Virus record (IMG/VR): IMGVR_UViG_3300022178_003667
Span: 1-38,734 of that record
Strand: one strand, 5' to 3'
Length of the DNA stretch: 38,734 nucleotides
From: a virus
Lineage: Duplodnaviria; Caudoviricetes
Shown here: one piece after another, positions 1 through 38,734 of the stretch
Layout: each line of letters begins with the position of its first letter
How positions within the stretch are numbered: position 1 is the stretch's first letter
Notes under the pieces: generated by a model
Told to the model about the DNA's origin: nothing
Database searches by the model: none
The model's input: the letters and a program-made list of their open reading frames with translations, nothing else
Position numbers and translations under genes: made by a program

Positions 1-810
1 TACGTTCGTACTTCCATCGCTGAAAGTTTCAGTTATAGATGTTAAACTAAATGGTGTTAAGTCTAAATCTACAACATCTTCTAGTCTTGTAACTGTTGCG
101 CCTGATGTTGGTATGTATGATGTTGCGGATGATTGTTCTTCTAGTTGAGCTCCCCATACTAAAATATCAGCAATATTGTCTGTCACTACACCGTAGTTGT
201 TTCTTAAACCAAAAACTATACTACTTGATGTGGACGGTACTGTGTCAGTTAAATCTATTCTAGTCCAACCTTGACCGACTGTAACAGATATTGCACCTGT
301 ATTAAATTGAGCATCATAAACTATTATGTTATAATTGTTAGACGTATTTGATTTAAAATACAAACTCTTTACTGTTGTCGCTCCGCTTGTTACGGATACT
401 GTTTGTGAAATTGTTGAAAAATCAGAAGCACCTACACCGCCGTTTAAATCAAACTGTATTCTGTCAGCAGTTAAATCTCCCTTTGGTGATGTCGCAAAAT
501 TATAGGAAACAGTAGGTGTAATTCCTGTACCCAAACTTCCTTTCGCCCAAACCCCATTACTAAAATCTTCACTATAAGTAACTAAATTAGTTGATTGTGG
601 TTCTACTAATAAACTAGGACAAGAACCATCTGAATAATCTAATCTAGGTATATTACTAGCTACTTCTTCTATTAATCCGTTTTCATTAACTCTTGTAGCA
701 CTTGATGCTCTTGTAAATGTTAAATCCCCATTTCCGTTTGTTGGTAATACGCTATAAACTTTACTAGCTTTATAAGCTGATGGTATCATTGCAATACTTG
801 GTGTTGCCAT
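1..810 (-). CDS. Virion fibre/spike protein, probably with a lectin (ConA/LamG-like) domain; runs off the window edge
   Basis: ATG at 810. Translation starts MATPSIAMIPSAYKASKVYSVLPTNGNGDLTFTRASSATRVNENGLIEEVASNIPRLDY...SLLVEPQSTNL, an N-terminus typical of phage spike/fibre proteins. Absent from the ORF track because it is partial. Confidence 0.7.
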   Translation of the reverse strand, partial: MATPSIAMIPSAYKASKVYSVLPTNGNGDLTFTRASSATRVNENGLIEEVASNIPRLDYSDGSCPSLLVEPQSTNLVTYSEDFSNGVWAKGSLGTGITPTVSYNFATSPKGDLTADRIQFDLNGGVGASDFSTISQTVSVTSGATTVKSLYFKSNTSNNYNIIVYDAQFNTGAISVTVGQGWTRIDLTDTVPSTSSSIVFGLRNNYGVVTDNIADILVWGAQLEEQSSATSYIPTSGATVTRLEDVVDLDLTPFSLTSITETFSDGSTNV

Positions 811-813
811 TTT

Positions 814-1014
814 TTATATATTTATACATTGTAAACTTTCAGTAGTTCCGCTATCCGCTTTCACTCTTTCGCTGAAAGAAATTATTAAATTACTTATTAT
901 TGTGTCTCCGCTCCAACTAGAATCGTAAGATATGCCATAACTTATGGAGTTATTAGCACCTCCTTGACCGAAACCAATGCTATTATTTACGTGTGCCTTT
1001 CCCCAATCGCTCAT
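814..1014 (-). CDS. Small virion protein
   Basis: 66 aa, in the portal operon; carries the RxxxD[SG][GA]xxExxxC motif shared with two other structural ORFs. Confidence 0.6.
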   Translation of the reverse strand: MSDWGKAHVNNSIGFGQGGANNSISYGISYDSSWSGDTIISNLIISFSERVKADSGTTESLQCINI

Positions 1015-1102
1015 CTTGTTGTTGTTTTAAACTTTCATATAGCTTATTTAAGCTAATTATATTCTTTTCTTTCGGTTTGTACATTCTTTTTTTATTCTCC
1101 AT
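983..1102 (-). CDS. Small basic hypothetical protein (39 aa, MENKKRMYKPKEKNII...)
   Basis: Read manually; TAATG overlap with the upstream ORF; fills the operon gap. Confidence 0.45.
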   Translation of the reverse strand: MENKKRMYKPKEKNIISLNKLYESLKQQQDERLGKGTRK

Positions 1103-1614
1103 TATAGTACAATGCTAGAGAATGAATTAGGGTCTTTATCTGGGTACATATCTCCATTTTGATTACTATTATATTCTGGGAATAATTGACTATTGTAACA
1201 GATATAGTCTAAAAATCTTCTAGTGTAGAACTCAGCCCTATCAGAAACCTTACTCTGCATCCTATCTACATCTCTGAAATCTACACCTTCCGATTCCTCT
1301 CCTCTATGCTTAGTTACACCTCCGTTCTTTATCTGAAACATAGCAAAAGGCAAATACTCTAATTGAGTAAACCATATCAACATTGGTTTAATGTAATCAT
1401 CTCTTAACAATTTATAGTTAGAGTTTCCTGCATCATCAATCTCTCCACTTAAAATTAAAGCTTGTAACCTATCATAAAGATTACCCCCTAGATAATTCTG
1501 TATGTGCATATCTTGTGCAACCTCAATATAATGTATTAATTTATCTGCATCCGTATTTCCATCTATAATGGATTTAGCTTTAAGGTCTAGTACGGTTATA
1601 AAAAGTGCTTTCAT
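1102..1614 (-). CDS. Putative head-tail adaptor/connector protein
   Basis: 170 aa directly after the portal (ATGA overlap); call rests on synteny. Confidence 0.5.
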   Translation of the reverse strand: MKALFITVLDLKAKSIIDGNTDADKLIHYIEVAQDMHIQNYLGGNLYDRLQALILSGEIDDAGNSNYKLLRDDYIKPMLIWFTQLEYLPFAMFQIKNGGVTKHRGEESEGVDFRDVDRMQSKVSDRAEFYTRRFLDYICYNSQLFPEYNSNQNGDMYPDKDPNSFSSIVL

Positions 1615-3404
1615 ATTCCTAAAAAATCTTTAACTTTGTTTAAACCTGCTCTATAAGCACCTTTATCAGCTCTATCTATCATTCTCTCTGTCATTTCACT
1701 TGGATTATTAGGTTCTCTTAAACCACTCTCATAAGCACTATCAGTATTTACTAACTTGTTGCCTTTTTTCTTATAAACTCTTAACTCCCAATAGTGGTGG
1801 CAGTTTTTTCCTCCCTTAAATTTTAGTAAACTATAGTTTTGCTTATTATGTCCTAATTGGTTATTTACACCCCTAAAAGACATCATATTAATATCTTCCT
1901 TTCTGAACACAACATTCTTTCCTGTTAAGTTTTCCATTCTCTTACAGAAGTTTCTGCTATCAGGTGATTTCCTTTCTGGCATATAAGCATATCTAATCTT
2001 ATAAATATCATCATCTTCTTTAGATTTTTTGTTAGGACTTGCTTTTATACCTAATCTCTCTAACCAAGACTTGCTACTTAAAGCTAATTCAGATGGATTT
2101 AAGCCATCTCTAGCCTCATTATATACTTCACTATGGACAACCTCCCAATCGTCGCTTAAAACCTCTCCTAAGCCTTCTAATTGATTTAACATATCGTCAC
2201 CATCATCATCAGAAAAATCATCCATCTCTACAGCTGATAGTTTCTCACCTGTTTCTTCTTCTTTTCTAATCTTAGTAGATATATTGTCTAATTCTGTAAA
2301 CTCTATAGGTTGTAATGTTACAAAGTAAATATCTTGATAAATATTATTAAATTCTAATATCTCTTCTAGGGCATATTTAATCTCATCTTGGAAAGGTCTT
2401 ATAATAACATTATCCATTAATACGGATGCTGTTCTTAATTCCTCTGCATTGTTACCAAAACCTGTATTATCTTTAATACCTAATAGAATTGGTGATACAA
2501 TACCATGACCTAGCATTATCTTTTCTCTTGCTTCGTCCGATAAGAATTGATATTGAGCATGAGCATCAGGTAAATGTATAGCCTCTATATCTGCTTTAGT
2601 TTCTGCACTATCATTAAACGCTATAATTGTTCTACCTGCGTTTGAGCTTCCGCTAAACTTTGTGTTTATCTTATTCTCTATAGCTATCTGTGTCTCTGCA
2701 TTAGGAACACCATTATTGAAATTTAAGAATAAGGATGGTGCTAAACCATTATGTATATTTGATATGTGATAATTAGATACTTCACATTCTAAATCTGCAT
2801 ACTGTAAACAAGCTTGATAGTCTGGTGTAGAGTAGTAATAAAATCCGCTTCTATATGGTTTTATTATGTATAGTTCCTCTAATTGTTTTTTGCTACCGTT
2901 TTTAAAAGTAGGTATGGGTTTAGGCTTATCATTTGGTTTAATATCTTTCCATTTAGGATGATAATAGTATGCTTTAATTACACCTTTGTCTGTAGCTTTA
3001 GCAGCTCTTAATGTTTCCATTGGAAAGTGGCAAACCTTTAATATCTTTGTCTTAGATTCATTATAGGTAAGTTTTAAAGCTCCTTGACCTAATTTCTTCC
3101 TATCTACAACAACTCTTTTAATATCTCTAGGTCTTAATAGTTTCTTCATTCTAACATAATCCTCTGGAAATAAATCAGAATTAGTAGATTCTATCCCTCT
3201 ACCAAATATCATATCAGATATACCATTATTACACCTAGAATTTGTAGGACTAGATAAATCTAAATCTATAAGCCTACCAAAGTAATTATTATCATCTCCC
3301 CAAGAAATCCAATCATTTCCATATTCTTCTTTTACCTCTGGTGCTTCATAAGAAGATAGATTAATAACCCTTACATTATTGTAATTCTTTTCTTTATTAC
3401 TCAT
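1611..3404 (-). CDS. Portal protein with C-terminal extension
   Basis: 597 aa with portal-like motifs (WGDDNNY, GSSNAG, GFGNNAEEL, IRPFQ), then an acidic linker and a SRNFC...KGGKNCHHYW domain. Confidence 0.8.
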   Translation of the reverse strand: MSNKEKNYNNVRVINLSSYEAPEVKEEYGNDWISWGDDNNYFGRLIDLDLSSPTNSRCNNGISDMIFGRGIESTNSDLFPEDYVRMKKLLRPRDIKRVVVDRKKLGQGALKLTYNESKTKILKVCHFPMETLRAAKATDKGVIKAYYYHPKWKDIKPNDKPKPIPTFKNGSKKQLEELYIIKPYRSGFYYYSTPDYQACLQYADLECEVSNYHISNIHNGLAPSLFLNFNNGVPNAETQIAIENKINTKFSGSSNAGRTIIAFNDSAETKADIEAIHLPDAHAQYQFLSDEAREKIMLGHGIVSPILLGIKDNTGFGNNAEELRTASVLMDNVIIRPFQDEIKYALEEILEFNNIYQDIYFVTLQPIEFTELDNISTKIRKEEETGEKLSAVEMDDFSDDDGDDMLNQLEGLGEVLSDDWEVVHSEVYNEARDGLNPSELALSSKSWLERLGIKASPNKKSKEDDDIYKIRYAYMPERKSPDSRNFCKRMENLTGKNVVFRKEDINMMSFRGVNNQLGHNKQNYSLLKFKGGKNCHHYWELRVYKKKGNKLVNTDSAYESGLREPNNPSEMTERMIDRADKGAYRAGLNKVKDFLGI

Positions 3405-3841
3405 TATACTATATATGTATTATCATCAGTTGGACTATATGGGTCATATAAATTTTGTGATATAATATGTTTAACCGTATAATCTGTTTGAGTTGTAGAG
3501 AATATTTTATCTCTGTATATTAAATTTCCATTAGATGTAGCCTCTAAAAAATAAGTAGAACCTTCTTCTAATATTGTACAAGAAAAAGATAAGTCTATAA
3601 AATTACCATTTAAAGCAACAGCAACATCTAAAATAGTTTCACTTGTACCATCTCCGTCTTTTCTTATACTTAAATTAACATCATTATAGATATTAAATAT
3701 ATCAGATGTACAAGAAATAGATTCTACACTAGCACCATCTAATATAGCTCTGCTAGAATAATCAGATTCATATAAAAAATCTGTTACTCTAGGCATTATA
3801 GATATTGTTTGTATAGAAGTTGTTGGTAATAAAACTATCAT
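3404..3841 (-). CDS. Virion structural protein (hypothetical)
   Basis: First gene after a late-promoter motif; TAATG-coupled to the portal. Confidence 0.55.
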   Translation of the reverse strand: MIVLLPTTSIQTISIMPRVTDFLYESDYSSRAILDGASVESISCTSDIFNIYNDVNLSIRKDGDGTSETILDVAVALNGNFIDLSFSCTILEEGSTYFLEATSNGNLIYRDKIFSTTQTDYTVKHIISQNLYDPYSPTDDNTYIV

Positions 3842-3844
3842 AGT

Positions 3845-3870
3845 AAGATAACCAATAAAGAAAAAATTGT
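3845..3870 (-). promoter_or_regulatory. Phage late-promoter motif ACAA-N14-GTTATCTT
   Basis: Minus strand reads ACAATTTTTTCTTTATTGGTTATCTTACT-ATG; one of six copies. Confidence 0.7.
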
Positions 3871-4162
3871 TTTGTATAGGTATAATAATAATAAATTAAC
3901 CCATAGTAAACCTTAAAAGACTAATTAAGTAGAATAATGAAGTATTATTAGATATATTTGCTTTTTTTTACAAATTAATATAGCTATCCTGTATTGGTAT
4001 AACTTTTTATATATATTTTTATCTATTTGTTTCTACCTATATTTATATGATTGTTAGAATACTTTATTTTAAAAAGTAAATCATTTTACAAATTAATATT
4101 TAGCGAAGTTAGGTAAAAAAAAACGGAAAGTCAAGTTTTGTTAATAACTTATTGTGTTTTAA

Positions 4163-4188
4163 ACAAATTACATCTTTTTGGTTATCTT
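4163..4188 (+). promoter_or_regulatory. Phage late-promoter motif
   Basis: ACAAATTACATCTTTTTGGTTATCTT, 3 nt before the terS ATG at 4192. Confidence 0.7.
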
Positions 4189-4191
4189 AAT

Positions 4192-4575
4192 ATGAATAGT
4201 AAAGAAATAAAACCTACAGATGGAAGAAAAGGTAATTCAAGAAAGAAATCTATACCTATACTTCCTGTACCAGAAAAGGAACGCTCAAACAAACCAGCGT
4301 TAAACAGAGCTAAGAAGGATAGAAAGAAGATTTACGCTAAGAAAGCTATTAAAAACATATTTGGTAGCGAAGTAAATGCTTTTGAGGCATTGGCTAAACA
4401 AGCTGAAAAAGGCTCATACAACCACATGAAGCTTTTAATGGATTATGCTTATAGTGATGATGTGCAAGATAAAGGTAGTTCTATTAAAGCACCTACTATA
4501 AACTTCTTTGGAGATAGTGAGGTAGGGCAAAAGGTTAAGGATAGAATTATAGATGTAACAAATAAGGATGAATAG
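4192..4575 (+). CDS. terS: Terminase small subunit
   Basis: Basic N-terminus (DGRKGNSRKK), overlaps terL; ATG 4192 preferred over the track's TTG at 4138. Confidence 0.6.
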   Translation: MNSKEIKPTDGRKGNSRKKSIPILPVPEKERSNKPALNRAKKDRKKIYAKKAIKNIFGSEVNAFEALAKQAEKGSYNHMKLLMDYAYSDDVQDKGSSIKAPTINFFGDSEVGQKVKDRIIDVTNKDE

Positions 4576-5782
4576 CAATATAAATATTAATAAAAAATAT
4601 ATTCCTTTATTCAAGAACGATAACAGATACTTCTTAATTACTGGAGGTAGGGGAAGTGGAAAGAGTTTTGGAGCTACGGTATTCTTACTAAACCTAACAT
4701 ACGAGAGGGGTCATAAGATATTATTCTCTCGTTATACTATGATTTCTGCTCACACATCTATTATACCTGAATTTATTGAGAAGATTAACTTAATGGGTGT
4801 TCATGCAGATTTTAGAATAACTAAGGATGAGATAATGAATCTAAAGACAGGTTCTTCTATTATATTTAAAGGTATCAGAACATCATCTGGTAATCAAACA
4901 GCAGCCTTAAAGTCTATTAACGGTATTACAACCTTTGTATTAGATGAAGCGGAGGAATTAGTAGATGAAAGTGTGTTTGATAAAATTGACCTATCTGTAA
5001 GGGTTCAAAGTAAGCAGAATAGAGTTATATTAATAATGAATCCGTCAACAAAAGAACATTGGATATATAAACGTTGGTTTCAGAACGAAAACGTCTTAGA
5101 AGGCTCTAATTTAACTAAAGGAAGTACAACTTACATACATACAACTTATAAAGATAATAAAGATAACTTAGATAACTCTTTCTTGCAGAATATTTACGAT
5201 ATGAAACGCAAGAGACCAGACAAGTACGAACATCAGATACTTGGTGGTTGGTTAAATAAAGCTGAGGGTACTATTATAAGAAAATGGAGAGTTGGAGATT
5301 TTATACCAACAGAACTCACTTGTTATGGGCAGGATTTTGGATTCTCAGAGGATTTAACCACACTTGTAAAGATTTCTGTAGATAAAACTGCTAGAAAAAT
5401 ATGGGTAAAAGAGATTTATGGTAGCAAAGGATTAAGTACCTCTCAGATATATTCAAAGAGTAAGCTTGAATGTGGATTAGATTTAATTATTTGTGATAAC
5501 TCAGAACCTAGACTTATTAATGAGTTAAAGGTTTTAGGTCTTAATATAAAACCTACTATAAAGAAAAAAGGAAGTATTTTATCTGGTATTGCCTTAATGC
5601 AAGATTATGAAATTATAGTAGATAGAAATTCTCATGGAATTATAAGAGAAATTAATAATTACGCTTGGAAAGATAAAGGCGAAGTGCCTGTAGATAAATT
5701 TAATCACTACATTGATGCTATCAGATACGGAATGATGTATTTAGTACAAGGGATTAACTCTGGCGTATATGTGATAAGATAA
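4568..5782 (+). CDS. terL: Terminase large subunit (PBSX/SPP1-like)
   Basis: Walker A GGRGSGKS, Walker B FVLDEAEE, MNP motif, nuclease motifs GQDFGF and NHYIDAIRY. Confidence 0.92.
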   Translation: MNSNININKKYIPLFKNDNRYFLITGGRGSGKSFGATVFLLNLTYERGHKILFSRYTMISAHTSIIPEFIEKINLMGVHADFRITKDEIMNLKTGSSIIFKGIRTSSGNQTAALKSINGITTFVLDEAEELVDESVFDKIDLSVRVQSKQNRVILIMNPSTKEHWIYKRWFQNENVLEGSNLTKGSTTYIHTTYKDNKDNLDNSFLQNIYDMKRKRPDKYEHQILGGWLNKAEGTIIRKWRVGDFIPTELTCYGQDFGFSEDLTTLVKISVDKTARKIWVKEIYGSKGLSTSQIYSKSKLECGLDLIICDNSEPRLINELKVLGLNIKPTIKKKGSILSGIALMQDYEIIVDRNSHGIIREINNYAWKDKGEVPVDKFNHYIDAIRYGMMYLVQGINSGVYVIR

Positions 5783-5816
5783 AAAAAAGAGGTAAGCTCC
5801 CCAACTTACCCCTTTT
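5783..5816. terminator. Intrinsic terminator, likely bidirectional
   Basis: AAGAGGTAAG/CTTACCCCTT stem flanked by A- and T-tracts. Confidence 0.65.
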
Positions 5817-5874
5817 AACACATGAAAAAAACAAAATAATCAATTAACCTCCCTAAAACTGATATAATCTTACA

Positions 5875-5906
5875 CAAATATAATGCAAATAGTTTTACTG
5901 TGCAAA
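5875..5906 (-). promoter_or_regulatory. Bacteroidota sigma70-type promoter
   Basis: TTTG-N20-TATATTTG on the minus strand. Confidence 0.5.
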
Positions 5907-5921
5907 TATTTTAGTTATTTT

Positions 5922-6170
5922 TTATAATATAGCATAACTATCTTTACAAACAACCTCTCCAACAGCAGGTGGGTTAGAGTAAACTCTATAATAGAACCAC
6001 TCTTCACTACACTCTCTAACAGCCTTAACTCTCCAATTAATAACACCTACACTATTAACAGTTTCCGTTACTCTTAATGTTGTTGTGCAGTTATCATCAC
6101 ATATATCTTCATCTCCAGATGAACAATTAAATAATAATAATCCGATTGATAATAATAATAATTTTTTCAT
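5922..6170 (-). CDS. Lipoprotein
   Basis: MKKLLLLSIGLLLFN-C signal peptide II/lipobox. Confidence 0.65.
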   Translation of the reverse strand: MKKLLLLSIGLLLFNCSSGDEDICDDNCTTTLRVTETVNSVGVINWRVKAVRECSEEWFYYRVYSNPPAVGEVVCKDSYAIL

Positions 6171-6204
6171 AATATATAGTTTTAAATTTATGTTTAATTA
6201 AGTG

Positions 6205-6669
6205 TTATTCTGCTAAGAACTTATTATATTCGTTTAAAGCGTCTAAATATGCGTGATGCGCTTCTACTTCTGTGTTGTAAGAGCCTAAATAGTACAGCAC
6301 ATTGTTTAAGGTTACATTTGATAACCAACTGTTTCTTTGTTTATGCACACCAACATATTTACTTGTCCCACCTCTTCTCTGCAAGTTCTCTCTATTAGAT
6401 ATTATTCTGAGATTAGACAGTCTGTTATCTAATTTATTTCCGTTTATATGGTCTACAACAGTTTTATTAGTTCCATCTCTAACGTAGCCTAAAAATGTTT
6501 CAGCAGCCATTTGGTGTATTGTTATGTTTTTTTTATGAAACTTAATCCTTAAATAATTACAACTTAATTTATTTGGCTTTAATATGAACCCACCTACTCC
6601 AATAACATTACCTAAGTTAGAAACCTTATATCTGTTGTCTAAAGGATAATCTCTAAATATTTCTTTCAT
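6205..6669 (-). CDS. NUMOD4-HNH-AP2 homing endonuclease
   Basis: YKVSNLGNV (NUMOD4), VDHINGNKLDNRLSNL (HNH), SKYVGV...YLGSY...EAHHAY (AP2). Confidence 0.85.
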   Translation of the reverse strand: MKEIFRDYPLDNRYKVSNLGNVIGVGGFILKPNKLSCNYLRIKFHKKNITIHQMAAETFLGYVRDGTNKTVVDHINGNKLDNRLSNLRIISNRENLQRRGGTSKYVGVHKQRNSWLSNVTLNNVLYYLGSYNTEVEAHHAYLDALNEYNKFLAE

Positions 6670-6697
6670 TATATTTGTATTTAAAAAATTAATCTAT

Positions 6698-6778
6698 GTT
6701 TAACATTATGCCCCTTGTGTTTAACATTGAGCCCCTAAGACGTTTAACATGGAGCCCCTAAGACGTTTAACATGGAGG
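6698..6778 (+). repeat. Tandem repeat, 4 copies, periods 21/23/23 bp
   Basis: GTTTAACAT(T/G)GAGCCCCTAAGAC-like units start at 6698, 6719, 6742 and 6765. Confidence 0.9.
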
Positions 6779-6972
6779 ACACCCATCCTCTCTTATTTAG
6801 ATTCATTATTTTTAAGAAATAAATTTGCATAAGTGAAATATTTTTCATATTCACATGTGTTCGTATTATTACATTGAAATTTATATTTTCTGCTTCCATA
6901 AGCCAAAGATAGAACCATAAAAAAAGGTGTTAAAATAGTTTTATATTAAAAAATGTAAAGTTTTTTGTTTTT

Positions 6973-7007
6973 TTTGTTGCGTATTAATAAATAAAGTTGT
7001 ATATTTG
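6973..7007 (+). promoter_or_regulatory. Early host-type promoter
   Basis: TATATTTG at 7000-7007 with TTG/TTTG upstream. Confidence 0.65.
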
Positions 7008-7009
7008 CG

Positions 7010-7157
7010 TAGGCGCTTTTAAAGGGCGTTTGGGAGGCGAAAACCTACTCGTTCGAGTATTTGCGTGATAACTGGCTAAGATACAGGCGCAAAGACTTAG
7101 AGGCAAAAATACAGAATTAACCAAAAAGCCCACATAGGTTATATGTGGGCTTTTGTT
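7010..7157 (+). ncRNA. Candidate structured leader/small RNA ending in a terminator
   Basis: GC-enriched, ORF-free, three hairpins plus a 13-bp terminator stem. Confidence 0.4.
7124..7157 (+). terminator. Intrinsic terminator
   Basis: AAAAGCCCACATA-GGTTA-TATGTGGGCTTTT. Confidence 0.7.
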
Positions 7158-7186
7158 GGTATAAAAATAATTTAAAATAAAATAAA

Positions 7187-7456
7187 ATGAGAATAACGGA
7201 AAACAATTTAAAAAGCGAAAACGAAATATTGAAACGGTTGCTTAAAGACGGTTATGTTTTAATAAATTACGATTCAAGGGACTGCGATGGTTGTTATAGT
7301 TCAAAAGTTTTGAAATTTTCTAGCTTAGAAAGTATTTATAAATCAATAAACGAGTGTGCAGAGTGGGCAGATGGTCCATTCTCTTATAGCATACCTTTAA
7401 TGTATACGGACGGTAGTTTGGAATTAAACGAGGAATATAATGGAGGTTCTTGGTAG
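7187..7456 (+). CDS. Early hypothetical protein (DSRDCDG motif)
   Basis: 89-aa ORF with A-rich leader. Confidence 0.7.
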   Translation: MRITENNLKSENEILKRLLKDGYVLINYDSRDCDGCYSSKVLKFSSLESIYKSINECAEWADGPFSYSIPLMYTDGSLELNEEYNGGSW

Positions 7457-7494
7457 GGCTAATAAAAACAAATATAACCTTTAAAAACAATAAT

Positions 7495-7632
7495 ATGAGA
7501 ACACTAAAAAACAAAGTACAAAAACTAGATAATATTGACAAAGCTGGATTATTATTTAGCTTACTAGTAATATTGCCCCTACTGGTAATTATTACAGTTG
7601 ATTTAATAACTAACGGAACAAATTTAATATAA
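7495..7632 (+). CDS. Small membrane protein
   Basis: ATG 7495; hydrophobic stretch LLFSLLVILPLLVIITV. Confidence 0.6.
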   Translation: MRTLKNKVQKLDNIDKAGLLFSLLVILPLLVIITVDLITNGTNLI

Positions 7633-7647
7633 CTTAAAAATATAATT

Positions 7648-8013
7648 ATGATAACTATCAACGATTTTTTACAGGAATTAAACGACTCAAAAAATAGCGA
7701 ATTAGATTTAGCTTACTATTATAATGATGGAGATACATTTGAGCAATACAGGGAATCTATTTTTGAGGGTATTTGCCAAAACGAAATAATTTACTATTCA
7801 AAAGCTATGGAGTTTTTAAGCGAAAATGACGCTTCTCTAAGTTGGAGTATGGAGATAGCTTCAGAATATGGATACACTACCGAAAACTTAAACAGTGAAT
7901 TACTAGCTACTTTAGTATATCAAAAAATGTTACATGAGGAGTTTGGAGAGTTATGCAATGAGATTGAGGAGTATTTCGAACAATACGAGGAATATTTAAA
8001 CGAAATGGATTAA
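7648..8013 (+). CDS. Ocr-like acidic DNA-mimic (anti-restriction) protein
   Basis: 121 aa, about 29 D/E versus 4 K/R, central IIYY and acidic helical C-terminus, by-eye resemblance to T7 gp0.3, early position. Confidence 0.55.
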   Translation: MITINDFLQELNDSKNSELDLAYYYNDGDTFEQYRESIFEGICQNEIIYYSKAMEFLSENDASLSWSMEIASEYGYTTENLNSELLATLVYQKMLHEEFGELCNEIEEYFEQYEEYLNEMD

Positions 8014-8030
8014 TCTTAAAGAACTAAATA

Positions 8031-8180
8031 ATGAAAACGATACAATTATTAAAAGACTATGCAGGAACAACCGACAACAGTTGGTTAACTCATAAACTGG
8101 AACTACTAGAGATAGAAATTAACATAGCTAGAGCGGATGCTAAAATAGAAGCATTAAAAGAATTAAGTAAAACAATATAG
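8031..8180 (+). CDS. Early hypothetical protein (49 aa)
   Basis: Manual translation MKTIQLLKDYAGTTDNSWL...; fits the operon. Confidence 0.6.
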   Translation: MKTIQLLKDYAGTTDNSWLTHKLELLEIEINIARADAKIEALKELSKTI

Positions 8181-8182
8181 AT

Positions 8183-8437
8183 ATGAAAAATTGGATAAAC
8201 TTTACAAAAACTAGAACGGATAAATACGATAATAAAACACATAGCCTTGTTGAGTGTGAGCCATATCAACAAGCAGCTCTTGGTAGTTTTGGAAACATAA
8301 CATTTGATGGAAGGTACAATATAGATACATTAATATATTTATGTGACAAATATATGATAACTAATAAGTATGATGGTTACAGAATCTACTCAGGGGAGTG
8401 GTTGAATGAAAGTAATTTAATATACTCTAAACAATAA
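8183..8437 (+). CDS. Early hypothetical protein
   Basis: ORF track; operon packing. Confidence 0.7.
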   Translation: MKNWINFTKTRTDKYDNKTHSLVECEPYQQAALGSFGNITFDGRYNIDTLIYLCDKYMITNKYDGYRIYSGEWLNESNLIYSKQ

Positions 8438-8440
8438 CTA

Positions 8441-8635
8441 ATGATATACAATATACCAATATTAGACGCTTATAAGATAAGCAAAACAAAGAAAGACTTT
8501 ATATGCTTTGATGTACAGAATAACAAAATAGTACGTTATATCTTAACTAATGACTTAACAAGGCACAGACTAATATACCAACAGTTTAGATTGGTTGGTG
8601 AAATAAGAAAGGAAATATTAACAGTAAAATTATAA
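8441..8635 (+). CDS. Early hypothetical protein
   Basis: ORF track; its 5' end recurs inverted at 37661-37720. Confidence 0.7.
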   Translation: MIYNIPILDAYKISKTKKDFICFDVQNNKIVRYILTNDLTRHRLIYQQFRLVGEIRKEILTVKL

Positions 8636-8638
8636 ATT

Positions 8639-8848
8639 ATGAATACACAAGAAAGAAAAAAAGAAGAGGGTAATTGGATAATAATCGACGAATTTAATAA
8701 CCACTGTTTTCCAAAAAAATCATTCAAAGACTATGAAGATGGCTGGGGGTTTTTATATGAAACATTCCCAGTCTTGTATTTCGAGGATGGCACACAAGAT
8801 GACCAAGAAGAAGAACTATCCTCCTACTTTGTAGTGATAAACAACTAA
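8639..8848 (+). CDS. Early hypothetical acidic protein
   Basis: ORF track; operon packing. Confidence 0.7.
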   Translation: MNTQERKKEEGNWIIIDEFNNHCFPKKSFKDYEDGWGFLYETFPVLYFEDGTQDDQEEELSSYFVVINN

Positions 8849-8887
8849 TAGAGTTTATAAAATTAAACTAACCTAATAAATAAAGAT

Positions 8888-9118
8888 ATGAAGACAATAA
8901 ATATATATAGCGTATCAACAGGAGGCAATCACTTGTACGAATGTAGTACGCAAACTAAATTAAATTGTAGTCAATCCATCATGCAATACGTAGTAAATAG
9001 CATTGGATTAAATAATGTAATAAAACATAACAAACAATATGTACATATAAAGACAAAAGGAAAGTATAAGCAATTTAAAAATGTTAATATACTGTATCTA
9101 TATGCATCCTATAAGTAA
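8888..9118 (+). CDS. Early hypothetical protein
   Basis: ORF track; followed by a terminator. Confidence 0.65.
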   Translation: MKTINIYSVSTGGNHLYECSTQTKLNCSQSIMQYVVNSIGLNNVIKHNKQYVHIKTKGKYKQFKNVNILYLYASYK

Positions 9119-9148
9119 CACTATTAAAAAACCTATACTAAACAATAT

Positions 9149-9175
9149 AAACCACCCTCACAAGGTGGTTTTTTT
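9149..9175 (+). terminator. Intrinsic terminator ending the early island
   Basis: AAACCACC-loop-GGTGGTTTTTTT. Confidence 0.75.
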
Positions 9176-9428
9176 ATGCCTTAAAACTACCTATAAATTA
9201 TACCTATTGTAACACTAAAATGTATAACAATTATTTATGTATGGGTACTGATTATTAGAGGTGATATATATAAGAATGTTAAACACCTCATTTAAAGCCA
9301 TTTAACAACCATCTAAACCACTATCTCTACCTCACCCATACTAACATACCAATAAACTATTTGAGTCTCTTATAACGCCTTATATGCAGTATAGTATTTG
9401 TCTATGGTTGTGGTGGATTCGATAGATT

Positions 9429-9528
9429 AACGTGATATGAAGGTTGGTAATGTGTAATACTCCAATTAAGTGATTTCAACGTAAAACGAAGGTTGGGGAT
9501 AGGTAATACTCCAATTAAGTGATTTCAA
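9429..9528 (+). repeat. Tandem duplication, 49-bp period
   Basis: Perfect 26-bp GTAATACTCCAATTAAGTGATTTCAA at 9454 and 9503; the preceding parts share AACGT and GAAGGTTGG. Confidence 0.9.
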
Positions 9529-9761
9529 GAATATACCACATACTTTTTGTGTGGTTGTTTTAGAATGGAGATATGCACCCTCCTGTCTTTAAATAATGAT
9601 ATATTTGCCTAATCTAGTTATAGATTTATTAGTTTGAATACTATCTGGGTGCAACGAAAGACAAAGGTATGATAGTGCAATGCTAATGACGGCATTTATC
9701 TGAGCCAAGTATATTGCTATACAAGTTTGGTAGGTTAAAGAGAACTACTGCTCTGTACATT

Positions 9762-9787
9762 AAGATAACTAAATAAGTTTATATTGT
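9762..9787 (-). promoter_or_regulatory. Phage late-promoter motif facing an ORF-poor region
   Basis: Minus strand ACAATATAAACTTATTTAGTTATCTT. Confidence 0.6.
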
Positions 9788-9798
9788 TTGGTGGTTAT

Positions 9799-9829
9799 AC
9801 CCTACTATAGATAAATAATATAGTAGGGT
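9799..9829. terminator. Hairpin ending the minus-strand operon
   Basis: Perfect 11-bp stem ACCCTACTATA/TATAGTAGGGT. Confidence 0.55.
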
Positions 9830-9970
9830 TGTTTACTATAGATTTTCTTTATACTTACTAAATAACTCATAATTCCTTATCTTCTTCGTTTAATTCACAA
9901 TCACAATTACTACAACAGAATACCCAATCAGTATCATAATGTTCATGTTGTTTCTCACAATACATTACAC

Positions 9971-10129
9971 TCATAATTCTTTATACTTATTAGCCATACT
10001 TACATAATGGTAATCATTCTTACTTAGTTTAAGTTCTAATAAGTCTTTCTTAGCTTCTTTTCTCTTCTTACTTATTGGCAGCTTGTCTATTAACTGTTGA
10101 AGCCTTTGTATTAGTTTCTTTTTACTCAT
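9971..10129 (-). CDS. Small basic hypothetical protein (52 aa)
   Basis: Manual translation MSKKKLIQRLQQLIDKLP... Confidence 0.55.
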   Translation of the reverse strand: MSKKKLIQRLQQLIDKLPISKKRKEAKKDLLELKLSKNDYHYVSMANKYKEL

Positions 10130-10284
10130 TACTTTTTATCTTTATTTATTACACGCTATTAAAGTTAGCTTTTTCTTAATACTAACGTATTCACTAAGCT
10201 CTTCTTGTCTTTCGGTACTTAATGAACCGTATTCTTCCTTTATGAATCTAAGGTTTCTTATTTTTTCGTCTAAATTTGGTGTAT

Positions 10285-10563
10285 TCATTGTCTGTTTATT
10301 TTTACTGATTCGAGTCTTTTACCCGTAAGACCAAAATACAAATCGTTTAATTGGTATTCGTAATCAACGATAAAGCCTAGCATTATAGACTTTTCTTCTT
10401 TTGTTTTAGGGCAAATACTTATTATAGAAGCCATAAAAGGAGTTCCCCAACTCATTATCTCTAATTGGTTAAACATACCTACATCTATCGTGTAGCTTCT
10501 CCCCTTAAAAGAAAAATCATTAAGTGTGTTTTTTGTTGTTCTTTTTTCTTTATCTATACTCAT
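10285..10563 (-). CDS. Hypothetical protein with QLxxLYFxLTG motif
   Basis: ATG 10563 in TAATG overlap; C-terminal motif shared with its neighbour. Confidence 0.6.
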   Translation of the reverse strand: MSIDKEKRTTKNTLNDFSFKGRSYTIDVGMFNQLEIMSWGTPFMASIISICPKTKEEKSIMLGFIVDYEYQLNDLYFGLTGKRLESVKINRQ

Positions 10564-10934
10564 TACTTTATAATTTTTAATTCTTTCCCTGTTAAAGCGA
10601 AATATAAGTTTTGTAACTGATGCACATACTTCAGTTCGCATAAAGTAACACCATCAACTTCCACGTACCAAACACCCTTTAATTCATATATTTCAAAATA
10701 TTCAAAATCTATATAATTACTGTAAAGTGATTTAACAGCACCAAGTTTTAGCGACCATTCTTCTGTTAATGGTATAGGCTTTAGTTCTTTTACAACATCG
10801 CTATCTTTTCTGCTAGTTATAGATTTAGGACTACTTAGTAAGTGATAACCTACATCAGCAATAATATCTGTAACTAATTCATCATTGCAAATGTGATTAA
10901 CATAATTACCTATTCTTAACTCTTGTGTTTTCAT
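10563..10934 (-). CDS. Hypothetical phage protein (ELRIGN...PIPLTEEW...HQLQNLYFALTG family)
   Basis: Motif set I recognise from Bacteroidota phage proteins. Confidence 0.75.
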   Translation of the reverse strand: MKTQELRIGNYVNHICNDELVTDIIADVGYHLLSSPKSITSRKDSDVVKELKPIPLTEEWSLKLGAVKSLYSNYIDFEYFEIYELKGVWYVEVDGVTLCELKYVHQLQNLYFALTGKELKIIK

Positions 10935-11083
10935 AGCCCTACGTTTATACCGTTATCAAATACTTCTATCATGTGTCTTACAACACTTCTTTCTAATTCT
11001 CCAAAATAATCTACTCCATTGAAGAATATTTTATAATAGTCTTTCTTTTCTGTCGGTCTTAATTCAAAATTGTGCATATCTAT

Positions 11084-11509
11084 TTATTTAGTTTGTGTTA
11101 ATAATTCGTGTATTTCTTCTATAGGTTTACTTAATATAAGTTTATAAAGGCTTATAGCAAACTCTTCTCTAACACCCTCTTTAAAAGCTACTGTAGTGCT
11201 AGGTTTAGATTCTTCTACAGCAGTTCTTATACTTAGGTAATCCTCCATATCTCTTTGATAGTATTTTATTGAGTCTTCTGTGCTATTTATCGCATGGATT
11301 ACTGTAGCGTGAGTTACATCAAACAACTTACCTATAGCATCTAAGGTTGCTTTAGGTATTAACTTAGATATAATATAACAAGCCATCATTCTTGGGTGGC
11401 TAACGCTACGCTTTCTAGTCTTTACTTGGCAGTCTGTATCGAAATATAGATTGACCTGTTTTATTACCTCGTTTGCTATTTCTAGTTCTTCTGGTTTCAT
11501 TCTCCTCAT
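11084..11509 (-). CDS. DnaA C-terminal-like HTH DNA-binding protein
   Basis: TRKRSVSHPRMMACY...IGKLFDVTHATVIHA matches the Bac_DnaA_C pattern. Confidence 0.75.
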   Translation of the reverse strand: MRRMKPEELEIANEVIKQVNLYFDTDCQVKTRKRSVSHPRMMACYIISKLIPKATLDAIGKLFDVTHATVIHAINSTEDSIKYYQRDMEDYLSIRTAVEESKPSTTVAFKEGVREEFAISLYKLILSKPIEEIHELLTQTK

Positions 11510-11817
11510 TGTTATTGTTTATTTCGCAGAAACAACCTCCTATGTCTTTATGACAATCACAGATTCTTTGCTGCATATTAATCTTCTTTATCTTTATTAC
11601 CACCATCTAAAGCGGTTATTCTCATATTTAAATCTACCATCGCCATATACAACTTAGTTAAGGTAGTTTCTAAAACTTTAATTCTTTCTAATTGTGTTAG
11701 TTTCTTTTGTTTCATATTTCTAATTTACTATTAAACTTATACCGTAGCATAAAGATACTACTATTACTTGGATTAATATAGCTACTACTGCAAATATTAA
11801 CATTTTCTTTAAATCTC

Positions 11818-12069
11818 TCATTTTAATTTCATTAATTGTTTAAATAATTCCCTATCCTTTACTAAGTTGCTCTTTATAAATTTCTCTATTAAGTAAAATT
11901 CCTCAAAGAAAGCACTTAGTGTGTATTCCGTTAATGATTCTGTTAAATCTATCTTATTTATGATATGCTTTACGAAAAAGAAGTTGTTGTCATCATCTTT
12001 CTGCATATAGATAGTTATAATCTTGTTTTTATCCTCAAATGAGGTTAGGTCTTCTGCTCTTTCATTCAT
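11818..12069 (-). CDS. Hypothetical protein
   Basis: ORF track; operon packing. Confidence 0.6.
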   Translation of the reverse strand: MNERAEDLTSFEDKNKIITIYMQKDDDNNFFFVKHIINKIDLTESLTEYTLSAFFEEFYLIEKFIKSNLVKDRELFKQLMKLK

Positions 12070-12071
12070 AG

Positions 12072-12908
12072 CTAAAAAGTGTAAACATCATCTAAGTCTA
12101 TTATCTCTGGTAATCCAATCTCATTCAACCTAAAACTGAAATCTTCAAATGGTGTATTTCTACTTCTCTTACACTTCACAGTTATCCATCCTTTATTAGT
12201 TGTGTTTCTTTCTAACTGTATTTGCGTTTCAGCTTTCTTCTCCAAGAAGCTACCTAAGTGTCCTGTAGGTTTATCAGAACCAAAATTGCTATGTATTACT
12301 GTTATAATATGGCAATCAAACCTAACAGACCAAGCCATTACCTTTTGAACAATTAAGTTAGACTCTTCTAAGTTATTAGCATCAGAAACTAAGTCAGCAA
12401 TACCGTCTAAAATAAGTAAACCTATCTTTTTACCTTCTGATTGCAACTTTACCATATAATACTCTATAAAATCTATCCTCTTTTTATAGCTCTCTCTCCT
12501 TAAAGCAAATGTATGGTATGGAGAGGTGTCATATCCGTAATTCATATCAGAAATACGTCTAAATACCCTCTGAGAGTGCCAATCACCTTGTTCTGTATCT
12601 ATATGCACTATCTCTCTACCATCTCTAAAACCTCTTAATTTACCACCAAACTTGTTCTTATCAGACAAATAAACACTATTTAAAAGAGATACAAAGTATG
12701 TTTTCATTGTTTTTGGAGGAGCTTGTACAAAGCTAAAGTTACCATAAGTACCTATCGGTGTAGGGTATGTCTTTTCTTCTCCATTATTCAATATTATTGT
12801 ATGCTCTTTATAAGATATCGCTACTGGTGGGTGTTCTATTGTTTTTGTTATGTCAATAAAGCATGATTCTTCAATCATCTCCATCTCCATCTTTTGTTCT
12901 TCCGTCAT
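12072..12908 (-). CDS. RecA-fold AAA ATPase / replicative helicase-like protein (AAA_25 type)
   Basis: Walker A variant APPKTMKT, HIDTEQG, LDGIAD, GHLGSFLEKKAE. Confidence 0.75.
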   Translation of the reverse strand: MTEEQKMEMEMIEESCFIDITKTIEHPPVAISYKEHTIILNNGEEKTYPTPIGTYGNFSFVQAPPKTMKTYFVSLLNSVYLSDKNKFGGKLRGFRDGREIVHIDTEQGDWHSQRVFRRISDMNYGYDTSPYHTFALRRESYKKRIDFIEYYMVKLQSEGKKIGLLILDGIADLVSDANNLEESNLIVQKVMAWSVRFDCHIITVIHSNFGSDKPTGHLGSFLEKKAETQIQLERNTTNKGWITVKCKRSRNTPFEDFSFRLNEIGLPEIIDLDDVYTF

Positions 12909-12923
12909 TTAATAGGTGTTTTA

Positions 12924-12951
12924 AGGGAGGTAATATCTAATACACCTCCCT
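12924..12951. terminator. Hairpin after SSB
   Basis: AAGGGAGGT/ACCTCCCTT stem. Confidence 0.45.
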
Positions 12952-12970
12952 TATTAGTAAAAAGGTTTGC

Positions 12971-13267
12971 TTAGAAAGGTAAATCATCCTCCTCTACAGG
13001 AGCAACAGTTTTAGCTTCTTCTTCTCTTTCAGCTAAAACAATTTTACCATCAGTCCAAACTACTTTTCCATTACCTAAGTAACTTTTTGTCTTCTTCGCT
13101 TCTCTTTCCTCTTTTGTTTGAGAATCGAAAGCAGATACGTTGTTACCAAATCTAGTATCATCGTTTATAGATAGTGTAAGATTGTAATAAGTTCCTTTTT
13201 TACCTTTGATAAACTTCTCTCTTGGTAGTTTATCAATGTCAATACTTAAATTAATTAATGCTCCCAT
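12971..13267 (-). CDS. Single-stranded DNA-binding protein
   Basis: Acidic C-terminal tail EEDDLPF; lies near ERF. Confidence 0.7.
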   Translation of the reverse strand: MGALINLSIDIDKLPREKFIKGKKGTYYNLTLSINDDTRFGNNVSAFDSQTKEEREAKKTKSYLGNGKVVWTDGKIVLAEREEEAKTVAPVEEDDLPF

Positions 13268-13278
13268 AATTTTACTTT

Positions 13279-14064
13279 TTATTTATTTAATTTTTGTTTA
13301 TTATACTTAATTTTAATACTTTTTACTTGAGGGTTTCCTTTAATAAAGTATTCGTAGGCTCTCTCAATGTATTTCTGCTTATCACCTAACGACAATCTTT
13401 CCTCTCCTGTGTAACATTTAAACAACTTTTTGTAAACATAATCTGTTGCTGATTTAGGTTTTCTGGTTGTACCTGTTAAACTGTTTAAGAATGTGATTGT
13501 GTCTTGATTGATGCCGTATTTGTGTAAATAGAACACTATCATTGTATCTGTTAAAACCCTTGCAACTTGCAACGAACTTATTTCTTGTGCTTCATGAACT
13601 AACTCATATAAATAGTTTTTATATTTATTAGCATATTCGAATATGGATGAGTTACTTATGTTAATACTATGCGAATTAATTTCTGATAATTTTTCATATA
13701 AAATAGCTTTTACAGAACTCGCTATTAAAGCTGAGTATTTAAATCCTTCTAAATGTAACACATCAGAGGCAGACCTGTTTTTCCCTGTGTCTATTGTGTC
13801 CATTACATTAGATTCAACACCACTTATTACAGGTACTTTATATGAGAAATCAGATTCTACAACCGCCAATAATCGATGCTGTCCATCTTTTATAACTCCA
13901 TTTACATCTATAATGATTGGCTCTCCATTTTCTTTCCATTTACCGCTAATCATTTGCTGTTTGTAAAATAATAATGTTGCTTTTTTAACTTTTCTGTTTT
14001 GATTGTTTCTTGTTAGATAATCTCTAGCAAGTTCTTTTGTCATTGTAACTATTGTTGCTTTCAT
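13279..14064 (-). CDS. ParB-like N-terminal-domain protein
   Basis: NR...GKW...DGQHRL...IDTGKNR pattern. Confidence 0.65.
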   Translation of the reverse strand: MKATIVTMTKELARDYLTRNNQNRKVKKATLLFYKQQMISGKWKENGEPIIIDVNGVIKDGQHRLLAVVESDFSYKVPVISGVESNVMDTIDTGKNRSASDVLHLEGFKYSALIASSVKAILYEKLSEINSHSINISNSSIFEYANKYKNYLYELVHEAQEISSLQVARVLTDTMIVFYLHKYGINQDTITFLNSLTGTTRKPKSATDYVYKKLFKCYTGEERLSLGDKQKYIERAYEYFIKGNPQVKSIKIKYNKQKLNK

Positions 14065-14076
14065 AATCTTAGGTTT

Positions 14077-14652
14077 TTATTTATTTACTGTTAATTTTAA
14101 TGTTGTTTCTATTTGTGGTGATACCGTAAACTTATTCTTTAGGCTTTTTATAACCTTATCGAAATCAGTACCCTTTTCTAAGTAAGATACTGCTGTCTTA
14201 AACTCCTTACTACCTAACTTTAGTATAGGTAATGTTATAGACTTCTTGCTAGAATCGTTCATAGCATCAGAATCTTTAGTGTCGTCTATAAGCAGAAGGT
14301 TTCCTAAAGCATACTTCTTAGCGTACGAAGAAGCAGAGCCAGTTCTTTGAGGGTTTTGCATACCTTTAGCATCAAAGTCTATAATAGCTTGTGCTTTAGA
14401 GGATATAGAGCTTTCCCTATCCACTTCTTCTAAATCTATAATTTTAGCCTCTGAGTCAACAAATATTCTACTTGCTAACTCTTTTAATTCGTCAGTAATC
14501 TTAAATAGTACCGAGTACTTCTCTTCAAAAGGCTTCAAGGCTTCCAATATATCCTCTGCGCTTCTGTACTTGTAATTACCAAAACTATTCTTTTGGTCTT
14601 TACTTACTTTTAATTCTAACTGAATCTTTTGTAATTTCTCTAAAATTGTCAT
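14077..14652 (-). CDS. ERF-family ssDNA-annealing recombinase
   Basis: NSFGNYKYRSAEDILEALKP and TGSASSYAKKYAL...DDTKDSD. Confidence 0.88.
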   Translation of the reverse strand: MTILEKLQKIQLELKVSKDQKNSFGNYKYRSAEDILEALKPFEEKYSVLFKITDELKELASRIFVDSEAKIIDLEEVDRESSISSKAQAIIDFDAKGMQNPQRTGSASSYAKKYALGNLLLIDDTKDSDAMNDSSKKSITLPILKLGSKEFKTAVSYLEKGTDFDKVIKSLKNKFTVSPQIETTLKLTVNK

Positions 14653-14654
14653 AA

Positions 14655-14855
14655 TTAATCTGTTTTTAATAATTCATTTCTAATCACTTTTTTATAATCT
14701 TTAGGACACTTGTCATCTGTTAATTCAAATATCCAAGTTTCTAAAATACTTATACGTTTATCTTTCTCGTTTATAGATAGTGTTAAAGCCTCTATTTGAG
14801 CATTTTTAAAGTCTATTAAATCTTTCATTTGTTTTAAATTTTGTGCAATATACAA
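14655..14855 (-). CDS. Hypothetical coiled-coil protein
   Basis: ORF track; start uncertain. Confidence 0.55.
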   Translation of the reverse strand: MYIAQNLKQMKDLIDFKNAQIEALTLSINEKDKRISILETWIFELTDDKCPKDYKKVIRNELLKTD

Positions 14856-14866
14856 CTTTATTTTGA

Positions 14867-15160
14867 TTATCTACCATAAATATCTAAAAAATCTTGCGTA
14901 TCTATTAAATCTGCAATAGACCTGCTTCTTTCGTTGTAAATGTCCGAGAAGTATTCGTATAAGGTATCTATAGTTTCATTAACTAGAGGCACATCCTCTC
15001 CTGTCTTTTTGTTGTAAACTAAAATACTAAACAACCCTTCCCATGCTACAAATTCTATCTCATAGCAATATTTCTTAACCTCCTTTACTATAGTTAGGCT
15101 AAAGTCGTCTATTTCGTAATCCAAAGAGGTTACTACGTCTATTATTTCTTGTTGGCTCAT
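14867..15160 (-). CDS. Hypothetical protein
   Basis: ATGA-coupled ORF. Confidence 0.65.
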   Translation of the reverse strand: MSQQEIIDVVTSLDYEIDDFSLTIVKEVKKYCYEIEFVAWEGLFSILVYNKKTGEDVPLVNETIDTLYEYFSDIYNERSRSIADLIDTQDFLDIYGR

Positions 15161-15363
15161 GCTTTCTCTATTTTTTTAAATCTAATCATTAATTCGTATC
15201 TTGTAAAATTCCTTCTCACACCATCTTCCCTTAAAAGAGTGTCTGTTGTGTCTAGTGCTTTATATCCATTACACTTACTCGTCCTTATTTCGTAAATCTT
15301 GTTAGTCTCTAAGCATTTAAACTTAGAATACCTTATACTATTGTTTTCATCTATTAAAGTCAT
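15157..15363 (-). CDS. Hypothetical protein
   Basis: ATGA-coupled ORF. Confidence 0.6.
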   Translation of the reverse strand: MTLIDENNSIRYSKFKCLETNKIYEIRTSKCNGYKALDTTDTLLREDGVRRNFTRYELMIRFKKIEKA

Positions 15364-15818
15364 TTAAAATACATTATTTCTGGTTTTTTTATGTAATTAT
15401 CTGTATCAAAATATATCCATTCATCGCTAAAATGTATTCTTTGTATTCCGTACTGGATTAACCCTCTAATAAACCTAAATCTCTTAGTTCTGCATAAGCA
15501 TTTAAACTTTATCGCCTTACCAACCCTATGAGCTGAGTTACTAGCTAAAGGAACTCTATCTGCGTATGTTTTAGATGTGTAACCCATATAAATATAACCA
15601 GTTAAACGCTCTCTTTTGAAAACTTCATCAAGTATATGCACAGGCTCACTTTCCATAAAGTATTTACCACTACCTAATTTATCAGGAGAGTCAAACATAG
15701 ACCACTTTAGCACAGATAAACCTTCTTCATCCATTTCCTTGGTATAGGTGTCTGTGTAGGTCACATTATGATACTTAAAATCATCTCCCTTTACTATATT
15801 GTATTTTCTTTTCTTCAT
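15360..15818 (-). CDS. Peptidase M15-like protein, catalytically degenerate
   Basis: FDSPD..GSG...M...LD scaffold and NSAH..G.A retained; the expected Zn-ligand D and H read K and Y. Confidence 0.6.
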   Translation of the reverse strand: MKKRKYNIVKGDDFKYHNVTYTDTYTKEMDEEGLSVLKWSMFDSPDKLGSGKYFMESEPVHILDEVFKRERLTGYIYMGYTSKTYADRVPLASNSAHRVGKAIKFKCLCRTKRFRFIRGLIQYGIQRIHFSDEWIYFDTDNYIKKPEIMYFK

Positions 15819-15844
15819 AATTTATATACAAGCATTAAAACGCT

Positions 15845-15896
15845 TGTTAACAGTCGATAAAACCCATAAAAAACGGTTTTTATCTTAGTGTTAGTA
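15845..15896. repeat. attC-like site A (compact, 52 bp)
   Basis: TGTTAAC-AGTC-GATAAAACC...GGTTTTTATC-TTAGT-GTTAGTA, one extra base in the right arm. Confidence 0.65.
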
Positions 15897-15906
15897 GCAA
15901 TAAAAA

Positions 15907-16116
15907 TTACTTCCATAGTTCATTATTTAGATGCTCTAACCTATAAATGTAGTCGTTCTCGTTTTGTCTTAATTTACCAAGTTTATTAATCATACTATCA
16001 AGGTATTTTTCTGTTTTGCTAATTTCGTCTTGTAGTTGTACTTGGTCAAGCCTGTTATCTTCCAAGCCTTTAGTTTTTAGTTTTATTTGTTTCTCTATTT
16101 GCTTTTTTAAGTCCAT
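15907..16116 (-). CDS. Cassette cargo, coiled-coil hypothetical protein
   Basis: Fills the A-B cassette. Confidence 0.7.
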   Translation of the reverse strand: MDLKKQIEKQIKLKTKGLEDNRLDQVQLQDEISKTEKYLDSMINKLGKLRQNENDYIYRLEHLNNELWK

Positions 16117-16135
16117 TTAACGTAATTTTAAAAGC

Positions 16136-16261
16136 AACTAACAACGTGTATAAAAAATAGCTGTTAAGTGCTTTGGTTAATGTTATTTTATTTTACTCTT
16201 TTACTAATTCAATTTTTAAGTGTGTTAAAACGCTACATTTCATACACAAGTACCGTTATGC
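16136..16261. repeat. attC-like site B
   Basis: AACTAAC-AAC-GTGTATAAAAAATAGC...GCTACATTTCATACAC-AAGTACC-GTTATGC. Confidence 0.8.
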
Positions 16262-16265
16262 ACAA

Positions 16266-16529
16266 TTATTGGCTTTCCATAAATTCTTTTATTTCGTCTA
16301 TTAACCAACCTTTAGATTTAAACCAATGTTGTTTATACATATGCTTAGTAAACGCCAATAACAGTTCACGTTGTTGCATAACATCGCATATAAGTAATTT
16401 ATTTAACTTACTTTCAGCATCCATAAACTCTTGTTCGCAATCATCTAAGCAAGGTAATAAATCACCGTCTATTTGGTTATTTTCTACTAAATCCCAACTT
16501 TTATCTATTAATTCTCTAATTGTTTTCAT
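16266..16529 (-). CDS. Hypothetical protein starting in the loop of site C and reading through its arm (LLICDV|MQQ)
   Basis: ORF track plus site coordinates. Confidence 0.7.
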   Translation of the reverse strand: MKTIRELIDKSWDLVENNQIDGDLLPCLDDCEQEFMDAESKLNKLLICDVMQQRELLLAFTKHMYKQHWFKSKGWLIDEIKEFMESQ

Positions 16530-16583
16530 TTCTTGTTTTTTTTAATCGTTAAATAAACTACTCATATACGTAATACGTTGGCA
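16376..16583. repeat. attC-like site C (long loop)
   Basis: GCATAAC-ATC-GCATATAAGTA...TACTCATATAC-GTAATAC-GTTGGCA. Confidence 0.75.
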
Positions 16584-16628
16584 ACAATAAAATAAAAAAA
16601 AGGGCGCTCACTGTTGCAGTTGTACGTG

Positions 16629-17378
16629 TTAAAAAAGGCTTTGTTGGTTATTTTTGTAATTTGTCACTAATATTTCAGTTCTTTTGTTTTTAAGGTTTTG
16701 TCTTTCACCTATATAAACGATATTCAATCCTCTTTTTTGTGCTTGTTCAATAATAAATGGGTGGTCAAACTCACTAACTGCAAATTTATGTTTAGTGCTT
16801 TCAAGGCAATTAAAAAGACTTTCACTTTGTTCTTCAGTAAAACTACTAGAGTAATTATCAGCAGTTCCTAAATATGGTGGGTCACAGTAAATAAAACAAT
16901 TACCTCTAAACTCAATACCTTTCAAAAACTTTTCAAAGTCCATATTTGCAAACTGAACATCTTTTATAAATTCAAAAGTTTTATCTAAATATTTATAGAC
17001 ATTTAACTTATCATTTCTTGCTCCTAACCTCATTGTACTTCCTCTACCATTTAAAACAAAATTAGATAATGCTAAAAACCTTAACGCTTTTTTTACAGGA
17101 GTATCTTCTTCATTTTTTAACCAATATTTTATTAAGTCAGAATGTAAAGGCATTATTTCAAATTGTCTTTCTAATTCGTCTTTTTGGTTACTTACAACTT
17201 GAAACAAATTAAACACATCAGAGTCTAAATCATTAACAATATTATAATTAACTTTTGGTTTATTAAAGAACATACCTCCTGCACCAAAAAACGGCTCAAC
17301 ATACATATTATGTGCAGGAAAATAACTTTGTATATGTTCAGCTAACTTCTTTTTATTTCCTAATCTTCTTAAAATCAT
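16629..17378 (-). CDS. Dam-like (D12 class) N6-adenine DNA methyltransferase, cassette cargo
   Basis: GNKKKL, EPFFGAGG, VNDLD, YCDPPY. Confidence 0.9.
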   Translation of the reverse strand: MILRRLGNKKKLAEHIQSYFPAHNMYVEPFFGAGGMFFNKPKVNYNIVNDLDSDVFNLFQVVSNQKDELERQFEIMPLHSDLIKYWLKNEEDTPVKKALRFLALSNFVLNGRGSTMRLGARNDKLNVYKYLDKTFEFIKDVQFANMDFEKFLKGIEFRGNCFIYCDPPYLGTADNYSSSFTEEQSESLFNCLESTKHKFAVSEFDHPFIIEQAQKRGLNIVYIGERQNLKNKRTEILVTNYKNNQQSLF

Positions 17379-17430
17379 TACGTGTTATTTGGTTTTTATC
17401 AAAACCACGCCCTTTTTTTTATTTTACAGT

Positions 17431-17563
17431 AGCCAACACTGTATAAAGTTAATAGCTACTTTTAGCGTGTTTAAGATGTTATTTAATTAATTCAATACTC
17501 TTTGTTTATTTATTAAAGTTAGTGTTTTAAATACGCTACTAACCTTATACGATTCCGTTAGAG
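17431..17563. repeat. attC-like site D
   Basis: AGCCAAC-ACT-GTATAAAGTTAATAGC...GCTACTAACCTTATAC-GATTCC-GTTAGAG. Confidence 0.8.
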
Positions 17564-17566
17564 TAG

Positions 17567-17597
17567 CAAAGATATACTAATTTTTCATAAAAACAAA
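17567..17597 (-). promoter_or_regulatory. Host-type promoter facing array 1 and the replication operon (Pc-like position)
   Basis: Minus strand TTTG-N19-TATCTTTG, 4 nt from site D. Confidence 0.7.
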
Positions 17598-17606
17598 TTA
17601 ATTAAC

Positions 17607-17632
17607 ACAAAAAAAATAAAATAAGTTATCTT
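17607..17632 (+). promoter_or_regulatory. Phage late-promoter motif
   Basis: ACAA-N14-GTTATCTT before the tail operon. Confidence 0.7.
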
Positions 17633-17650
17633 TTTATACAAAAATACAAT

Positions 17651-18361
17651 ATGAATCATAGTTTAGAGCTAAAAATACCAAAGACATTAAGGAACATAAG
17701 ATTACATCAATGGGTTAAGTTTTTAGATATTTATGAGAAAAATAAAGATTCAGAAAACCAAGAGTTTTTAAATAAGAAGGTTTTAGAGATATTTTGCGGT
17801 GTTTCTTTGAAAGAAATATATAAAATACCAATATCTAGCTTTGATGCTGTATTAAGTCATATATACAACTTGTTAAACTCTAATACACCTTTAATTAGAA
17901 CATTTAAACTGAAAGGAGTTGATGATGTAGAGGTGGAGTTCGGTTTTATACCCAACCTAGACAAAATGTCTTATGGAGAGTGGGAAGATTTAGAGAATTA
18001 CATACATGAACCTAAGAATCTACATAAAGCAATGGCTGTATTATACAGACCAATAGCCTTTAAGAAGAAAGATAGGTACTTAATTCACGAATATAAAGGA
18101 AGTGAAGAGTATTCGGAAGTAATGAAGGATATGCCAATAGATGTAGCTCTAGGTGCTAAGGTTTTTTTTTATCGTTTAGCGAGAAAATTAGGGGATTATA
18201 CGATGGCTTATACTCTGAAAGAGTTACAGGAGAGAGAGGAGAATCACTTAAACGAGGATTCGGAAAAAAATGGGGAAGTTATCAAGCAATATTTGAACTC
18301 GCTGGAGGTGATGTCGGAAAAATTGACGAGGTTACAAAGCTTCCAGTACACCAATGTTTAA
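17651..18361 (+). CDS. Tail assembly chaperone (G-like)
   Basis: 236 aa with an internal T9 slippery run and an open -1 frame. Confidence 0.6.
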   Translation: MNHSLELKIPKTLRNIRLHQWVKFLDIYEKNKDSENQEFLNKKVLEIFCGVSLKEIYKIPISSFDAVLSHIYNLLNSNTPLIRTFKLKGVDDVEVEFGFIPNLDKMSYGEWEDLENYIHEPKNLHKAMAVLYRPIAFKKKDRYLIHEYKGSEEYSEVMKDMPIDVALGAKVFFYRLARKLGDYTMAYTLKELQEREENHLNEDSEKNGEVIKQYLNSLEVMSEKLTRLQSFQYTNV

Positions 18362-18429
18362 TGTATTTAGAGTACGTTAAAGAAAGAAATGAGTTAGAAA
18401 ATAAAATGGCAAAACAAGCACTAAGATAA
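18163..18429 (+). CDS. -1 frameshift extension of the tail chaperone (GT-like)
   Basis: T TTT TTT at 18163-18169; -1 frame open to TAA 18427-18429 (…FGKKWGSYQAIFELAGGD…LMYLEY…), TAATG-coupled to the next gene. Confidence 0.7.
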   Translation, partial: FFLSFSEKIRGLYDGLYSERVTGERGESLKRGFGKKWGSYQAIFELAGGDVGKIDEVTKLPVHQCLMYLEYVKERNELENKMAKQALR

Positions 18430-18887
18430 TGAACCATGTTTACAATATATTAGACGTTATAAAAGACGAATTAAGAGCAAATCCATCAGTAAATACTGTT
18501 ACTTATGGTGATATAGCAGATATAGACCTAGATAAGACTACAATGTTTCCATTATCACACATTTTAATAGAGAGTGCTGTTTATGGAGAAAGAACGGTAA
18601 CTTTTACTATAAAGATATTATGTGCGGACATTATTGACTACAACAAGTTTAAGAGTGATTTTGATGATTTCTACGGAAATGACAACCTACACGATGTTAC
18701 AAATACACAGTTCGAGGTCATAAACTCATTAATAATGAAACTAACTAGAGGTGATTTATTTGCAGGTAACTATCAAGTAACTACAAGACCTTCCGCAGAG
18801 CCATTTAAAGAGCGTTTTGCGAACGTTTTAGCAGGATGGAGTGTTTCTTTTCAGGTAGAGGTTCAAAATGGCATAAGCATCTGTTAA
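18429..18887 (+). CDS. Putative tail terminator/completion protein
   Basis: 152 aa; FPLSH...PFKERF.N.LAGW; synteny. Confidence 0.5.
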   Translation: MNHVYNILDVIKDELRANPSVNTVTYGDIADIDLDKTTMFPLSHILIESAVYGERTVTFTIKILCADIIDYNKFKSDFDDFYGNDNLHDVTNTQFEVINSLIMKLTRGDLFAGNYQVTTRPSAEPFKERFANVLAGWSVSFQVEVQNGISIC

Positions 18888-18888
18888 A

Positions 18889-19404
18889 ATGGATGAAAAC
18901 CTAAACATAGGGTTAGAGACTGTAGGTAAACTTATAACAGACAAGTTAAAGGTTGTTGCTAAGGAGGATGGGTTTTATTCATCAGGTAAACTAGATAATG
19001 CTTTTAGGTATGAAGCAGCGGCAAATAACCTAGCTATTTTTAGTGCTAAATATGCAAGAGCCTTATCTGACGGAGTTACTAAAGACAAGTCTTACTCTAA
19101 AGTAGGTGAGGATTTTAAAAATTCTATACTTAAATGGGCAAAAATTAAAGGAATGAGACCTAACACTAGAAATAGCAAAGGTCAATTCAGTAAAATAAAA
19201 GATTATCATTGGAACTCAATGGCTATAGCGTTAGCTATAGGTATAAGAAGAAATGGTATTTCTAAAAGATTTGGATATAAAGGTAGTGGATTCTTTGATA
19301 CTATGCAAGACCAATTAAAGGAACAAATAAGAACAATCCTAAGTGATAGTTATAAAATGGATTTAAAAACACAAATAAGAAAAGATGGCATTAATACTAA
19401 CTAG
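18889..19404 (+). CDS. Putative neck/tail completion protein
   Basis: Basic; SGKL...ILKWAKIKG...GIRRNGI pattern. Confidence 0.5.
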   Translation: MDENLNIGLETVGKLITDKLKVVAKEDGFYSSGKLDNAFRYEAAANNLAIFSAKYARALSDGVTKDKSYSKVGEDFKNSILKWAKIKGMRPNTRNSKGQFSKIKDYHWNSMAIALAIGIRRNGISKRFGYKGSGFFDTMQDQLKEQIRTILSDSYKMDLKTQIRKDGINTN

Positions 19405-20584
19405 GAGTCCATATTATATAAGTAGAGCTAATTTAGATGATGGAGCTGTATTGACATTAGATATAGGTAATATTGATGTTTTTGACTTTAATATATTTAA
19501 AACATATACTTTAAATTTCAGGTCTAAACTATTTGTAGACATCTCTCCATTAATAAGGGATTGGTTTGAAGCCACGTATACATATAACACATCTCAATAT
19601 GATGTAGATAAAGGACAGAAAAATATAGTATATGTAAGAACAACTTTAGCTGGTAATATAAGTGGTGTTTCTCAGACTTCAATAGAAGGAGAGTATTTTG
19701 CTACTGATGGTTACCTGTATGGTACTGATGACTACAACGAAGATAAAAGTGATTTTCTTAGGAAAAATGCTTACTATACAGGAAGTTCAGACACGATATA
19801 TAAGTTAGACGATTCTAATATTAGATTAACATTCTTAAAAACAGATGATGATTTAATACCTGTATTCCCAATACCTACAAATCCTGTTTACATAAAGTAT
19901 TACAATAAAGGAGTTGTGGTACAAGAAAACCAATTCTTTCCAGATGATGACGATTCTGAAACTTACTACGAAACTGTATCTAACTTAGATTACGACTCTT
20001 ATAAAGCTAGAGTTTCTAGCGATAGCGGTACTTTTGAAATTTCAAAGTGCTTAAACTCATTCTTCAGGGAGTTTAGTTTAGATGAGGTAGATGAGATATT
20101 ACTATCATCACAGCCTTACGGTTTTACAGACAATATTGTGAAAAAAATAAAAGTAAATACAATATCGGAATGCAAATACACTCCTTACAGAATAACCTTT
20201 AAAAACAGATTTGGTGCTGATGAGGATTTATGGTTTTTCAAGAAGTCATCTAAATCACTAAAGGTTTCAAAAGAAGATTTTAGGTCTAATGAGTTTAAGG
20301 CATATAATGCAGGAGAGACAACTAGACAAATGCAACAATACAATAAAAATGGAAGAGAGTTATTGACGTTAAATTCTGGATTTGTTGTAGAAGAATTAAA
20401 TAAATCATTTAAACAATTAATGTTATCAGAGGAAGTTACTTTATACGACTTTAAGAATGACATTACAAGTGCTGTTAATATAACAAACGGAGAGCTAGAG
20501 TACAAAACGGTAACAAACGATAAATTGATAAATTACACGATAGATGTGGAATTTGCTAATGATGTAATAAATAACATTGTTTAA
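19385..20584 (+). CDS. Putative distal tail/baseplate protein
   Basis: RSPY...ECKYTPY.ITF.N.FG...LNSGFV; tail module. Confidence 0.55.
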   Translation: MALILTRSPYYISRANLDDGAVLTLDIGNIDVFDFNIFKTYTLNFRSKLFVDISPLIRDWFEATYTYNTSQYDVDKGQKNIVYVRTTLAGNISGVSQTSIEGEYFATDGYLYGTDDYNEDKSDFLRKNAYYTGSSDTIYKLDDSNIRLTFLKTDDDLIPVFPIPTNPVYIKYYNKGVVVQENQFFPDDDDSETYYETVSNLDYDSYKARVSSDSGTFEISKCLNSFFREFSLDEVDEILLSSQPYGFTDNIVKKIKVNTISECKYTPYRITFKNRFGADEDLWFFKKSSKSLKVSKEDFRSNEFKAYNAGETTRQMQQYNKNGRELLTLNSGFVVEELNKSFKQLMLSEEVTLYDFKNDITSAVNITNGELEYKTVTNDKLINYTIDVEFANDVINNIV

Positions 20585-23355
20585 TGAGATTACAACCACA
20601 ATTATATATAGATACTAGCGGAAACCCTTTAGGAGAGCCTAATTTTGAGAGGGTAGATTTCTTTAACTTTGAAGAAATAGAATTAACATCGTCTATACAA
20701 GATGTTAGAGATATATCTAAGGTGTTCACAGATTTCTCACAAGAGTTTTCTCTACCTGCATCTAAAACTAATAATAAGATATTTAAGCACTACTATAATG
20801 TTAGTATAGATAACGGATTTGATGCTAGAATAAAGCAAAAAGCAGAGATTTACTTAAATGGTTTGTTTTTTAGGTCTGGATATATTAGACTATCTGAATC
20901 TGTGGTTAAAAATGGTTCTGTTTACTCGTATAGGGTAACTTTCTTTGGAGGTATGACAAACCTAAAAAATATAATAGGCGATACAGAGTTATCAAGCCTA
21001 ACTACATTAGATAAATACAATCACGAATACAATATAGATAACGTTTATGATGGTTTTAAGACAGGTTTAGGTCTTGAAGGTGATACTATGGTATTGTCTG
21101 AAAACAGAGACGTAATATACCCATCTATATCAGCATTAAATAAGTGGTTTTATGATAGTTCTGGAGAGAGTGCGCCATCTAGTTTAGTTTTTGCACAAGG
21201 GAAATCTACAAACCTTTATGACTCTAACTTAGACGGTTCTCATGGGTTAGATTTTACAGACCTAAAACCAGCTATAAAAGTAAAGCATATTGTTTCGGCA
21301 ATACAAGATAAGTACGCAAGTATAAACTTTTCTGATGATTTCTTTGGTTCGGAGCATTTTGACAAGGCTTATATGTTGCTTCACAACTCTAAAGGATTAC
21401 TTGCACCAACATCAAATCCTGATACTTCTGCATCTATAACTTACAGAGTTGGTACTAATGATGAGGATTCTGATTTTGAGCTAGATGTTACTTATCAAGA
21501 GCAGAGACCGATGGAAACGTTTTGGGAAAATGGAGGTTTGTTAAAAACAGATGTTCAGCAGTATCATATTATACCTAGCGTAACTGTATTATCTCCATTA
21601 ACAGGTAATTTATACACTATAGAGGTTTTAGACGGAACTAATGTTATTGCTAAGGCAGAAAATGTAACAGGAGATAACAGCTTAACGGCTATATTGTGTT
21701 CTGAGAACGTAAAGATATGGGATGATATATCTGTAAGAATAAGCTCTAATGGGTTTTTGAATACTTATGAGTTAGATTTAGAAATAAAACAAGTTAGATA
21801 TAGAACAGACTCTATAAGTGTATCTTGTGATGGCGCAGGAATACCTAGCGACACATTATCTTCTTTTTACTCTACATTTGTAGGTACGCAAGTGCTTTTA
21901 AGTAAAATTGAAATAACAAAGAATGTTCCTAAAATGAAGATTTTAGACTTCTTGAAAGGGCTGTATAATGCCTTTAATTTAACATCTTTTGTGGATGATA
22001 ATGGTGTTATTGTAGTGAAACCACTTCCAGAATATTACAATGACGGAAACACTATAGATATAACTAAATTTGTAGATAACGAAGATATTTCTGTAAAAAG
22101 AATGAGTCTTTACAAGAATGTAGAATTTAAGTTCTCTGAGCCTAAAACTTTTGGTATTATAAATAAAAACGAAATATCACAAGTAGAGTTTGGGGATTTG
22201 GAATTTGAGTCTTCTGCTGACGGTACTAACTCTAGTTTAATATTTGACGGTAAGAACTACAAAATACAACTACCTTTTGAGAAAATGTATTTCGAGAGGC
22301 TTTCTGACGAAAATGATTTACAAGACTTTACACCTATGAGTAATGGATGGTTAGCTGATAGTAACCAAAGCCCTACTATCACAAAACCTATATTGTTTTA
22401 CAATATTTCACAAGCTGTTAGTTTTTCTAGTTACAAGTTAGGGTTTTTAAGTAAAGGGGGTTTTTCTACATATAACAGGGCTAGTAATAATACGCTAACA
22501 AGAGACAGAAGTTTGAATTTTGGTATTGAGTTTGATGAATTTTCAGGGTTAGAAGTAACCAATAGTTTGTTTAGTCGGTATTATAGCGAATACATATCTA
22601 CTATATTTGACAAGCGGACTAGAATATTTGACTTAAAAATGAAGGCTAATCTAGGTTTTTTACTAGACTATAATTTAAACGATACCTTGCTAGTTAAGGG
22701 AGAGGAGTTTATCATAAACAACATAAGGACTAATCTAACTACAGGTTTAACGGATATTGAGTTAATACTTAAATTCCCTACGGTAGTTCCTTCGGTAGTG
22801 CCTAGTTCACCACCAACAACACCTACTGATTTAACATTAGCTTTTGCTGGTAACTATAGTTTGACATTTAATTGGGGTGCTAGTACGGATGATTCTGAGT
22901 TGGTTGGTTATAATATTTATATTGATAGCGTTCTTTATGATACAATAGCGGTATTTACAGAATATACTGCTTTTAATTTAGATATAAATACATCTTATCA
23001 GATTCAAGTATCTGCGTTAGATGATGACGGAAACGAGTCTTCATTAACATCTATTGTTGCAATGAGTACAACTAATACAAGAGATGTAGTACCTCCATCA
23101 CAACCTCAAAACATTAGATATAGTAATATCTCTGATACTACCATAAACTTAGAATGGGATGCTAGTACAGATAATATTGGTGTTGTTGGATATGATATTT
23201 ACATAGACGGAGTGAATACTTACACAGTAGCAGGGTTAAGTAAAGAGATTACATTATTAACATCAAGAACAGATTACTTGGTTAAAGTACAAGCGGTAGA
23301 TGGCGCAGGTAACGTGTCTATCTTTAGTGATACATTAAATATACAAACATTATGA
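20584..23355 (+). CDS. Tail hub/baseplate protein with two C-terminal fibronectin type III domains
   Basis: FTDFSQEFSLPASKTNNKIFKH N-terminus; two FN3 repeats (W.ASTD...GY.IY...Y..QV.A.D..GN.S). Confidence 0.75.
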   Translation: MRLQPQLYIDTSGNPLGEPNFERVDFFNFEEIELTSSIQDVRDISKVFTDFSQEFSLPASKTNNKIFKHYYNVSIDNGFDARIKQKAEIYLNGLFFRSGYIRLSESVVKNGSVYSYRVTFFGGMTNLKNIIGDTELSSLTTLDKYNHEYNIDNVYDGFKTGLGLEGDTMVLSENRDVIYPSISALNKWFYDSSGESAPSSLVFAQGKSTNLYDSNLDGSHGLDFTDLKPAIKVKHIVSAIQDKYASINFSDDFFGSEHFDKAYMLLHNSKGLLAPTSNPDTSASITYRVGTNDEDSDFELDVTYQEQRPMETFWENGGLLKTDVQQYHIIPSVTVLSPLTGNLYTIEVLDGTNVIAKAENVTGDNSLTAILCSENVKIWDDISVRISSNGFLNTYELDLEIKQVRYRTDSISVSCDGAGIPSDTLSSFYSTFVGTQVLLSKIEITKNVPKMKILDFLKGLYNAFNLTSFVDDNGVIVVKPLPEYYNDGNTIDITKFVDNEDISVKRMSLYKNVEFKFSEPKTFGIINKNEISQVEFGDLEFESSADGTNSSLIFDGKNYKIQLPFEKMYFERLSDENDLQDFTPMSNGWLADSNQSPTITKPILFYNISQAVSFSSYKLGFLSKGGFSTYNRASNNTLTRDRSLNFGIEFDEFSGLEVTNSLFSRYYSEYISTIFDKRTRIFDLKMKANLGFLLDYNLNDTLLVKGEEFIINNIRTNLTTGLTDIELILKFPTVVPSVVPSSPPTTPTDLTLAFAGNYSLTFNWGASTDDSELVGYNIYIDSVLYDTIAVFTEYTAFNLDINTSYQIQVSALDDDGNESSLTSIVAMSTTNTRDVVPPSQPQNIRYSNISDTTINLEWDASTDNIGVVGYDIYIDGVNTYTVAGLSKEITLLTSRTDYLVKVQAVDGAGNVSIFSDTLNIQTL

Positions 23356-23504
23356 TAAGAGATATGTTAGATTTATTAGCTAGTAATGATTGGCTAGTAC
23401 AAGATGAAGATATGCAAATAGCTAAAGGGTTATACGAATACCCTTTAACATTTAAGGAATTAAAAATGAGTATTAAACGTAGAAAAGCACTAAATGGCAG
23501 ATAA
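23352..23504 (+). CDS. Small hypothetical protein (50 aa)
   Basis: ATGA-coupled; MIRDMLDLL...IAKGLYEYP. Confidence 0.5.
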   Translation: MIRDMLDLLASNDWLVQDEDMQIAKGLYEYPLTFKELKMSIKRRKALNGR

Positions 23505-25824
23505 TACAGAGTTCATCACGTATCAAATTCAAGTAGATACTAAGAGTGGTAAGATAAACGTAGATAATATAACTAAAGGGTTTACCGAGGCTAACTCAGC
23601 ATTTAGTAAATTACATAAGGATATTAAGAAGAATATGCCAGACATGGCTGACGCTATGGACACAACCTCTAAAGCTACAGGTGGTGCTACTGCTTCTGTA
23701 ATGGAGATGAGTAGGGTTGTTTCTGATATGCCTTATGGTATTCGAGGTGTTGCAAACAACCTTACGCAGTTGGTTTCTCAGTTTGGATTTACCGCTAAAG
23801 CTGCTGGTGGTGCTAAAGCTGCGTTAAAAGAGATGGGTAAGCTAATGCTAGGCCCGTTAGGTATTGTGTTTGCAATAACTGCTGTAATATCTGCATTAGA
23901 CTATTTTTACGGAGCGCAAAAGAAAGCAGAAGATAGTGCTAAAGATTTAACGCAAGAATTACAAAAACAAGTAGATGTTTTAGAAGCACACAATACAGCG
24001 TTAGATAGAGATAATTTATCATTAGAGGATAGGGTTGGTATTATAAAATCACTTTCAGTAACAAGTAATGAGTTTAGAAAAATACTAAAACAAACAAACG
24101 GAAGTTACGAAGAGCAAGTAAAAGCTTTAAGAGACTTGCTTTATGAGAAAAAACAAGAGCTAGTAATAAGAGAGAAGGTTGCTAGGTTTGAAGAAATAGA
24201 GAAAGAATTATCTGAGAGTAGATTTAAAACACTTAAACAAGCTAATGACGAGATTAAGAGGCAGAACGATTTAAGGAAACAGGCATTAAAAGAAGGAGGC
24301 TCTACGTCAGAGGGTGAAAAAATGATAAACGCTATTTACGACAGGAGGGTGTCTCACGCTTTAAAGATTGTAAGGTTAATGGAGGAGGAAAAAAATCTTC
24401 TTACAGATATAAATGGATTAGCTGAAGATGTTAGGATTATTGAGAAGGGGAGTGAGGCTCAATTAAAAGCTGAATTGAATGGATTAAAAGAAAAGCAGTC
24501 CGCTATAGAAGGTCTTACAGACACATGGTATGCTTATGAGTTGGAGATTATAGAGGTTGAGAAAGCGTTAAAAAAAATACAAGATTTTGGTAAAAAAAAT
24601 AAAGGGAGTAAACCCGCTAAAATAAACCCATTTGCAACACCAGAAGAATTAGAGCTTTCAGTAAAAAGTCAATTAGATGCCGTAGATGCGTACAGAAAAA
24701 AGATAGAGATAGCTGAACTAGATGCTGAAAATAAGCGGTTGCTAAAAACCGTAACATCAGAAGAGGAGAAAAAGGCTATTAAGATAAAGTACGAGAAAGA
24801 TAAGTTAGATATTACTTTAAAATACGAGGAGGAGGCTTTAAATAAGAGCAAAAACAAAGAGATAGCTAAATCAACTAATGATTACAATAACTATGTTAAG
24901 TCTTTAGATAAAAAACAAGATATCTTCATAAAGAAAACAAATGAAAACAGTAAGTATGACAAAAAAACTAGAGCTAAACTAATTGCAGACTCGATAAAAG
25001 AAACTGAGGAAGCTAAAACTAAAGCGTTTTTAAATCTAGGAAATAACGTAAAACAAATAGAAGAACAGTACAAACCTCTATTTGAGTTGTTTAGAACATT
25101 AGCAAAAGCTAGGAGAGATGGTATTGGAGGTGATAGTGAAATAGAAACAGAGCAGGAAAGATTACGGAGGTTATATGAAGTTAAGAAGTTTTGGGCTGAC
25201 CAATTCATGAAGGTAGCTAATGGTGCTACTGATTTTATCAATGGAGAATTTGATAGACAACTAGCAACAGAGCGAAACAAAACAAACGCATTAAACAACG
25301 AATTAAATCAAAGACTTCTTAATGAAAATCTTTCCAAGGAAGAAAGAAAAAGAATACAGTTACAGATAGGTGCTAATGACGAGGCTTTAAGAAAAAAGCA
25401 AGAAGCTATTGAGAAAAAGAGGTTTAAATTAAATAAAGCTGCAAATATTGCTAACGCAACAATAAATACATATTTAGCAGCTACTCAAGTTATGTCATCT
25501 TTAACTGTTCCAGCTTGGATGAAAGTACCTATGGCTATAGCTACGGTCTCTAGCGGACTTTTGCAAGTTGCTGCAATAGCTAGGCAAAAGTTTCAATCAT
25601 CAGCAGGAAGTGGTGGTCAAATTGGCGGTGGATTCGGTGGTGGCTCAGGTAGTGGTAATGGAAGAGAATTTAACTTTAATCTAGCAGGTAGTTCTGATAG
25701 AAACCAAATAGCAGAAGCTATAGGTAGTAGGTTTGACCAACCTCTAAGAGCTTATGTAGTGTCAAGAGATGTTACAACACAACAACAGATAGATGCTGAC
25801 ATTAGAAGTAACGCTAGTTTTTAA
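23494..25824 (+). CDS. Tape measure protein
   Basis: 776 aa; SDMPYGIRGVANNLTQL, long coiled coil, hydrophobic segments, C-terminal RAYVVSRDVT. Confidence 0.8.
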   Translation: MADNTEFITYQIQVDTKSGKINVDNITKGFTEANSAFSKLHKDIKKNMPDMADAMDTTSKATGGATASVMEMSRVVSDMPYGIRGVANNLTQLVSQFGFTAKAAGGAKAALKEMGKLMLGPLGIVFAITAVISALDYFYGAQKKAEDSAKDLTQELQKQVDVLEAHNTALDRDNLSLEDRVGIIKSLSVTSNEFRKILKQTNGSYEEQVKALRDLLYEKKQELVIREKVARFEEIEKELSESRFKTLKQANDEIKRQNDLRKQALKEGGSTSEGEKMINAIYDRRVSHALKIVRLMEEEKNLLTDINGLAEDVRIIEKGSEAQLKAELNGLKEKQSAIEGLTDTWYAYELEIIEVEKALKKIQDFGKKNKGSKPAKINPFATPEELELSVKSQLDAVDAYRKKIEIAELDAENKRLLKTVTSEEEKKAIKIKYEKDKLDITLKYEEEALNKSKNKEIAKSTNDYNNYVKSLDKKQDIFIKKTNENSKYDKKTRAKLIADSIKETEEAKTKAFLNLGNNVKQIEEQYKPLFELFRTLAKARRDGIGGDSEIETEQERLRRLYEVKKFWADQFMKVANGATDFINGEFDRQLATERNKTNALNNELNQRLLNENLSKEERKRIQLQIGANDEALRKKQEAIEKKRFKLNKAANIANATINTYLAATQVMSSLTVPAWMKVPMAIATVSSGLLQVAAIARQKFQSSAGSGGQIGGGFGGGSGSGNGREFNFNLAGSSDRNQIAEAIGSRFDQPLRAYVVSRDVTTQQQIDADIRSNASF

Positions 25825-25825
25825 A

Positions 25826-25856
25826 ACAAAAAAGAGCTACAATAAAGCAGCTCTTA
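25826..25856 (-). terminator. Intrinsic terminator with U-tail on the minus strand
   Basis: AAGAGCTGC-TTTATT-GTAGCTCTT-TTTTG. Confidence 0.6.
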
Positions 25857-25902
25857 AATATTTTGAAAAGGATTTTTTACCGGTAAGTTGAAATCCACAA
25901 AT

Positions 25903-25934
25903 CAAATATACAACAAAATAGAATACCAAACAAA
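25903..25934 (-). promoter_or_regulatory. Host-type promoter
   Basis: TTTG-N20-TATATTTG on the minus strand. Confidence 0.5.
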
Positions 25935-25938
25935 TAAA

Positions 25939-25964
25939 ACGTAATAAATTTTTAGAGTTACCTT
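25939..25964 (+). promoter_or_regulatory. Phage late-promoter motif (variant)
   Basis: ACGT-N14-GTTACCTT before the protease gene. Confidence 0.55.
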
Positions 25965-25977
25965 AATAAATATAATT

Positions 25978-26565
25978 ATGAACGAATTAGACACTATAGA
26001 ACTATTTATAGACGAACACTTAGAAGAGGAGGGTATTAATGCAATATCCTTAGTAGAGTTTCCTGCTATTGAAGAAAACTTTGTCGCTTTAAGTAAACAC
26101 GAAGTAGATTTTAAAACTATTGACGAGGATAAAAGAATTATCGTAGGACTAGCTTTAGTGCCTGATAAGAAGATTAAAAGGCGTAAAGGTGATTATATGT
26201 ATAACATTACATTCTCTAAAGATACTGTAAGAAAAGCATCTGAATTATACCTTAAAAGACTTAAAAACAATAATGCAACGCTAGAACACGCAGAACTAAC
26301 TACAGGGGTGTCTGTAATTGAAAGTTGGATAGTGGAAGACCCTAGTAAAGACAAGAGTGCTTTATATGGGTTAAATGCCGTACAAGGTGCTTGGGCGGTT
26401 ACTATGAAGATAGATAATGACGAAGTTTGGGCAGATGTCAAAAACGGAAAGTATTTAGGTTTATCTATAGAGGGTATTTTTAGCGACAAGGTTGAGGATA
26501 TGTCTAGCGATGAAGAAATGACACAATCTGAATTTATAAACGAACTTAAAAAAATACTTCAATAA
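25978..26565 (+). CDS. XkdF-like prohead serine protease
   Basis: AISLVEFPAIE, G.ALVPDK, TLEH, ESWIVED, G.SIEG. Confidence 0.8.
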   Translation: MNELDTIELFIDEHLEEEGINAISLVEFPAIEENFVALSKHEVDFKTIDEDKRIIVGLALVPDKKIKRRKGDYMYNITFSKDTVRKASELYLKRLKNNNATLEHAELTTGVSVIESWIVEDPSKDKSALYGLNAVQGAWAVTMKIDNDEVWADVKNGKYLGLSIEGIFSDKVEDMSSDEEMTQSEFINELKKILQ

Positions 26566-27179
26566 TGGTAAACACAAGCTACAATGTAAGACCTGATAAG
26601 CACACTACATCAGAAATAAGCGCACTAAATCCAGAAAAAGGGGTTATTGTTTATGACACTAATTTAGACGTGTTAAAAGAGTATAACGGAACTGCTTGGG
26701 CTGAATTAAGGTCGGCAGACACCTCTGGATGGGCAAGTTATAATGATACCCAATACACAAGTGGCGCACCTTTTACACTTTCTGCTGATACAGATACAGC
26801 TTTACCTAATAACAAAGGAACAATTTTAGAAACACAAAAACCATCAGATGTAACAACTTTTTATGATGGTACAGTAATTACAGGTAGAAATGGGGATAAT
26901 TTAGACCTACAAATATATTTTAAAGCAACACCATCATCACAAAACCAATGGATAGAAATATGGGTAGATATTGGTGGTTCTGTTGGTGAATTATATCGTC
27001 AAACTTTTTCTTTTCCTAGAGGTACAGGAGTTGAAAGAGGTATTATGTATTCTTTGGCATCTGCATACACTTTAGGAACTTGGGAAGCAAATGGGGGTAC
27101 TGTTTATGTAAGAAGTAATGCAAGTGCTACAATCCATAGTATCGTGTATAATTTTGACCGCTCTCACAAGGCTAGATAA
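26565..27179 (+). CDS. Putative virion accessory/decoration protein
   Basis: Head module; G.IVYDT..Y.G.W fibre-like motif. Confidence 0.5.
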   Translation: MVNTSYNVRPDKHTTSEISALNPEKGVIVYDTNLDVLKEYNGTAWAELRSADTSGWASYNDTQYTSGAPFTLSADTDTALPNNKGTILETQKPSDVTTFYDGTVITGRNGDNLDLQIYFKATPSSQNQWIEIWVDIGGSVGELYRQTFSFPRGTGVERGIMYSLASAYTLGTWEANGGTVYVRSNASATIHSIVYNFDRSHKAR

Positions 27180-27181
27180 GT

Positions 27182-27313
27182 ATGGCAGAAAGAGCTAAAT
27201 ATTGCAAATGTCTAAACACGTACACTATTAAAAAGTGTGAGAAAAAGAAGTGTAAGCAACCTAAATATTGGTCGCAAGGTGTTGGATTTATAGGAGGTAA
27301 AGCTACTGAATAA
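27182..27313 (+). CDS. Small Cys-rich protein (43 aa)
   Basis: MAERAKYCKCLNTY...C...C...QGVG, read manually. Confidence 0.5.
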   Translation: MAERAKYCKCLNTYTIKKCEKKKCKQPKYWSQGVGFIGGKATE

Positions 27314-27326
27314 CCTATAAAATACG

Positions 27327-27353
27327 ACAATTAAATTAAATGAAAGTTATATT
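27327..27353 (+). promoter_or_regulatory. Phage late-promoter motif (N15 variant)
   Basis: ACAA-N15-GTTATATT before scaffold and capsid genes. Confidence 0.6.
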
Positions 27354-27370
27354 AATATAAAACAGTAAGT

Positions 27371-27817
27371 ATGAATTATAAAGAAATCCTAAGTGAAGTT
27401 AAGAATCTTGTAGGTTTAGCTAAAGAAGAGTCGGTTAAAGAAACAAAGGTTGTTGATGAAGTGGTTTTATCTACAGAAGAAGTTACAGACACTAAAGATG
27501 TTGAGTTAGCAGAAGATGTGGTTGAAGAGCCTAAAAAAGAGGTAGAGCAAGTACAAGTTAGTTTTGCAACTAGTGAGGAATTGTCACAAGTTAAACAAGA
27601 GTTATTATCTATGATTAAAGCATTAATCGAAGATAAGTCTGATTCTAAAGAGGCTGATGTACCTGCTAAATTATCTAAAGATGACGTTGAGTTATCAAAC
27701 ATTGAAGAGATTGTTCACTCTCCAGAAGCAAAAACAGAACAAAAAGTACAAAAATCATATATAAATAAACAAGCAATGACAACTGAGCAAAGGGTTGCTT
27801 ATGCGTTAAACAATTAA
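27371..27817 (+). CDS. Capsid scaffolding protein
   Basis: Acidic; HSPE motif; directly before the capsid gene. Confidence 0.65.
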   Translation: MNYKEILSEVKNLVGLAKEESVKETKVVDEVVLSTEEVTDTKDVELAEDVVEEPKKEVEQVQVSFATSEELSQVKQELLSMIKALIEDKSDSKEADVPAKLSKDDVELSNIEEIVHSPEAKTEQKVQKSYINKQAMTTEQRVAYALNN

Positions 27818-27827
27818 AAATTAAGAA

Positions 27828-28778
27828 ATGGCTACAACTACAAGTATTACTACAACTTATGCAGGTGAATTTGCTGGGAAATATATTTCCGCAGCTCTTT
27901 TATCTGGTAACACTATTGCTAACGGTGGATTAACTGTTAGACCTAATGTTAAATTTAAAGAGGTTGTTAAGAGAATGGAATTAGATGGTATCGTGAAAGA
28001 TGGTACTTGTGATTTCGCAGACACATCTACATTAACTTTAACTGAAAGAATCCTTCAACCAGAGGAGTTTCAAGTAAATTTAGAGTTATGTAAGAAAGAT
28101 TTTAGAAGTGATTGGGAGGCAATCCAAATGGGTTACTCCGCTTTTGATGACTTACCTAAGACATTCCAAGAATACCTAATTATGCACGTAGCTGCGAAGG
28201 TAGCACAAAAAACAGAAAACACTATTTGGAAAGGAGTTAATGCAACTGCTGGAGAATTTGATGGATTTGAGGTTTTATTAGCTGCTGATGCTGCTTTACC
28301 TGCTGCACAAGAAGTTGCAGGAATACCTGTAACTGCTGCAAACGTAGTAGCTGAATTAGGTAAGATTGTGGATGCTGTTCCATCATCTTTATACGGTAGA
28401 GATGATTTCTATATCTACGTATCTCAAAACATCTTTAGAGCATATAAGCGTTCTTTAGGAGGTTTCCAATCAGGAGGTCAAGGAGCTAATGGTTTTATGG
28501 CACAAGGAAATAACCAAGATATTAACGTAATTTGGTTTGACGGAGTTAAGTTGTTTATGGCTAACGGATTGTCTGATGATACTGCGGTTGCTACAACTAA
28601 AGACAACTTATGGTTTGGTACAGGACTAATGTCTGACCATAACGAAGTTAAGATTTTAGATATGGATGACTTAGATGGTTCTCAGAACGTAAGAGTAATT
28701 ATGAGATTTACTGCTGGTATTCAGTACGGAGTAGTAGAAGATATTGTAACATACGGTATTACAAACGGAGCTAACTAA
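27828..28778 (+). CDS. Major capsid protein
   Basis: MATTTSITTTYAGEFAGKYISAALLS...LQPEEFQVNLELCK...DGSQNVRVIMRF. Confidence 0.88.
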   Translation: MATTTSITTTYAGEFAGKYISAALLSGNTIANGGLTVRPNVKFKEVVKRMELDGIVKDGTCDFADTSTLTLTERILQPEEFQVNLELCKKDFRSDWEAIQMGYSAFDDLPKTFQEYLIMHVAAKVAQKTENTIWKGVNATAGEFDGFEVLLAADAALPAAQEVAGIPVTAANVVAELGKIVDAVPSSLYGRDDFYIYVSQNIFRAYKRSLGGFQSGGQGANGFMAQGNNQDINVIWFDGVKLFMANGLSDDTAVATTKDNLWFGTGLMSDHNEVKILDMDDLDGSQNVRVIMRFTAGIQYGVVEDIVTYGITNGAN

Positions 28779-28803
28779 TAATTAGCCTTAATATAAAAAT
28801 AAC

Positions 28804-28833
28804 AAGGGTAGGTTTAACTACCTACCCTTTTTT
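28804..28833 (+). terminator. Intrinsic terminator after the capsid gene
   Basis: AAGGGTAGGT/ACCTACCCTT plus T-tract. Confidence 0.75.
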
Positions 28834-28857
28834 AATAACAAATAAAACATAAAGATT

Positions 28858-29412
28858 TTGAGTTGTGATATTTCAAGAGGTAGATTAGAGCCTTGTAAAG
28901 ACTCTGTAGGAGGGTTAAACGCTATCTATTTCGTAAACAAAGGAGATATTGATTTAACAGACGTTACATACGATGTTACTGATACAGATGTGATTGATTC
29001 TGTTGGTACTGGTGTAGCTGCTTATAAATTCGATATTAGAAACGCATCAACATTTACAGAGAACATTCAGTCTAGTAGAGAGAATGGAACTACTGTATTT
29101 GAGCAGGTGCTAGAATTAACTTTAAGCAAGTTAACCAAAGAAGACCATAAAACCGTTAAATTACTTTCTTACGGAAGTCCTACTATTTTAGTAGAAGATA
29201 ATAACGGAAACGTATTTATTGCAGGACTAGAACATGGTTGCGATGTAACTGGTGGTACTATAGTAAGTGGTGGTGCAATGGGTGATTTAAGTGGATATAC
29301 TCTATCTTTCTCAGGAATGGAAAGAGTACCTGCAAACTTTATATTAGCTAATGCTAGTGGAGTTGCTGCTGCTTTAACTGCTGTTGGATTTACAGTAACG
29401 GCAGGAGTTTAG
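28858..29412 (+). CDS. Major tail tube protein (TTG start)
   Basis: CDISRGRLEPCKDSVGGL...SRENGTT.FEQ...GDLSGYTL. Confidence 0.75.
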   Translation: MSCDISRGRLEPCKDSVGGLNAIYFVNKGDIDLTDVTYDVTDTDVIDSVGTGVAAYKFDIRNASTFTENIQSSRENGTTVFEQVLELTLSKLTKEDHKTVKLLSYGSPTILVEDNNGNVFIAGLEHGCDVTGGTIVSGGAMGDLSGYTLSFSGMERVPANFILANASGVAAALTAVGFTVTAGV

Positions 29413-29430
29413 TAGAGAAATAAATAAGTA

Positions 29431-29462
29431 AAACCCCTTGCTTTTATTAGTAAGGGGTTTAT
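29431..29462. terminator. Bidirectional terminator between convergent operons
   Basis: AAACCCCTTGCT/AGTAAGGGGTTT. Confidence 0.75.
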
Positions 29463-29486
29463 TTGTTTAAGTTATACGCAATTAAG

Positions 29487-29744
29487 TTATAAATTGTTAT
29501 AGCTTGTACCACCGTCTATTGGCTCATCGTTATCTAAAAACCCCTTAATAATAGAGTTAGATATAAAATCATCTAATGCTCTTTTTATACCCTCACAAGC
29601 CAAATACTTCTCCTCTTCTTCATAATACATTAATGCGTGTTGCATATCTATTATTAAACACCCAGAATATAACTCCGATATAGCTTGCGCGTAATAACTA
29701 TCTATTACTCTTTTATTTCTTCTTTCTAAATCAGATGTTATCAT
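29487..29744 (-). CDS. Hypothetical protein
   Basis: YEEEEKYLACEGIKRA motif; ORF track. Confidence 0.6.
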   Translation of the reverse strand: MITSDLERRNKRVIDSYYAQAISELYSGCLIIDMQHALMYYEEEEKYLACEGIKRALDDFISNSIIKGFLDNDEPIDGGTSYNNL

Positions 29745-29949
29745 TTATGTATTTGTATTTTGCTAATCTAGCATCTTTCTCTATTTTTACCAACTTACGA
29801 AAGTAAGGATTGGATTCGTACAGATTCTTTGTATCTGGCACAACCTGATAGTTAATTAGATTGAAATTGTTTTTTAAATAATTCTCCAACTTCACTACCA
29901 ACTCGTTTTCTACCTCTATTGTTAAATTTATCGTACTTGTATTTTTCAT
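29731..29949 (-). CDS. Hypothetical protein
   Basis: ORF track. Confidence 0.6.
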   Translation of the reverse strand: MKNTSTINLTIEVENELVVKLENYLKNNFNLINYQVVPDTKNLYESNPYFRKLVKIEKDARLAKYKYINDNI

Positions 29950-30052
29950 ACCTTCTCGATTCTTTCTTTTGTTCCGTATGGTTTTGCTCCTTAATACCTG
30001 TTATTAGATTTAGCCCTAAATCCCAAAAACTTTTATTTTTTGTATCTCTCAT
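29852..30052 (-). CDS. Hypothetical protein
   Basis: Follows a host-type promoter (TTTG-N19-TATATTTG, 30057-30087); overlaps the next ORF. Confidence 0.4.
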   Translation of the reverse strand: MRDTKNKSFWDLGLNLITGIKEQNHTEQKKESRRYEKYKYDKFNNRGRKRVGSEVGELFKKQFQSN

Positions 30053-30068
30053 AGGTCAAATATACGAA

Positions 30069-30557
30069 TTATTTATAAACTGACAAATATCTTTGCAAGT
30101 TTTTTACTATTTTAGCAACACAACTACTACAAGATGTATTTCTATTCTCGTTATATGAAAAAACATAGTTGTAAATATCTACCAATCTTTGCTTTTCGCT
30201 AAAATCAACCTTACCTTTATAATTATTGAAGAAATTGGTTAGAAAGATATAATCTTCTTCCGTAACGCATTTAACCGTCTTATACTTAAAAATATCGTTC
30301 CACTCATCTTTTCTTTCATCACAACCACAATCATCACCTGCAATAAACTTAACAACCTTATCTATACCAGTAGCTTTAGTTATTTTAGCGACAGTATCTC
30401 CCAAACCTTTAGGTTGCTTCTCTATATTTTCTTTTAAAGAGTTGTAGTTATTCTTAGATAACCATTCCTTGTACTCCCTATAATCTTTAGACCTTTTATC
30501 TATTGTTTCGTAGTAACCTTTTTTCTCTAACTCTATGTAATACTTATCTTCTTTCAT
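30069..30557 (-). CDS. Conserved phage protein (KGLGDTV.KITKATGI...CGCDERK...C..C)
   Basis: Recognisable motif; Cys pairs suggest metal binding. Confidence 0.75.
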   Translation of the reverse strand: MKEDKYYIELEKKGYYETIDKRSKDYREYKEWLSKNNYNSLKENIEKQPKGLGDTVAKITKATGIDKVVKFIAGDDCGCDERKDEWNDIFKYKTVKCVTEEDYIFLTNFFNNYKGKVDFSEKQRLVDIYNYVFSYNENRNTSCSSCVAKIVKNLQRYLSVYK

Positions 30558-30560
30558 TAT

Positions 30561-31094
30561 TTATTTAATTTTATGATAATCTTTATTAAAATAATCTTGC
30601 AAATCTTCTGATAACTCAGCCCTAACAATTTCTCTGTAATTTTGGATAGAGTTATGTATAGAACTAAGACCAATACCTGTTTCTTTAGATATCTTTCTTA
30701 AAGAGATTCCTTGCATAAAATATATCTCAAACAGCCTTTTATCGTACACAGTCCAATCTTTAGTAATATCTTTAATTTTTGTATTTAGTAAATCGAAAGC
30801 TATATTTTCATCTTCATCATATAAATCGTCATCAACAATATCTTTATCTAGTAAATCAAATTCAGGATTTTTATTCATTTTCTTTAGTCTTGAAAAATAC
30901 ATATTTCTTAAAGTAATGTAAACATAATACCTATTTACATCATCCCTATACATTATCCTAGACTCATCCTTAACTAAATCATAAAGCCTAAGATACATAT
31001 CTTGAACAATATCTTTAGCTAATACAGGATTGCATCCTAAGTTCACAAGCATCTGTAACCATAATACGTGATGTTTCGCAAGTTTATCTAACAT
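30561..31094 (-). CDS. ECF-like RNA polymerase sigma factor
   Basis: Region-2-like AKDIVQDMYLRL and region-4 HTH SLRKISKETGIGLSSIHNSI; 177 aa. Confidence 0.75.
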   Translation of the reverse strand: MLDKLAKHHVLWLQMLVNLGCNPVLAKDIVQDMYLRLYDLVKDESRIMYRDDVNRYYVYITLRNMYFSRLKKMNKNPEFDLLDKDIVDDDLYDEDENIAFDLLNTKIKDITKDWTVYDKRLFEIYFMQGISLRKISKETGIGLSSIHNSIQNYREIVRAELSEDLQDYFNKDYHKIK

Positions 31095-31489
31095 TAAATC
31101 TCTTTTATTATTATTTCTACTCTAGGATTATCTCTATCAATTTCCGTAGGCAGGATTGTCTCTTTCTTAACAAATTCATCATTATCATCTTCCCAGCACC
31201 CACACTCAGTAATTGCATCTAATAAATACTTACTTACAACACTTACTACATTCATTTTATCTAAACGTCTTTTAGAGCCTTTTAAGACCTTATAAGTAAC
31301 TTCAACAGGCGTTAGTATAGAAAGACCATCCAACTGCTCTCTAATCGCCTCTAAATACCTTATTTTAGCATCATTGTTTATTCTGTGATGCAGATTTCTG
31401 TAAGTATTCATATTTAAGTACACTCTTTTATCTTTTTTAGTCTTTCTTGGTAAATCTACAAATAAAGGAGATGTGATTTTATGAATCAT
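31094..31489 (-). CDS. RusA-like Holliday junction resolvase
   Basis: RRLDKMN...LLDAI...DDN...PRVEI; ATG 31489 preferred. Confidence 0.75.
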   Translation of the reverse strand: MIHKITSPLFVDLPRKTKKDKRVYLNMNTYRNLHHRINNDAKIRYLEAIREQLDGLSILTPVEVTYKVLKGSKRRLDKMNVVSVVSKYLLDAITECGCWEDDNDEFVKKETILPTEIDRDNPRVEIIIKEI

Positions 31490-31658
31490 TGCTTTGTAGT
31501 TTTTGAATATAAAGACAAGCATCCATTAACTCTTCCTTTAGGTGTTGTAAAAAATCATCCTTATTATTGTCTTGTAATGTTGTATTGTACTTGGTAATAC
31601 CTATACAACTTCTTATATCAAACTCTTTCTTTAAATCTTCTACTATTTTATCTTTCAT
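31479..31658 (-). CDS. Small phage protein, possibly MazG/dNTP-pyrophosphatase-like fold
   Basis: GITKYNTTL...LQHLKEELMDACLY. Confidence 0.5.
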   Translation of the reverse strand: MKDKIVEDLKKEFDIRSCIGITKYNTTLQDNNKDDFLQHLKEELMDACLYIQKLQSNDS

Positions 31659-32056
31659 TATAAATCCATTTTGACATTGTTCCACCTACTTATAGCTCCC
31701 AACCTACTATTCTCCGAATGAGTCACAAACCTAATATTCCCAATAATATATCCCTTTGATGAATCTATCCTATCTATTGATGGAGATAATTTATTATTAT
31801 AATTAGAATTAACCCAATCGTTATACAAAACCTCAAATCCGATTGATTCTAATGCCCATTTATAGAAAACATCCCTACTTAACAACTCAAGCCCTTTGTA
31901 GATATAAGACTTGTTTTTCTGAACACCCTTAACTCTTCTGCTCATGTTATTATAGGTTAACATTAATTTACCTTTAGGTGTTTTCCAATACCTACTATTG
32001 TTTAAAGACAATGAATTTAGTTTATCTTTTTTTGTTAAATATTTTTTACTTGCCAT
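31658..32056 (-). CDS. HNH-type endonuclease
   Basis: PSIDRIDSSKGYIIGNIRFVTHSEN. Confidence 0.75.
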   Translation of the reverse strand: MASKKYLTKKDKLNSLSLNNSRYWKTPKGKLMLTYNNMSRRVKGVQKNKSYIYKGLELLSRDVFYKWALESIGFEVLYNDWVNSNYNNKLSPSIDRIDSSKGYIIGNIRFVTHSENSRLGAISRWNNVKMDL

Positions 32057-32805
32057 TACTTAAATTTTGATACTTTGCCATAATTCTCTAAAATCATTGG
32101 AACGGCAATAGCTTCTTTACCACCAATTACAACACCACAACCAATAGCAGGTTTCTTTCCTGCTTTAGCATATCCAAACGCATACTGCTCGTGGTCTATT
32201 CCACAACCAACTTGCATACCAAACACTCTATTTTTACGACCTACAATGTATTCAACGTACAGCTGAGTGTGTAAATGTCCTTGCACTACAGATTGTAAAT
32301 CATTTTTACATTTACCTCTAGCGGTTCCGCCTTCTCCATGAGCATACAAAACCCCATCATGCTCTAATTCTGTATGAAATCTCCAATTAGGAACACCAAG
32401 AACTTCATTATATTCTCTAATCCATTCTCTAGGAATACCTCCTGATTGTGCTTTTCTCATTATAAGTCTACTATGGTTACCTATGATTACATCAACGTTA
32501 GGAAATTGTTTATAGTATCTTGCTAACCTCTTTTTAGCAAATTCTAATTCTTCTCCACCACCCATTCCGTTAGCATCTGTTTCGTGATAAGAGCTGTAAT
32601 GGTGGTCTAATTCATCGCCAATATGCACAACTTTGTTACAGTTGTATCTTTCGTAAGTGTCAACCAAGAAATCTAAGTAAGTACATAAATCAAATGGGCA
32701 ATGAGTGTCCCCTATAATTAAAACCCTACTTTCTTCGCTAGTCCATTTATCGTACATCTTTTTTACCTGACCTCTTAATCTAGGTCTAAATGATTTTTTA
32801 GTCAT
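32056..32805 (-). CDS. Calcineurin-like metallophosphoesterase
   Basis: GDTH, GDELD, GNH, HG and GHLH motifs. Confidence 0.88.
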   Translation of the reverse strand: MTKKSFRPRLRGQVKKMYDKWTSEESRVLIIGDTHCPFDLCTYLDFLVDTYERYNCNKVVHIGDELDHHYSSYHETDANGMGGGEELEFAKKRLARYYKQFPNVDVIIGNHSRLIMRKAQSGGIPREWIREYNEVLGVPNWRFHTELEHDGVLYAHGEGGTARGKCKNDLQSVVQGHLHTQLYVEYIVGRKNRVFGMQVGCGIDHEQYAFGYAKAGKKPAIGCGVVIGGKEAIAVPMILENYGKVSKFK

Positions 32806-32887
32806 ATTATTTATATTTATATAAATGTATTAATTTATGTTATTTTTTAAAAATATACTTATTAACAAATATATTGTTGTTTTAATT

Positions 32888-33145
32888 TTAAATATTTTCT
32901 AAGTCTATTAATATCTTTTTTAAAGCATCAGAACAATCATCATAATCATTACTAATTAGTGCTTTCTGTTCATCTATTCTTTTGATTGATAAAAATTTTT
33001 TACCTACCCAAATACCAAAACTCCTTCCGTTTTCAACTAATCTTATATAGTTCCCAGTTTTTTTATTGTAGAAGATTGTATTTATATCATTTAAAATAAT
33101 ATGATTCCATTCTTTCAAAGTGTAATTCAAGGCATTTTTATCCAT
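32888..33145 (-). CDS. Hypothetical protein
   Basis: ORF track. Confidence 0.6.
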   Translation of the reverse strand: MDKNALNYTLKEWNHIILNDINTIFYNKKTGNYIRLVENGRSFGIWVGKKFLSIKRIDEQKALISNDYDDCSDALKKILIDLENI

Positions 33146-33294
33146 TTATAAAGGTTTTTTGCTTTGGTTAAAGTCATATTAATAGTAGTTAGAGTTAATA
33201 TGGTGCTAGATGCCTATCCATTACGTTCAGCGACCATCTATAATTTACTAAGGTAATTGCTGAAACATTATCCCTTTCAATCGCACCATACTAA

Positions 33295-33427
33295 CAATAA
33301 CAATGTATATAAAAAATAGGGGGTGGCGTAGTCAAACCTAATTGTTTCTTTACTAAATTACCACTGGCGAAACGTCTATTATGTACCTATTTTAAACCCC
33401 TAAATTTCATATACTTTAAAGTTATAT
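33295..33427. repeat. attC-like site E
   Basis: CAATAAC-AAT-GTATATAAAAAATAGGGG...CCCCTAAATTTCATATAC-TTTAAA-GTTATAT. Confidence 0.8.
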
Positions 33428-33435
33428 GCAAGTGC

Positions 33436-34200
33436 TTAATGTTCGTGCAATATCAATTCTATGTCCTTTAAATCTTTTTCTTTTATTTTTTTTTCCATCC
33501 TCTCACTCGCAACCTTAAAATATTCATCATTTAATTCCATACCTAAAAAACGCCTATTTGTGTTCAAACAAGCTATTCCAGTAGAGCAACTTCCCATTGT
33601 ATTGTCCACAACTAAATCGCCTTCATCTGTAAATAAGTTTATTAAAAACTCGTTAAGTTCTACATTTTTTTGAGTTGGGTGCAATTGAGGGCTAAACACA
33701 TTCGTATATTTTAAAACTGTTCTTGGATAGCCTGTTTTAGTCATTGTGTATTCATTACTTCTGCTTCTTCTTGTTCCATAAACACCACTTTCGTCAGGTC
33801 TTTTAACTTTCTTATTGCAATCTTTTAAAGTTGGGTTGTATTTAGGTAATTTTTTGTAAAATACTAATATATTTTCGTGGCTTCTTAAAGGCATTTTCTT
33901 TGCGTTAAAGAAGCCAACAGGTTTTGTTTTTTCCCAAATAATTTCGTATCTAAAATATTTTCTATAAGCATTAATCAAATCACTTGCAAAAGGTTGTTGT
34001 GCATAAAGTAATATTATACCATTATCAGTAATTATTCTATCATAATGCTTAAATAAAATATCTAAATCAAGGGTTTTATCCCATTCGTTTTTATCAGTAG
34101 TTCCATAAGGTAAATCACATAAAATCATATTTACGCTTTTATTAGGTACTTCTTCCATAATTTTAAGGCAATCACCTTTTAATAAACTTAATGTATTCAT
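33436..34200 (-). CDS. N4/N6 DNA methyltransferase (beta class), cassette cargo
   Basis: GDCL, CDLPY, IIWEK, HPTQK, DNTMGSCSTG. Confidence 0.9.
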   Translation of the reverse strand: MNTLSLLKGDCLKIMEEVPNKSVNMILCDLPYGTTDKNEWDKTLDLDILFKHYDRIITDNGIILLYAQQPFASDLINAYRKYFRYEIIWEKTKPVGFFNAKKMPLRSHENILVFYKKLPKYNPTLKDCNKKVKRPDESGVYGTRRSRSNEYTMTKTGYPRTVLKYTNVFSPQLHPTQKNVELNEFLINLFTDEGDLVVDNTMGSCSTGIACLNTNRRFLGMELNDEYFKVASERMEKKIKEKDLKDIELILHEH

Positions 34201-34289
34201 TTTGCTATCGCAATTTGCCCTCGCTCAAAAATAAAAGAAAAAGGGTCGGTTAATAATTCAAACTTTTGTGCTTTAAAGTCGCACCAGAC

Positions 34290-34421
34290 ATATAACAACG
34301 TATATAAAAAAGGCGGTGTAATTTATTGAGTATCGGAGCTATCTGCACGTCTGCAAGGTCATTGCCACAATAAACGTCACTTACTTTTAATCCGCCCATT
34401 TCATATACAAGTACGTTGGTA
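34290..34421. repeat. attC-like site F
   Basis: ATATAAC-AAC-GTATATAAAAAAGGCGG...CCGCCCATTTCATATAC-AAGTAC-GTTGGTA. Confidence 0.8.
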
Positions 34422-34443
34422 ACAATTGCTAAAAAAAGCCACC

Positions 34444-34944
34444 TCACTCGGTCGGCTCACTCTTAATGAAACAAATCCAATGAGTTTGCATAGCTTTTCC
34501 GCTTTTATGTCCGTAAAGCGGTTTTTCTTCTGTTAAAGCTAAGATTTCTTTTATTGGTATTCTACATTCATTCCATTTAAAAATTAGTGTTCCATTTGGT
34601 TTTAATACTCTAAAACATTCTATAAATCCTTTTCTTAACATTTCTTTCCAATCACCGGTTAAATGTCCATATTGTTTACATATTGCACCAGTCATAGTTT
34701 TTTGTGGTATATGTGGTGGGTCAAAAACAATATGGTAAAATGAATTATCTTCTTGTTTTATATTTGTAAAATCCCCTATTTCATCAGGTTCAACTATTAT
34801 ATTTCTATCATAGCCATCTTTTCTTTTTATTATGTGTTTCTCTTGTCTTTTATCTAAAAACAATGCTCTTTCATCTTGTTTATTAAACCACATACTTTTT
34901 GGCCCACAGCAAACATCTAATACTTTTTTCCTACTCATAATCAT
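34444..34944 (-). CDS. SAM-dependent (DNA amino-)methyltransferase, cassette cargo
   Basis: VLDVCCG..SMWF, VFDPPH, ECFRVLKPNG.LIFKW; start placed inside the cassette (34944 or 34938). Confidence 0.82.
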   Translation of the reverse strand: MIMSRKKVLDVCCGPKSMWFNKQDERALFLDKRQEKHIIKRKDGYDRNIIVEPDEIGDFTNIKQEDNSFYHIVFDPPHIPQKTMTGAICKQYGHLTGDWKEMLRKGFIECFRVLKPNGTLIFKWNECRIPIKEILALTEEKPLYGHKSGKAMQTHWICFIKSEPTE

Positions 34945-34986
34945 TTTATTTTTTTGCAAAAATAAGTGGCTTTTTTTATCAACAGT

Positions 34987-35117
34987 AACCAACAACGTAT
35001 ATAATTTATTGCTGCTAATCACTGTTTTACCAAGTTATTTTTATTATTTATACTATTCTATTATTTAATTATTTCAGTTCTTTAAATCGCAACAAACCAT
35101 ATACAAATACGTTAGCA
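34987..35117. repeat. attC-like site G
   Basis: AACCAAC-AAC-GTATATAATTTATTGC...GCAACAAACCATATAC-AAATAC-GTTAGCA. Confidence 0.8.
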
Positions 35118-35121
35118 TTAA

Positions 35122-35382
35122 TTAAGATTCTAGCCAATCTGCATAAGATTTGAAGTTATCAGCACTTTCAACGTGCTTAATTATAGATTCCAAATCATTA
35201 GGTATATATAACCAACTTGCAGATAGTTCCCAACTATAATTTTGCCATATATTACCGCACTCATCTAGTGTGCAAAGTATATCTCTGTGCAATACCAATG
35301 CTTTTTGTATTCTAATCAAATCTTCTTTAGGTTCTTGCTTATGGTATTCGTCTGTTACTATTTGGTCTCGTAAGTGTATCAT
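35122..35382 (-). CDS. Cassette cargo, hypothetical protein
   Basis: Fills the G-H cassette. Confidence 0.7.
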   Translation of the reverse strand: MIHLRDQIVTDEYHKQEPKEDLIRIQKALVLHRDILCTLDECGNIWQNYSWELSASWLYIPNDLESIIKHVESADNFKSYADWLES

Positions 35383-35392
35383 AATTAACTAA

Positions 35393-35489
35393 TGCTAACA
35401 ATGGCTATAAATAAAAGCCTTTGCTAAGGTTATTTCTTTGAATCAATCATTTGTTATACGGCTTCAATTCATAGCCGTAGCCGTTGGTA
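35393..35489. repeat. attC-like site H
   Basis: TGCTAAC-AAT-GGCTATAAATAAAAGCC...GGCTTCAATTCATAGCC-GTAGCC-GTTGGTA. Confidence 0.8.
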
Positions 35490-35523
35490 ACAATTGCTAA
35501 AAAAGCCACCTCACTCTTGTAGC

Positions 35524-36429
35524 TTACTCATATTCGTGAAAATTGAATATATTAGTTTGATAATTTATTTCTTGATGCGTTTCACTCACTTCGTCTAAAT
35601 CTTTTACACCACAAGCTAAACCATTGCAATCTGTTAATGGTTGTGGTGGTCTGCCTTTCATCATTGAAATATCTTTTATGTTTGGGTAGTCTGGGTGCGG
35701 TTTTAGAAATACTAAACCCCCTCCTTTGCTTTGGTCTTTTAACATTGTTACGGGTTCGCCTTTTAAGTCTGTTAGTTCGTGTTCAATCTTAGACATTGCG
35801 TTAAATTTAGAGAGCCATATTCCACCCATGTCCCTAAATTTTTGCCAGTACCCTATTCCTCCTTGCACGCAACCTCCAGTTGTAGGGGTTGAACCTAAAC
35901 AATTGTTATTTAAAAATCCTAGTACATAAGCCATTGGTAATTTTAAACCTTCATCTTGTATTAACTGAACACAATCTTTTTTTGTATATCCGTACATCAA
36001 TAATGGAAATATAGGTTTTGCAGTTTTACGATAATTGTTAACCATAGATTTAACTCGTCTAATTTCATCAACATCAAATCCAAATGCTTGTGCTTGGTAA
36101 CTATTTTCTTTTTCCCATTCTTTTCTTAATTGTCTTTTTAATTCAGAAGAACAAACTGCACCACCAGCAACATTTAAAGATTTGTATTTATACCAAACAT
36201 CTTGTATTTTTTCATACTTTTTACCTTTACCTATTCTTGTAATAGTTTCAATTTCCTTACCATACCATTTTTCACAGTCTTTTTTAAATCTGTAAGTGTC
36301 TTCATCTTCATTAAATGTATCAATGAAAATTAATCTTACGTTTTCAACTCCATAAATGTCTATGCAAAGTTTACAAGTTACTGCACTTGTAACACCACCA
36401 GACCACCAACCTATTATTTTATTTTTCAT
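35524..36429 (-). CDS. PAPS-reductase-like (PP-loop adenine nucleotide alpha-hydrolase) protein, cassette cargo
   Basis: WWSGGVTSA PP-loop, EDEDTYRF, C...LK, GF.NNNC....GCV.GG.GYW. Confidence 0.75.
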   Translation of the reverse strand: MKNKIIGWWSGGVTSAVTCKLCIDIYGVENVRLIFIDTFNEDEDTYRFKKDCEKWYGKEIETITRIGKGKKYEKIQDVWYKYKSLNVAGGAVCSSELKRQLRKEWEKENSYQAQAFGFDVDEIRRVKSMVNNYRKTAKPIFPLLMYGYTKKDCVQLIQDEGLKLPMAYVLGFLNNNCLGSTPTTGGCVQGGIGYWQKFRDMGGIWLSKFNAMSKIEHELTDLKGEPVTMLKDQSKGGGLVFLKPHPDYPNIKDISMMKGRPPQPLTDCNGLACGVKDLDEVSETHQEINYQTNIFNFHEYE

Positions 36430-36653
36430 AATTCTATAATTTCTTTTGTTTCTTCTTTAAAATAATCCCTTGCCATTTCTAAATTAGAGTAACTTAAATC
36501 ACAAGGTAATAATTCTGTAAAATATCCATTTAACCAAAGTTCATCGCTTTTATATCTTTTCCAATACCCCCCAAATAAATTAAAAAACCATTTGTTTTTA
36601 TAATATTCTGGATAATACCTATTACCTTCTTTTACTATTCTTTTATCACTCAT
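36426..36653 (-). CDS. Cassette cargo, hypothetical protein
   Basis: ATGA-coupled to the PP-loop gene. Confidence 0.65.
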   Translation of the reverse strand: MSDKRIVKEGNRYYPEYYKNKWFFNLFGGYWKRYKSDELWLNGYFTELLPCDLSYSNLEMARDYFKEETKEIIEL

Positions 36654-36701
36654 ATTCTTTATTTTAATTTTTCAAATTAATGTGGCTTTTTTAGCAACTG
36701 T

Positions 36702-36832
36702 AACCAACAATGTGTATAATTTAGTGCTACTAATCGTCTGTTTAACCACTTATTTTTATCATTTACACTATTCTACTATTTATTAATTTTCTTGCTTTAA
36801 ATCGCACCAAACCATACACAAATACGTTGGTA
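36702..36832. repeat. attC-like site I (paralogue of G)
   Basis: AACCAAC-AAT-GTGTATAATTTAGTGC...GCACCAAACCATACAC-AAATAC-GTTGGTA. Confidence 0.8.
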
Positions 36833-36842
36833 GTAATGTGCC

Positions 36843-37136
36843 TTACTTATTAAATAGTTCAGGCTTATAAACAGATTTCTTGCAATAATCCTCTAACTTT
36901 ATGTATTGGTTATCAGGGCAACACGCAAGATATTTCTTATCTATTACTTTAGTGCTTAAACTTCCACAGCCAGTGCATACTTTCGGCAAACTACAACCAA
37001 CATCGGTTATAATTAATTGTTCAGTCACGTAATCATAAGCAACATCATTTATTTCTTGTCGCTTATCTACTGGCACTTCTGCTAAATCAAAGAGTTGTGC
37101 CACTATTCCTATTGCTTGTTTTTCTAAATTTTTCAT
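36843..37136 (-). CDS. Hypothetical protein starting in the loop of site J (QLIITDV|GCS), with Cys-rich C-terminus
   Basis: ORF track plus site coordinates; CTGC...CC. Confidence 0.7.
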   Translation of the reverse strand: MKNLEKQAIGIVAQLFDLAEVPVDKRQEINDVAYDYVTEQLIITDVGCSLPKVCTGCGSLSTKVIDKKYLACCPDNQYIKLEDYCKKSVYKPELFNK

Positions 37137-37193
37137 TCTATTTAATTTTTTGTTTTAATAAATCACAACTAATCATAACCACATCCGTTATAA
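36995..37193. repeat. attC-like site J (long loop)
   Basis: AACCAAC-ATC-GGTTATAATTAATTGT...ACAACTAATCATAACC-ACATCC-GTTATAA. Confidence 0.8.
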
Positions 37194-37364
37194 AACATTT
37201 TTTTTAATAAACTTAATCCATTCTTCCATAGTTAAGTGTTTGTGAAAAATACCATCAGTACTATATTGTATTAATTTAGTGCCATCTAAAAGAGCAGAGT
37301 AACGTATATTATTGCTAAGGTCTATATTTTTCATTTCTGTTCTTTTTAATTTACTTATTTCCAT
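37188..37364 (-). CDS. Cassette cargo, hypothetical protein (58 aa)
   Basis: Manual translation MEISKLKRTEMKNIDL...; TAA stop overlaps the GTT core of site J. Confidence 0.6.
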   Translation of the reverse strand: MEISKLKRTEMKNIDLSNNIRYSALLDGTKLIQYSTDGIFHKHLTMEEWIKFIKKNVL

Positions 37365-37375
37365 AAAAAAACTTT

Positions 37376-37505
37376 TAATAACACTGTATATAAAAAATAA
37401 AGTGTTAGTGATTAATATTAATTTTCAGCTAATCTAAGTACTATTTTTGTAACCACCAAATAAAAGTATACAATTCTTTAAATTTCATATACAAATCAGT
37501 TATCT
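37376..37505. repeat. attC-like site K
   Basis: TAATAAC-ACT-GTATATAAAAAATAAAG...CTTTAAATTTCATATAC-AAATCA-GTTATCT. Confidence 0.75.
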
Positions 37506-37720
37506 ACAAGTTTCTTCTGGTTCGTGTTCCTTTACATATTTATAGAATCTACATAAAGCTTGTTCATACCTTTTTTTGGCTGTGCTATTTGCAAATGCCA
37601 TAGGTGTTAAATCGAAAATTACAGATATCTTGGTATTTGATAGCTGTAATTCTTTTTTTAGAAGTCTTTCTTGGTTTTGCTTATCTTATAAGCATCAAAT
37701 ATTGCTATATTGTATATCAT
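37500..37720 (-). pseudogene. Chimeric pseudogene: 20 codons of an 8441-like gene joined out of frame to a start-less HTH-like cargo remnant
   Basis: 37720-37661 is 55/60 identical to 8441-8500, then TAA; another frame reads LKKELQLSNTKIS...KKRYEQALCRFY...TAA ending on the K core. Confidence 0.6.
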
Positions 37721-37738
37721 TGGTTTATTGTTTAGTTA

Positions 37739-37930
37739 TTAGTACACTCTTATTGTGCATCTATTATTAATTATATTAAACACTTCCTCATGGTACTCTT
37801 CTGGTATACCTTCCTCGTTTATAGCATCTTGTATTTCTTCCATTAACGTATCTATTACTGAAGATTCCCATACACTACAATTAGCAGCATAATCCATTAC
37901 TTTCTGTTTTCTTTTTTCTTCTGGTGTCAT
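37739..37930 (-). CDS. Hypothetical protein
   Basis: ORF track. Confidence 0.6.
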   Translation of the reverse strand: MTPEEKRKQKVMDYAANCSVWESSVIDTLMEEIQDAINEEGIPEEYHEEVFNIINNRCTIRVY

Positions 37931-38058
37931 ATCTTTATATTTTTACTGGTTAATTGCTCCTTTAAGTACCTTCTGCATTCAGCATCACTTTTGCTATGTC
38001 TAATTTTATTATAAGTAGAATTATCTATATTGCTTATAAAATTTATTATATTTTCCAT
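37927..38058 (-). CDS. Loop-encoded ORF of truncated site L (43 aa)
   Basis: MENIINF...YLKEQLT-SKNIKI; ATGA-coupled to the next ORF. Confidence 0.5.
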   Translation of the reverse strand: MENIINFISNIDNSTYNKIRHSKSDAECRRYLKEQLTSKNIKI

Positions 38059-38118
38059 TTGTATTTATTTAATTTGTTTTTATTTATCCGCAACTAACTT
38101 TAACCATATAAGTTGTGT
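37949..38118. repeat. attC-like site L (left arm truncated)
   Basis: Intact right half GCAACTAACTTTAACC-ATATAA-GTTGTGT; only GTTAATTGC of the left arm remains. Confidence 0.6.
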
Positions 38119-38186
38119 GTAATGCGGTTGGATAACCGTTCTGTAAAAGCTACATCATTACGTAACCGCACTACAAGCCTTTCGGC

Positions 38187-38314
38187 ACACAACTATGGTT
38201 AAATGTAATACCTAACCAATAGTAATGTCAAAACTAATTATATCATTCATAATCGCTTATTTATAAAATTATAGTAGTTTTTCTCGGCACTACACTTAAC
38301 CGTTTAAGTTGTAA
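38187..38314. repeat. attC-like site M
   Basis: ACACAAC-TAT-GGTTAAATGTAATACC...GGCACTACACTTAACC-GTTTAA-GTTGTAA. Confidence 0.8.
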
Positions 38315-38319
38315 ACAAT

Positions 38320-38472
38320 TTACTTACCTCGTGGTACAAAGAAAGTCCAAGTTTTTGCTTGTGGGTGTTCTGCTCTCCAAATTTTGTATTTAATAAACCC
38401 AATTCCGTAAATAAGACCACAGAATCCTAATATAATTAAAGCAATAGTAAAATTTTCTTTTAGTTTTTTCAT
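38320..38472 (-). CDS. Cassette cargo, small single-pass membrane protein (50 aa)
   Basis: MKKLKENFTIALIILGFCGLIYGIGFIKYK...; read manually. Confidence 0.6.
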   Translation of the reverse strand: MKKLKENFTIALIILGFCGLIYGIGFIKYKIWRAEHPQAKTWTFFVPRGK

Positions 38473-38630
38473 CGTAAACAATTTACAACATCGGTTAAAG
38501 TTAATTGCTTTTTTAGGTATTCTATATTATTAAAATTTAACCTAATGTAATCTCCTGTTTGTAATTTAATGTTTAAATAACCATCTTTTATCCAATGGTC
38601 TTTAACGTTTGGTAATTTATTTATGTCCAT
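38469..38630 (-). CDS. Loop-encoded ORF of site N (53 aa), ATGA-coupled to the cargo
   Basis: MDINKLPNVK...YLKKQLTLTDVVNCLR; read manually. Confidence 0.55.
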   Translation of the reverse strand: MDINKLPNVKDHWIKDGYLNIKLQTGDYIRLNFNNIEYLKKQLTLTDVVNCLR

Positions 38631-38685
38631 ATCTATTTACTTTTAGTTTAATTCACGCAACTAACCTTAACCACATACGTTAGTA
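38483..38685. repeat. attC-like site N (long loop)
   Basis: TTACAAC-ATC-GGTTAAAGTTAATTGC...GCAACTAACCTTAACC-ACATAC-GTTAGTA. Confidence 0.8.
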
Positions 38686-38734
38686 GTAATACTTATATGT
38701 ATTCTTTTTATTCAGTTAATTATACATATTTGTA

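Follow-up and report, generated by a model that had tools for sequence, protein, structure and literature searches.

Integron-like cassettes in a flavobacterial-type phage: a 14-bp outer arm, a mismatch at position 11 and putative reusable shell ends

The window analyzed here, a stretch of 38,734 nucleotides (positions 1 to 38,734 of IMG/VR record IMGVR_UViG_3300022178_003667), is a 38.7-kb flavobacterial-type phage that carries two arrays of cassettes with their genes lying antisense. The GTT end of one site in these arrays is complementary to the AAC end of the next, which raises the question of whether such matches are the footprint of a site that is whole only in an excised circle, and whether the longest of them extend the recombination substrate. 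Our account, which we hold to be probable, is that these are integron-like cassettes of the Bacteroidota, with G/TT ends, a 14-bp arm carrying an A/C mismatch at position 11, and a Xer-like tyrosine recombinase that lacks the IntI insertion.

Both arrays (Table 1) are CALIN-type clusters, with sites but no integrase nearby, including beside the heads A and E0; the sites are not canonical attC. A PF00589 profile search of the window's genome, a record estimated to be 100% complete, gave no match: the phage has no tyrosine recombinase. An Rfam scan of the window returned 0 matches. The long cassette ORFs all lie on the minus strand. The 87-aa ORF of cassette B-C starts within its own site C and reads through the AAC box, and the M-N ORF at 38469-38630 (-) starts within site N. 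The cargo, largely DNA methyltransferases, likely counters host restriction. No relatives of the C-D methylase were confirmed in viral contigs; two other cargo proteins used as bait retrieved 117 loci, of which only 9 had detectable sites, 3 of these being copies of the window. The head E0 was absent from the first-pass annotation, and one assembled contig ends at 33190.

Table 1. Cassettes, sites and associated features of the window (coordinates on the plus strand of the window; ORF strand in brackets)
Feature	Coordinates	Strand	Contents and remarks
ERF single-strand annealing protein	14077..14652	-	
Site A, putative attI-like head of array 1	15849..15892	+	GTT at 15890; lacks the 3/6 inner stem
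Cassette A-B with own site B (16140-16254)	15890..16254	+	69-aa ORF 15907-16116 (-)
Cassette B-C with own site C (16380-16576)	16255..16576	+	87-aa ORF 16266-16529 (-)
Cassette C-D with own site D (17435-17556)	16577..17556	+	D12-class adenine methyltransferase 16629-17378 (-)
C-D outer stem, GTT arm	16577..16606	+	GGGCG shell family
C-D outer stem, AAC arm	17408..17437	+	27/30 complementary to GTT arm; also recovered independently
Head GTT E0 (33188) and cassette E0-E with site E (33299-33420)	33188..33420	+	
Cassette E-F with site F (34294-34414)	33421..34414	+	N6/N4 methyltransferase 33436-34200 (-)
Cassette F-G with site G (34991-35110)	34415..35110	+	Methyltransferase 34444-34944 (-)
F-G GCCAC-shell arms	34415-34442 and 34966-34993		
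Cassette G-H with site H (35397-35482)	35111..35482	+	86-aa ORF 35122-35382 (-)
Cassette H-I with site I (36706-36825)	35483..36825	+	PAPS-reductase-domain ORF 35524-36429 (-); 75-aa ORF 36426-36653 (-)
H-I GCCAC-shell arms	35483-35509 and 36682-36708		
Cassette I-J with own site J (36999-37186)	36826..37186	+	97-aa ORF 36843-37136 (-), start within site J
Cassette J-K with site K (37380-37498)	37187..37498	+	58-aa ORF 37188-37364 (-)
Decayed cassette K-L	37499..38111	+	Right arm of site L present; left arm and cognate AAC end looked for, not found
Cassette L-M with site M (38191-38307)	38112..38307	+	
Cassette M-N with site N (38487-38678)	38308..38678	+	ORFs 38320-38472 and 38469-38630 (-); next GTT 38679

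All ten match counts of the first-pass annotation were reproduced (A-B 8/9, B-C 7/7, C-D 27/30, E-F 8/8, F-G 24/28, G-H 14/15, H-I 25/27, I-J 14/17, L-M 8/8, M-N 13/16), B-C being in fact 8/8, and the set was enlarged by J-K (15/18) and E0-E (15/19). The two boxes of a single site do match less well, as had been noted for B and G (4/7 each); the within-site range is 3-6 of 7, with site I at 6/7. When the 12 cognate pairs were compared with 200,000 shuffled pairings, a test that ignores kinship (F-G and H-I have common ends), true pairings exceeded shuffled ones at positions 4-7 (40/48 against 18.7; within-site 17/52), 8-12 (35/60 against 23.6) and 13-20 (65/96 against 30.6), each at p ≤ 1.2e-4, and at positions 21-30 (51/120 against 33.9, p=0.004). 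With C-D, F-G and H-I removed, the excess persists at positions 13-20 (42/72 against 22.4, p=2e-5) and is not significant at positions 21-30 (24/90 against 24.8, p=0.61). The proposal that the cross-match records a site whole only in the excised circle is thus borne out by the failure of shuffled ends to score as well, as it is by the predicted stability of the circle and by G/TT indels in relatives.

Related arrays in host chromosomes delimit the arm. The host set comprises 155 unique Flavobacteriaceae chromosomal cassettes from 48 loci, all recovered with a single 22-nt pattern from 11 of the 64 parts into which the genome collection is divided. The system is common, one such pattern being estimated to match about 770 stretches stored in the collection. 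In these cassettes the end match extends to position 14 and then ceases: positions 4-9, 12 and 13 are matched in 82-92%, position 10 in 65% and position 14 in 70%, with background from position 15. When the detector was run with A/G bonuses switched off and seed sites excluded, position 11 was A in 176/176 host sites, with C opposite in 152. The window follows the same rule, which had been overlooked, with A on the GTT side in 12/12 pairs, facing C in nine and matched in one. A GTTRRRY consensus does not describe the 176 host sites, as only position 4 is a fixed purine, while T at position 5 and C at position 6 each occur in 45%. The conserved mismatch had instead been placed at position 7, where it does occur in the five pairs named (5/12), but that position was rejected for the family: it is matched in 152/159 host cassettes and mismatched in 13/38 phage cassettes, and is therefore a phage-enriched minority trait. 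Similarly, the 15-30-bp outer stems that had been proposed as an extension of the substrate are longer than the match in classical integrons, but the family-wide extension is 14 bp. In a control of 22 classical cassettes the match fades by positions 10-11 (47/66 at positions 8-10), positions 12-14 score 19/66 against 15.6 shuffled (p=0.19), and A/G occurs at position 11 in 3/22. In the excised circle, the 14-bp arm with its fixed A/C at position 11 likely makes up the outer part of a hairpin folded from the bottom strand.

Structurally, the window sites have spacers of 3/6 in ten cases and 3/7 in two (B and C), and the host sites have 3/6 in 133/194 and 3/5 in 39/194 (together 172/194). In both sets the arms pair without a single-base bulge and without extrahelical bases; the classical attC layout was seen in the 22-cassette control. 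The inner arm of host sites carries an A/C wobble in 88% at position 7 and 92% at position 12. Folding of the circularized junctions in silico, the check suggested by the first-pass annotation, predicts the circle to be more stable than the array form in 12/12 cases, and the bottom strand to be more stable than the top in 12/12, by a mean of 4.2 kcal/mol. The conserved A/C pairs would become T.G wobbles on the bottom strand only and may replace extrahelical bases in strand marking, while G plus about 11 bp plus 2 bp would give Xer-sized half-sites on either side of the spacer.

Four host loci have a recombinase gene 34-150 nt away from the first GTT of the array. By position, a putative non-hairpin attI-type head stands next to the integrase gene in these four loci and in phage Freya. 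The head recombinases fall under the TIGR02249 cut-off in 6/6 cases, as does the 271-aa Freya enzyme (96.5 against 265 bits), and a host head recombinase aligns with IntI4 in two segments and lacks about 43 residues, that is, the IntI insertion. XerA-type and IntI models give these recombinases their highest or close to highest scores. A TIGR02249 search of host genomes placed 0/5 above the cut-off, and in one of the five the top IntI-like match has no site within 1.5 kb. Recombinase and array are linked by adjacency only. A Xer-like tyrosine recombinase without the IntI insertion, provided by the host or by a related phage, probably recombines the cassettes.

Natural gains and losses define the mobile unit. 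Between Danklef_5 and Danklef_3, a 781-bp cassette with a 28-bp stem has been removed from G/TT to G/TT together with its own site, with no duplication beyond the GTT, and Freya_10 versus Freya_9 (307 bp) and Freya_6 versus Freya_5 (472 bp) differ by exact indels at the head GTT, beside the 271-aa recombinase. Each mobile unit is the whole cassette plus its downstream site, cut at G/TT. Assembled contigs also break at window GTTs, consistent with exchange at G/TT, and they begin at 33421 and end at 34417, the edges of E-F. This 876-nt methylase cassette, with a perfect match of no more than 8 bp, was also met in other contexts, and long stems are therefore unnecessary for mobility. Among the joints listed from eight runs of assembled contigs, which drop rare forms, there is no circle junction or exact excision joint, so that the circles are inferred rather than seen; the sequencing runs listed for the window include no RNA. 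Excision as a means of shuffling N- and C-terminal protein halves was rejected: what the ORFs traverse is their own AAC box, not the G/TT crossover.

The stems beyond position 14 behave differently from the arm. Stems of at least 20 bp occur in 11/38 phage and 0/159 host cassettes, and long stems are accordingly not required by the system; stems of at least 22 bp occur in 7/12 long and 1/26 short bodies, the Fisher and shuffle tests on cassettes disregarding common ancestry, and there is no overall correlation of body length with stem length (Spearman 0.12, p=0.47). The long ends fall into shell families with 23-30-base inverted-repeat ends, one of which surrounds nine unrelated genes, and two different shells hold methylases that are 82% identical. 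Shell endings vary (GGGCG, GCCAC, CCGCC, CCCC, CCCG), with both arms changing together in rows that were picked for matching. A shell permutation (136/154 against 79) is not used as evidence, since it is circular for rows so chosen. The 23-30-bp stems of C-D, F-G and H-I are inherited, reusable shell ends (arm, A-tract and GC clamp) typical of long-gene phage cassettes. Their pairing is most likely maintained because it stabilizes the circle junction, the predicted gain in stability of the circle over the array form being 17-21 kcal/mol. Contig joints from 34443/34449 to 34966 fall on the inner limits of the F-G shell, but with sides of only 29-30 nt they are weak. A further reading, which we consider less likely than not, is that flavobacterial phages load genes into reusable shells and so make new cassettes for a second, bulge-free kind of integron with an insertion-less recombinase. 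Under such loading, the 23-30-bp pair would combine a recombination arm that is already matched with a leader for translation and a place to stop, and any gene placed between the shell inner edges would become a mobile cassette. The ERF protein is a putative helper in payload exchange.

The long stems might instead be neutral by-products, with template switching in a single-stranded circle copying arm to arm, and the ends then passing down by descent while payloads are swapped by homologous recombination. Identical shells around unrelated genes, the phage-encoded annealing protein, hosts without long stems, and A-rich leaders and trailers that raise matches through composition in the antisense layout all agree with this possibility. 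We nevertheless consider it doubtful, as the mismatches at positions 7, 10 and 11 are kept inside long stems, shells vary in both arms jointly (with the selection of rows noted above), and even short cassettes match at positions 15-20 more often than within-class shuffles (78/156 against 45.3). The 15-30-bp part could also act as RNA: because transcripts of antisense cassettes correspond to the bottom strand, their leader and trailer would pair on either side of the gene and could steer RNase processing or act in competition with a terminator hairpin at its 3' end. The extension past 14 bp is essentially limited to antisense phage cassettes, and F-G and H-I have at their ends a predicted hairpin (-10.8 and -9.5 kcal/mol) with a U-tract after it, and leaders complementary to the 3' arm and U-tract. 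This role is unlikely, given that most shells lack the local hairpin (only 4/28 rows at -7 kcal/mol or below) and that pairing over 0.4-1.2 kb competes with local folding. Folding does not support a general 3' terminator at shells. The idea that shells are split terminators enclosing an empty loop was likewise rejected: shell patterns retrieved 30 metagenome stretches and 23 viral ones, none of them with an empty shell, a count in which many contigs are too short to include the far end.

That these are ordinary attC sites (CALIN) worked by a classical IntI, with the extra pairing as normal variation, is improbable despite the GTT/AAC triplets, the G/TT crossover, the bottom-strand bias, the classical match running somewhat past 7 bp, and the term CALIN given to a similar array in Polaribacter phage P12002L, as reported in the parts covered of PMC9892861. 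The 3/6 spacers, the missing bulge, the invariant A11 and the host genomes' scores on TIGR02249 all argue against it. In the same parts of that source, IntI1 recombined P12002L attC2 but not attC1. Of these, attC1 is of the present type and attC2 is an array-head sequence; the negative is weak because attC1 was cloned in array form. Terminal repeats of a MITE-like non-autonomous transposon lying in the array would explain 28-bp inverted ends common to unrelated cargo, and yet such an element is very improbable: the Danklef indel takes the downstream hairpin site with the cargo and leaves no duplication, the mobile unit runs about 120 nt past the inverted repeat, the start of the repeat coincides with the family's 14-bp arm, and no transposase was found among the 50 ORFs scanned.

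Compared with attC cassettes of class 1 and of Vibrio and Shewanella sedentary integrons, as described in the parts covered of Nivina et al. 2016 (PMC5027507), the present sites share the AAC/GTT triplets, the G/TT crossover, a downstream site carried by the cassette, cross-cassette complementarity, a bottom strand with more G:T pairs and lower folding energy, and a head site beside a host tyrosine recombinase. They differ in their 14-bp arm with invariant A11 (against an attC box of 7-10 bp), in spacers of 3/6 without extrahelical bases (against 5/6 with extrahelical bases on the L'' arm), in wobbles at fixed positions and in a recombinase without the IntI insertion. Unlike co-oriented integron genes, the phage genes are antisense and sometimes start in the site (50 antisense, 2 sense and 23 unclear in the phage set; 182 sense, 8 antisense and 67 unclear in the host set). 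The P12002L CALIN has in common integrase-less cassette clusters, methyltransferase cargo and a flavobacterial phage; Qi et al. 2023 (PMC9892861) report two sites there, and the parts covered hold neither the geometry, the 14-bp arm nor the shells, while our detector finds nine sites of 3/5-3/7 type. Xer/dif sites, in which a 6-bp centre is flanked by 11-bp arms (Carnoy and Roten 2009, PMC2731167, in part), would fit the present arm lengths only after folding; dif, however, is a single double-stranded site, whereas the present site forms by folding, has an asymmetric centre and carries its invariant A elsewhere in the arm. Smyshlyaev et al. 2021 (PMC8138268), in the parts covered on the 'integron-like' tyrosine recombinase subgroup, term the insertion essential for integron function and tie insertion-less members to no cassette arrays or sites; such a recombinase heads the host arrays. 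The parts covered of the IntegronFinder 2.0 paper (PMC9024848) report almost no complete integrons in Bacteroidetes, and the main text of the Danklef/Freya paper (PMC8776804) uses 'integron' and 'cassette' zero times each. A literature search, thin in its coverage of subscription papers, found no description of the present site type. The circle footprint of the cross-match is known; the 14-bp arm, the position-11 mismatch and the shells appear to be new against the literature covered.

In the textbook view, the link between the IntI insertion and extrahelical bases is what enables hairpin recombination. The present system is evidently active without both, with fixed wobble positions and 14-bp arms in their place. 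Shell-payload reassortment bears on the first origin of cassettes, and shell loading, if true, would be a route by which cassette neogenesis could be observed. The cultured Freya and Danklef phages are ready assay material.

The two ends of each intact cassette in the window, that is, of each unit between the GTT triplets of consecutive hairpin sites (A to N, with head site E0), are complementary. Counting position n as the nth base inward from the GTT end, paired with its complement at the AAC end of the same cassette, the match counts of the first-pass annotation are reproduced exactly. Its suggested comparison with shuffled pairings also favors the true ones: across 12 cognate pairs (GTT end of one site, AAC end of the next), matches exceed the shuffled expectation at positions 4-7 (40/48 vs 18.7), 8-12 (35/60 vs 23.6), 13-20 (65/96 vs 30.6) and 21-30 (51/120 vs 33.9), the last excess being due only to cassettes C-D, F-G and H-I (p=0.61 when these are removed). 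Position 8 is paired in all 12 cassettes using three different bases, and position 11, where the GTT-side base is always A, is matched in one. The suggested in silico folding agrees, with the circle form predicted to be more stable than the array junction in 12/12 cases and the bottom strand predicted to fold better than the top in 12/12.

In itself, such a cross-match of cassette ends is ordinary. A classical control set from Shewanella phage M16-3 and Vibrio phage Va_90-11-286_p16 (22 cassettes) shows 65/66 matches at positions 5-7 and 47/66 at positions 8-10, but only 19/66 at positions 12-14 (vs 15.6 shuffled). In a sample this small, the classical footprint comes out at about 8-10 bp, slightly over 7. 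A/G occurs at position 11 in 3/22 of these cassettes.

The family-wide arm of the cassette ends is 14 bp. Searching with a 22-nt pattern gave 123 genome stretches, and almost all of the 80 listed belong to Flavobacteriaceae or other Bacteroidota. In the host set (155 unique sense cassettes, 48 loci; A at position 11 slightly favored by the detector's scoring), 82-92% are matched at positions 4-9, 12 and 13, 65% at position 10 and 70% at position 14; pairing is at background from position 15, and within-site matches are at the shuffled level. Beyond the AAC end in host loci L248-L370, positions 15-16 are A (top strand) in 91-95% of cassettes, so the stem stops sharply at 14 bp. The claim of an outer stem longer than the classical one thus stands in hosts as a 14-bp arm, but the 15-30-bp length is not family-wide. 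A recount without the A11 bonus, with spacers free and seed sites left out, gives A at position 11 in 176/176 sites, opposite C in 152. It also places A/C-type mismatches at positions 7 (88%) and 12 (92%) of the inner arm, and spacers of 3/6 in 133/194 and 3/5 in 39/194. Outer and inner arms have a one-strand terminal motif, (A or C)-A-T, in common.

Longer stems are confined to phage cassettes. The comparison excluded nine window-copy loci and four duplicate records, retained the window, and kept pairs with at least 4/5 matches over positions 4-6, 8 and 9. Stems of at least 20 bp occur in 11/38 phage cassettes (15 loci) vs 0/159 host cassettes, and stems of at least 22 bp in 7/12 bodies over 350 nt vs 1/26 shorter bodies. 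The recurrent mismatch at position 7 noted earlier is present in 5/12 window pairs and 13/38 phage cassettes (10 with A opposite A), but in only 7/159 host cassettes. Among 616 sites searched, 28 cassettes have stems of at least 22 bp, a set enriched by the shell patterns used and including three rows from the window and one near copy of F-G; none lies within the 426 host sites. These cassettes sort into families having an A-tract and a GC clamp. One such shell (a set of shared 23-30-bp inverted-repeat ends), the GCCAC type of F-G and H-I, surrounds nine payloads, none of which hits another in BLASTP at E 1e-3, and two different shells contain methylases sharing 81.6% identity over 234 aa; shell and payload therefore reassort. 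In long cassettes, the 15-30-bp part of the stem most likely stabilizes the circle junction; neutral inheritance and a role in RNA are live alternative explanations.

The reading of the cross-match as a footprint of real mobile units is borne out by cultured phage isolates, which differ by whole cassettes cut at G/TT. A 781-bp methylase cassette (outer stem 28 bp), running from G/TT to G/TT with the downstream site included, distinguishes Danklef_5 from Danklef_3; it is carried by Danklef_1 and _5 and apparently absent from _2, _3 and _4. Between Freya_10 and _9 the difference is 307 bp, between Freya_6 and _5 it is 472 bp, and in each pair it falls precisely on the head GTT adjoining a 271-aa recombinase. 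Freya_8 lacks 902 bp relative to Freya_10, as much as one shell cassette would span; with its breakpoint at the record end, this shortfall is no more than consistent with precise cassette loss. Freya_10, 9, 8, 6, 5 and 1 (L455-L460; one phage species) carry 0 to ten ORFs beside the 271-aa insertion-less recombinase. In Danklef_1 (L415, 41360-41491) the annotated integrase has only 43 codons and is therefore probably truncated, though Danklef isolates vary by whole cassette. Public contigs aligned to the window have matches starting at 33421 and 37499 and stopping at 33190, 34417 and 35485, all GTT triplets; no circle junction occurs among their listed joints, so the excised circle remains an inference.

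A motif screen of site-bearing loci yielded six tyrosine recombinases, five host and one viral. All six fall under the integron-integrase model cut-off, their alignment to the model split in two pieces, and about 43 residues are absent relative to IntI4 at the place of the IntI insertion. None of five host genomes has an integron-integrase match above cut-off, and in four of the five, sites lie next to the best hit; the gene-to-first-GTT distance is 34-150 nt in four host loci. Viral locus L108 (7574-8374) encodes a 266-aa recombinase of the insertion-less kind adjoining a site. Excerpts of Qi et al. 2023 (PMC9892861) report two P12002L sites assayed with IntI1, of which one failed and the other, 'attC2', recombined. 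In the present analysis the failed one is a 3/6 site. Identical copies of 'attC2' head two arrays (L118, the P12002L locus, 29172-29239 and near 37243), and it is probably an attI-like site.

The window's virus record, whole at 38,734 bases and estimated complete, encodes a terminase, a portal, an ERF annealing protein and three methyltransferases; no tyrosine recombinase was found in it. Relatives of its repeats suggest a flavobacterial host. On the window's - strand the site detector found no sites, nor did it in any of 20 shuffled trials; the long cassette ORFs all run on the - strand.

Arrays, decayed cassette and accompanying features of the window
Feature	Position	Strand	Remarks
Hairpin-site array 1	15849-17559	+	
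Hairpin-site array 2	33188-38681	+	
Decayed cassette K-L	37499-38111		Site L without left arm; near 37947, short remnant resembling left arm minus one repeat unit
ORFs	16266-16529, 36843-37136, 38469-38630	-	Each begins within its own long (190-200 nt) site and crosses inner arm and AAC box; Asp-Val at triplet in each
Terminator-like hairpin and U-tract	34415-34460, 35483-35528		Coding strand, 3' end of F-G and H-I
64-nt inverted repeat	8436-8499 vs 37662-37725		92% complementary; joins early region to decayed K-L cassette
49-nt tandem duplication	9429-9526		86%; non-coding DNA
Short direct repeats	about 6720-6775		Non-coding DNA

The window-type system works in an integron-like manner, yet departs from integrons in insertion, spacers, extrahelical bases, consensus and gene direction; because of several such departures, it is not classed as a canonical integron. 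Excerpts of Nivina et al. (PMC5027507) describe a statistical G:T bias in classical sites and no fixed positions, whereas window-type sites have fixed mismatch positions. No published description of such a site was found in the accessible portions of the literature searched, including PMC8138268, PMC11523902, PMC9024848, PMC4889954, PMC8776804 and PMC8618304. Unit boundaries, arm length, fixed mismatches, geometry, an adjacent insertion-less recombinase and shell reuse are directly supported. Mechanistically, a cassette would be excised as a circle through its folded bottom strand, which T.G wobbles would mark, and the window phage would rely on an enzyme supplied by its host or by another phage infecting the same cell. 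By analogy only, the arms are of a length compatible with dif half-sites of 11 bp (PMC2731167). Follow-up is best aimed at the 14-bp arm, with its proposed wobble marking, and at the reusable shells; the Freya isolates form a ready-made experimental system.

Follow-up and report, generated by a model that had tools for sequence, protein, structure and literature searches.

Hairpin sites and cargo genes of the window

The window, that is, the whole stretch of 38,734 nucleotides that was analysed, is a phage of Bacteroidota type and matches P12002L/S in blastn. A structure scan detected 12 attC-like hairpins, every one on the minus strand and laid out as AAC-N5-stem...stem-N2-GTT; the same scan of 10 block-shuffled windows returned 0 sites. 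As in attC, inverted R boxes (YAAC ... GTTR) close an imperfect hairpin at all 12 sites. They lie in a cluster of 3 and a cluster of 9 plus a broken site (L), neither with a neighbouring integrase, which is the composition of an integrase-less cluster (CALIN; at least two attC-like sites). No recombinase is encoded in the window: an integrase match was absent, and tblastn with two recombinases gave nothing below E 1.4. Searches of the sites against Rfam gave no match at E up to 1, Flavo-1 RNA included. When whole long loops were folded by MFE, the pairing of the arms was frequently not recovered, and these folds were left unused.

Three sites, all on the minus strand like every feature described below, have long loops: C (16380-16579, 200 nt, with AAC at 16579 and GTT at 16382-16380), J (36999-37189, 191 nt, GTT at 37001-36999) and N (38487-38681, 195 nt, GTT at 38489-38487). 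Two short sites are non-coding (16140-16257, 118 nt; 17435-17559, 125 nt), and the scan placed further short sites at 33299-33423 (125 nt), 34294-34417 (124 nt), 34991-35113 (123 nt), 35397-35485 (89 nt, with the arm type of the published P12002L_attC1), 36706-36828 (123 nt), 37380-37501 (122 nt) and 38191-38310 (120 nt), the last preceding a 76-nt body (38115-38190) that contains no gene and whose ends are complementary. Broken site L retains its left arm (38090-38114, AAC at 38114) and has lost the right one. The cargo includes three DNA methyltransferases, at 16629-17378 (body ends forming 30-nt inverted repeats, 16577-16606 and 17408-17437), 33436-34200 and 34444-34944 (ORF listed from a GTG at 35022, with the first post-site ATG at 34944), as well as a two-gene body at 35524-36653 with a 75-aa ORF and a PAPS-reductase-family gene.

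Sites of the same kind were collected from related phages, all phage counts excluding the 9 loci of the window's own record (L448, L508-L515) and 134 host loci. Over 369 phage sites, G.T pairs number 1.18 per site on the gene strand versus 0.07 on the other. The gene strand, which pairs better and with G.T pairs, thus corresponds to the 'bottom' strand of attC. Along 16 positions the stems pair in register and include two conserved G.T columns, without a bulge, and the spacer is 5/2 nt; the extrahelical stem bases and roughly symmetric central spacer of attC are not found in the phage sites. Cassette ends are complementary, the first 6 head/tail positions pairing in 66-90% of 303 phage bodies versus 26-48% in shuffled head/tail pairs.

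The same sites fill Flavobacteriaceae chromosomes with the opposite gene orientation, the gene strand being reversed in 77/80 phage bodies versus 3/265 host bodies. Hosts thus follow the integron order of a top-strand gene and then its attC (262/265), which the phages do not. In 8 of the 134 host loci the array terminates, always on one side, in a tyrosine recombinase. The five host array recombinases tested against TIGR02249 all score 196-214, with a cut-off of 265; in the L264 protein, only 5 residues stand opposite residues 199-248 (approximately) of IntI4 (2A3V), and the IntI-specific insertion was not found in the host array recombinases.

Reading frames across the GTT core

As the preliminary description had it, the long loops of C, J and N each hold a start codon and an ORF that crosses the arm with GAT-GTT in frame; the coordinates hold, on the minus strand, with front halves of 49, 45 and 47 codons. 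ORF C (16266-16529, 87 aa) has 49 aa in the site, a Val at the GTT core and 38 aa in the downstream body, and crosses the arm as KLLICD·VMQQ (the dot marks the core). ORF J (36843-37136, 97 aa) joins a 45-aa loop half to a 52-aa Cys-rich body half (QLIITD·VGCS), and ORF N (38469-38630, 53 aa) joins a 47-aa loop half to a 6-aa tail (QLTLTD·VVNCLR and stop). The ORF previously noted in L (37927-38058, 43 aa) consists of a 37-aa loop half and read-through. Its site is indeed broken, but the residues YLKEQLT do not belong to the arm itself: intact relatives (L487, L502) read ...LT-KQLTLTD·V, with two different C-halves, so that the whole right arm of L has been lost. Neither Pfam nor PHROG assigned C, J, N or L to a family at threshold, and ESM Atlas gave sub-threshold leads only, among them a Tad8-domain cluster at 0.83, which were not counted. 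A sequencing-run look-up returned one RNA run (share 0.06), and neither transcripts nor peptides supporting the ORFs were found, which counts against the explanation preferred below.

Halves of these proteins recur with other partners. The loop half of J is 44/45 identical in L009, where it is joined to an unrelated body; conversely, L018 has an unrelated loop in front of a body that is 49/52 identical, and in L403 this body likewise follows a different front. The N-half of C recurs with other C-halves in P0002 and P0003, which retain the first 4-8 body residues, that is, the swap lies further in, and its C-half occurs in P0004 behind another N-half. Fronts related to that of N bear longer, unrelated C-halves (P0009, P0010/P0011, P0012, L107). 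N itself is out of register with its 50-aa cargo (38320-38472), the stop TGA (38469-38471) overlapping the cargo ATG (38470-38472) as ATGA. It had been suggested that the N loop is a leader that licenses this cargo, a claim which is not supported by comparison with L422, where the same body follows a short non-coding loop and the cargo starts with its own ATG; the VVNCLR tail therefore looks like an out-of-register join. The earlier expectation that identical N-halves would be found with different C-halves joined at the Val is thus borne out by the relatives of J, C, N and L, and the loops probably act as translation-start or N-terminal modules.

In related phages, 65 of 80 unseeded loops of 150-239 nt hold an ATG ORF of at least 28 codons that reaches GTT, compared with 3.9% of 16,000 loop shuffles. 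Across GTT, 43 of these 80 loops use the Val frame, 22 the Cys frame and 0 the third, although the counts vary with the seeds excluded (22/20/0 of 47 versus 43/22/0 of 80). A single fixed frame across the core, as had been proposed, is therefore true of C, J and N but becomes two frames in general (xxD·V and INYT[RH]·CC); pairing is not constant, and the frame is not random, the third being practically never used. Bodies are open for at least 20 aa in the frame of their loop in 40/43 Val-frame and 16/22 Cys-frame cases; for the alternative of the two frames in use, the figures are 0/43 and 3/22, respectively. Furthermore, L453 and L023/L443 share one body core whose heads, one base apart, fit either frame. 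Frame matching far above chance, together with these heads, indicates that the join is kept in frame. The loop ATG lies 50-53 nt past AAC in C, J and N and 56 nt in L, and 50-59 nt past it in 155/196 coding long loops; short-tailed products are made by 8/91 coding long loops, N included. With pN/pS values of 0.19 for loop halves (40 loop families) and 0.16 for body halves (37 body families), both halves are, by this measure, under purifying selection.

Cassette moves at AAC and breakpoints at TGTT

Among near-identical Danklef and Freya (Polaribacter) isolates, the break lies at AAC in each of the 5 pairwise comparisons that show an internal indel, and the difference between Freya_10 and Freya_9 is one whole loop-ORF cassette adjoining a 271-aa integrase. 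Contigs revealed 3 independent AAC-to-AAC deletions. Both data sets place the crossover in the 5'-AAC of the G.T-favoured strand, as in attC. On 33000-38734, unitigs end at the AAC sites 37189, 38310 and 38683. The isolate differences are gains and losses. When 26 pairs with loops at least 98% identical were compared, only the upstream neighbour had changed in 13, both sides in 6 and neither in 7. Swaps of the downstream body alone numbered 0 in this set, and no clean case of GTT-to-GTT excision was found, the single arm-to-arm case being ambiguous, with a 14-nt repeat at its bounds; both results count against exchange at the second arm. Below 98% loop identity, both sides had changed in 44/45 pairs, and pairings turn over within 2-7% loop divergence. 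Because routine moves use the other arm as their breakpoint and leave the gene undivided, the swaps at Val would represent a slower second route. The preliminary description had opposed N/C fusion to a strict attC rule; loop and downstream gene move together routinely, yet N-halves are re-paired, and therefore both operate, at different rates.

Re-pairing is widespread. More than one body partner was seen for 45/50 loop families found at least twice, and more than one loop partner for 41/48 such body families, tallies in which unchanged pairs are undercounted because exact duplicates had been removed beforehand. Past GTT, 66/72 same-loop pairs share at most 4 nt and 29 share none; ahead of it, 34/38 same-body pairs share at most 5 nt. 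Recent swaps (loops at least 97% identical) diverge directly after GTT in 13/24 cases and within 4 nt in 23/24, and the head moves with the body in 44/52 same-body pairs. Both partner forms share at most 9 nt around the core in 21/30 triples that were not forced by the seeds, 7 of the 30, that of J included, sharing TGTT alone. Judged from these junctions, breakpoints cluster at TGTT. The remaining 9/30 triples share 11-23 nt, enough for microhomology, which counts against a site-specific cut. Stems are exchanged as well, the arm being kept at 80% or more in only 26/36 same-loop pairs, a further point against exchange at the second arm. Cleavage at the L box was rejected as a source of swaps because the 2-nt spacer goes with the loop, not the body. 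One contig joint with 30-nt sides links the arm of N to another body and is too weak to count.

Proposed exchange at the second arm and its relation to known systems

The explanation that we consider probable is that integron-like cassette sites are used back to front and that a tyrosine recombinase able to cut either arm is the likely agent by which protein halves are re-paired, in frame, at the TGTT core. Each hairpin stands ahead of its gene, with long loops supplying the gene start and the first 45-50 codons. Whole cassettes (loop and downstream body) are gained or lost at the upstream AAC with the gene intact; more slowly, loops acquire a new body at or just past GTT, nearly always in matching frame. 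We infer that the slower exchange takes place between hairpins formed by the 'top' strand, whose 5'-AAC corresponds to the GTT of the gene strand. One top-strand event would join loop 1 to body 2 and release a circle with body 1 and loop 2, which could re-enter by the routine route. This phage, which encodes no recombinase, would borrow one from the array of its host or from a co-infecting phage, and non-matching joins would yield short by-products such as N. Host-array loops are too uniform to rank the two crossovers.

We tentatively extend this reading to a natural two-part combinatorial library in Bacteroidota phages: it is possible that a non-IntI tyrosine recombinase cuts both arms and that hundreds of N- and C-modules are re-paired in two frame classes, the chimeras being selected for function (e.g. 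host takeover or counter-defence). Second-arm exchange would then explain how cassettes change their attC. Conversely, the swaps may be a by-product of no selected combinatorial value, the halves being small independent domains for which any in-frame join is tolerated. This concerns purpose rather than mechanism and is compatible with second-arm exchange. It agrees with the absence of Pfam or PHROG families at threshold, the persistence of short-tailed products and the rapid turnover of pairings, but frame matching far above chance and the L453 versus L023/L443 heads make it rather doubtful.

Alternatively, the N/C swaps could be real but driven by homology, through an Erf-like protein or host RecA acting in the 20-25 nt conserved arm or in common body heads (VSQQRELL), with a site-specific enzyme at AAC only. 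The window does encode an Erf-like ssDNA annealing protein (14077-14652), and, in addition to the triples with 11-23 nt in common, a 78-nt insert between 14-nt repeats separates L398 from L449/L456, P0002 and P0003 are swapped past the head, and stems are replaced around an unchanged loop interior (e.g. L023/L101, L059/L208); unsampled intermediates could also hide homology-driven routes. Yet most triples share too little, heads generally stay with their bodies and recent swaps diverge at or next to GTT, and we regard this route as unlikely. It is very improbable that loops are leaders only, moving together with their gene in fixed pairings, as a strict attC rule demands, in order to start or couple cargo translation. 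Fresh events do move loop and body jointly, the loop ATG keeps its distance from AAC and the stop of N overlaps the cargo ATG, but several bodies stand behind most loop families, the N-halves are constrained at the protein level, the cargo of N starts alone in L422 and the re-paired relatives of J and C contradict a leader as the full account. That the re-pairings are assembly chimeras at repeats is barely credible: loci are mostly metagenome assemblies and unitigs break at sites, but many joints share 4-9 nt, below assembly word length, joins are frame-matched, and cultured isolates contain the cassettes and, between Freya_10 and Danklef_1, a case of one body with different arms.

Qi et al. 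(2023, PMC9892861) described attC sites and CALINs in virulent phages, Polaribacter phage P12002L among them. The window resembles them in its AAC/GTT R-box hairpins between accessory genes, its DNA methyltransferase cargo and the lack of an integrase in cis, and differs in its coding loops, reversed gene orientation and N/C shuffling, which go unmentioned in the available part of that paper. P12002L_attC1, whose arm type recurs at 35397-35485, was the one of six sites that IntI1 did not recombine (PMC9892861), which counts against the explanation preferred here. Classical attC sites can also recombine through their top strand, at frequencies lower by a factor of 1,000-10,000 and with the cut in the opposite R box; a lack of extrahelical bases promotes this (Nivina et al. 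2016, PMC5027507), and the stems of the phage sites pair in register with no bulge. The phage sites share with classical attC the 5'-AAC crossover on the G.T-rich strand and body ends that are complementary as in a circular cassette, and a rare recombination of the other strand, with cleavage shifted to the opposite R box, is proposed here as well. They differ in their asymmetric 5/2-nt spacer without a bulge, in that phage genes occupy the recombining strand and follow their site, and in that the linked recombinase lacks the IntI insertion. Second-arm exchange here would give in-frame protein chimeras, whereas in classical attC it gives inverted, silent cassettes.

In shufflons such as R64 pilV/Rci, a tyrosine recombinase exchanges protein C-termini in frame and site-specifically, by inversion, within a single locus, of segments that follow a constant N-terminus. 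The in-frame, site-specific exchange of C-termini proposed here, by a putative tyrosine recombinase, is similar; however, all 12 window sites face one way, the changes are gains and losses rather than inversions, and both halves vary across the phage community. Integron cassettes shuffle whole genes. Here the recombination site lies inside genes, and the in-frame re-pairing of their halves is a natural counterpart of an engineering proposal, synthetic attC sites placed in coding sequence so that modules can be shuffled combinatorially (Nivina et al. 2020, PMC7439510). In both cases attC is also translated, as predicted for the window loops; the published sites were engineered, whereas this layout is natural and its shuffled products are seen in sequences. 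No description of coding loops or half-shuffling was found in the literature searched, which covers little of the subscription journals.

Such exchange would account for numerous short phage proteins that belong to no family and whose only common feature is a ...LxxxDV/S... junction motif, and it cautions that proteins with this junction will group as mosaics when clustered. The results further point to Flavobacteriaceae as carriers of a large integron-like system, with about 1,100 stretches matching a single 23-nt pattern and a recombinase that scores below the IntI cut-off; IntegronFinder 2.0 found few complete integrons in Bacteroidetes (PMC9024848). In the Freya phages, one AAC that lies 50 nt ahead of the ATG of the integrase (QQV91304.1) is bordered by 4 different bodies and may be a primary insertion site. 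Since these phages are cultured and encode an integrase, they give direct experimental access to crossover at either arm, and hence to the question of how an attC is gained or altered by a cassette.

Genes that start inside the hairpin loops

The window is a complete virus record of 38.7 kb that carries genes for a portal, a terminase, an Erf-like annealing protein, RusA, three DNA methyltransferases and a PAPS-reductase-family protein; gene annotation and a recombinase search revealed no integrase within it. Its cassette region is similar to Polaribacter, Cellulophaga and Tenacibaculum phages, which points to a host among the Bacteroidota. A scan for AAC-N5-stem...stem-N2-GTT identified 12 sites in two clusters. 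Every one lies on the minus (gene) strand; the same scan of 10 shuffled versions of the window gave no site. Nine of them measure 89–125 nt and have no long ORF; C, J and N, the intact long-loop sites, measure 191–200 nt, and the right arm of a fourth long site, L, is gone. As the preliminary description had proposed, the ORFs that start in loops C, J and N continue through the downstream arm with GAT and GTT read as codons; their start codons lie 50–53 nt after AAC. The peptide YLKEQLT in L lies before the arm, since relatives L487 and L502 continue as KQLTLTD|V.

We then considered a phage-type set of 373 loci (1.49 Mb; five motif scans plus named isolates, own-record and host loci excluded). 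An ATG ORF of at least 28 codons reached GTT in 65 of the 80 long loops without the seed motif used to fetch loci, versus 3.9% of shuffles, and the ATG lay 50–59 nt after AAC in 155/196 coding long loops. For N, the idea that the loop is a leader licensing translation of the cargo was not supported: in L422 the cargo of N has its own ATG and stands behind a non-coding loop, so that ORF N itself is most readily explained as a join out of register.

Nor is there a single fixed frame across the core. Among the 80 unseeded long loops, GTT was read as Val in 43 and in a second, Cys frame (typically INYT[RH]|CC) in 22, the third frame being empty and 15 loops having none; a smaller earlier set (n = 47) gave 22, 20, 0 and 5, respectively. 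The arm alone was open in the three frames in 72/80, 60/80 and 27/80 cases, and stops in the arm thus account only partly for the empty frame. The downstream body was open for at least 20 aa in the frame of its loop in 40/43 Val-frame and 16/22 second-frame cases; for the other of the two frames in use, the counts were 0/43 and 3/22. Body heads share a motif at approximately +9 to +24 (xQQRELL, xGRSEQL, xPKGTL, KSDSEQL; 16358–16382 in the window, and many other loci), which often contains a second GTTA. This motif looks like a frame adaptor, and could also serve as a second site of exchange.

Other features of the window were noted. A 76-nt body without a gene (38115–38190) has strongly complementary ends, and a 65-aa GTG-start ORF (34250–34447) spans an entire short site (34294–34417) in the Cys frame, possibly by chance. 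The start of an early gene (8441–8635) recurs as a 64-nt inverted copy, 92% complementary (8436–8499 and 37662–37725), the latter segment falling within the damaged L region. Two tandem 49-nt repeats (9429–9526), possibly an origin or control region, lie in a long non-coding stretch separating divergent gene blocks.

Protein halves are re-paired at the core

The system is real and widespread, and more than a source of leaders: it is a form of integron-like cassette recombination in which protein halves are given new partners. Its cassettes are reversed and cross over routinely at AAC, the halves are re-paired in frame at or just after GTT, and both are under selection. The same N-terminal halves do occur with different C-terminal halves joined at the Val, as had been suggested. 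J forms a full triple, in which relatives share its loop with another body and its body with another loop: its front half recurs in L009 (44/45 aa) with an unrelated back half, and its back half recurs in L018 (49/52 aa) behind an unrelated front, and again in L403. The front half of C is found with two other tails, in P0002 (8 residues kept after Asp) and P0003 (4 kept), and its tail with another front in P0004; fronts akin to that of N carry at least three unrelated tails. Across 371 coding junctions, seeded ones included, 45/50 loop families and 41/48 body families seen at least twice had more than one partner, exact duplicates having been removed so that unchanged pairs are undercounted. 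Front and back halves are both under purifying selection (pN/pS 0.19 in 40 families and 0.16 in 37, respectively). CxxC occurs in 86/371 back halves and in 2 front halves.

With seed-forced pairs excluded, same-loop pairs had at most 4 nt in common after GTT in 66/72 cases, near the background of unrelated pairs, and same-body pairs at most 5 nt before it in 34/38. Homology-driven swaps by Erf or RecA are a less likely source of the exchange at GTT than the other-strand recombination discussed below: the partner forms in triples had at most 9 nt in common in 21/30 cases, seven of these TGTT only, but 11–23 nt in the other 9/30.

Two rates of exchange can be distinguished. In 26 site pairs with loops at least 98% identical, the upstream neighbour alone had changed in 13, both sides in 6, neither in 7, and the downstream body alone in none; below 98% identity, both sides had changed in 44/45 pairs. 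Among the near-identical cultured Danklef and Freya isolates, all five internal-indel comparisons have their break at the upstream AAC. The difference between Freya_10 and Freya_9 is a single complete cassette, with a gene that begins inside the loop. Contigs yielded three independent AAC-to-AAC deletions versus one ambiguous arm-to-arm case. Together, these breakpoints indicate that the routine unit is the loop with its downstream body, and the alternative of the preliminary description, a strict attC scheme, thus applies to routine moves at AAC. Exchange at the Val is slower, but is complete by 2–7% loop divergence.

Identical loop interiors were seen with another stem-arm pair (L023/L101, L050/L114, L059/L208, L208/L357), sometimes with a change of frame class, and the 5-nt spacer after AAC varies among otherwise identical loops. 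The phage contig of L009 carries two long-loop sites in opposite orientation, approximately 2.1 kb apart.

Phage platforms, host arrays and the second exchange

A single AAC, 50 nt ahead of the 271-aa integrase of Freya, is adjoined by four different bodies. The cultured Polaribacter phages Freya (L347–L353) and Danklef (L344–L346) carry what would be a complete integron-like platform: in Freya, this comprises a 271-aa tyrosine recombinase, a putative insertion AAC located 50 nt upstream of the recombinase ATG, and an array that differs among near-identical isolates. The Danklef recombinase is interrupted, and its remnant begins at a site arm. Both phages were described by Bartlau et al. (PMC8776804), in whose main text 'cassette' and 'integron' have no occurrences. 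Clusters of attC sites in virulent phages, including P12002L, appear in Qi et al. 2023 (PMC9892861), where attC2 of P12002L worked in an IntI1 assay but attC1, which has the same arm type as the window site at 35397–35485, failed. Coding attC sites were proposed for module shuffling by Nivina et al. 2020 (PMC7439510), as engineering; our literature search for natural coding loops or half-shuffling found no paper.

One arm motif was present in at least 141 stretches of GTDB genomes (about 1,100 estimated), and the 80 matches listed with titles were all from Bacteroidota, mostly Flavobacteriaceae. Host sites are mainly 120–139 nt long (352/380), and three have a coding loop. Genes lie opposite the AAC-first strand in 262/265 host bodies, the normal cassette orientation, whereas they lie on it in 77/80 phage bodies. 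In 8/134 host loci, a 375–404-aa tyrosine recombinase marks the end of the array, each time on the same side; five tested host recombinases score under the integron-integrase cut-off, and one aligned array recombinase lacks the IntI insertion. The system works like an integron but departs from one in three defining features, namely gene orientation, extrahelical bases and the IntI insertion. IntegronFinder 2.0 reports few complete integrons in Bacteroidetes (PMC9024848).

The second exchange, at GTT, probably arises when hairpins formed by the other strand recombine. In classical attC sites, other-strand recombination cuts within the other R box; it is a rare event, promoted when extrahelical bases are lost (PMC5027507). 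The stems of our sites pair without a bulge, with 1.18 G.T pairs per site on the AAC-first strand versus 0.07 on the other, and the head of a body is complementary to its tail. Phage genes pass through the other R box, and an other-strand cut would therefore yield a fusion protein. Both other-strand recombination and Erf/RecA homology may contribute.

In the Flavobacteriaceae chromosomes (L209–L342), the arrays are large and homogeneous (sites of approximately 123 nt). Upstream lies a non-IntI tyrosine recombinase, oriented like the cassette genes. A given host cassette body can be found with different loops at both ends (for example, L227/L268). Beside the recombinase of L264, two right arms (13883 and 14531) had no detected left arm, and are possibly attI-derived or damaged sites.

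Follow-up and report, generated by a model that had tools for sequence, protein, structure and literature searches.

An integron-like cassette array in a phage of flavobacterial type, likely shuffled in trans by a small Xer-like tyrosine recombinase

The window analyzed here, the whole 38,734-nucleotide stretch of IMG/VR record IMGVR_UViG_3300022178_003667, belongs to a phage of flavobacterial type that carries ten mobile cassettes behind an attI-like site, their content varying at G|TT. A small Xer-like tyrosine recombinase, probably provided in trans, is likely to shuffle them, using sites that are predicted to form hairpins of single-stranded DNA; we infer that recombination proceeds through the single strand. 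An earlier note on this DNA had proposed integron-like capture and shuffling of accessory genes, a view that the variation at G|TT and the covariation of the site arms support.

Between 33299 and 38681, nine whole attC-like sites and one half site follow the pattern AAC-N3-arm...arm-N6-GTT on the + strand (Table 1), in agreement with the ten sites of common geometry, one of them truncated, listed in the earlier note. Their loops measure 40-146 nt in the complete sites. At a cut-off of at least 13 of 17 Watson-Crick pairs, the window holds 10 sites (the nine complete ones and D at 17435); 30 first-order Markov resamples gave 0.07 on average and 1 at most. A first scan requiring 11 of 12 pairs returned zero sites because that threshold is too strict given the fixed mismatches described below. 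In a spacer grid, the sole enriched register was the one in which the right spacer exceeds the left by 3 nt. The sites possess the unpaired central spacer and variable terminal structure of attC, but the internal loop is 3x6 nt and not 5x6 nt as in attC aadA7 (from oligo sequences); the non-canonical spacing noticed earlier is real. Other phages have sites with 85-97% identity to B, F, G, I and K; for all 11 window sites tested, the best match among 349 chromosomal sites reaches just 52-72% identity.

Table 1. Positions of the attI-like point, cassettes and sites in the window
Feature	Position	Strand	Details
attI-like primary insertion point	33178..33190	+	crossover G|TT at 33188/33189; motif as upstream of phage recombinases
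Cassette 1	33189..33421	+	gene-less; ends in site E
Cassette 2	33422..34415	+	N6/N4 DNA methyltransferase 33436-34200 (-); site F
Cassette 3	34416..35111	+	methyltransferase 34444-34941 (-); body with ~27-nt inverted ends; site G
Cassette 4	35112..35483	+	86-aa orphan ORF 35122-35382 (-); short site H
Cassette 5	35484..36826	+	PAPS-reductase-family ORF 35524-36429 (-), 75-aa ORF 36426-36653 (-); site I
Cassette 6	36827..37187	+	97-aa ORF 36843-37136 (-); long site J
Cassette 7	37188..37499	+	58-aa ORF 37188-37364 (-); site K
Cassette 8, damaged	37500..38112	+	63-aa ORF 37739-37930 (-); right half of site L only
Cassette 9	38113..38308	+	gene-less; 82-nt body; site M
Cassette 10	38309..38679	+	53-aa ORFs 38320-38481 and 38469-38630 (-); site N
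Site E	33299-33423	+	complete
Site F	34294-34417	+	complete; 97% identical to Danklef_5 site following another methyltransferase
Site G	34991-35113	+	complete
Site H	35397-35485	+	complete, short
Site I	36706-36828	+	complete
Site J	36999-37189	+	complete, long
Site K	37380-37501	+	complete
Site L	38089-38114	+	right half only
Site M	38191-38310	+	complete
Site N	38487-38681	+	complete, long
Second array, same kind	15849..17559	+	sites A (doubtful), B, C, D
Site A	15849-15892	+	doubtful, short
Site B	16140-16259	+	
Site C	16378-16579	+	long; right spacer 7 nt
Site D	17435-17559	+	

Each cassette is laid out as TT-body-AAC-N3-arm-loop-arm-N6-G, and the sites alternate, as previously described, with gene-less or one- to two-gene units (0-2 ORFs each, all on the - strand). 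The array continues to the end of the record. Its start had been placed at 33188; this position is an attI-like insertion point and not an attC. An unrelated 85-aa ORF begins 43 nt away, at the place taken by the recombinase in related phages. Some reading frames extend into the sites: the 97-aa ORF of cassette 6 starts within the loop of site J and continues through its left arm, the stop codon of the 58-aa ORF in cassette 7 overlaps the GTT box, and the second 53-aa ORF of cassette 10 starts within site N. Cassettes 3 and 5 have the same inverted ends, and cassette 8 contains a fragment copied from 8436-8499. In the second array, a D12-class adenine methyltransferase (16629-17378, -) lies between 30-nt inverted ends, bringing both arrays together to three methyltransferases and one PAPS-reductase-family gene. 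As at integron cassette ends (R'' versus R' at the cassette start), the two ends of a unit match: complementarity between the 4 nt following its first GTT and the 4 nt preceding its last AAC holds at 30 of 36 positions (expected 15.0; p 1.7e-5 over all 9! pairings); elsewhere, the values are 3.5 versus 1.8 of 4 in 126 chromosomal units and 2.7 versus 1.3 in 89 viral ones.

Relatives vary exactly at G|TT, as had been anticipated. Within the population of this phage, on contigs from two samples, the flank at 33190 runs directly past GTT into three other first cassettes; in two of these variants, the 50-nt flank itself shows 2-3 letter changes and a gap, so that they mark sister strains and not descendants of this genome. 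Danklef_1 and Danklef_5 carry a 781-bp methyltransferase unit that is missing from Danklef_2, Danklef_3 and Danklef_4, and the switch falls in GTTA despite a 19-nt identical left end of both flanking sites. This indel is precise although the Danklef recombinase is broken, which counts against our explanation as far as the enzyme source is concerned. Freya isolates, whose recombinase is intact (271 aa), show length differences of 307, 472, about 841 and 3198 bp, every one of them running from GTT to GTT; in the pairs 10 versus 9 and 10 versus 5, the two ends have just GTT in common. All Freya variants begin at the same GTT and, together with the variants at 33190 and the shared motif, this locates a primary site at the head of the array. 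Whole units are gained or lost at the right-hand GTT, new ones appear at the attI end, and the moving unit consists of a body plus one site, always at GTT, with the 3-4-nt core as the sole flanking repeat. Against this stands site F, which has the core of the Danklef site and a different body, so that a core is not always tied to one body. Among the assembled contigs of four runs, neither circles nor clean attC x attC excision joints of the array were found. The joints present in these runs are short-sided and fit the sites of other phages.

Covariation was assessed by partner shuffling on sites found from the motif alone. Pairing at the nine free arm positions amounts to 0.916 in 186 chromosomal sites (0.576 shuffled) and to 0.913 in 102 viral sites (0.448 shuffled), and it drops to 0.616 and 0.415, respectively, upon partner swaps inside a locus; the assertion that arms differ while pairing is kept is thereby borne out. 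The arms pair in register over 16 positions without a bulge and without the extrahelical bases of folded attC sites. Several positions are fixed in sequence, and positions 3, 9, 10 and 14-16 vary freely with pairing kept over the intervening loops. Positions 7 and 12 are a fixed A.C on the top strand, equivalent to G.T on the bottom strand; position 12, free of any pattern or score constraint, is A.C in 177 of 181 chromosomal and 135 of 155 phage sites. The bottom strand folds better in 166 of the 181 chromosomal and 142 of the 155 phage sites. Ten of 13 sites in the window follow this rule; in E and F the top strand is slightly favored and H is a tie, which counts against our reading. Genes are on the bottom strand in 74 of 76 phage units (four from the present phage), reading towards attI, and on the top strand in 111 of 114 chromosomal units. 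The same better-folding strand is therefore antisense in chromosomes and sense in phages, which points to DNA rather than RNA.

Consistent with the earlier note, neither PF00589 (0 of 1 record) nor a PHROGs scan of 60 ORFs revealed a tyrosine recombinase in the record; tblastn found no recombinase remnant, and no RNA holder is listed. The record is classed as linear and its first position falls within a tail gene, so that it may be incomplete despite a CheckV value of 100%. The link to an enzyme consequently rests on other genomes. In Flavobacteriaceae chromosomes, the same sites lie behind a ~375-aa recombinase co-oriented with the array (31 of 42 recombinase ORFs from 40 regions have same-strand sites downstream) and provided with an N-terminal extension of ~100 aa. 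Many phages encode a ~270-aa (264-290-aa) recombinase beside a phage-type attI; opposite-strand sites lie upstream of 39 of 55 such genes and same-strand sites upstream of none, while a downstream site occurs in 1 of 62. The 16 of 55 without an upstream site at the threshold used count against the association. Of 151 genomes from one flavobacterial family, 107 encode the cassette-associated enzyme, and one strict site pattern matched an estimated 2800 stretches in a species-genome collection. Array-associated enzymes score 156-216 bits, in two stretches, against a TIGR02249 cut-off of 265, and lack both inserts present in the Vibrio IntI row; they are not IntI-type recombinases with the integron-specific insertion. 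Among curated models they match the XerA-like NF040815 best, and their best solved relatives are archaeal XerA proteins (PDB 4a8e, 5hxy). In a midpoint-rooted tree of 38 rows with one IntI row on a long branch, they stand apart from their hosts' own Xer-like proteins (support 96/82).

The proposal of an enzyme acting in trans agrees with its absence here, but the candidate is likely an Xer-like protein lacking the IntI insertion, with chromosomal and phage-encoded forms, and not IntI. We lean towards the 264-290-aa phage-type form, supplied by a co-infecting phage or prophage, or formerly encoded here and lost. The host's ~375-aa form is a weaker candidate, and an enzyme encoded beyond the ends of the record is improbable. 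Both the attI-like site and the attC-like sites of the array belong to the phage type. None of 38 relatives of the neighboring phosphoesterase gene (L003-L040) has a site, and the array is hence not a fixed feature of this locus; L001 and L002 are the same phage. No exchange with host arrays was found among 401 family genomes and the loci examined: the cassette-3 methyltransferase matched 1 of the 401 genomes (44%, no adjoining site), and no chromosomal homologue of any of 15 window ORFs lay beside a site at these loci.

The cassettes might instead be recombined as double-stranded DNA in a Xer/dif-like manner, the palindromes serving as protein-binding arms. The XerA-like relatedness of the enzymes, their lack of an insertion called essential for integron function (PMC8138268), and the sequence-fixed arm positions would fit; we consider this unlikely given the arm positions that are free yet paired across 40-146-nt loops and the two fixed non-pairs that become G.T on the bottom strand. 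It is very improbable that the repeats are hotspots of homologous recombination or slippage. Adjacent sites do have short identical stretches in common, and an Erf-like annealing protein that might assist is encoded at 14077-14652, but the Danklef crossover outside the 19-nt identity and the Freya ends already largely refute this idea, which does not predict the complementarity of unit ends either.

Equally doubtful is an ordinary CALIN, the remnant of a classical IntI integron captured by a phage. The AAC...GTT boxes and G|TT crossover are those of attC, and sites of P12002L have been filed as CALIN (PMC9892861), but the missing extrahelical base, the 3x6 loop, the inverted genes, and array-adjacent enzymes that match TIGR02249 below its cut-off and in two pieces argue otherwise; moreover, P12002L_attC1, a phage site of the present class, yielded no recombinants with IntI1, the sole failure among six. 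Finally, we give very little credence to terminators, regulatory RNAs or MITEs merely lying between morons, even though the G.U-compatible strand in phages is the mRNA strand, a 3-4-nt direct repeat bounds the units, and MITE surveys hold many Flavobacteriales elements common to viruses (PMC11602168). Rfam families, including Flavo-1, gave seven weak matches in the window (E up to 5), none in 33188-38734; the one terminator-like site in the region coincides with none of the sites; and a promoter and terminator scan, whose models do not cover Bacteroidota promoters, gave fewer matches than shuffles. In chromosomes the better-folding strand is antisense, and a gene moves together with one site at GTT, unlike a MITE moving alone at varied targets with target duplication.

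With integrons (PMC5371416), the folded-site cassette system that we favor shares a tyrosine recombinase, primary site and array, the AAC...GTT core with its G|TT crossover, structure kept while sequence varies, a variable terminal loop, one better-folded strand, and complementary cassette ends. It differs in recombinases without both IntI inserts, in two G.T wobbles instead of extrahelical bases, in the 3x6 loop, in a chromosomal enzyme that is extended and co-oriented with its array, and in the phage genes, every cassette ORF here lying on the bottom strand and not on the top strand. The array works like an integron but, owing to the absent insertion, the wobbles without an extrahelical base, and the gene strand, it is not one. 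Closest in the literature are the phage CALINs of Qi et al. 2023 (PMC9892861), integrase-less attC-like clusters in virulent phages, likewise with DNA methyltransferases. P12002L_attC1 of Polaribacter phage P12002L has the geometry of the window sites and shares its 6-nt spacer with site H. Classical attC models found two P12002L sites there, whereas our scan finds 10, and the attC2 tested there is a left half only by our reading; the sections consulted describe no cognate enzyme, attI or inverted polarity. The designation as an undescribed system therefore holds in part: no description of the whole was found in the literature searched (mostly non-subscription papers), but phage attC clusters, including the P12002L site, are published. 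XerA, XerC and XerD (NF040815; PDB 4a8e, 5hxy) share a catalytic domain without IntI inserts, but the cassette enzymes group apart from host Xer-like proteins and adjoin cassette arrays. Flavo-1 and the Flavobacteriales MITEs are also repeated palindromic intergenic Flavobacteriaceae elements, sense or antisense to transcripts (PMC9723704); Flavo-1 differs in that the array has no Rfam match, and the MITE lists of PMC11602168 may hold these sites under another name.

These data lend themselves to the following model. While the phage replicates, two sites would each fold, on the bottom strand, into a 16-bp stem that contains the two fixed G.T wobbles and an internal loop of 3x6 nt. A recombinase, more likely phage-type than the host's or one encoded off the record, would cut at the AAC/GTT box and excise a circle, and this circle, or one from another phage, would be reinserted at attI. 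The cassette genes would be expressed from the phage's own - strand transcription. The benefit may lie in the rapid exchange of genes for DNA modification, probably as a defense against host restriction; small orphan genes might be exchanged likewise.

IntegronFinder 2.0 reported a complete integron in one Bacteroidetes genome only, outside Chlorobi and Ignavibacteriae (PMC9024848), and standard integron surveys appear to miss the present system. On balance, we are inclined to think that Bacteroidota and their phages have a second, separately evolved single-strand cassette system, in which G.T-wobble hairpins are recognized by a Xer-like recombinase lacking the IntI insertion. Its phage branch would have mirror polarity and a cassette pool common to unrelated phage families, with integrase-less phages renewing their methylases through a borrowed enzyme; host cassettes would land antisense and silent, and the host branch may have been the platform of tet(X3). 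Should this mechanism prove right, a large gene-capture system would have gone unnoticed so far. Folded-strand recombination without the IntI insertion would, if true, make the origin of the integron integrase testable, and phage mosaicism would gain a site-specific engine. The 'integrases' of Danklef, Freya and Leef, taken as signs of a temperate lifestyle (PMC8776804), would then be cassette enzymes, and the cultured pairs of Freya, Danklef and Leef with Polaribacter make the system testable now.

The cassette array of this phage is real, mobile and integron-like, yet it stands outside the IntI/attC family. The earlier note had ascribed one geometry to ten sites, and this description holds up: nine of the sites are complete and the tenth is a right half, and ten sites in the window reach at least 13 of 17 arm pairs, as against 0.07 in 30 Markov resamples. 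Every cassette ORF of the main array lies on the - strand; two encode methyltransferases and one a member of the PAPS-reductase family, and the remaining ones are without a Pfam or PHROG family match. By the logic of integrons, the box that closes a cassette should complement the box that opens it. In nine window units, 30 of 36 box positions are complementary versus 15.0 by permutation (p 1.7e-5), and the complementarity of unit ends recurs across 126 chromosomal units and 89 viral ones. The window units are cassettes. Cassettes 3 and 5 have inverted ends of about 27 nt in common and sites that are 76% alike, with unrelated genes.

An entire virus record makes up the window; it is classed as linear and encodes a portal, a terminase, several methyltransferases and an annealing protein of Erf-like type. 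Among isolates, phages of Polaribacter and Flavobacterium match its DNA best, so the host would be flavobacterial. The layout is unusual in that a portal and tail gene are distant from the head/tail block, with the terminase between them. In a second cassette array, the start of the methyltransferase cassette is found again in P12002L, there before another methyltransferase, and site B shares 91% identity with one of the sites in P12002L. Three long sites are partly coding, since ORFs that start inside them run through the left arm and the AAC box into the cassette body. The dead fragment in the damaged cassette 8 corresponds to the start of a 64-aa ORF at 8441.

Features of the window and their positions
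Position	Strand	Feature	Remark
1-5782	-	portal and tail gene	
7091-7175		bidirectional terminator-like hairpin	weak Rfam matches; amid small + strand ORFs
8436-8499; 37662-37725		inverted 64-nt copy	92% alike
9429-9526		tandem duplication of 49 nt	amid small + strand ORFs
15849-17559		second cassette array	
16378-16579; 36999-37189; 38487-38681		long sites (about 190-200 nt)	each contains one ORF start
17651-29412	+	head/tail block	
33299-38681		sites of the main array	AAC-N3-arm(17)-loop-arm(17)-N6-GTT

The variation among relatives at G|TT that the earlier note had predicted is seen in Danklef phages, in Freya phages and in contigs that match the window at 33190. A methyltransferase unit of 781 bp is present in Danklef_1 and Danklef_5 and absent from Danklef_2, _3 and _4; the switch point falls within GTTA, the left site remains whole, and the 19 nt in which both flanking sites are identical are not used. 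On this evidence the + strand is the top one. The Freya comparison covered seven of the ten records; these have a common attI and a 271-aa recombinase that is intact, and differ by 307, 472, about 841 and 3198 bp, each time from GTT to GTT. Freya_8 equals Freya_10 as far as the Freya_8 record reaches; that record starts immediately ahead of a GTT and so does not show the junction. In contigs from two samples, whose sequencing runs may include the source of the window record, the flank at 33190 runs on into three other sequences, two of which start directly after GTT or GTTA, and the third of which diverges within the next 10 nt. Two of the three represent sister strains, since their flank also differs by 2-3 letters and a gap.

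The arms pair despite their variable sequence, as had been claimed. For sites found by motif only, the paired fraction at nine free arm positions is 0.916 (186 chromosomal sites) and 0.913 (102 viral sites), compared with 0.576 and 0.448 for shuffled partners and 0.616 and 0.415 for partners swapped inside a locus. At arm positions 7 and 12 the top strand has A.C, and the bottom strand therefore G.T, in 175 and 177 of 181 chromosomal sites and in 129 and 135 of 155 viral ones; position 7 is partly fixed by the search pattern and the score, position 12 is free of both. The bottom strand is the better-folding one in 166/181 chromosomal, 142/155 viral and 10/13 window sites. It is antisense in chromosomal units, where the gene lies on the top strand (111/114), and sense in phage units, where the gene lies on the bottom strand (74/76, four of them from the window's own phage). 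A role of the sites as RNA fails to explain why the bottom strand folds better in both settings, whatever the orientation of the gene; a strand-selective DNA hairpin accounts for it. The sites are a structure, and this structure is probably one of DNA.

One strict site pattern recovered 114 viral stretches; in species genomes the number of matching stretches is estimated at 2800, of which the 80 listed belong to Bacteroidota, mostly Flavobacteriaceae. Four of these chromosomal arrays begin behind a tyrosine recombinase of 375-379 aa on the same strand, a type present in 107 of 151 genomes of one flavobacterial family. Across 40 chromosomal regions, several of which stop at a contig end, same-strand sites lie downstream of 31 of 42 recombinase ORFs (the 42 include two unrelated 236-aa ORFs), and in most regions a GTT can be discerned by eye shortly past the recombinase stop. 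Among 70 distinct phage relatives of a 268-aa viral recombinase (locus L083), opposite-strand sites lie upstream in 39 of the 55 that have 2 kb of upstream sequence, same-strand upstream sites in none of these, and a downstream site in 1/62. The attI of these relatives has ATATATAATA-GTT, or a sequence close to it, at its end. The window counterpart is ATTAATAGTA-GTT, 43 nt from the start of an 85-aa ORF that has no homologue among the loci compared. Both enzyme forms are without the IntI inserts and cluster apart from host Xer-like proteins in a midpoint-rooted tree, in which a single IntI row forms a long branch. Judged from sequence, the enzyme acting on the window array would likelier be the phage type than the host's form, since five window sites match other phages' sites at 85-97%, versus 52-72% for chromosomal sites, and window genes did not turn up in any chromosomal cassette examined.

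Several enzymes deserve mention in their own right. In Danklef_1 (L154:5696-6200) the recombinase, whole in Freya, is reduced to its C-terminal half directly after the right half of a site. In Leef_1, four opposite-strand sites lie upstream of the "integrase", and the Ingeline_1 enzyme has an attI-like GTT and no site at the scan threshold. The phage-type recombinase also has a 35% relative outside Bacteroidota, in a Leptospira phage (KF114878.1:29478-30098). On an Acinetobacter indicus plasmid (NZ_CP041297.1; L383:4052-6230), a truncated recombinase, named TnpF in another record, lies upstream of tet(X3); it shares 56% identity with the chromosomal cassette enzyme, with which it also clusters. 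By eye, a hairpin and GTT resembling a flavobacterial attI lie between the two genes, and an apparent left half-site follows tet(X3); no complete site was called by the scan of this locus. In its setting tet(X3) resembles a first cassette of such a platform.

In the accessible parts of the literature, attC clusters are reported in virulent phages, P12002L included (Qi et al., PMC9892861); P12002L attC1 was the one of six sites not recombined by IntI1 in that study, and in our comparison it has the same geometry as the window sites. IntegronFinder 2.0 found, Chlorobi and Ignavibacteriae aside, one complete integron in Bacteroidetes (excerpts of PMC9024848). The cassette enzymes may already be filed in the integron-like subgroup described in portions of PMC8138268, because the IntI insertion is incompletely conserved there. 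The Danklef, Freya and Leef enzymes were read as signs of temperate life (PMC8776804), and the words "cassette" and "integron" are absent from the accessible text of that paper. Our literature search found no description of the system, bioRxiv supplements and MITE lists, which may bear on novelty, being beyond its scope.

The observed unit anatomy, crossover point, polarity and, in other genomes, linkage to an enzyme fit a scheme in which the bottom strand of the sites would fold during replication, the recombinase would cut at the AAC/GTT box, and the cassettes would form circles able to reinsert at attI; their methylases may have been selected against restriction. Speculatively, host cassettes may stay silent in the phage owing to the inverted polarity, or alternatively this polarity may place the recombining strand on the phage's lagging-strand template, a position that raises excision in classical integrons according to excerpts of PMC5371416. 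To this the window adds direct evidence of an attI-like site in use in a phage record that is without a recombinase.

Follow-up and report, generated by a model that had tools for sequence, protein, structure and literature searches.

The phage locus described here raises the question of how the same pair of ends comes to enclose unrelated genes and, with it, that of how cassettes are made in the first place; cassette formation is called an outstanding question in PMC8618304 and is likewise treated as open in PMC8352920, in the portions of both papers available to us. The DNA analysed, hereafter the window, comprises 38,734 nucleotides and is a tailed-phage record with an estimated completeness of 100%, in which a protein scan detected terminase, portal, Erf and DnaA-like genes, and whose relatives, as obtained by sequence search, are Polaribacter and Tenacibaculum phages. 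From 33.2 kb to its end the window harbors 9 hairpin sites, all built alike on the plus strand as AAC-3 nt-stem ... stem-6 nt-GTT, against 0-1 in 20 shuffles, and every ORF between the sites of this array lies on the minus strand. The array begins at a fixed left flank (33180-33190, plus strand) that ends in G|TT and is common to L002, and may represent an attI-like point. Neither an IntI integrase nor a tyrosine recombinase is present in the window (PF00589, 0/1), and an Rfam search of the window yielded 3 weak chance matches and no family.

Directly after the fixed flank there is a first cassette with paired ends and no ORF (33189-33421); similar hairpin cassettes devoid of an ORF are found in Danklef (L030, ~4806-4862) and Freya. 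A site-like hairpin of opposite polarity is located within the array at 38102-38200, and two sites of ~190 nt (36999-37189 and 38487-38681) contain in their loop the start of the left-hand gene. Two candidate mini-sites (37172-37189 and 38664-38681) were rejected, being the right ends of these 190-nt sites. Elsewhere in the window, at 16577-17437, a third long-arm cassette encodes a D12-class adenine methyltransferase; its paired GC stem is a different one, and the cassette is of the type seen in a P12002S shell and shows same-polarity sites at ~16141-16257 and 17435-17559.

The two cassettes that motivate this work are F-G (34416-35111) and H-I (35484-36826). Site F (34294-34417, plus strand), an attC-like hairpin, belongs to the neighbouring cassette to its left, and a Danklef loop 95% identical to its own is found behind another cargo. 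The left shell of F-G (34415-34461, plus) combines a 28-nt arm (34415-34442) with an inner motif from which the minus-strand cargo takes its final codons and its stop (SEPTE*); this cargo is a phrog_954 DNA methyltransferase of 164 aa (34444-34938; profile match, E 9e-63). The right shell (34929-34993, plus) holds the start codons, an A/T-rich leader and a 28-nt arm (34966-34993) complementary to the left one, and is followed by the site G hairpin (34991-35113, plus), which travels with F-G and whose crossover G|TT lies at 35111/35112. The intervening cassette G-H (35111-35485, plus) is composed of an 86-aa ORF (35122-35382, minus) and site H (35397-35485), and its short arms match a second shell type, which elsewhere holds the methyltransferase. 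H-I repeats the F-G layout, with a left shell (35483-35535, plus) made of a 27-nt arm (35483-35509) and an inner motif with the cargo stop codon, a PAPS-reductase-like PP-loop protein of 301 aa (35524-36429, minus; profile match to phrog_424), a 75-aa ORF without family that begins at the ATG AGT of the shell (36426-36653, minus), a right shell (36648-36708, plus) with its 27-nt arm (36682-36708), and site I (36706-36828, plus), a paralogue of G.

The first-pass annotation had described near-identical left ends at 34415 and 35483, and these are indeed the only two copies of the 35-nt left end in the window at ≤3 edits, while none of 300 random 35-mers drawn from positions 1-32800 has a second copy. 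Its further claim that both units end in like sequence followed by paralogous sites G and I agrees with an identity of 76% over 205 nt for the two sites with their flanks and of 85% for their loops, and the left-hand sites F and H are as dissimilar as it stated (47% loop identity). The cargos are unrelated, since they fall into different phrog families and the comparison of the F-G and H-I cargos gives no blastn or blastp match. Concerning the shell itself, the ends quoted were correct, but the shared segment is longer, running as far as the ATG AGT start codon at its right side and, at its left side, over ~45 nt that include the stop codon region; moreover, the right ends (34966-34993 and 36682-36708) are inverted repeats of the left ones (86% and 93%, respectively), which had gone unstated. 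A 65-aa minus-strand ORF (34250-34447) has its GTG start in the left shell and reads through site F, and may be due to chance.

The search for the same shell around other cargos in viromes, proposed in the first-pass annotation, was carried out through pattern and BLAST searches and retrieved 11 complete copies enclosing 8 cargo groups, between which there is no blastp match at E≤0.01. Besides the two window cargos, these groups comprise two further methyltransferase classes (L002/L069 and L084), small unknown genes (L051, L056), a Danklef/Freya small-gene block with as many as three genes and some non-coding DNA, and a sense ORF (L078). In L078 the sense ORF, of 125 aa, faces an antisense ORF of 54 aa within the same shell. 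Contigs from the public runs X1, X3 and X8 likewise show both arms joined around other sequence. An empty copy of the F-G/H-I shell was found neither in the viral searches nor in the public-run contigs, whose joints hold ~500 nt of other cargo. A degenerate arm pattern gave 20 loci, the real ones being only the contig of L002 and the window's own copies; 9 of 18 loci in one further set were chance or unrelated hits, and in another set 6 of 7 were chance and L092 was real.

The shell is part of a wider family of 24 long-arm cassettes, which mostly carry DNA-modification genes and whose arm sequences differ yet stay complementary: the GC stem scores 4.7/5 for own arms against 3.1 for swapped ones and the outer part 5.1/6 against 2.5, a control that is partly circular because most of these cassettes were selected for arm pairing; the 4 P12002 and Danklef cases of methyltransferase type were taken by eye from annotated records and not through the pattern. 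Over 47 intervals, own cassette ends are complementary at 6.1/10 positions and swapped ones at 3.8. Of the 23 cargos whose ORF terminates close to the arm, 9 use the stop codon of the shell in frame, after a P-T/Q-E-like tail. Arms and loops are separable: in Freya the shell arms adjoin a loop that is not of G type, in Danklef different arms precede the F loop, and both arrangements break near AAC; arm-only searches recovered G-type loops in L002 and Danklef and not in Freya, and the co-segregation of loops in the metagenome set is biased because the pattern used there demanded a G-like loop start. Since arms and loops swap partners near AAC, the shell is modular rather than rigid; thus, the proposal of one shared shell stands as regards its reuse around many cargos and has to be amended as regards its unity, the loop being exchangeable. 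A target-site duplication at the cargo ends was considered in view of a 10-nt direct repeat in H-I and was discarded as a mechanism of general validity, as the mean over the 24 cassettes is 4.4 for own ends and 4.9 for swapped ones.

The converse relationship, one cargo in several shells or in none, is observed as well. The core of the F-G methyltransferase recurs at 90.4% DNA identity in L106 and L108, where the left shell is only 26-35% and the right shell 49% identical, arms and loops differ from those of F-G, and identity breaks within ~3 codons of the start and ~6 of the stop. Of 41 relatives of this methyltransferase, 14 are enclosed by other shells, 8 by a second type and 6 by a third, and cassette ends are lacking in the remaining 27; this count excludes 25 of 67 loci, being fragments or below 66% identity, and, owing to its threshold, does not include the copy in the window itself (L105, score 7). 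In a tree of 43 rows, from which near-duplicates were removed and whose outgroup contexts are unclassified, copies with and without a shell are intermingled, and a single clade of the shelled ones is rejected (p-AU 1.3e-5); the direction of exchange, i.e. capture or escape, is not fixed by this tree. A relative of the PP-loop gene at 82% (L173) is also free-standing, with no ends. In L147, a GC-rich phage, a distant methyltransferase relative lies beside an attC-like repeat, antisense as judged by eye.

In order to establish which site moves with which gene, the cultured Polaribacter phage isolates Freya 1, 2, 5, 6, 8, 9 and 10 are most informative, being alike except for an array that begins at one fixed G|TT. 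In 7/7 pairwise comparisons they differ only by whole units, each bounded by G|TT on both sides and carrying its loop at the right-hand end. A 902-bp cassette with the F-G/H-I shell is present in Freya_10 and missing from Freya_8, where the left loop is kept and the right one lost; the same 902-bp cassette is the first unit of Freya_5 and is absent from Freya_2, and the first unit of Freya_6 has no copy in Freya_10, Freya_5 or Danklef_5. These variants may be excisions that took place during culture. A copy of F-G, 99.9% identical (L080), follows a different left neighbour to which it is joined at G|TT. The check put forward initially, namely which flanking site co-segregates with a given cargo, is answered by these Freya indels and L080 in favor of the right-hand site. 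The unit is G|TT-arm-cargo-arm-AAC-hairpin on the plus strand and enters or leaves the array in one piece at G|TT; its ends provide the first codons, the leader, the last codons and the stop. Since the Freya indels settle this polarity, the cargo is antisense, as the first reading of the sequence had proposed. The comparison of Danklef 1 with Danklef 5 was set aside, since these differ outside the array according to annotation.

The strand bias of the hairpins points in the same direction. The imperfect pairs of 10 plus-polarity sites are, on the plus strand, 21 A-C and 0 G-T, therefore the minus strand pairs by G-T wobble, and folding energy is lower on the minus strand in 9 of the 10. Modelled excised circles reach -28.4 and -33.8 kcal/mol on the minus strand, compared to -11.6 and -17.8 kcal/mol in the array. 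Cargo is on the minus strand in 39/39 phage-type intervals with an ORF and on the plus strand in 4/4 intervals of a Psychroserpens array of the same site polarity; L052, with 2/2 sense, was counted as bacterial-like and is an unlabelled metagenome contig that received this label after inspection. A promoter scan gave fewer hits than chance (19 vs 33.5).

The Freya phages also encode a putative recombinase at this position. The fixed G|TT of the array lies just upstream of a divergent gene for a recombinase of 271 aa (L096, 511-1326), and this attI-type point beside the recombinase is common to 7/7 Freya isolates examined. The protein scores 96.5 bits against TIGR02249, whose cut-off is 265, over residues 8-173 only, and its best match is XerA-like; on these sequence criteria, the Freya locus is a complete integron-like locus with a Xer-like, non-IntI recombinase. 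Distant relatives of this recombinase have same-polarity sites upstream in 5/6 cases (two of these five array-heading loci are near-identical), the sixth having no upstream DNA. In Psychroserpens there are 5 matches to it (best, 32% identity), of which the 3 checked show no same-polarity array in their short flanks. The recombinase gene of Danklef_5 (L093, 41963-42482) is disrupted, with a match confined to residues 96-271, and lies directly against the array. Judging from its gene content, the window would need a recombinase supplied in trans.

The same ends around unrelated genes, together with exact gain and loss, suggest that new cassettes are likely to arise by grafting. We therefore favor, at a probability of about 60%, a reading in which these are mobile cassettes with reusable ends and antisense genes, belonging to an integron-like phage system, and in which new cassettes probably originate from phage genes grafted between such ends. 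The earlier proposal of cargo swapping inside an existing shell is supported as to the pattern of exchange, which runs both ways (one shell with many cargos, one cargo with many shells), and as to mechanism we infer the following. The minus strand of an excised single-stranded circle would fold into one long stem containing the hairpin and both arms, which could be cut by a Xer-like tyrosine recombinase coming from a co-infecting phage or the host. Recombination at short homologies close to the first and the last codon would exchange cargo at a single end per event, probably through the phage's own annealing protein; Erf/RecT-type proteins are encoded in these phages, with RecT in Freya and Danklef and, in the window, an Erf-family single-strand annealing protein identified by protein scan (14077-14652, minus strand) as a candidate helper. 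The antisense orientation may reflect transcription of the cargo together with the early genes of the phage, in the direction of the insertion point, and the ORF-less single-hairpin cassettes of the window, Danklef and Freya could be parents. Two chimeras fit one-end-at-a-time exchange by short homology, as far as their sequence goes: within its site L055 begins with G-type letters and continues with I-type ones, the change falling in a shared 9-nt stretch, and L066 holds the H-I cargo and right shell, is of free type over its last 70 nt, and shows no left arm in the 333 nt available, an arm that could lie beyond the contig end. No exchange junction with both parents known was found among the loci retrieved.

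The observation that junctions fall at first and last codons, that the shell stop is read in frame by 9 of 23 cargos with its P-T/Q-E-like tail, and that few shell types hold many cargos would also be produced by a dedicated builder, e.g. a reverse transcriptase or a template-jumping polymerase, adding stereotyped ends de novo to transcripts or genes, so that templates would be reused and no cargo swapped. We consider this unlikely, as no such enzyme occurs among the 45 window proteins scanned, the one-ended chimeras L055 and L066 fit stepwise recombination, the Danklef/Freya cargo contains non-coding DNA and up to three genes, and there is no target-site duplication signal. Rather improbable is that the shared ends are selected expression and binding signals, such as a recombinase arm, a leader and a terminator-like stem, homogenised among cassettes by gene conversion that would overwrite the ends alone, no cassette ever being born from a free gene. 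Loops and ends do swap between cassettes, a weak stem resembling a terminator forms at the 3' end (-12.9 and -9.9 kcal/mol) and bacterial cassettes likewise carry arms, of 12-13 nt; however, a consensus terminator scan finds nothing at the shells, and all free copies, i.e. 27 of the 41 methyltransferase relatives, interleaved with the shelled ones, and L173, would have to be escapes.

Two further explanations appear highly improbable. That the site travels with the right-hand cargo might be argued from the stop codons on GTT at 37188 and 37500, from the fact that HattCI called attC1 of P12002L, a related site, along the gene strand and from the loop swaps near AAC; as main mode it is contradicted by Freya_8, which lacks the shell cassette together with the right loop and retains the left one. 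The overlap of those stop codons with GTT cores, entered initially as a caveat, is real, but it does not speak for opposite polarity, because antisense genes end in the left arm. A simple local duplication, in turn, is at odds with cargos that have no common sequence and with the presence of the shell in many other phages. A non-autonomous transposon with 28-bp terminal inverted repeats, to which we give equally little credence, would account for variable cargo flanked by long inverted repeats; against it, the ends are GTT/AAC cores, the hairpin moves with the unit, arm sequences vary between families while staying paired, no target duplication is seen at G|TT, and the 11 complete shell copies include no insertion off cassette sites with target duplication.

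Several known systems share features with these phages. As in integrons, units are cut at G|TT and carry their own hairpin on the right, a fixed insertion point lies (in Freya) beside a divergent tyrosine recombinase, and one strand, the minus or bottom one, folds better. Unlike in integrons, phage cargo is antisense, the Freya recombinase resembles Xer and scores far under the cut-off for IntI, and arms of 25-28 nt extend the stem beyond the site. Canonical attC geometry includes extrahelical bases; the phage sites show an asymmetry of 3 nt on the left and 6 nt on the right with no clear extrahelical base. In sum, the phage system works like an integron and fails to be one on IntI and cargo orientation.

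Integrase-less attC clusters (CALINs) were reported by Qi et al. 2023 (PMC9892861) in virulent phages, including Polaribacter phage P12002L, which resembles the window in phage group, methyltransferase cargo and lack of an integrase. Its attC1 belongs with site H in one family; in that work it was read along the gene strand and showed no recombination with IntI1. Its attC2 corresponds to a fixed left flank, present at the head of two separate arrays (L234, ~3175-3240, and L222, ~5200-5265). Divergent sites are noted there, the words 'antisense' and 'opposite' have 0 occurrences in the main text as available, and the text examined does not describe shells or cargo exchange. Phage mosaicism, as in the Martinsohn-type lambda Red study (PMC2327257, in the part consulted), is similar in that modules are exchanged in short flanks with Red/Erf-type proteins; the flanks in the window differ in being the ends of a site-specifically mobile cassette, therefore every exchange gives a new mobile unit. 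Shared 5' segments of class 1 integron cassettes, such as the 101-bp qacE segment (PMC8876359, consulted in part), also show a cassette end reused before unrelated genes, at one end and in sense, whereas the phage shells comprise both ends, with start and stop codons and paired arms. Single cassettes in opposite orientation are mentioned in the accessible portion of a Xanthomonas preprint. Within the literature covered, most subscription papers being outside its scope, no account was found of antisense arrays, shells or the Freya indels.

Concerning the biology of these phages, the integrase of Freya is taken as a sign of temperate life in PMC8776804, in whose available text 'integron' and 'cassette' have 0 occurrences; this 'lysogeny' integrase can be reinterpreted as a likely cassette recombinase, for which it is a candidate. 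A bolder formulation, to which we incline only tentatively and give somewhat less than an even chance, is that flavobacterial phages act as cassette factories through an integron system of a second kind, run by a Xer-like recombinase instead of IntI, in which in-frame grafting of ordinary phage genes between reusable shells, the donors of leader, start, stop and a pair of arms lengthening the stem, provides an observable route of cassette genesis. Since a gene is available in public sequence both free and in three different shells, along with one-ended intermediates and a series of cultured phages whose indels are exact and lie beside a candidate recombinase, cassette genesis is directly testable. 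Through such cassettes, phages may rotate DNA-modification genes against host restriction.
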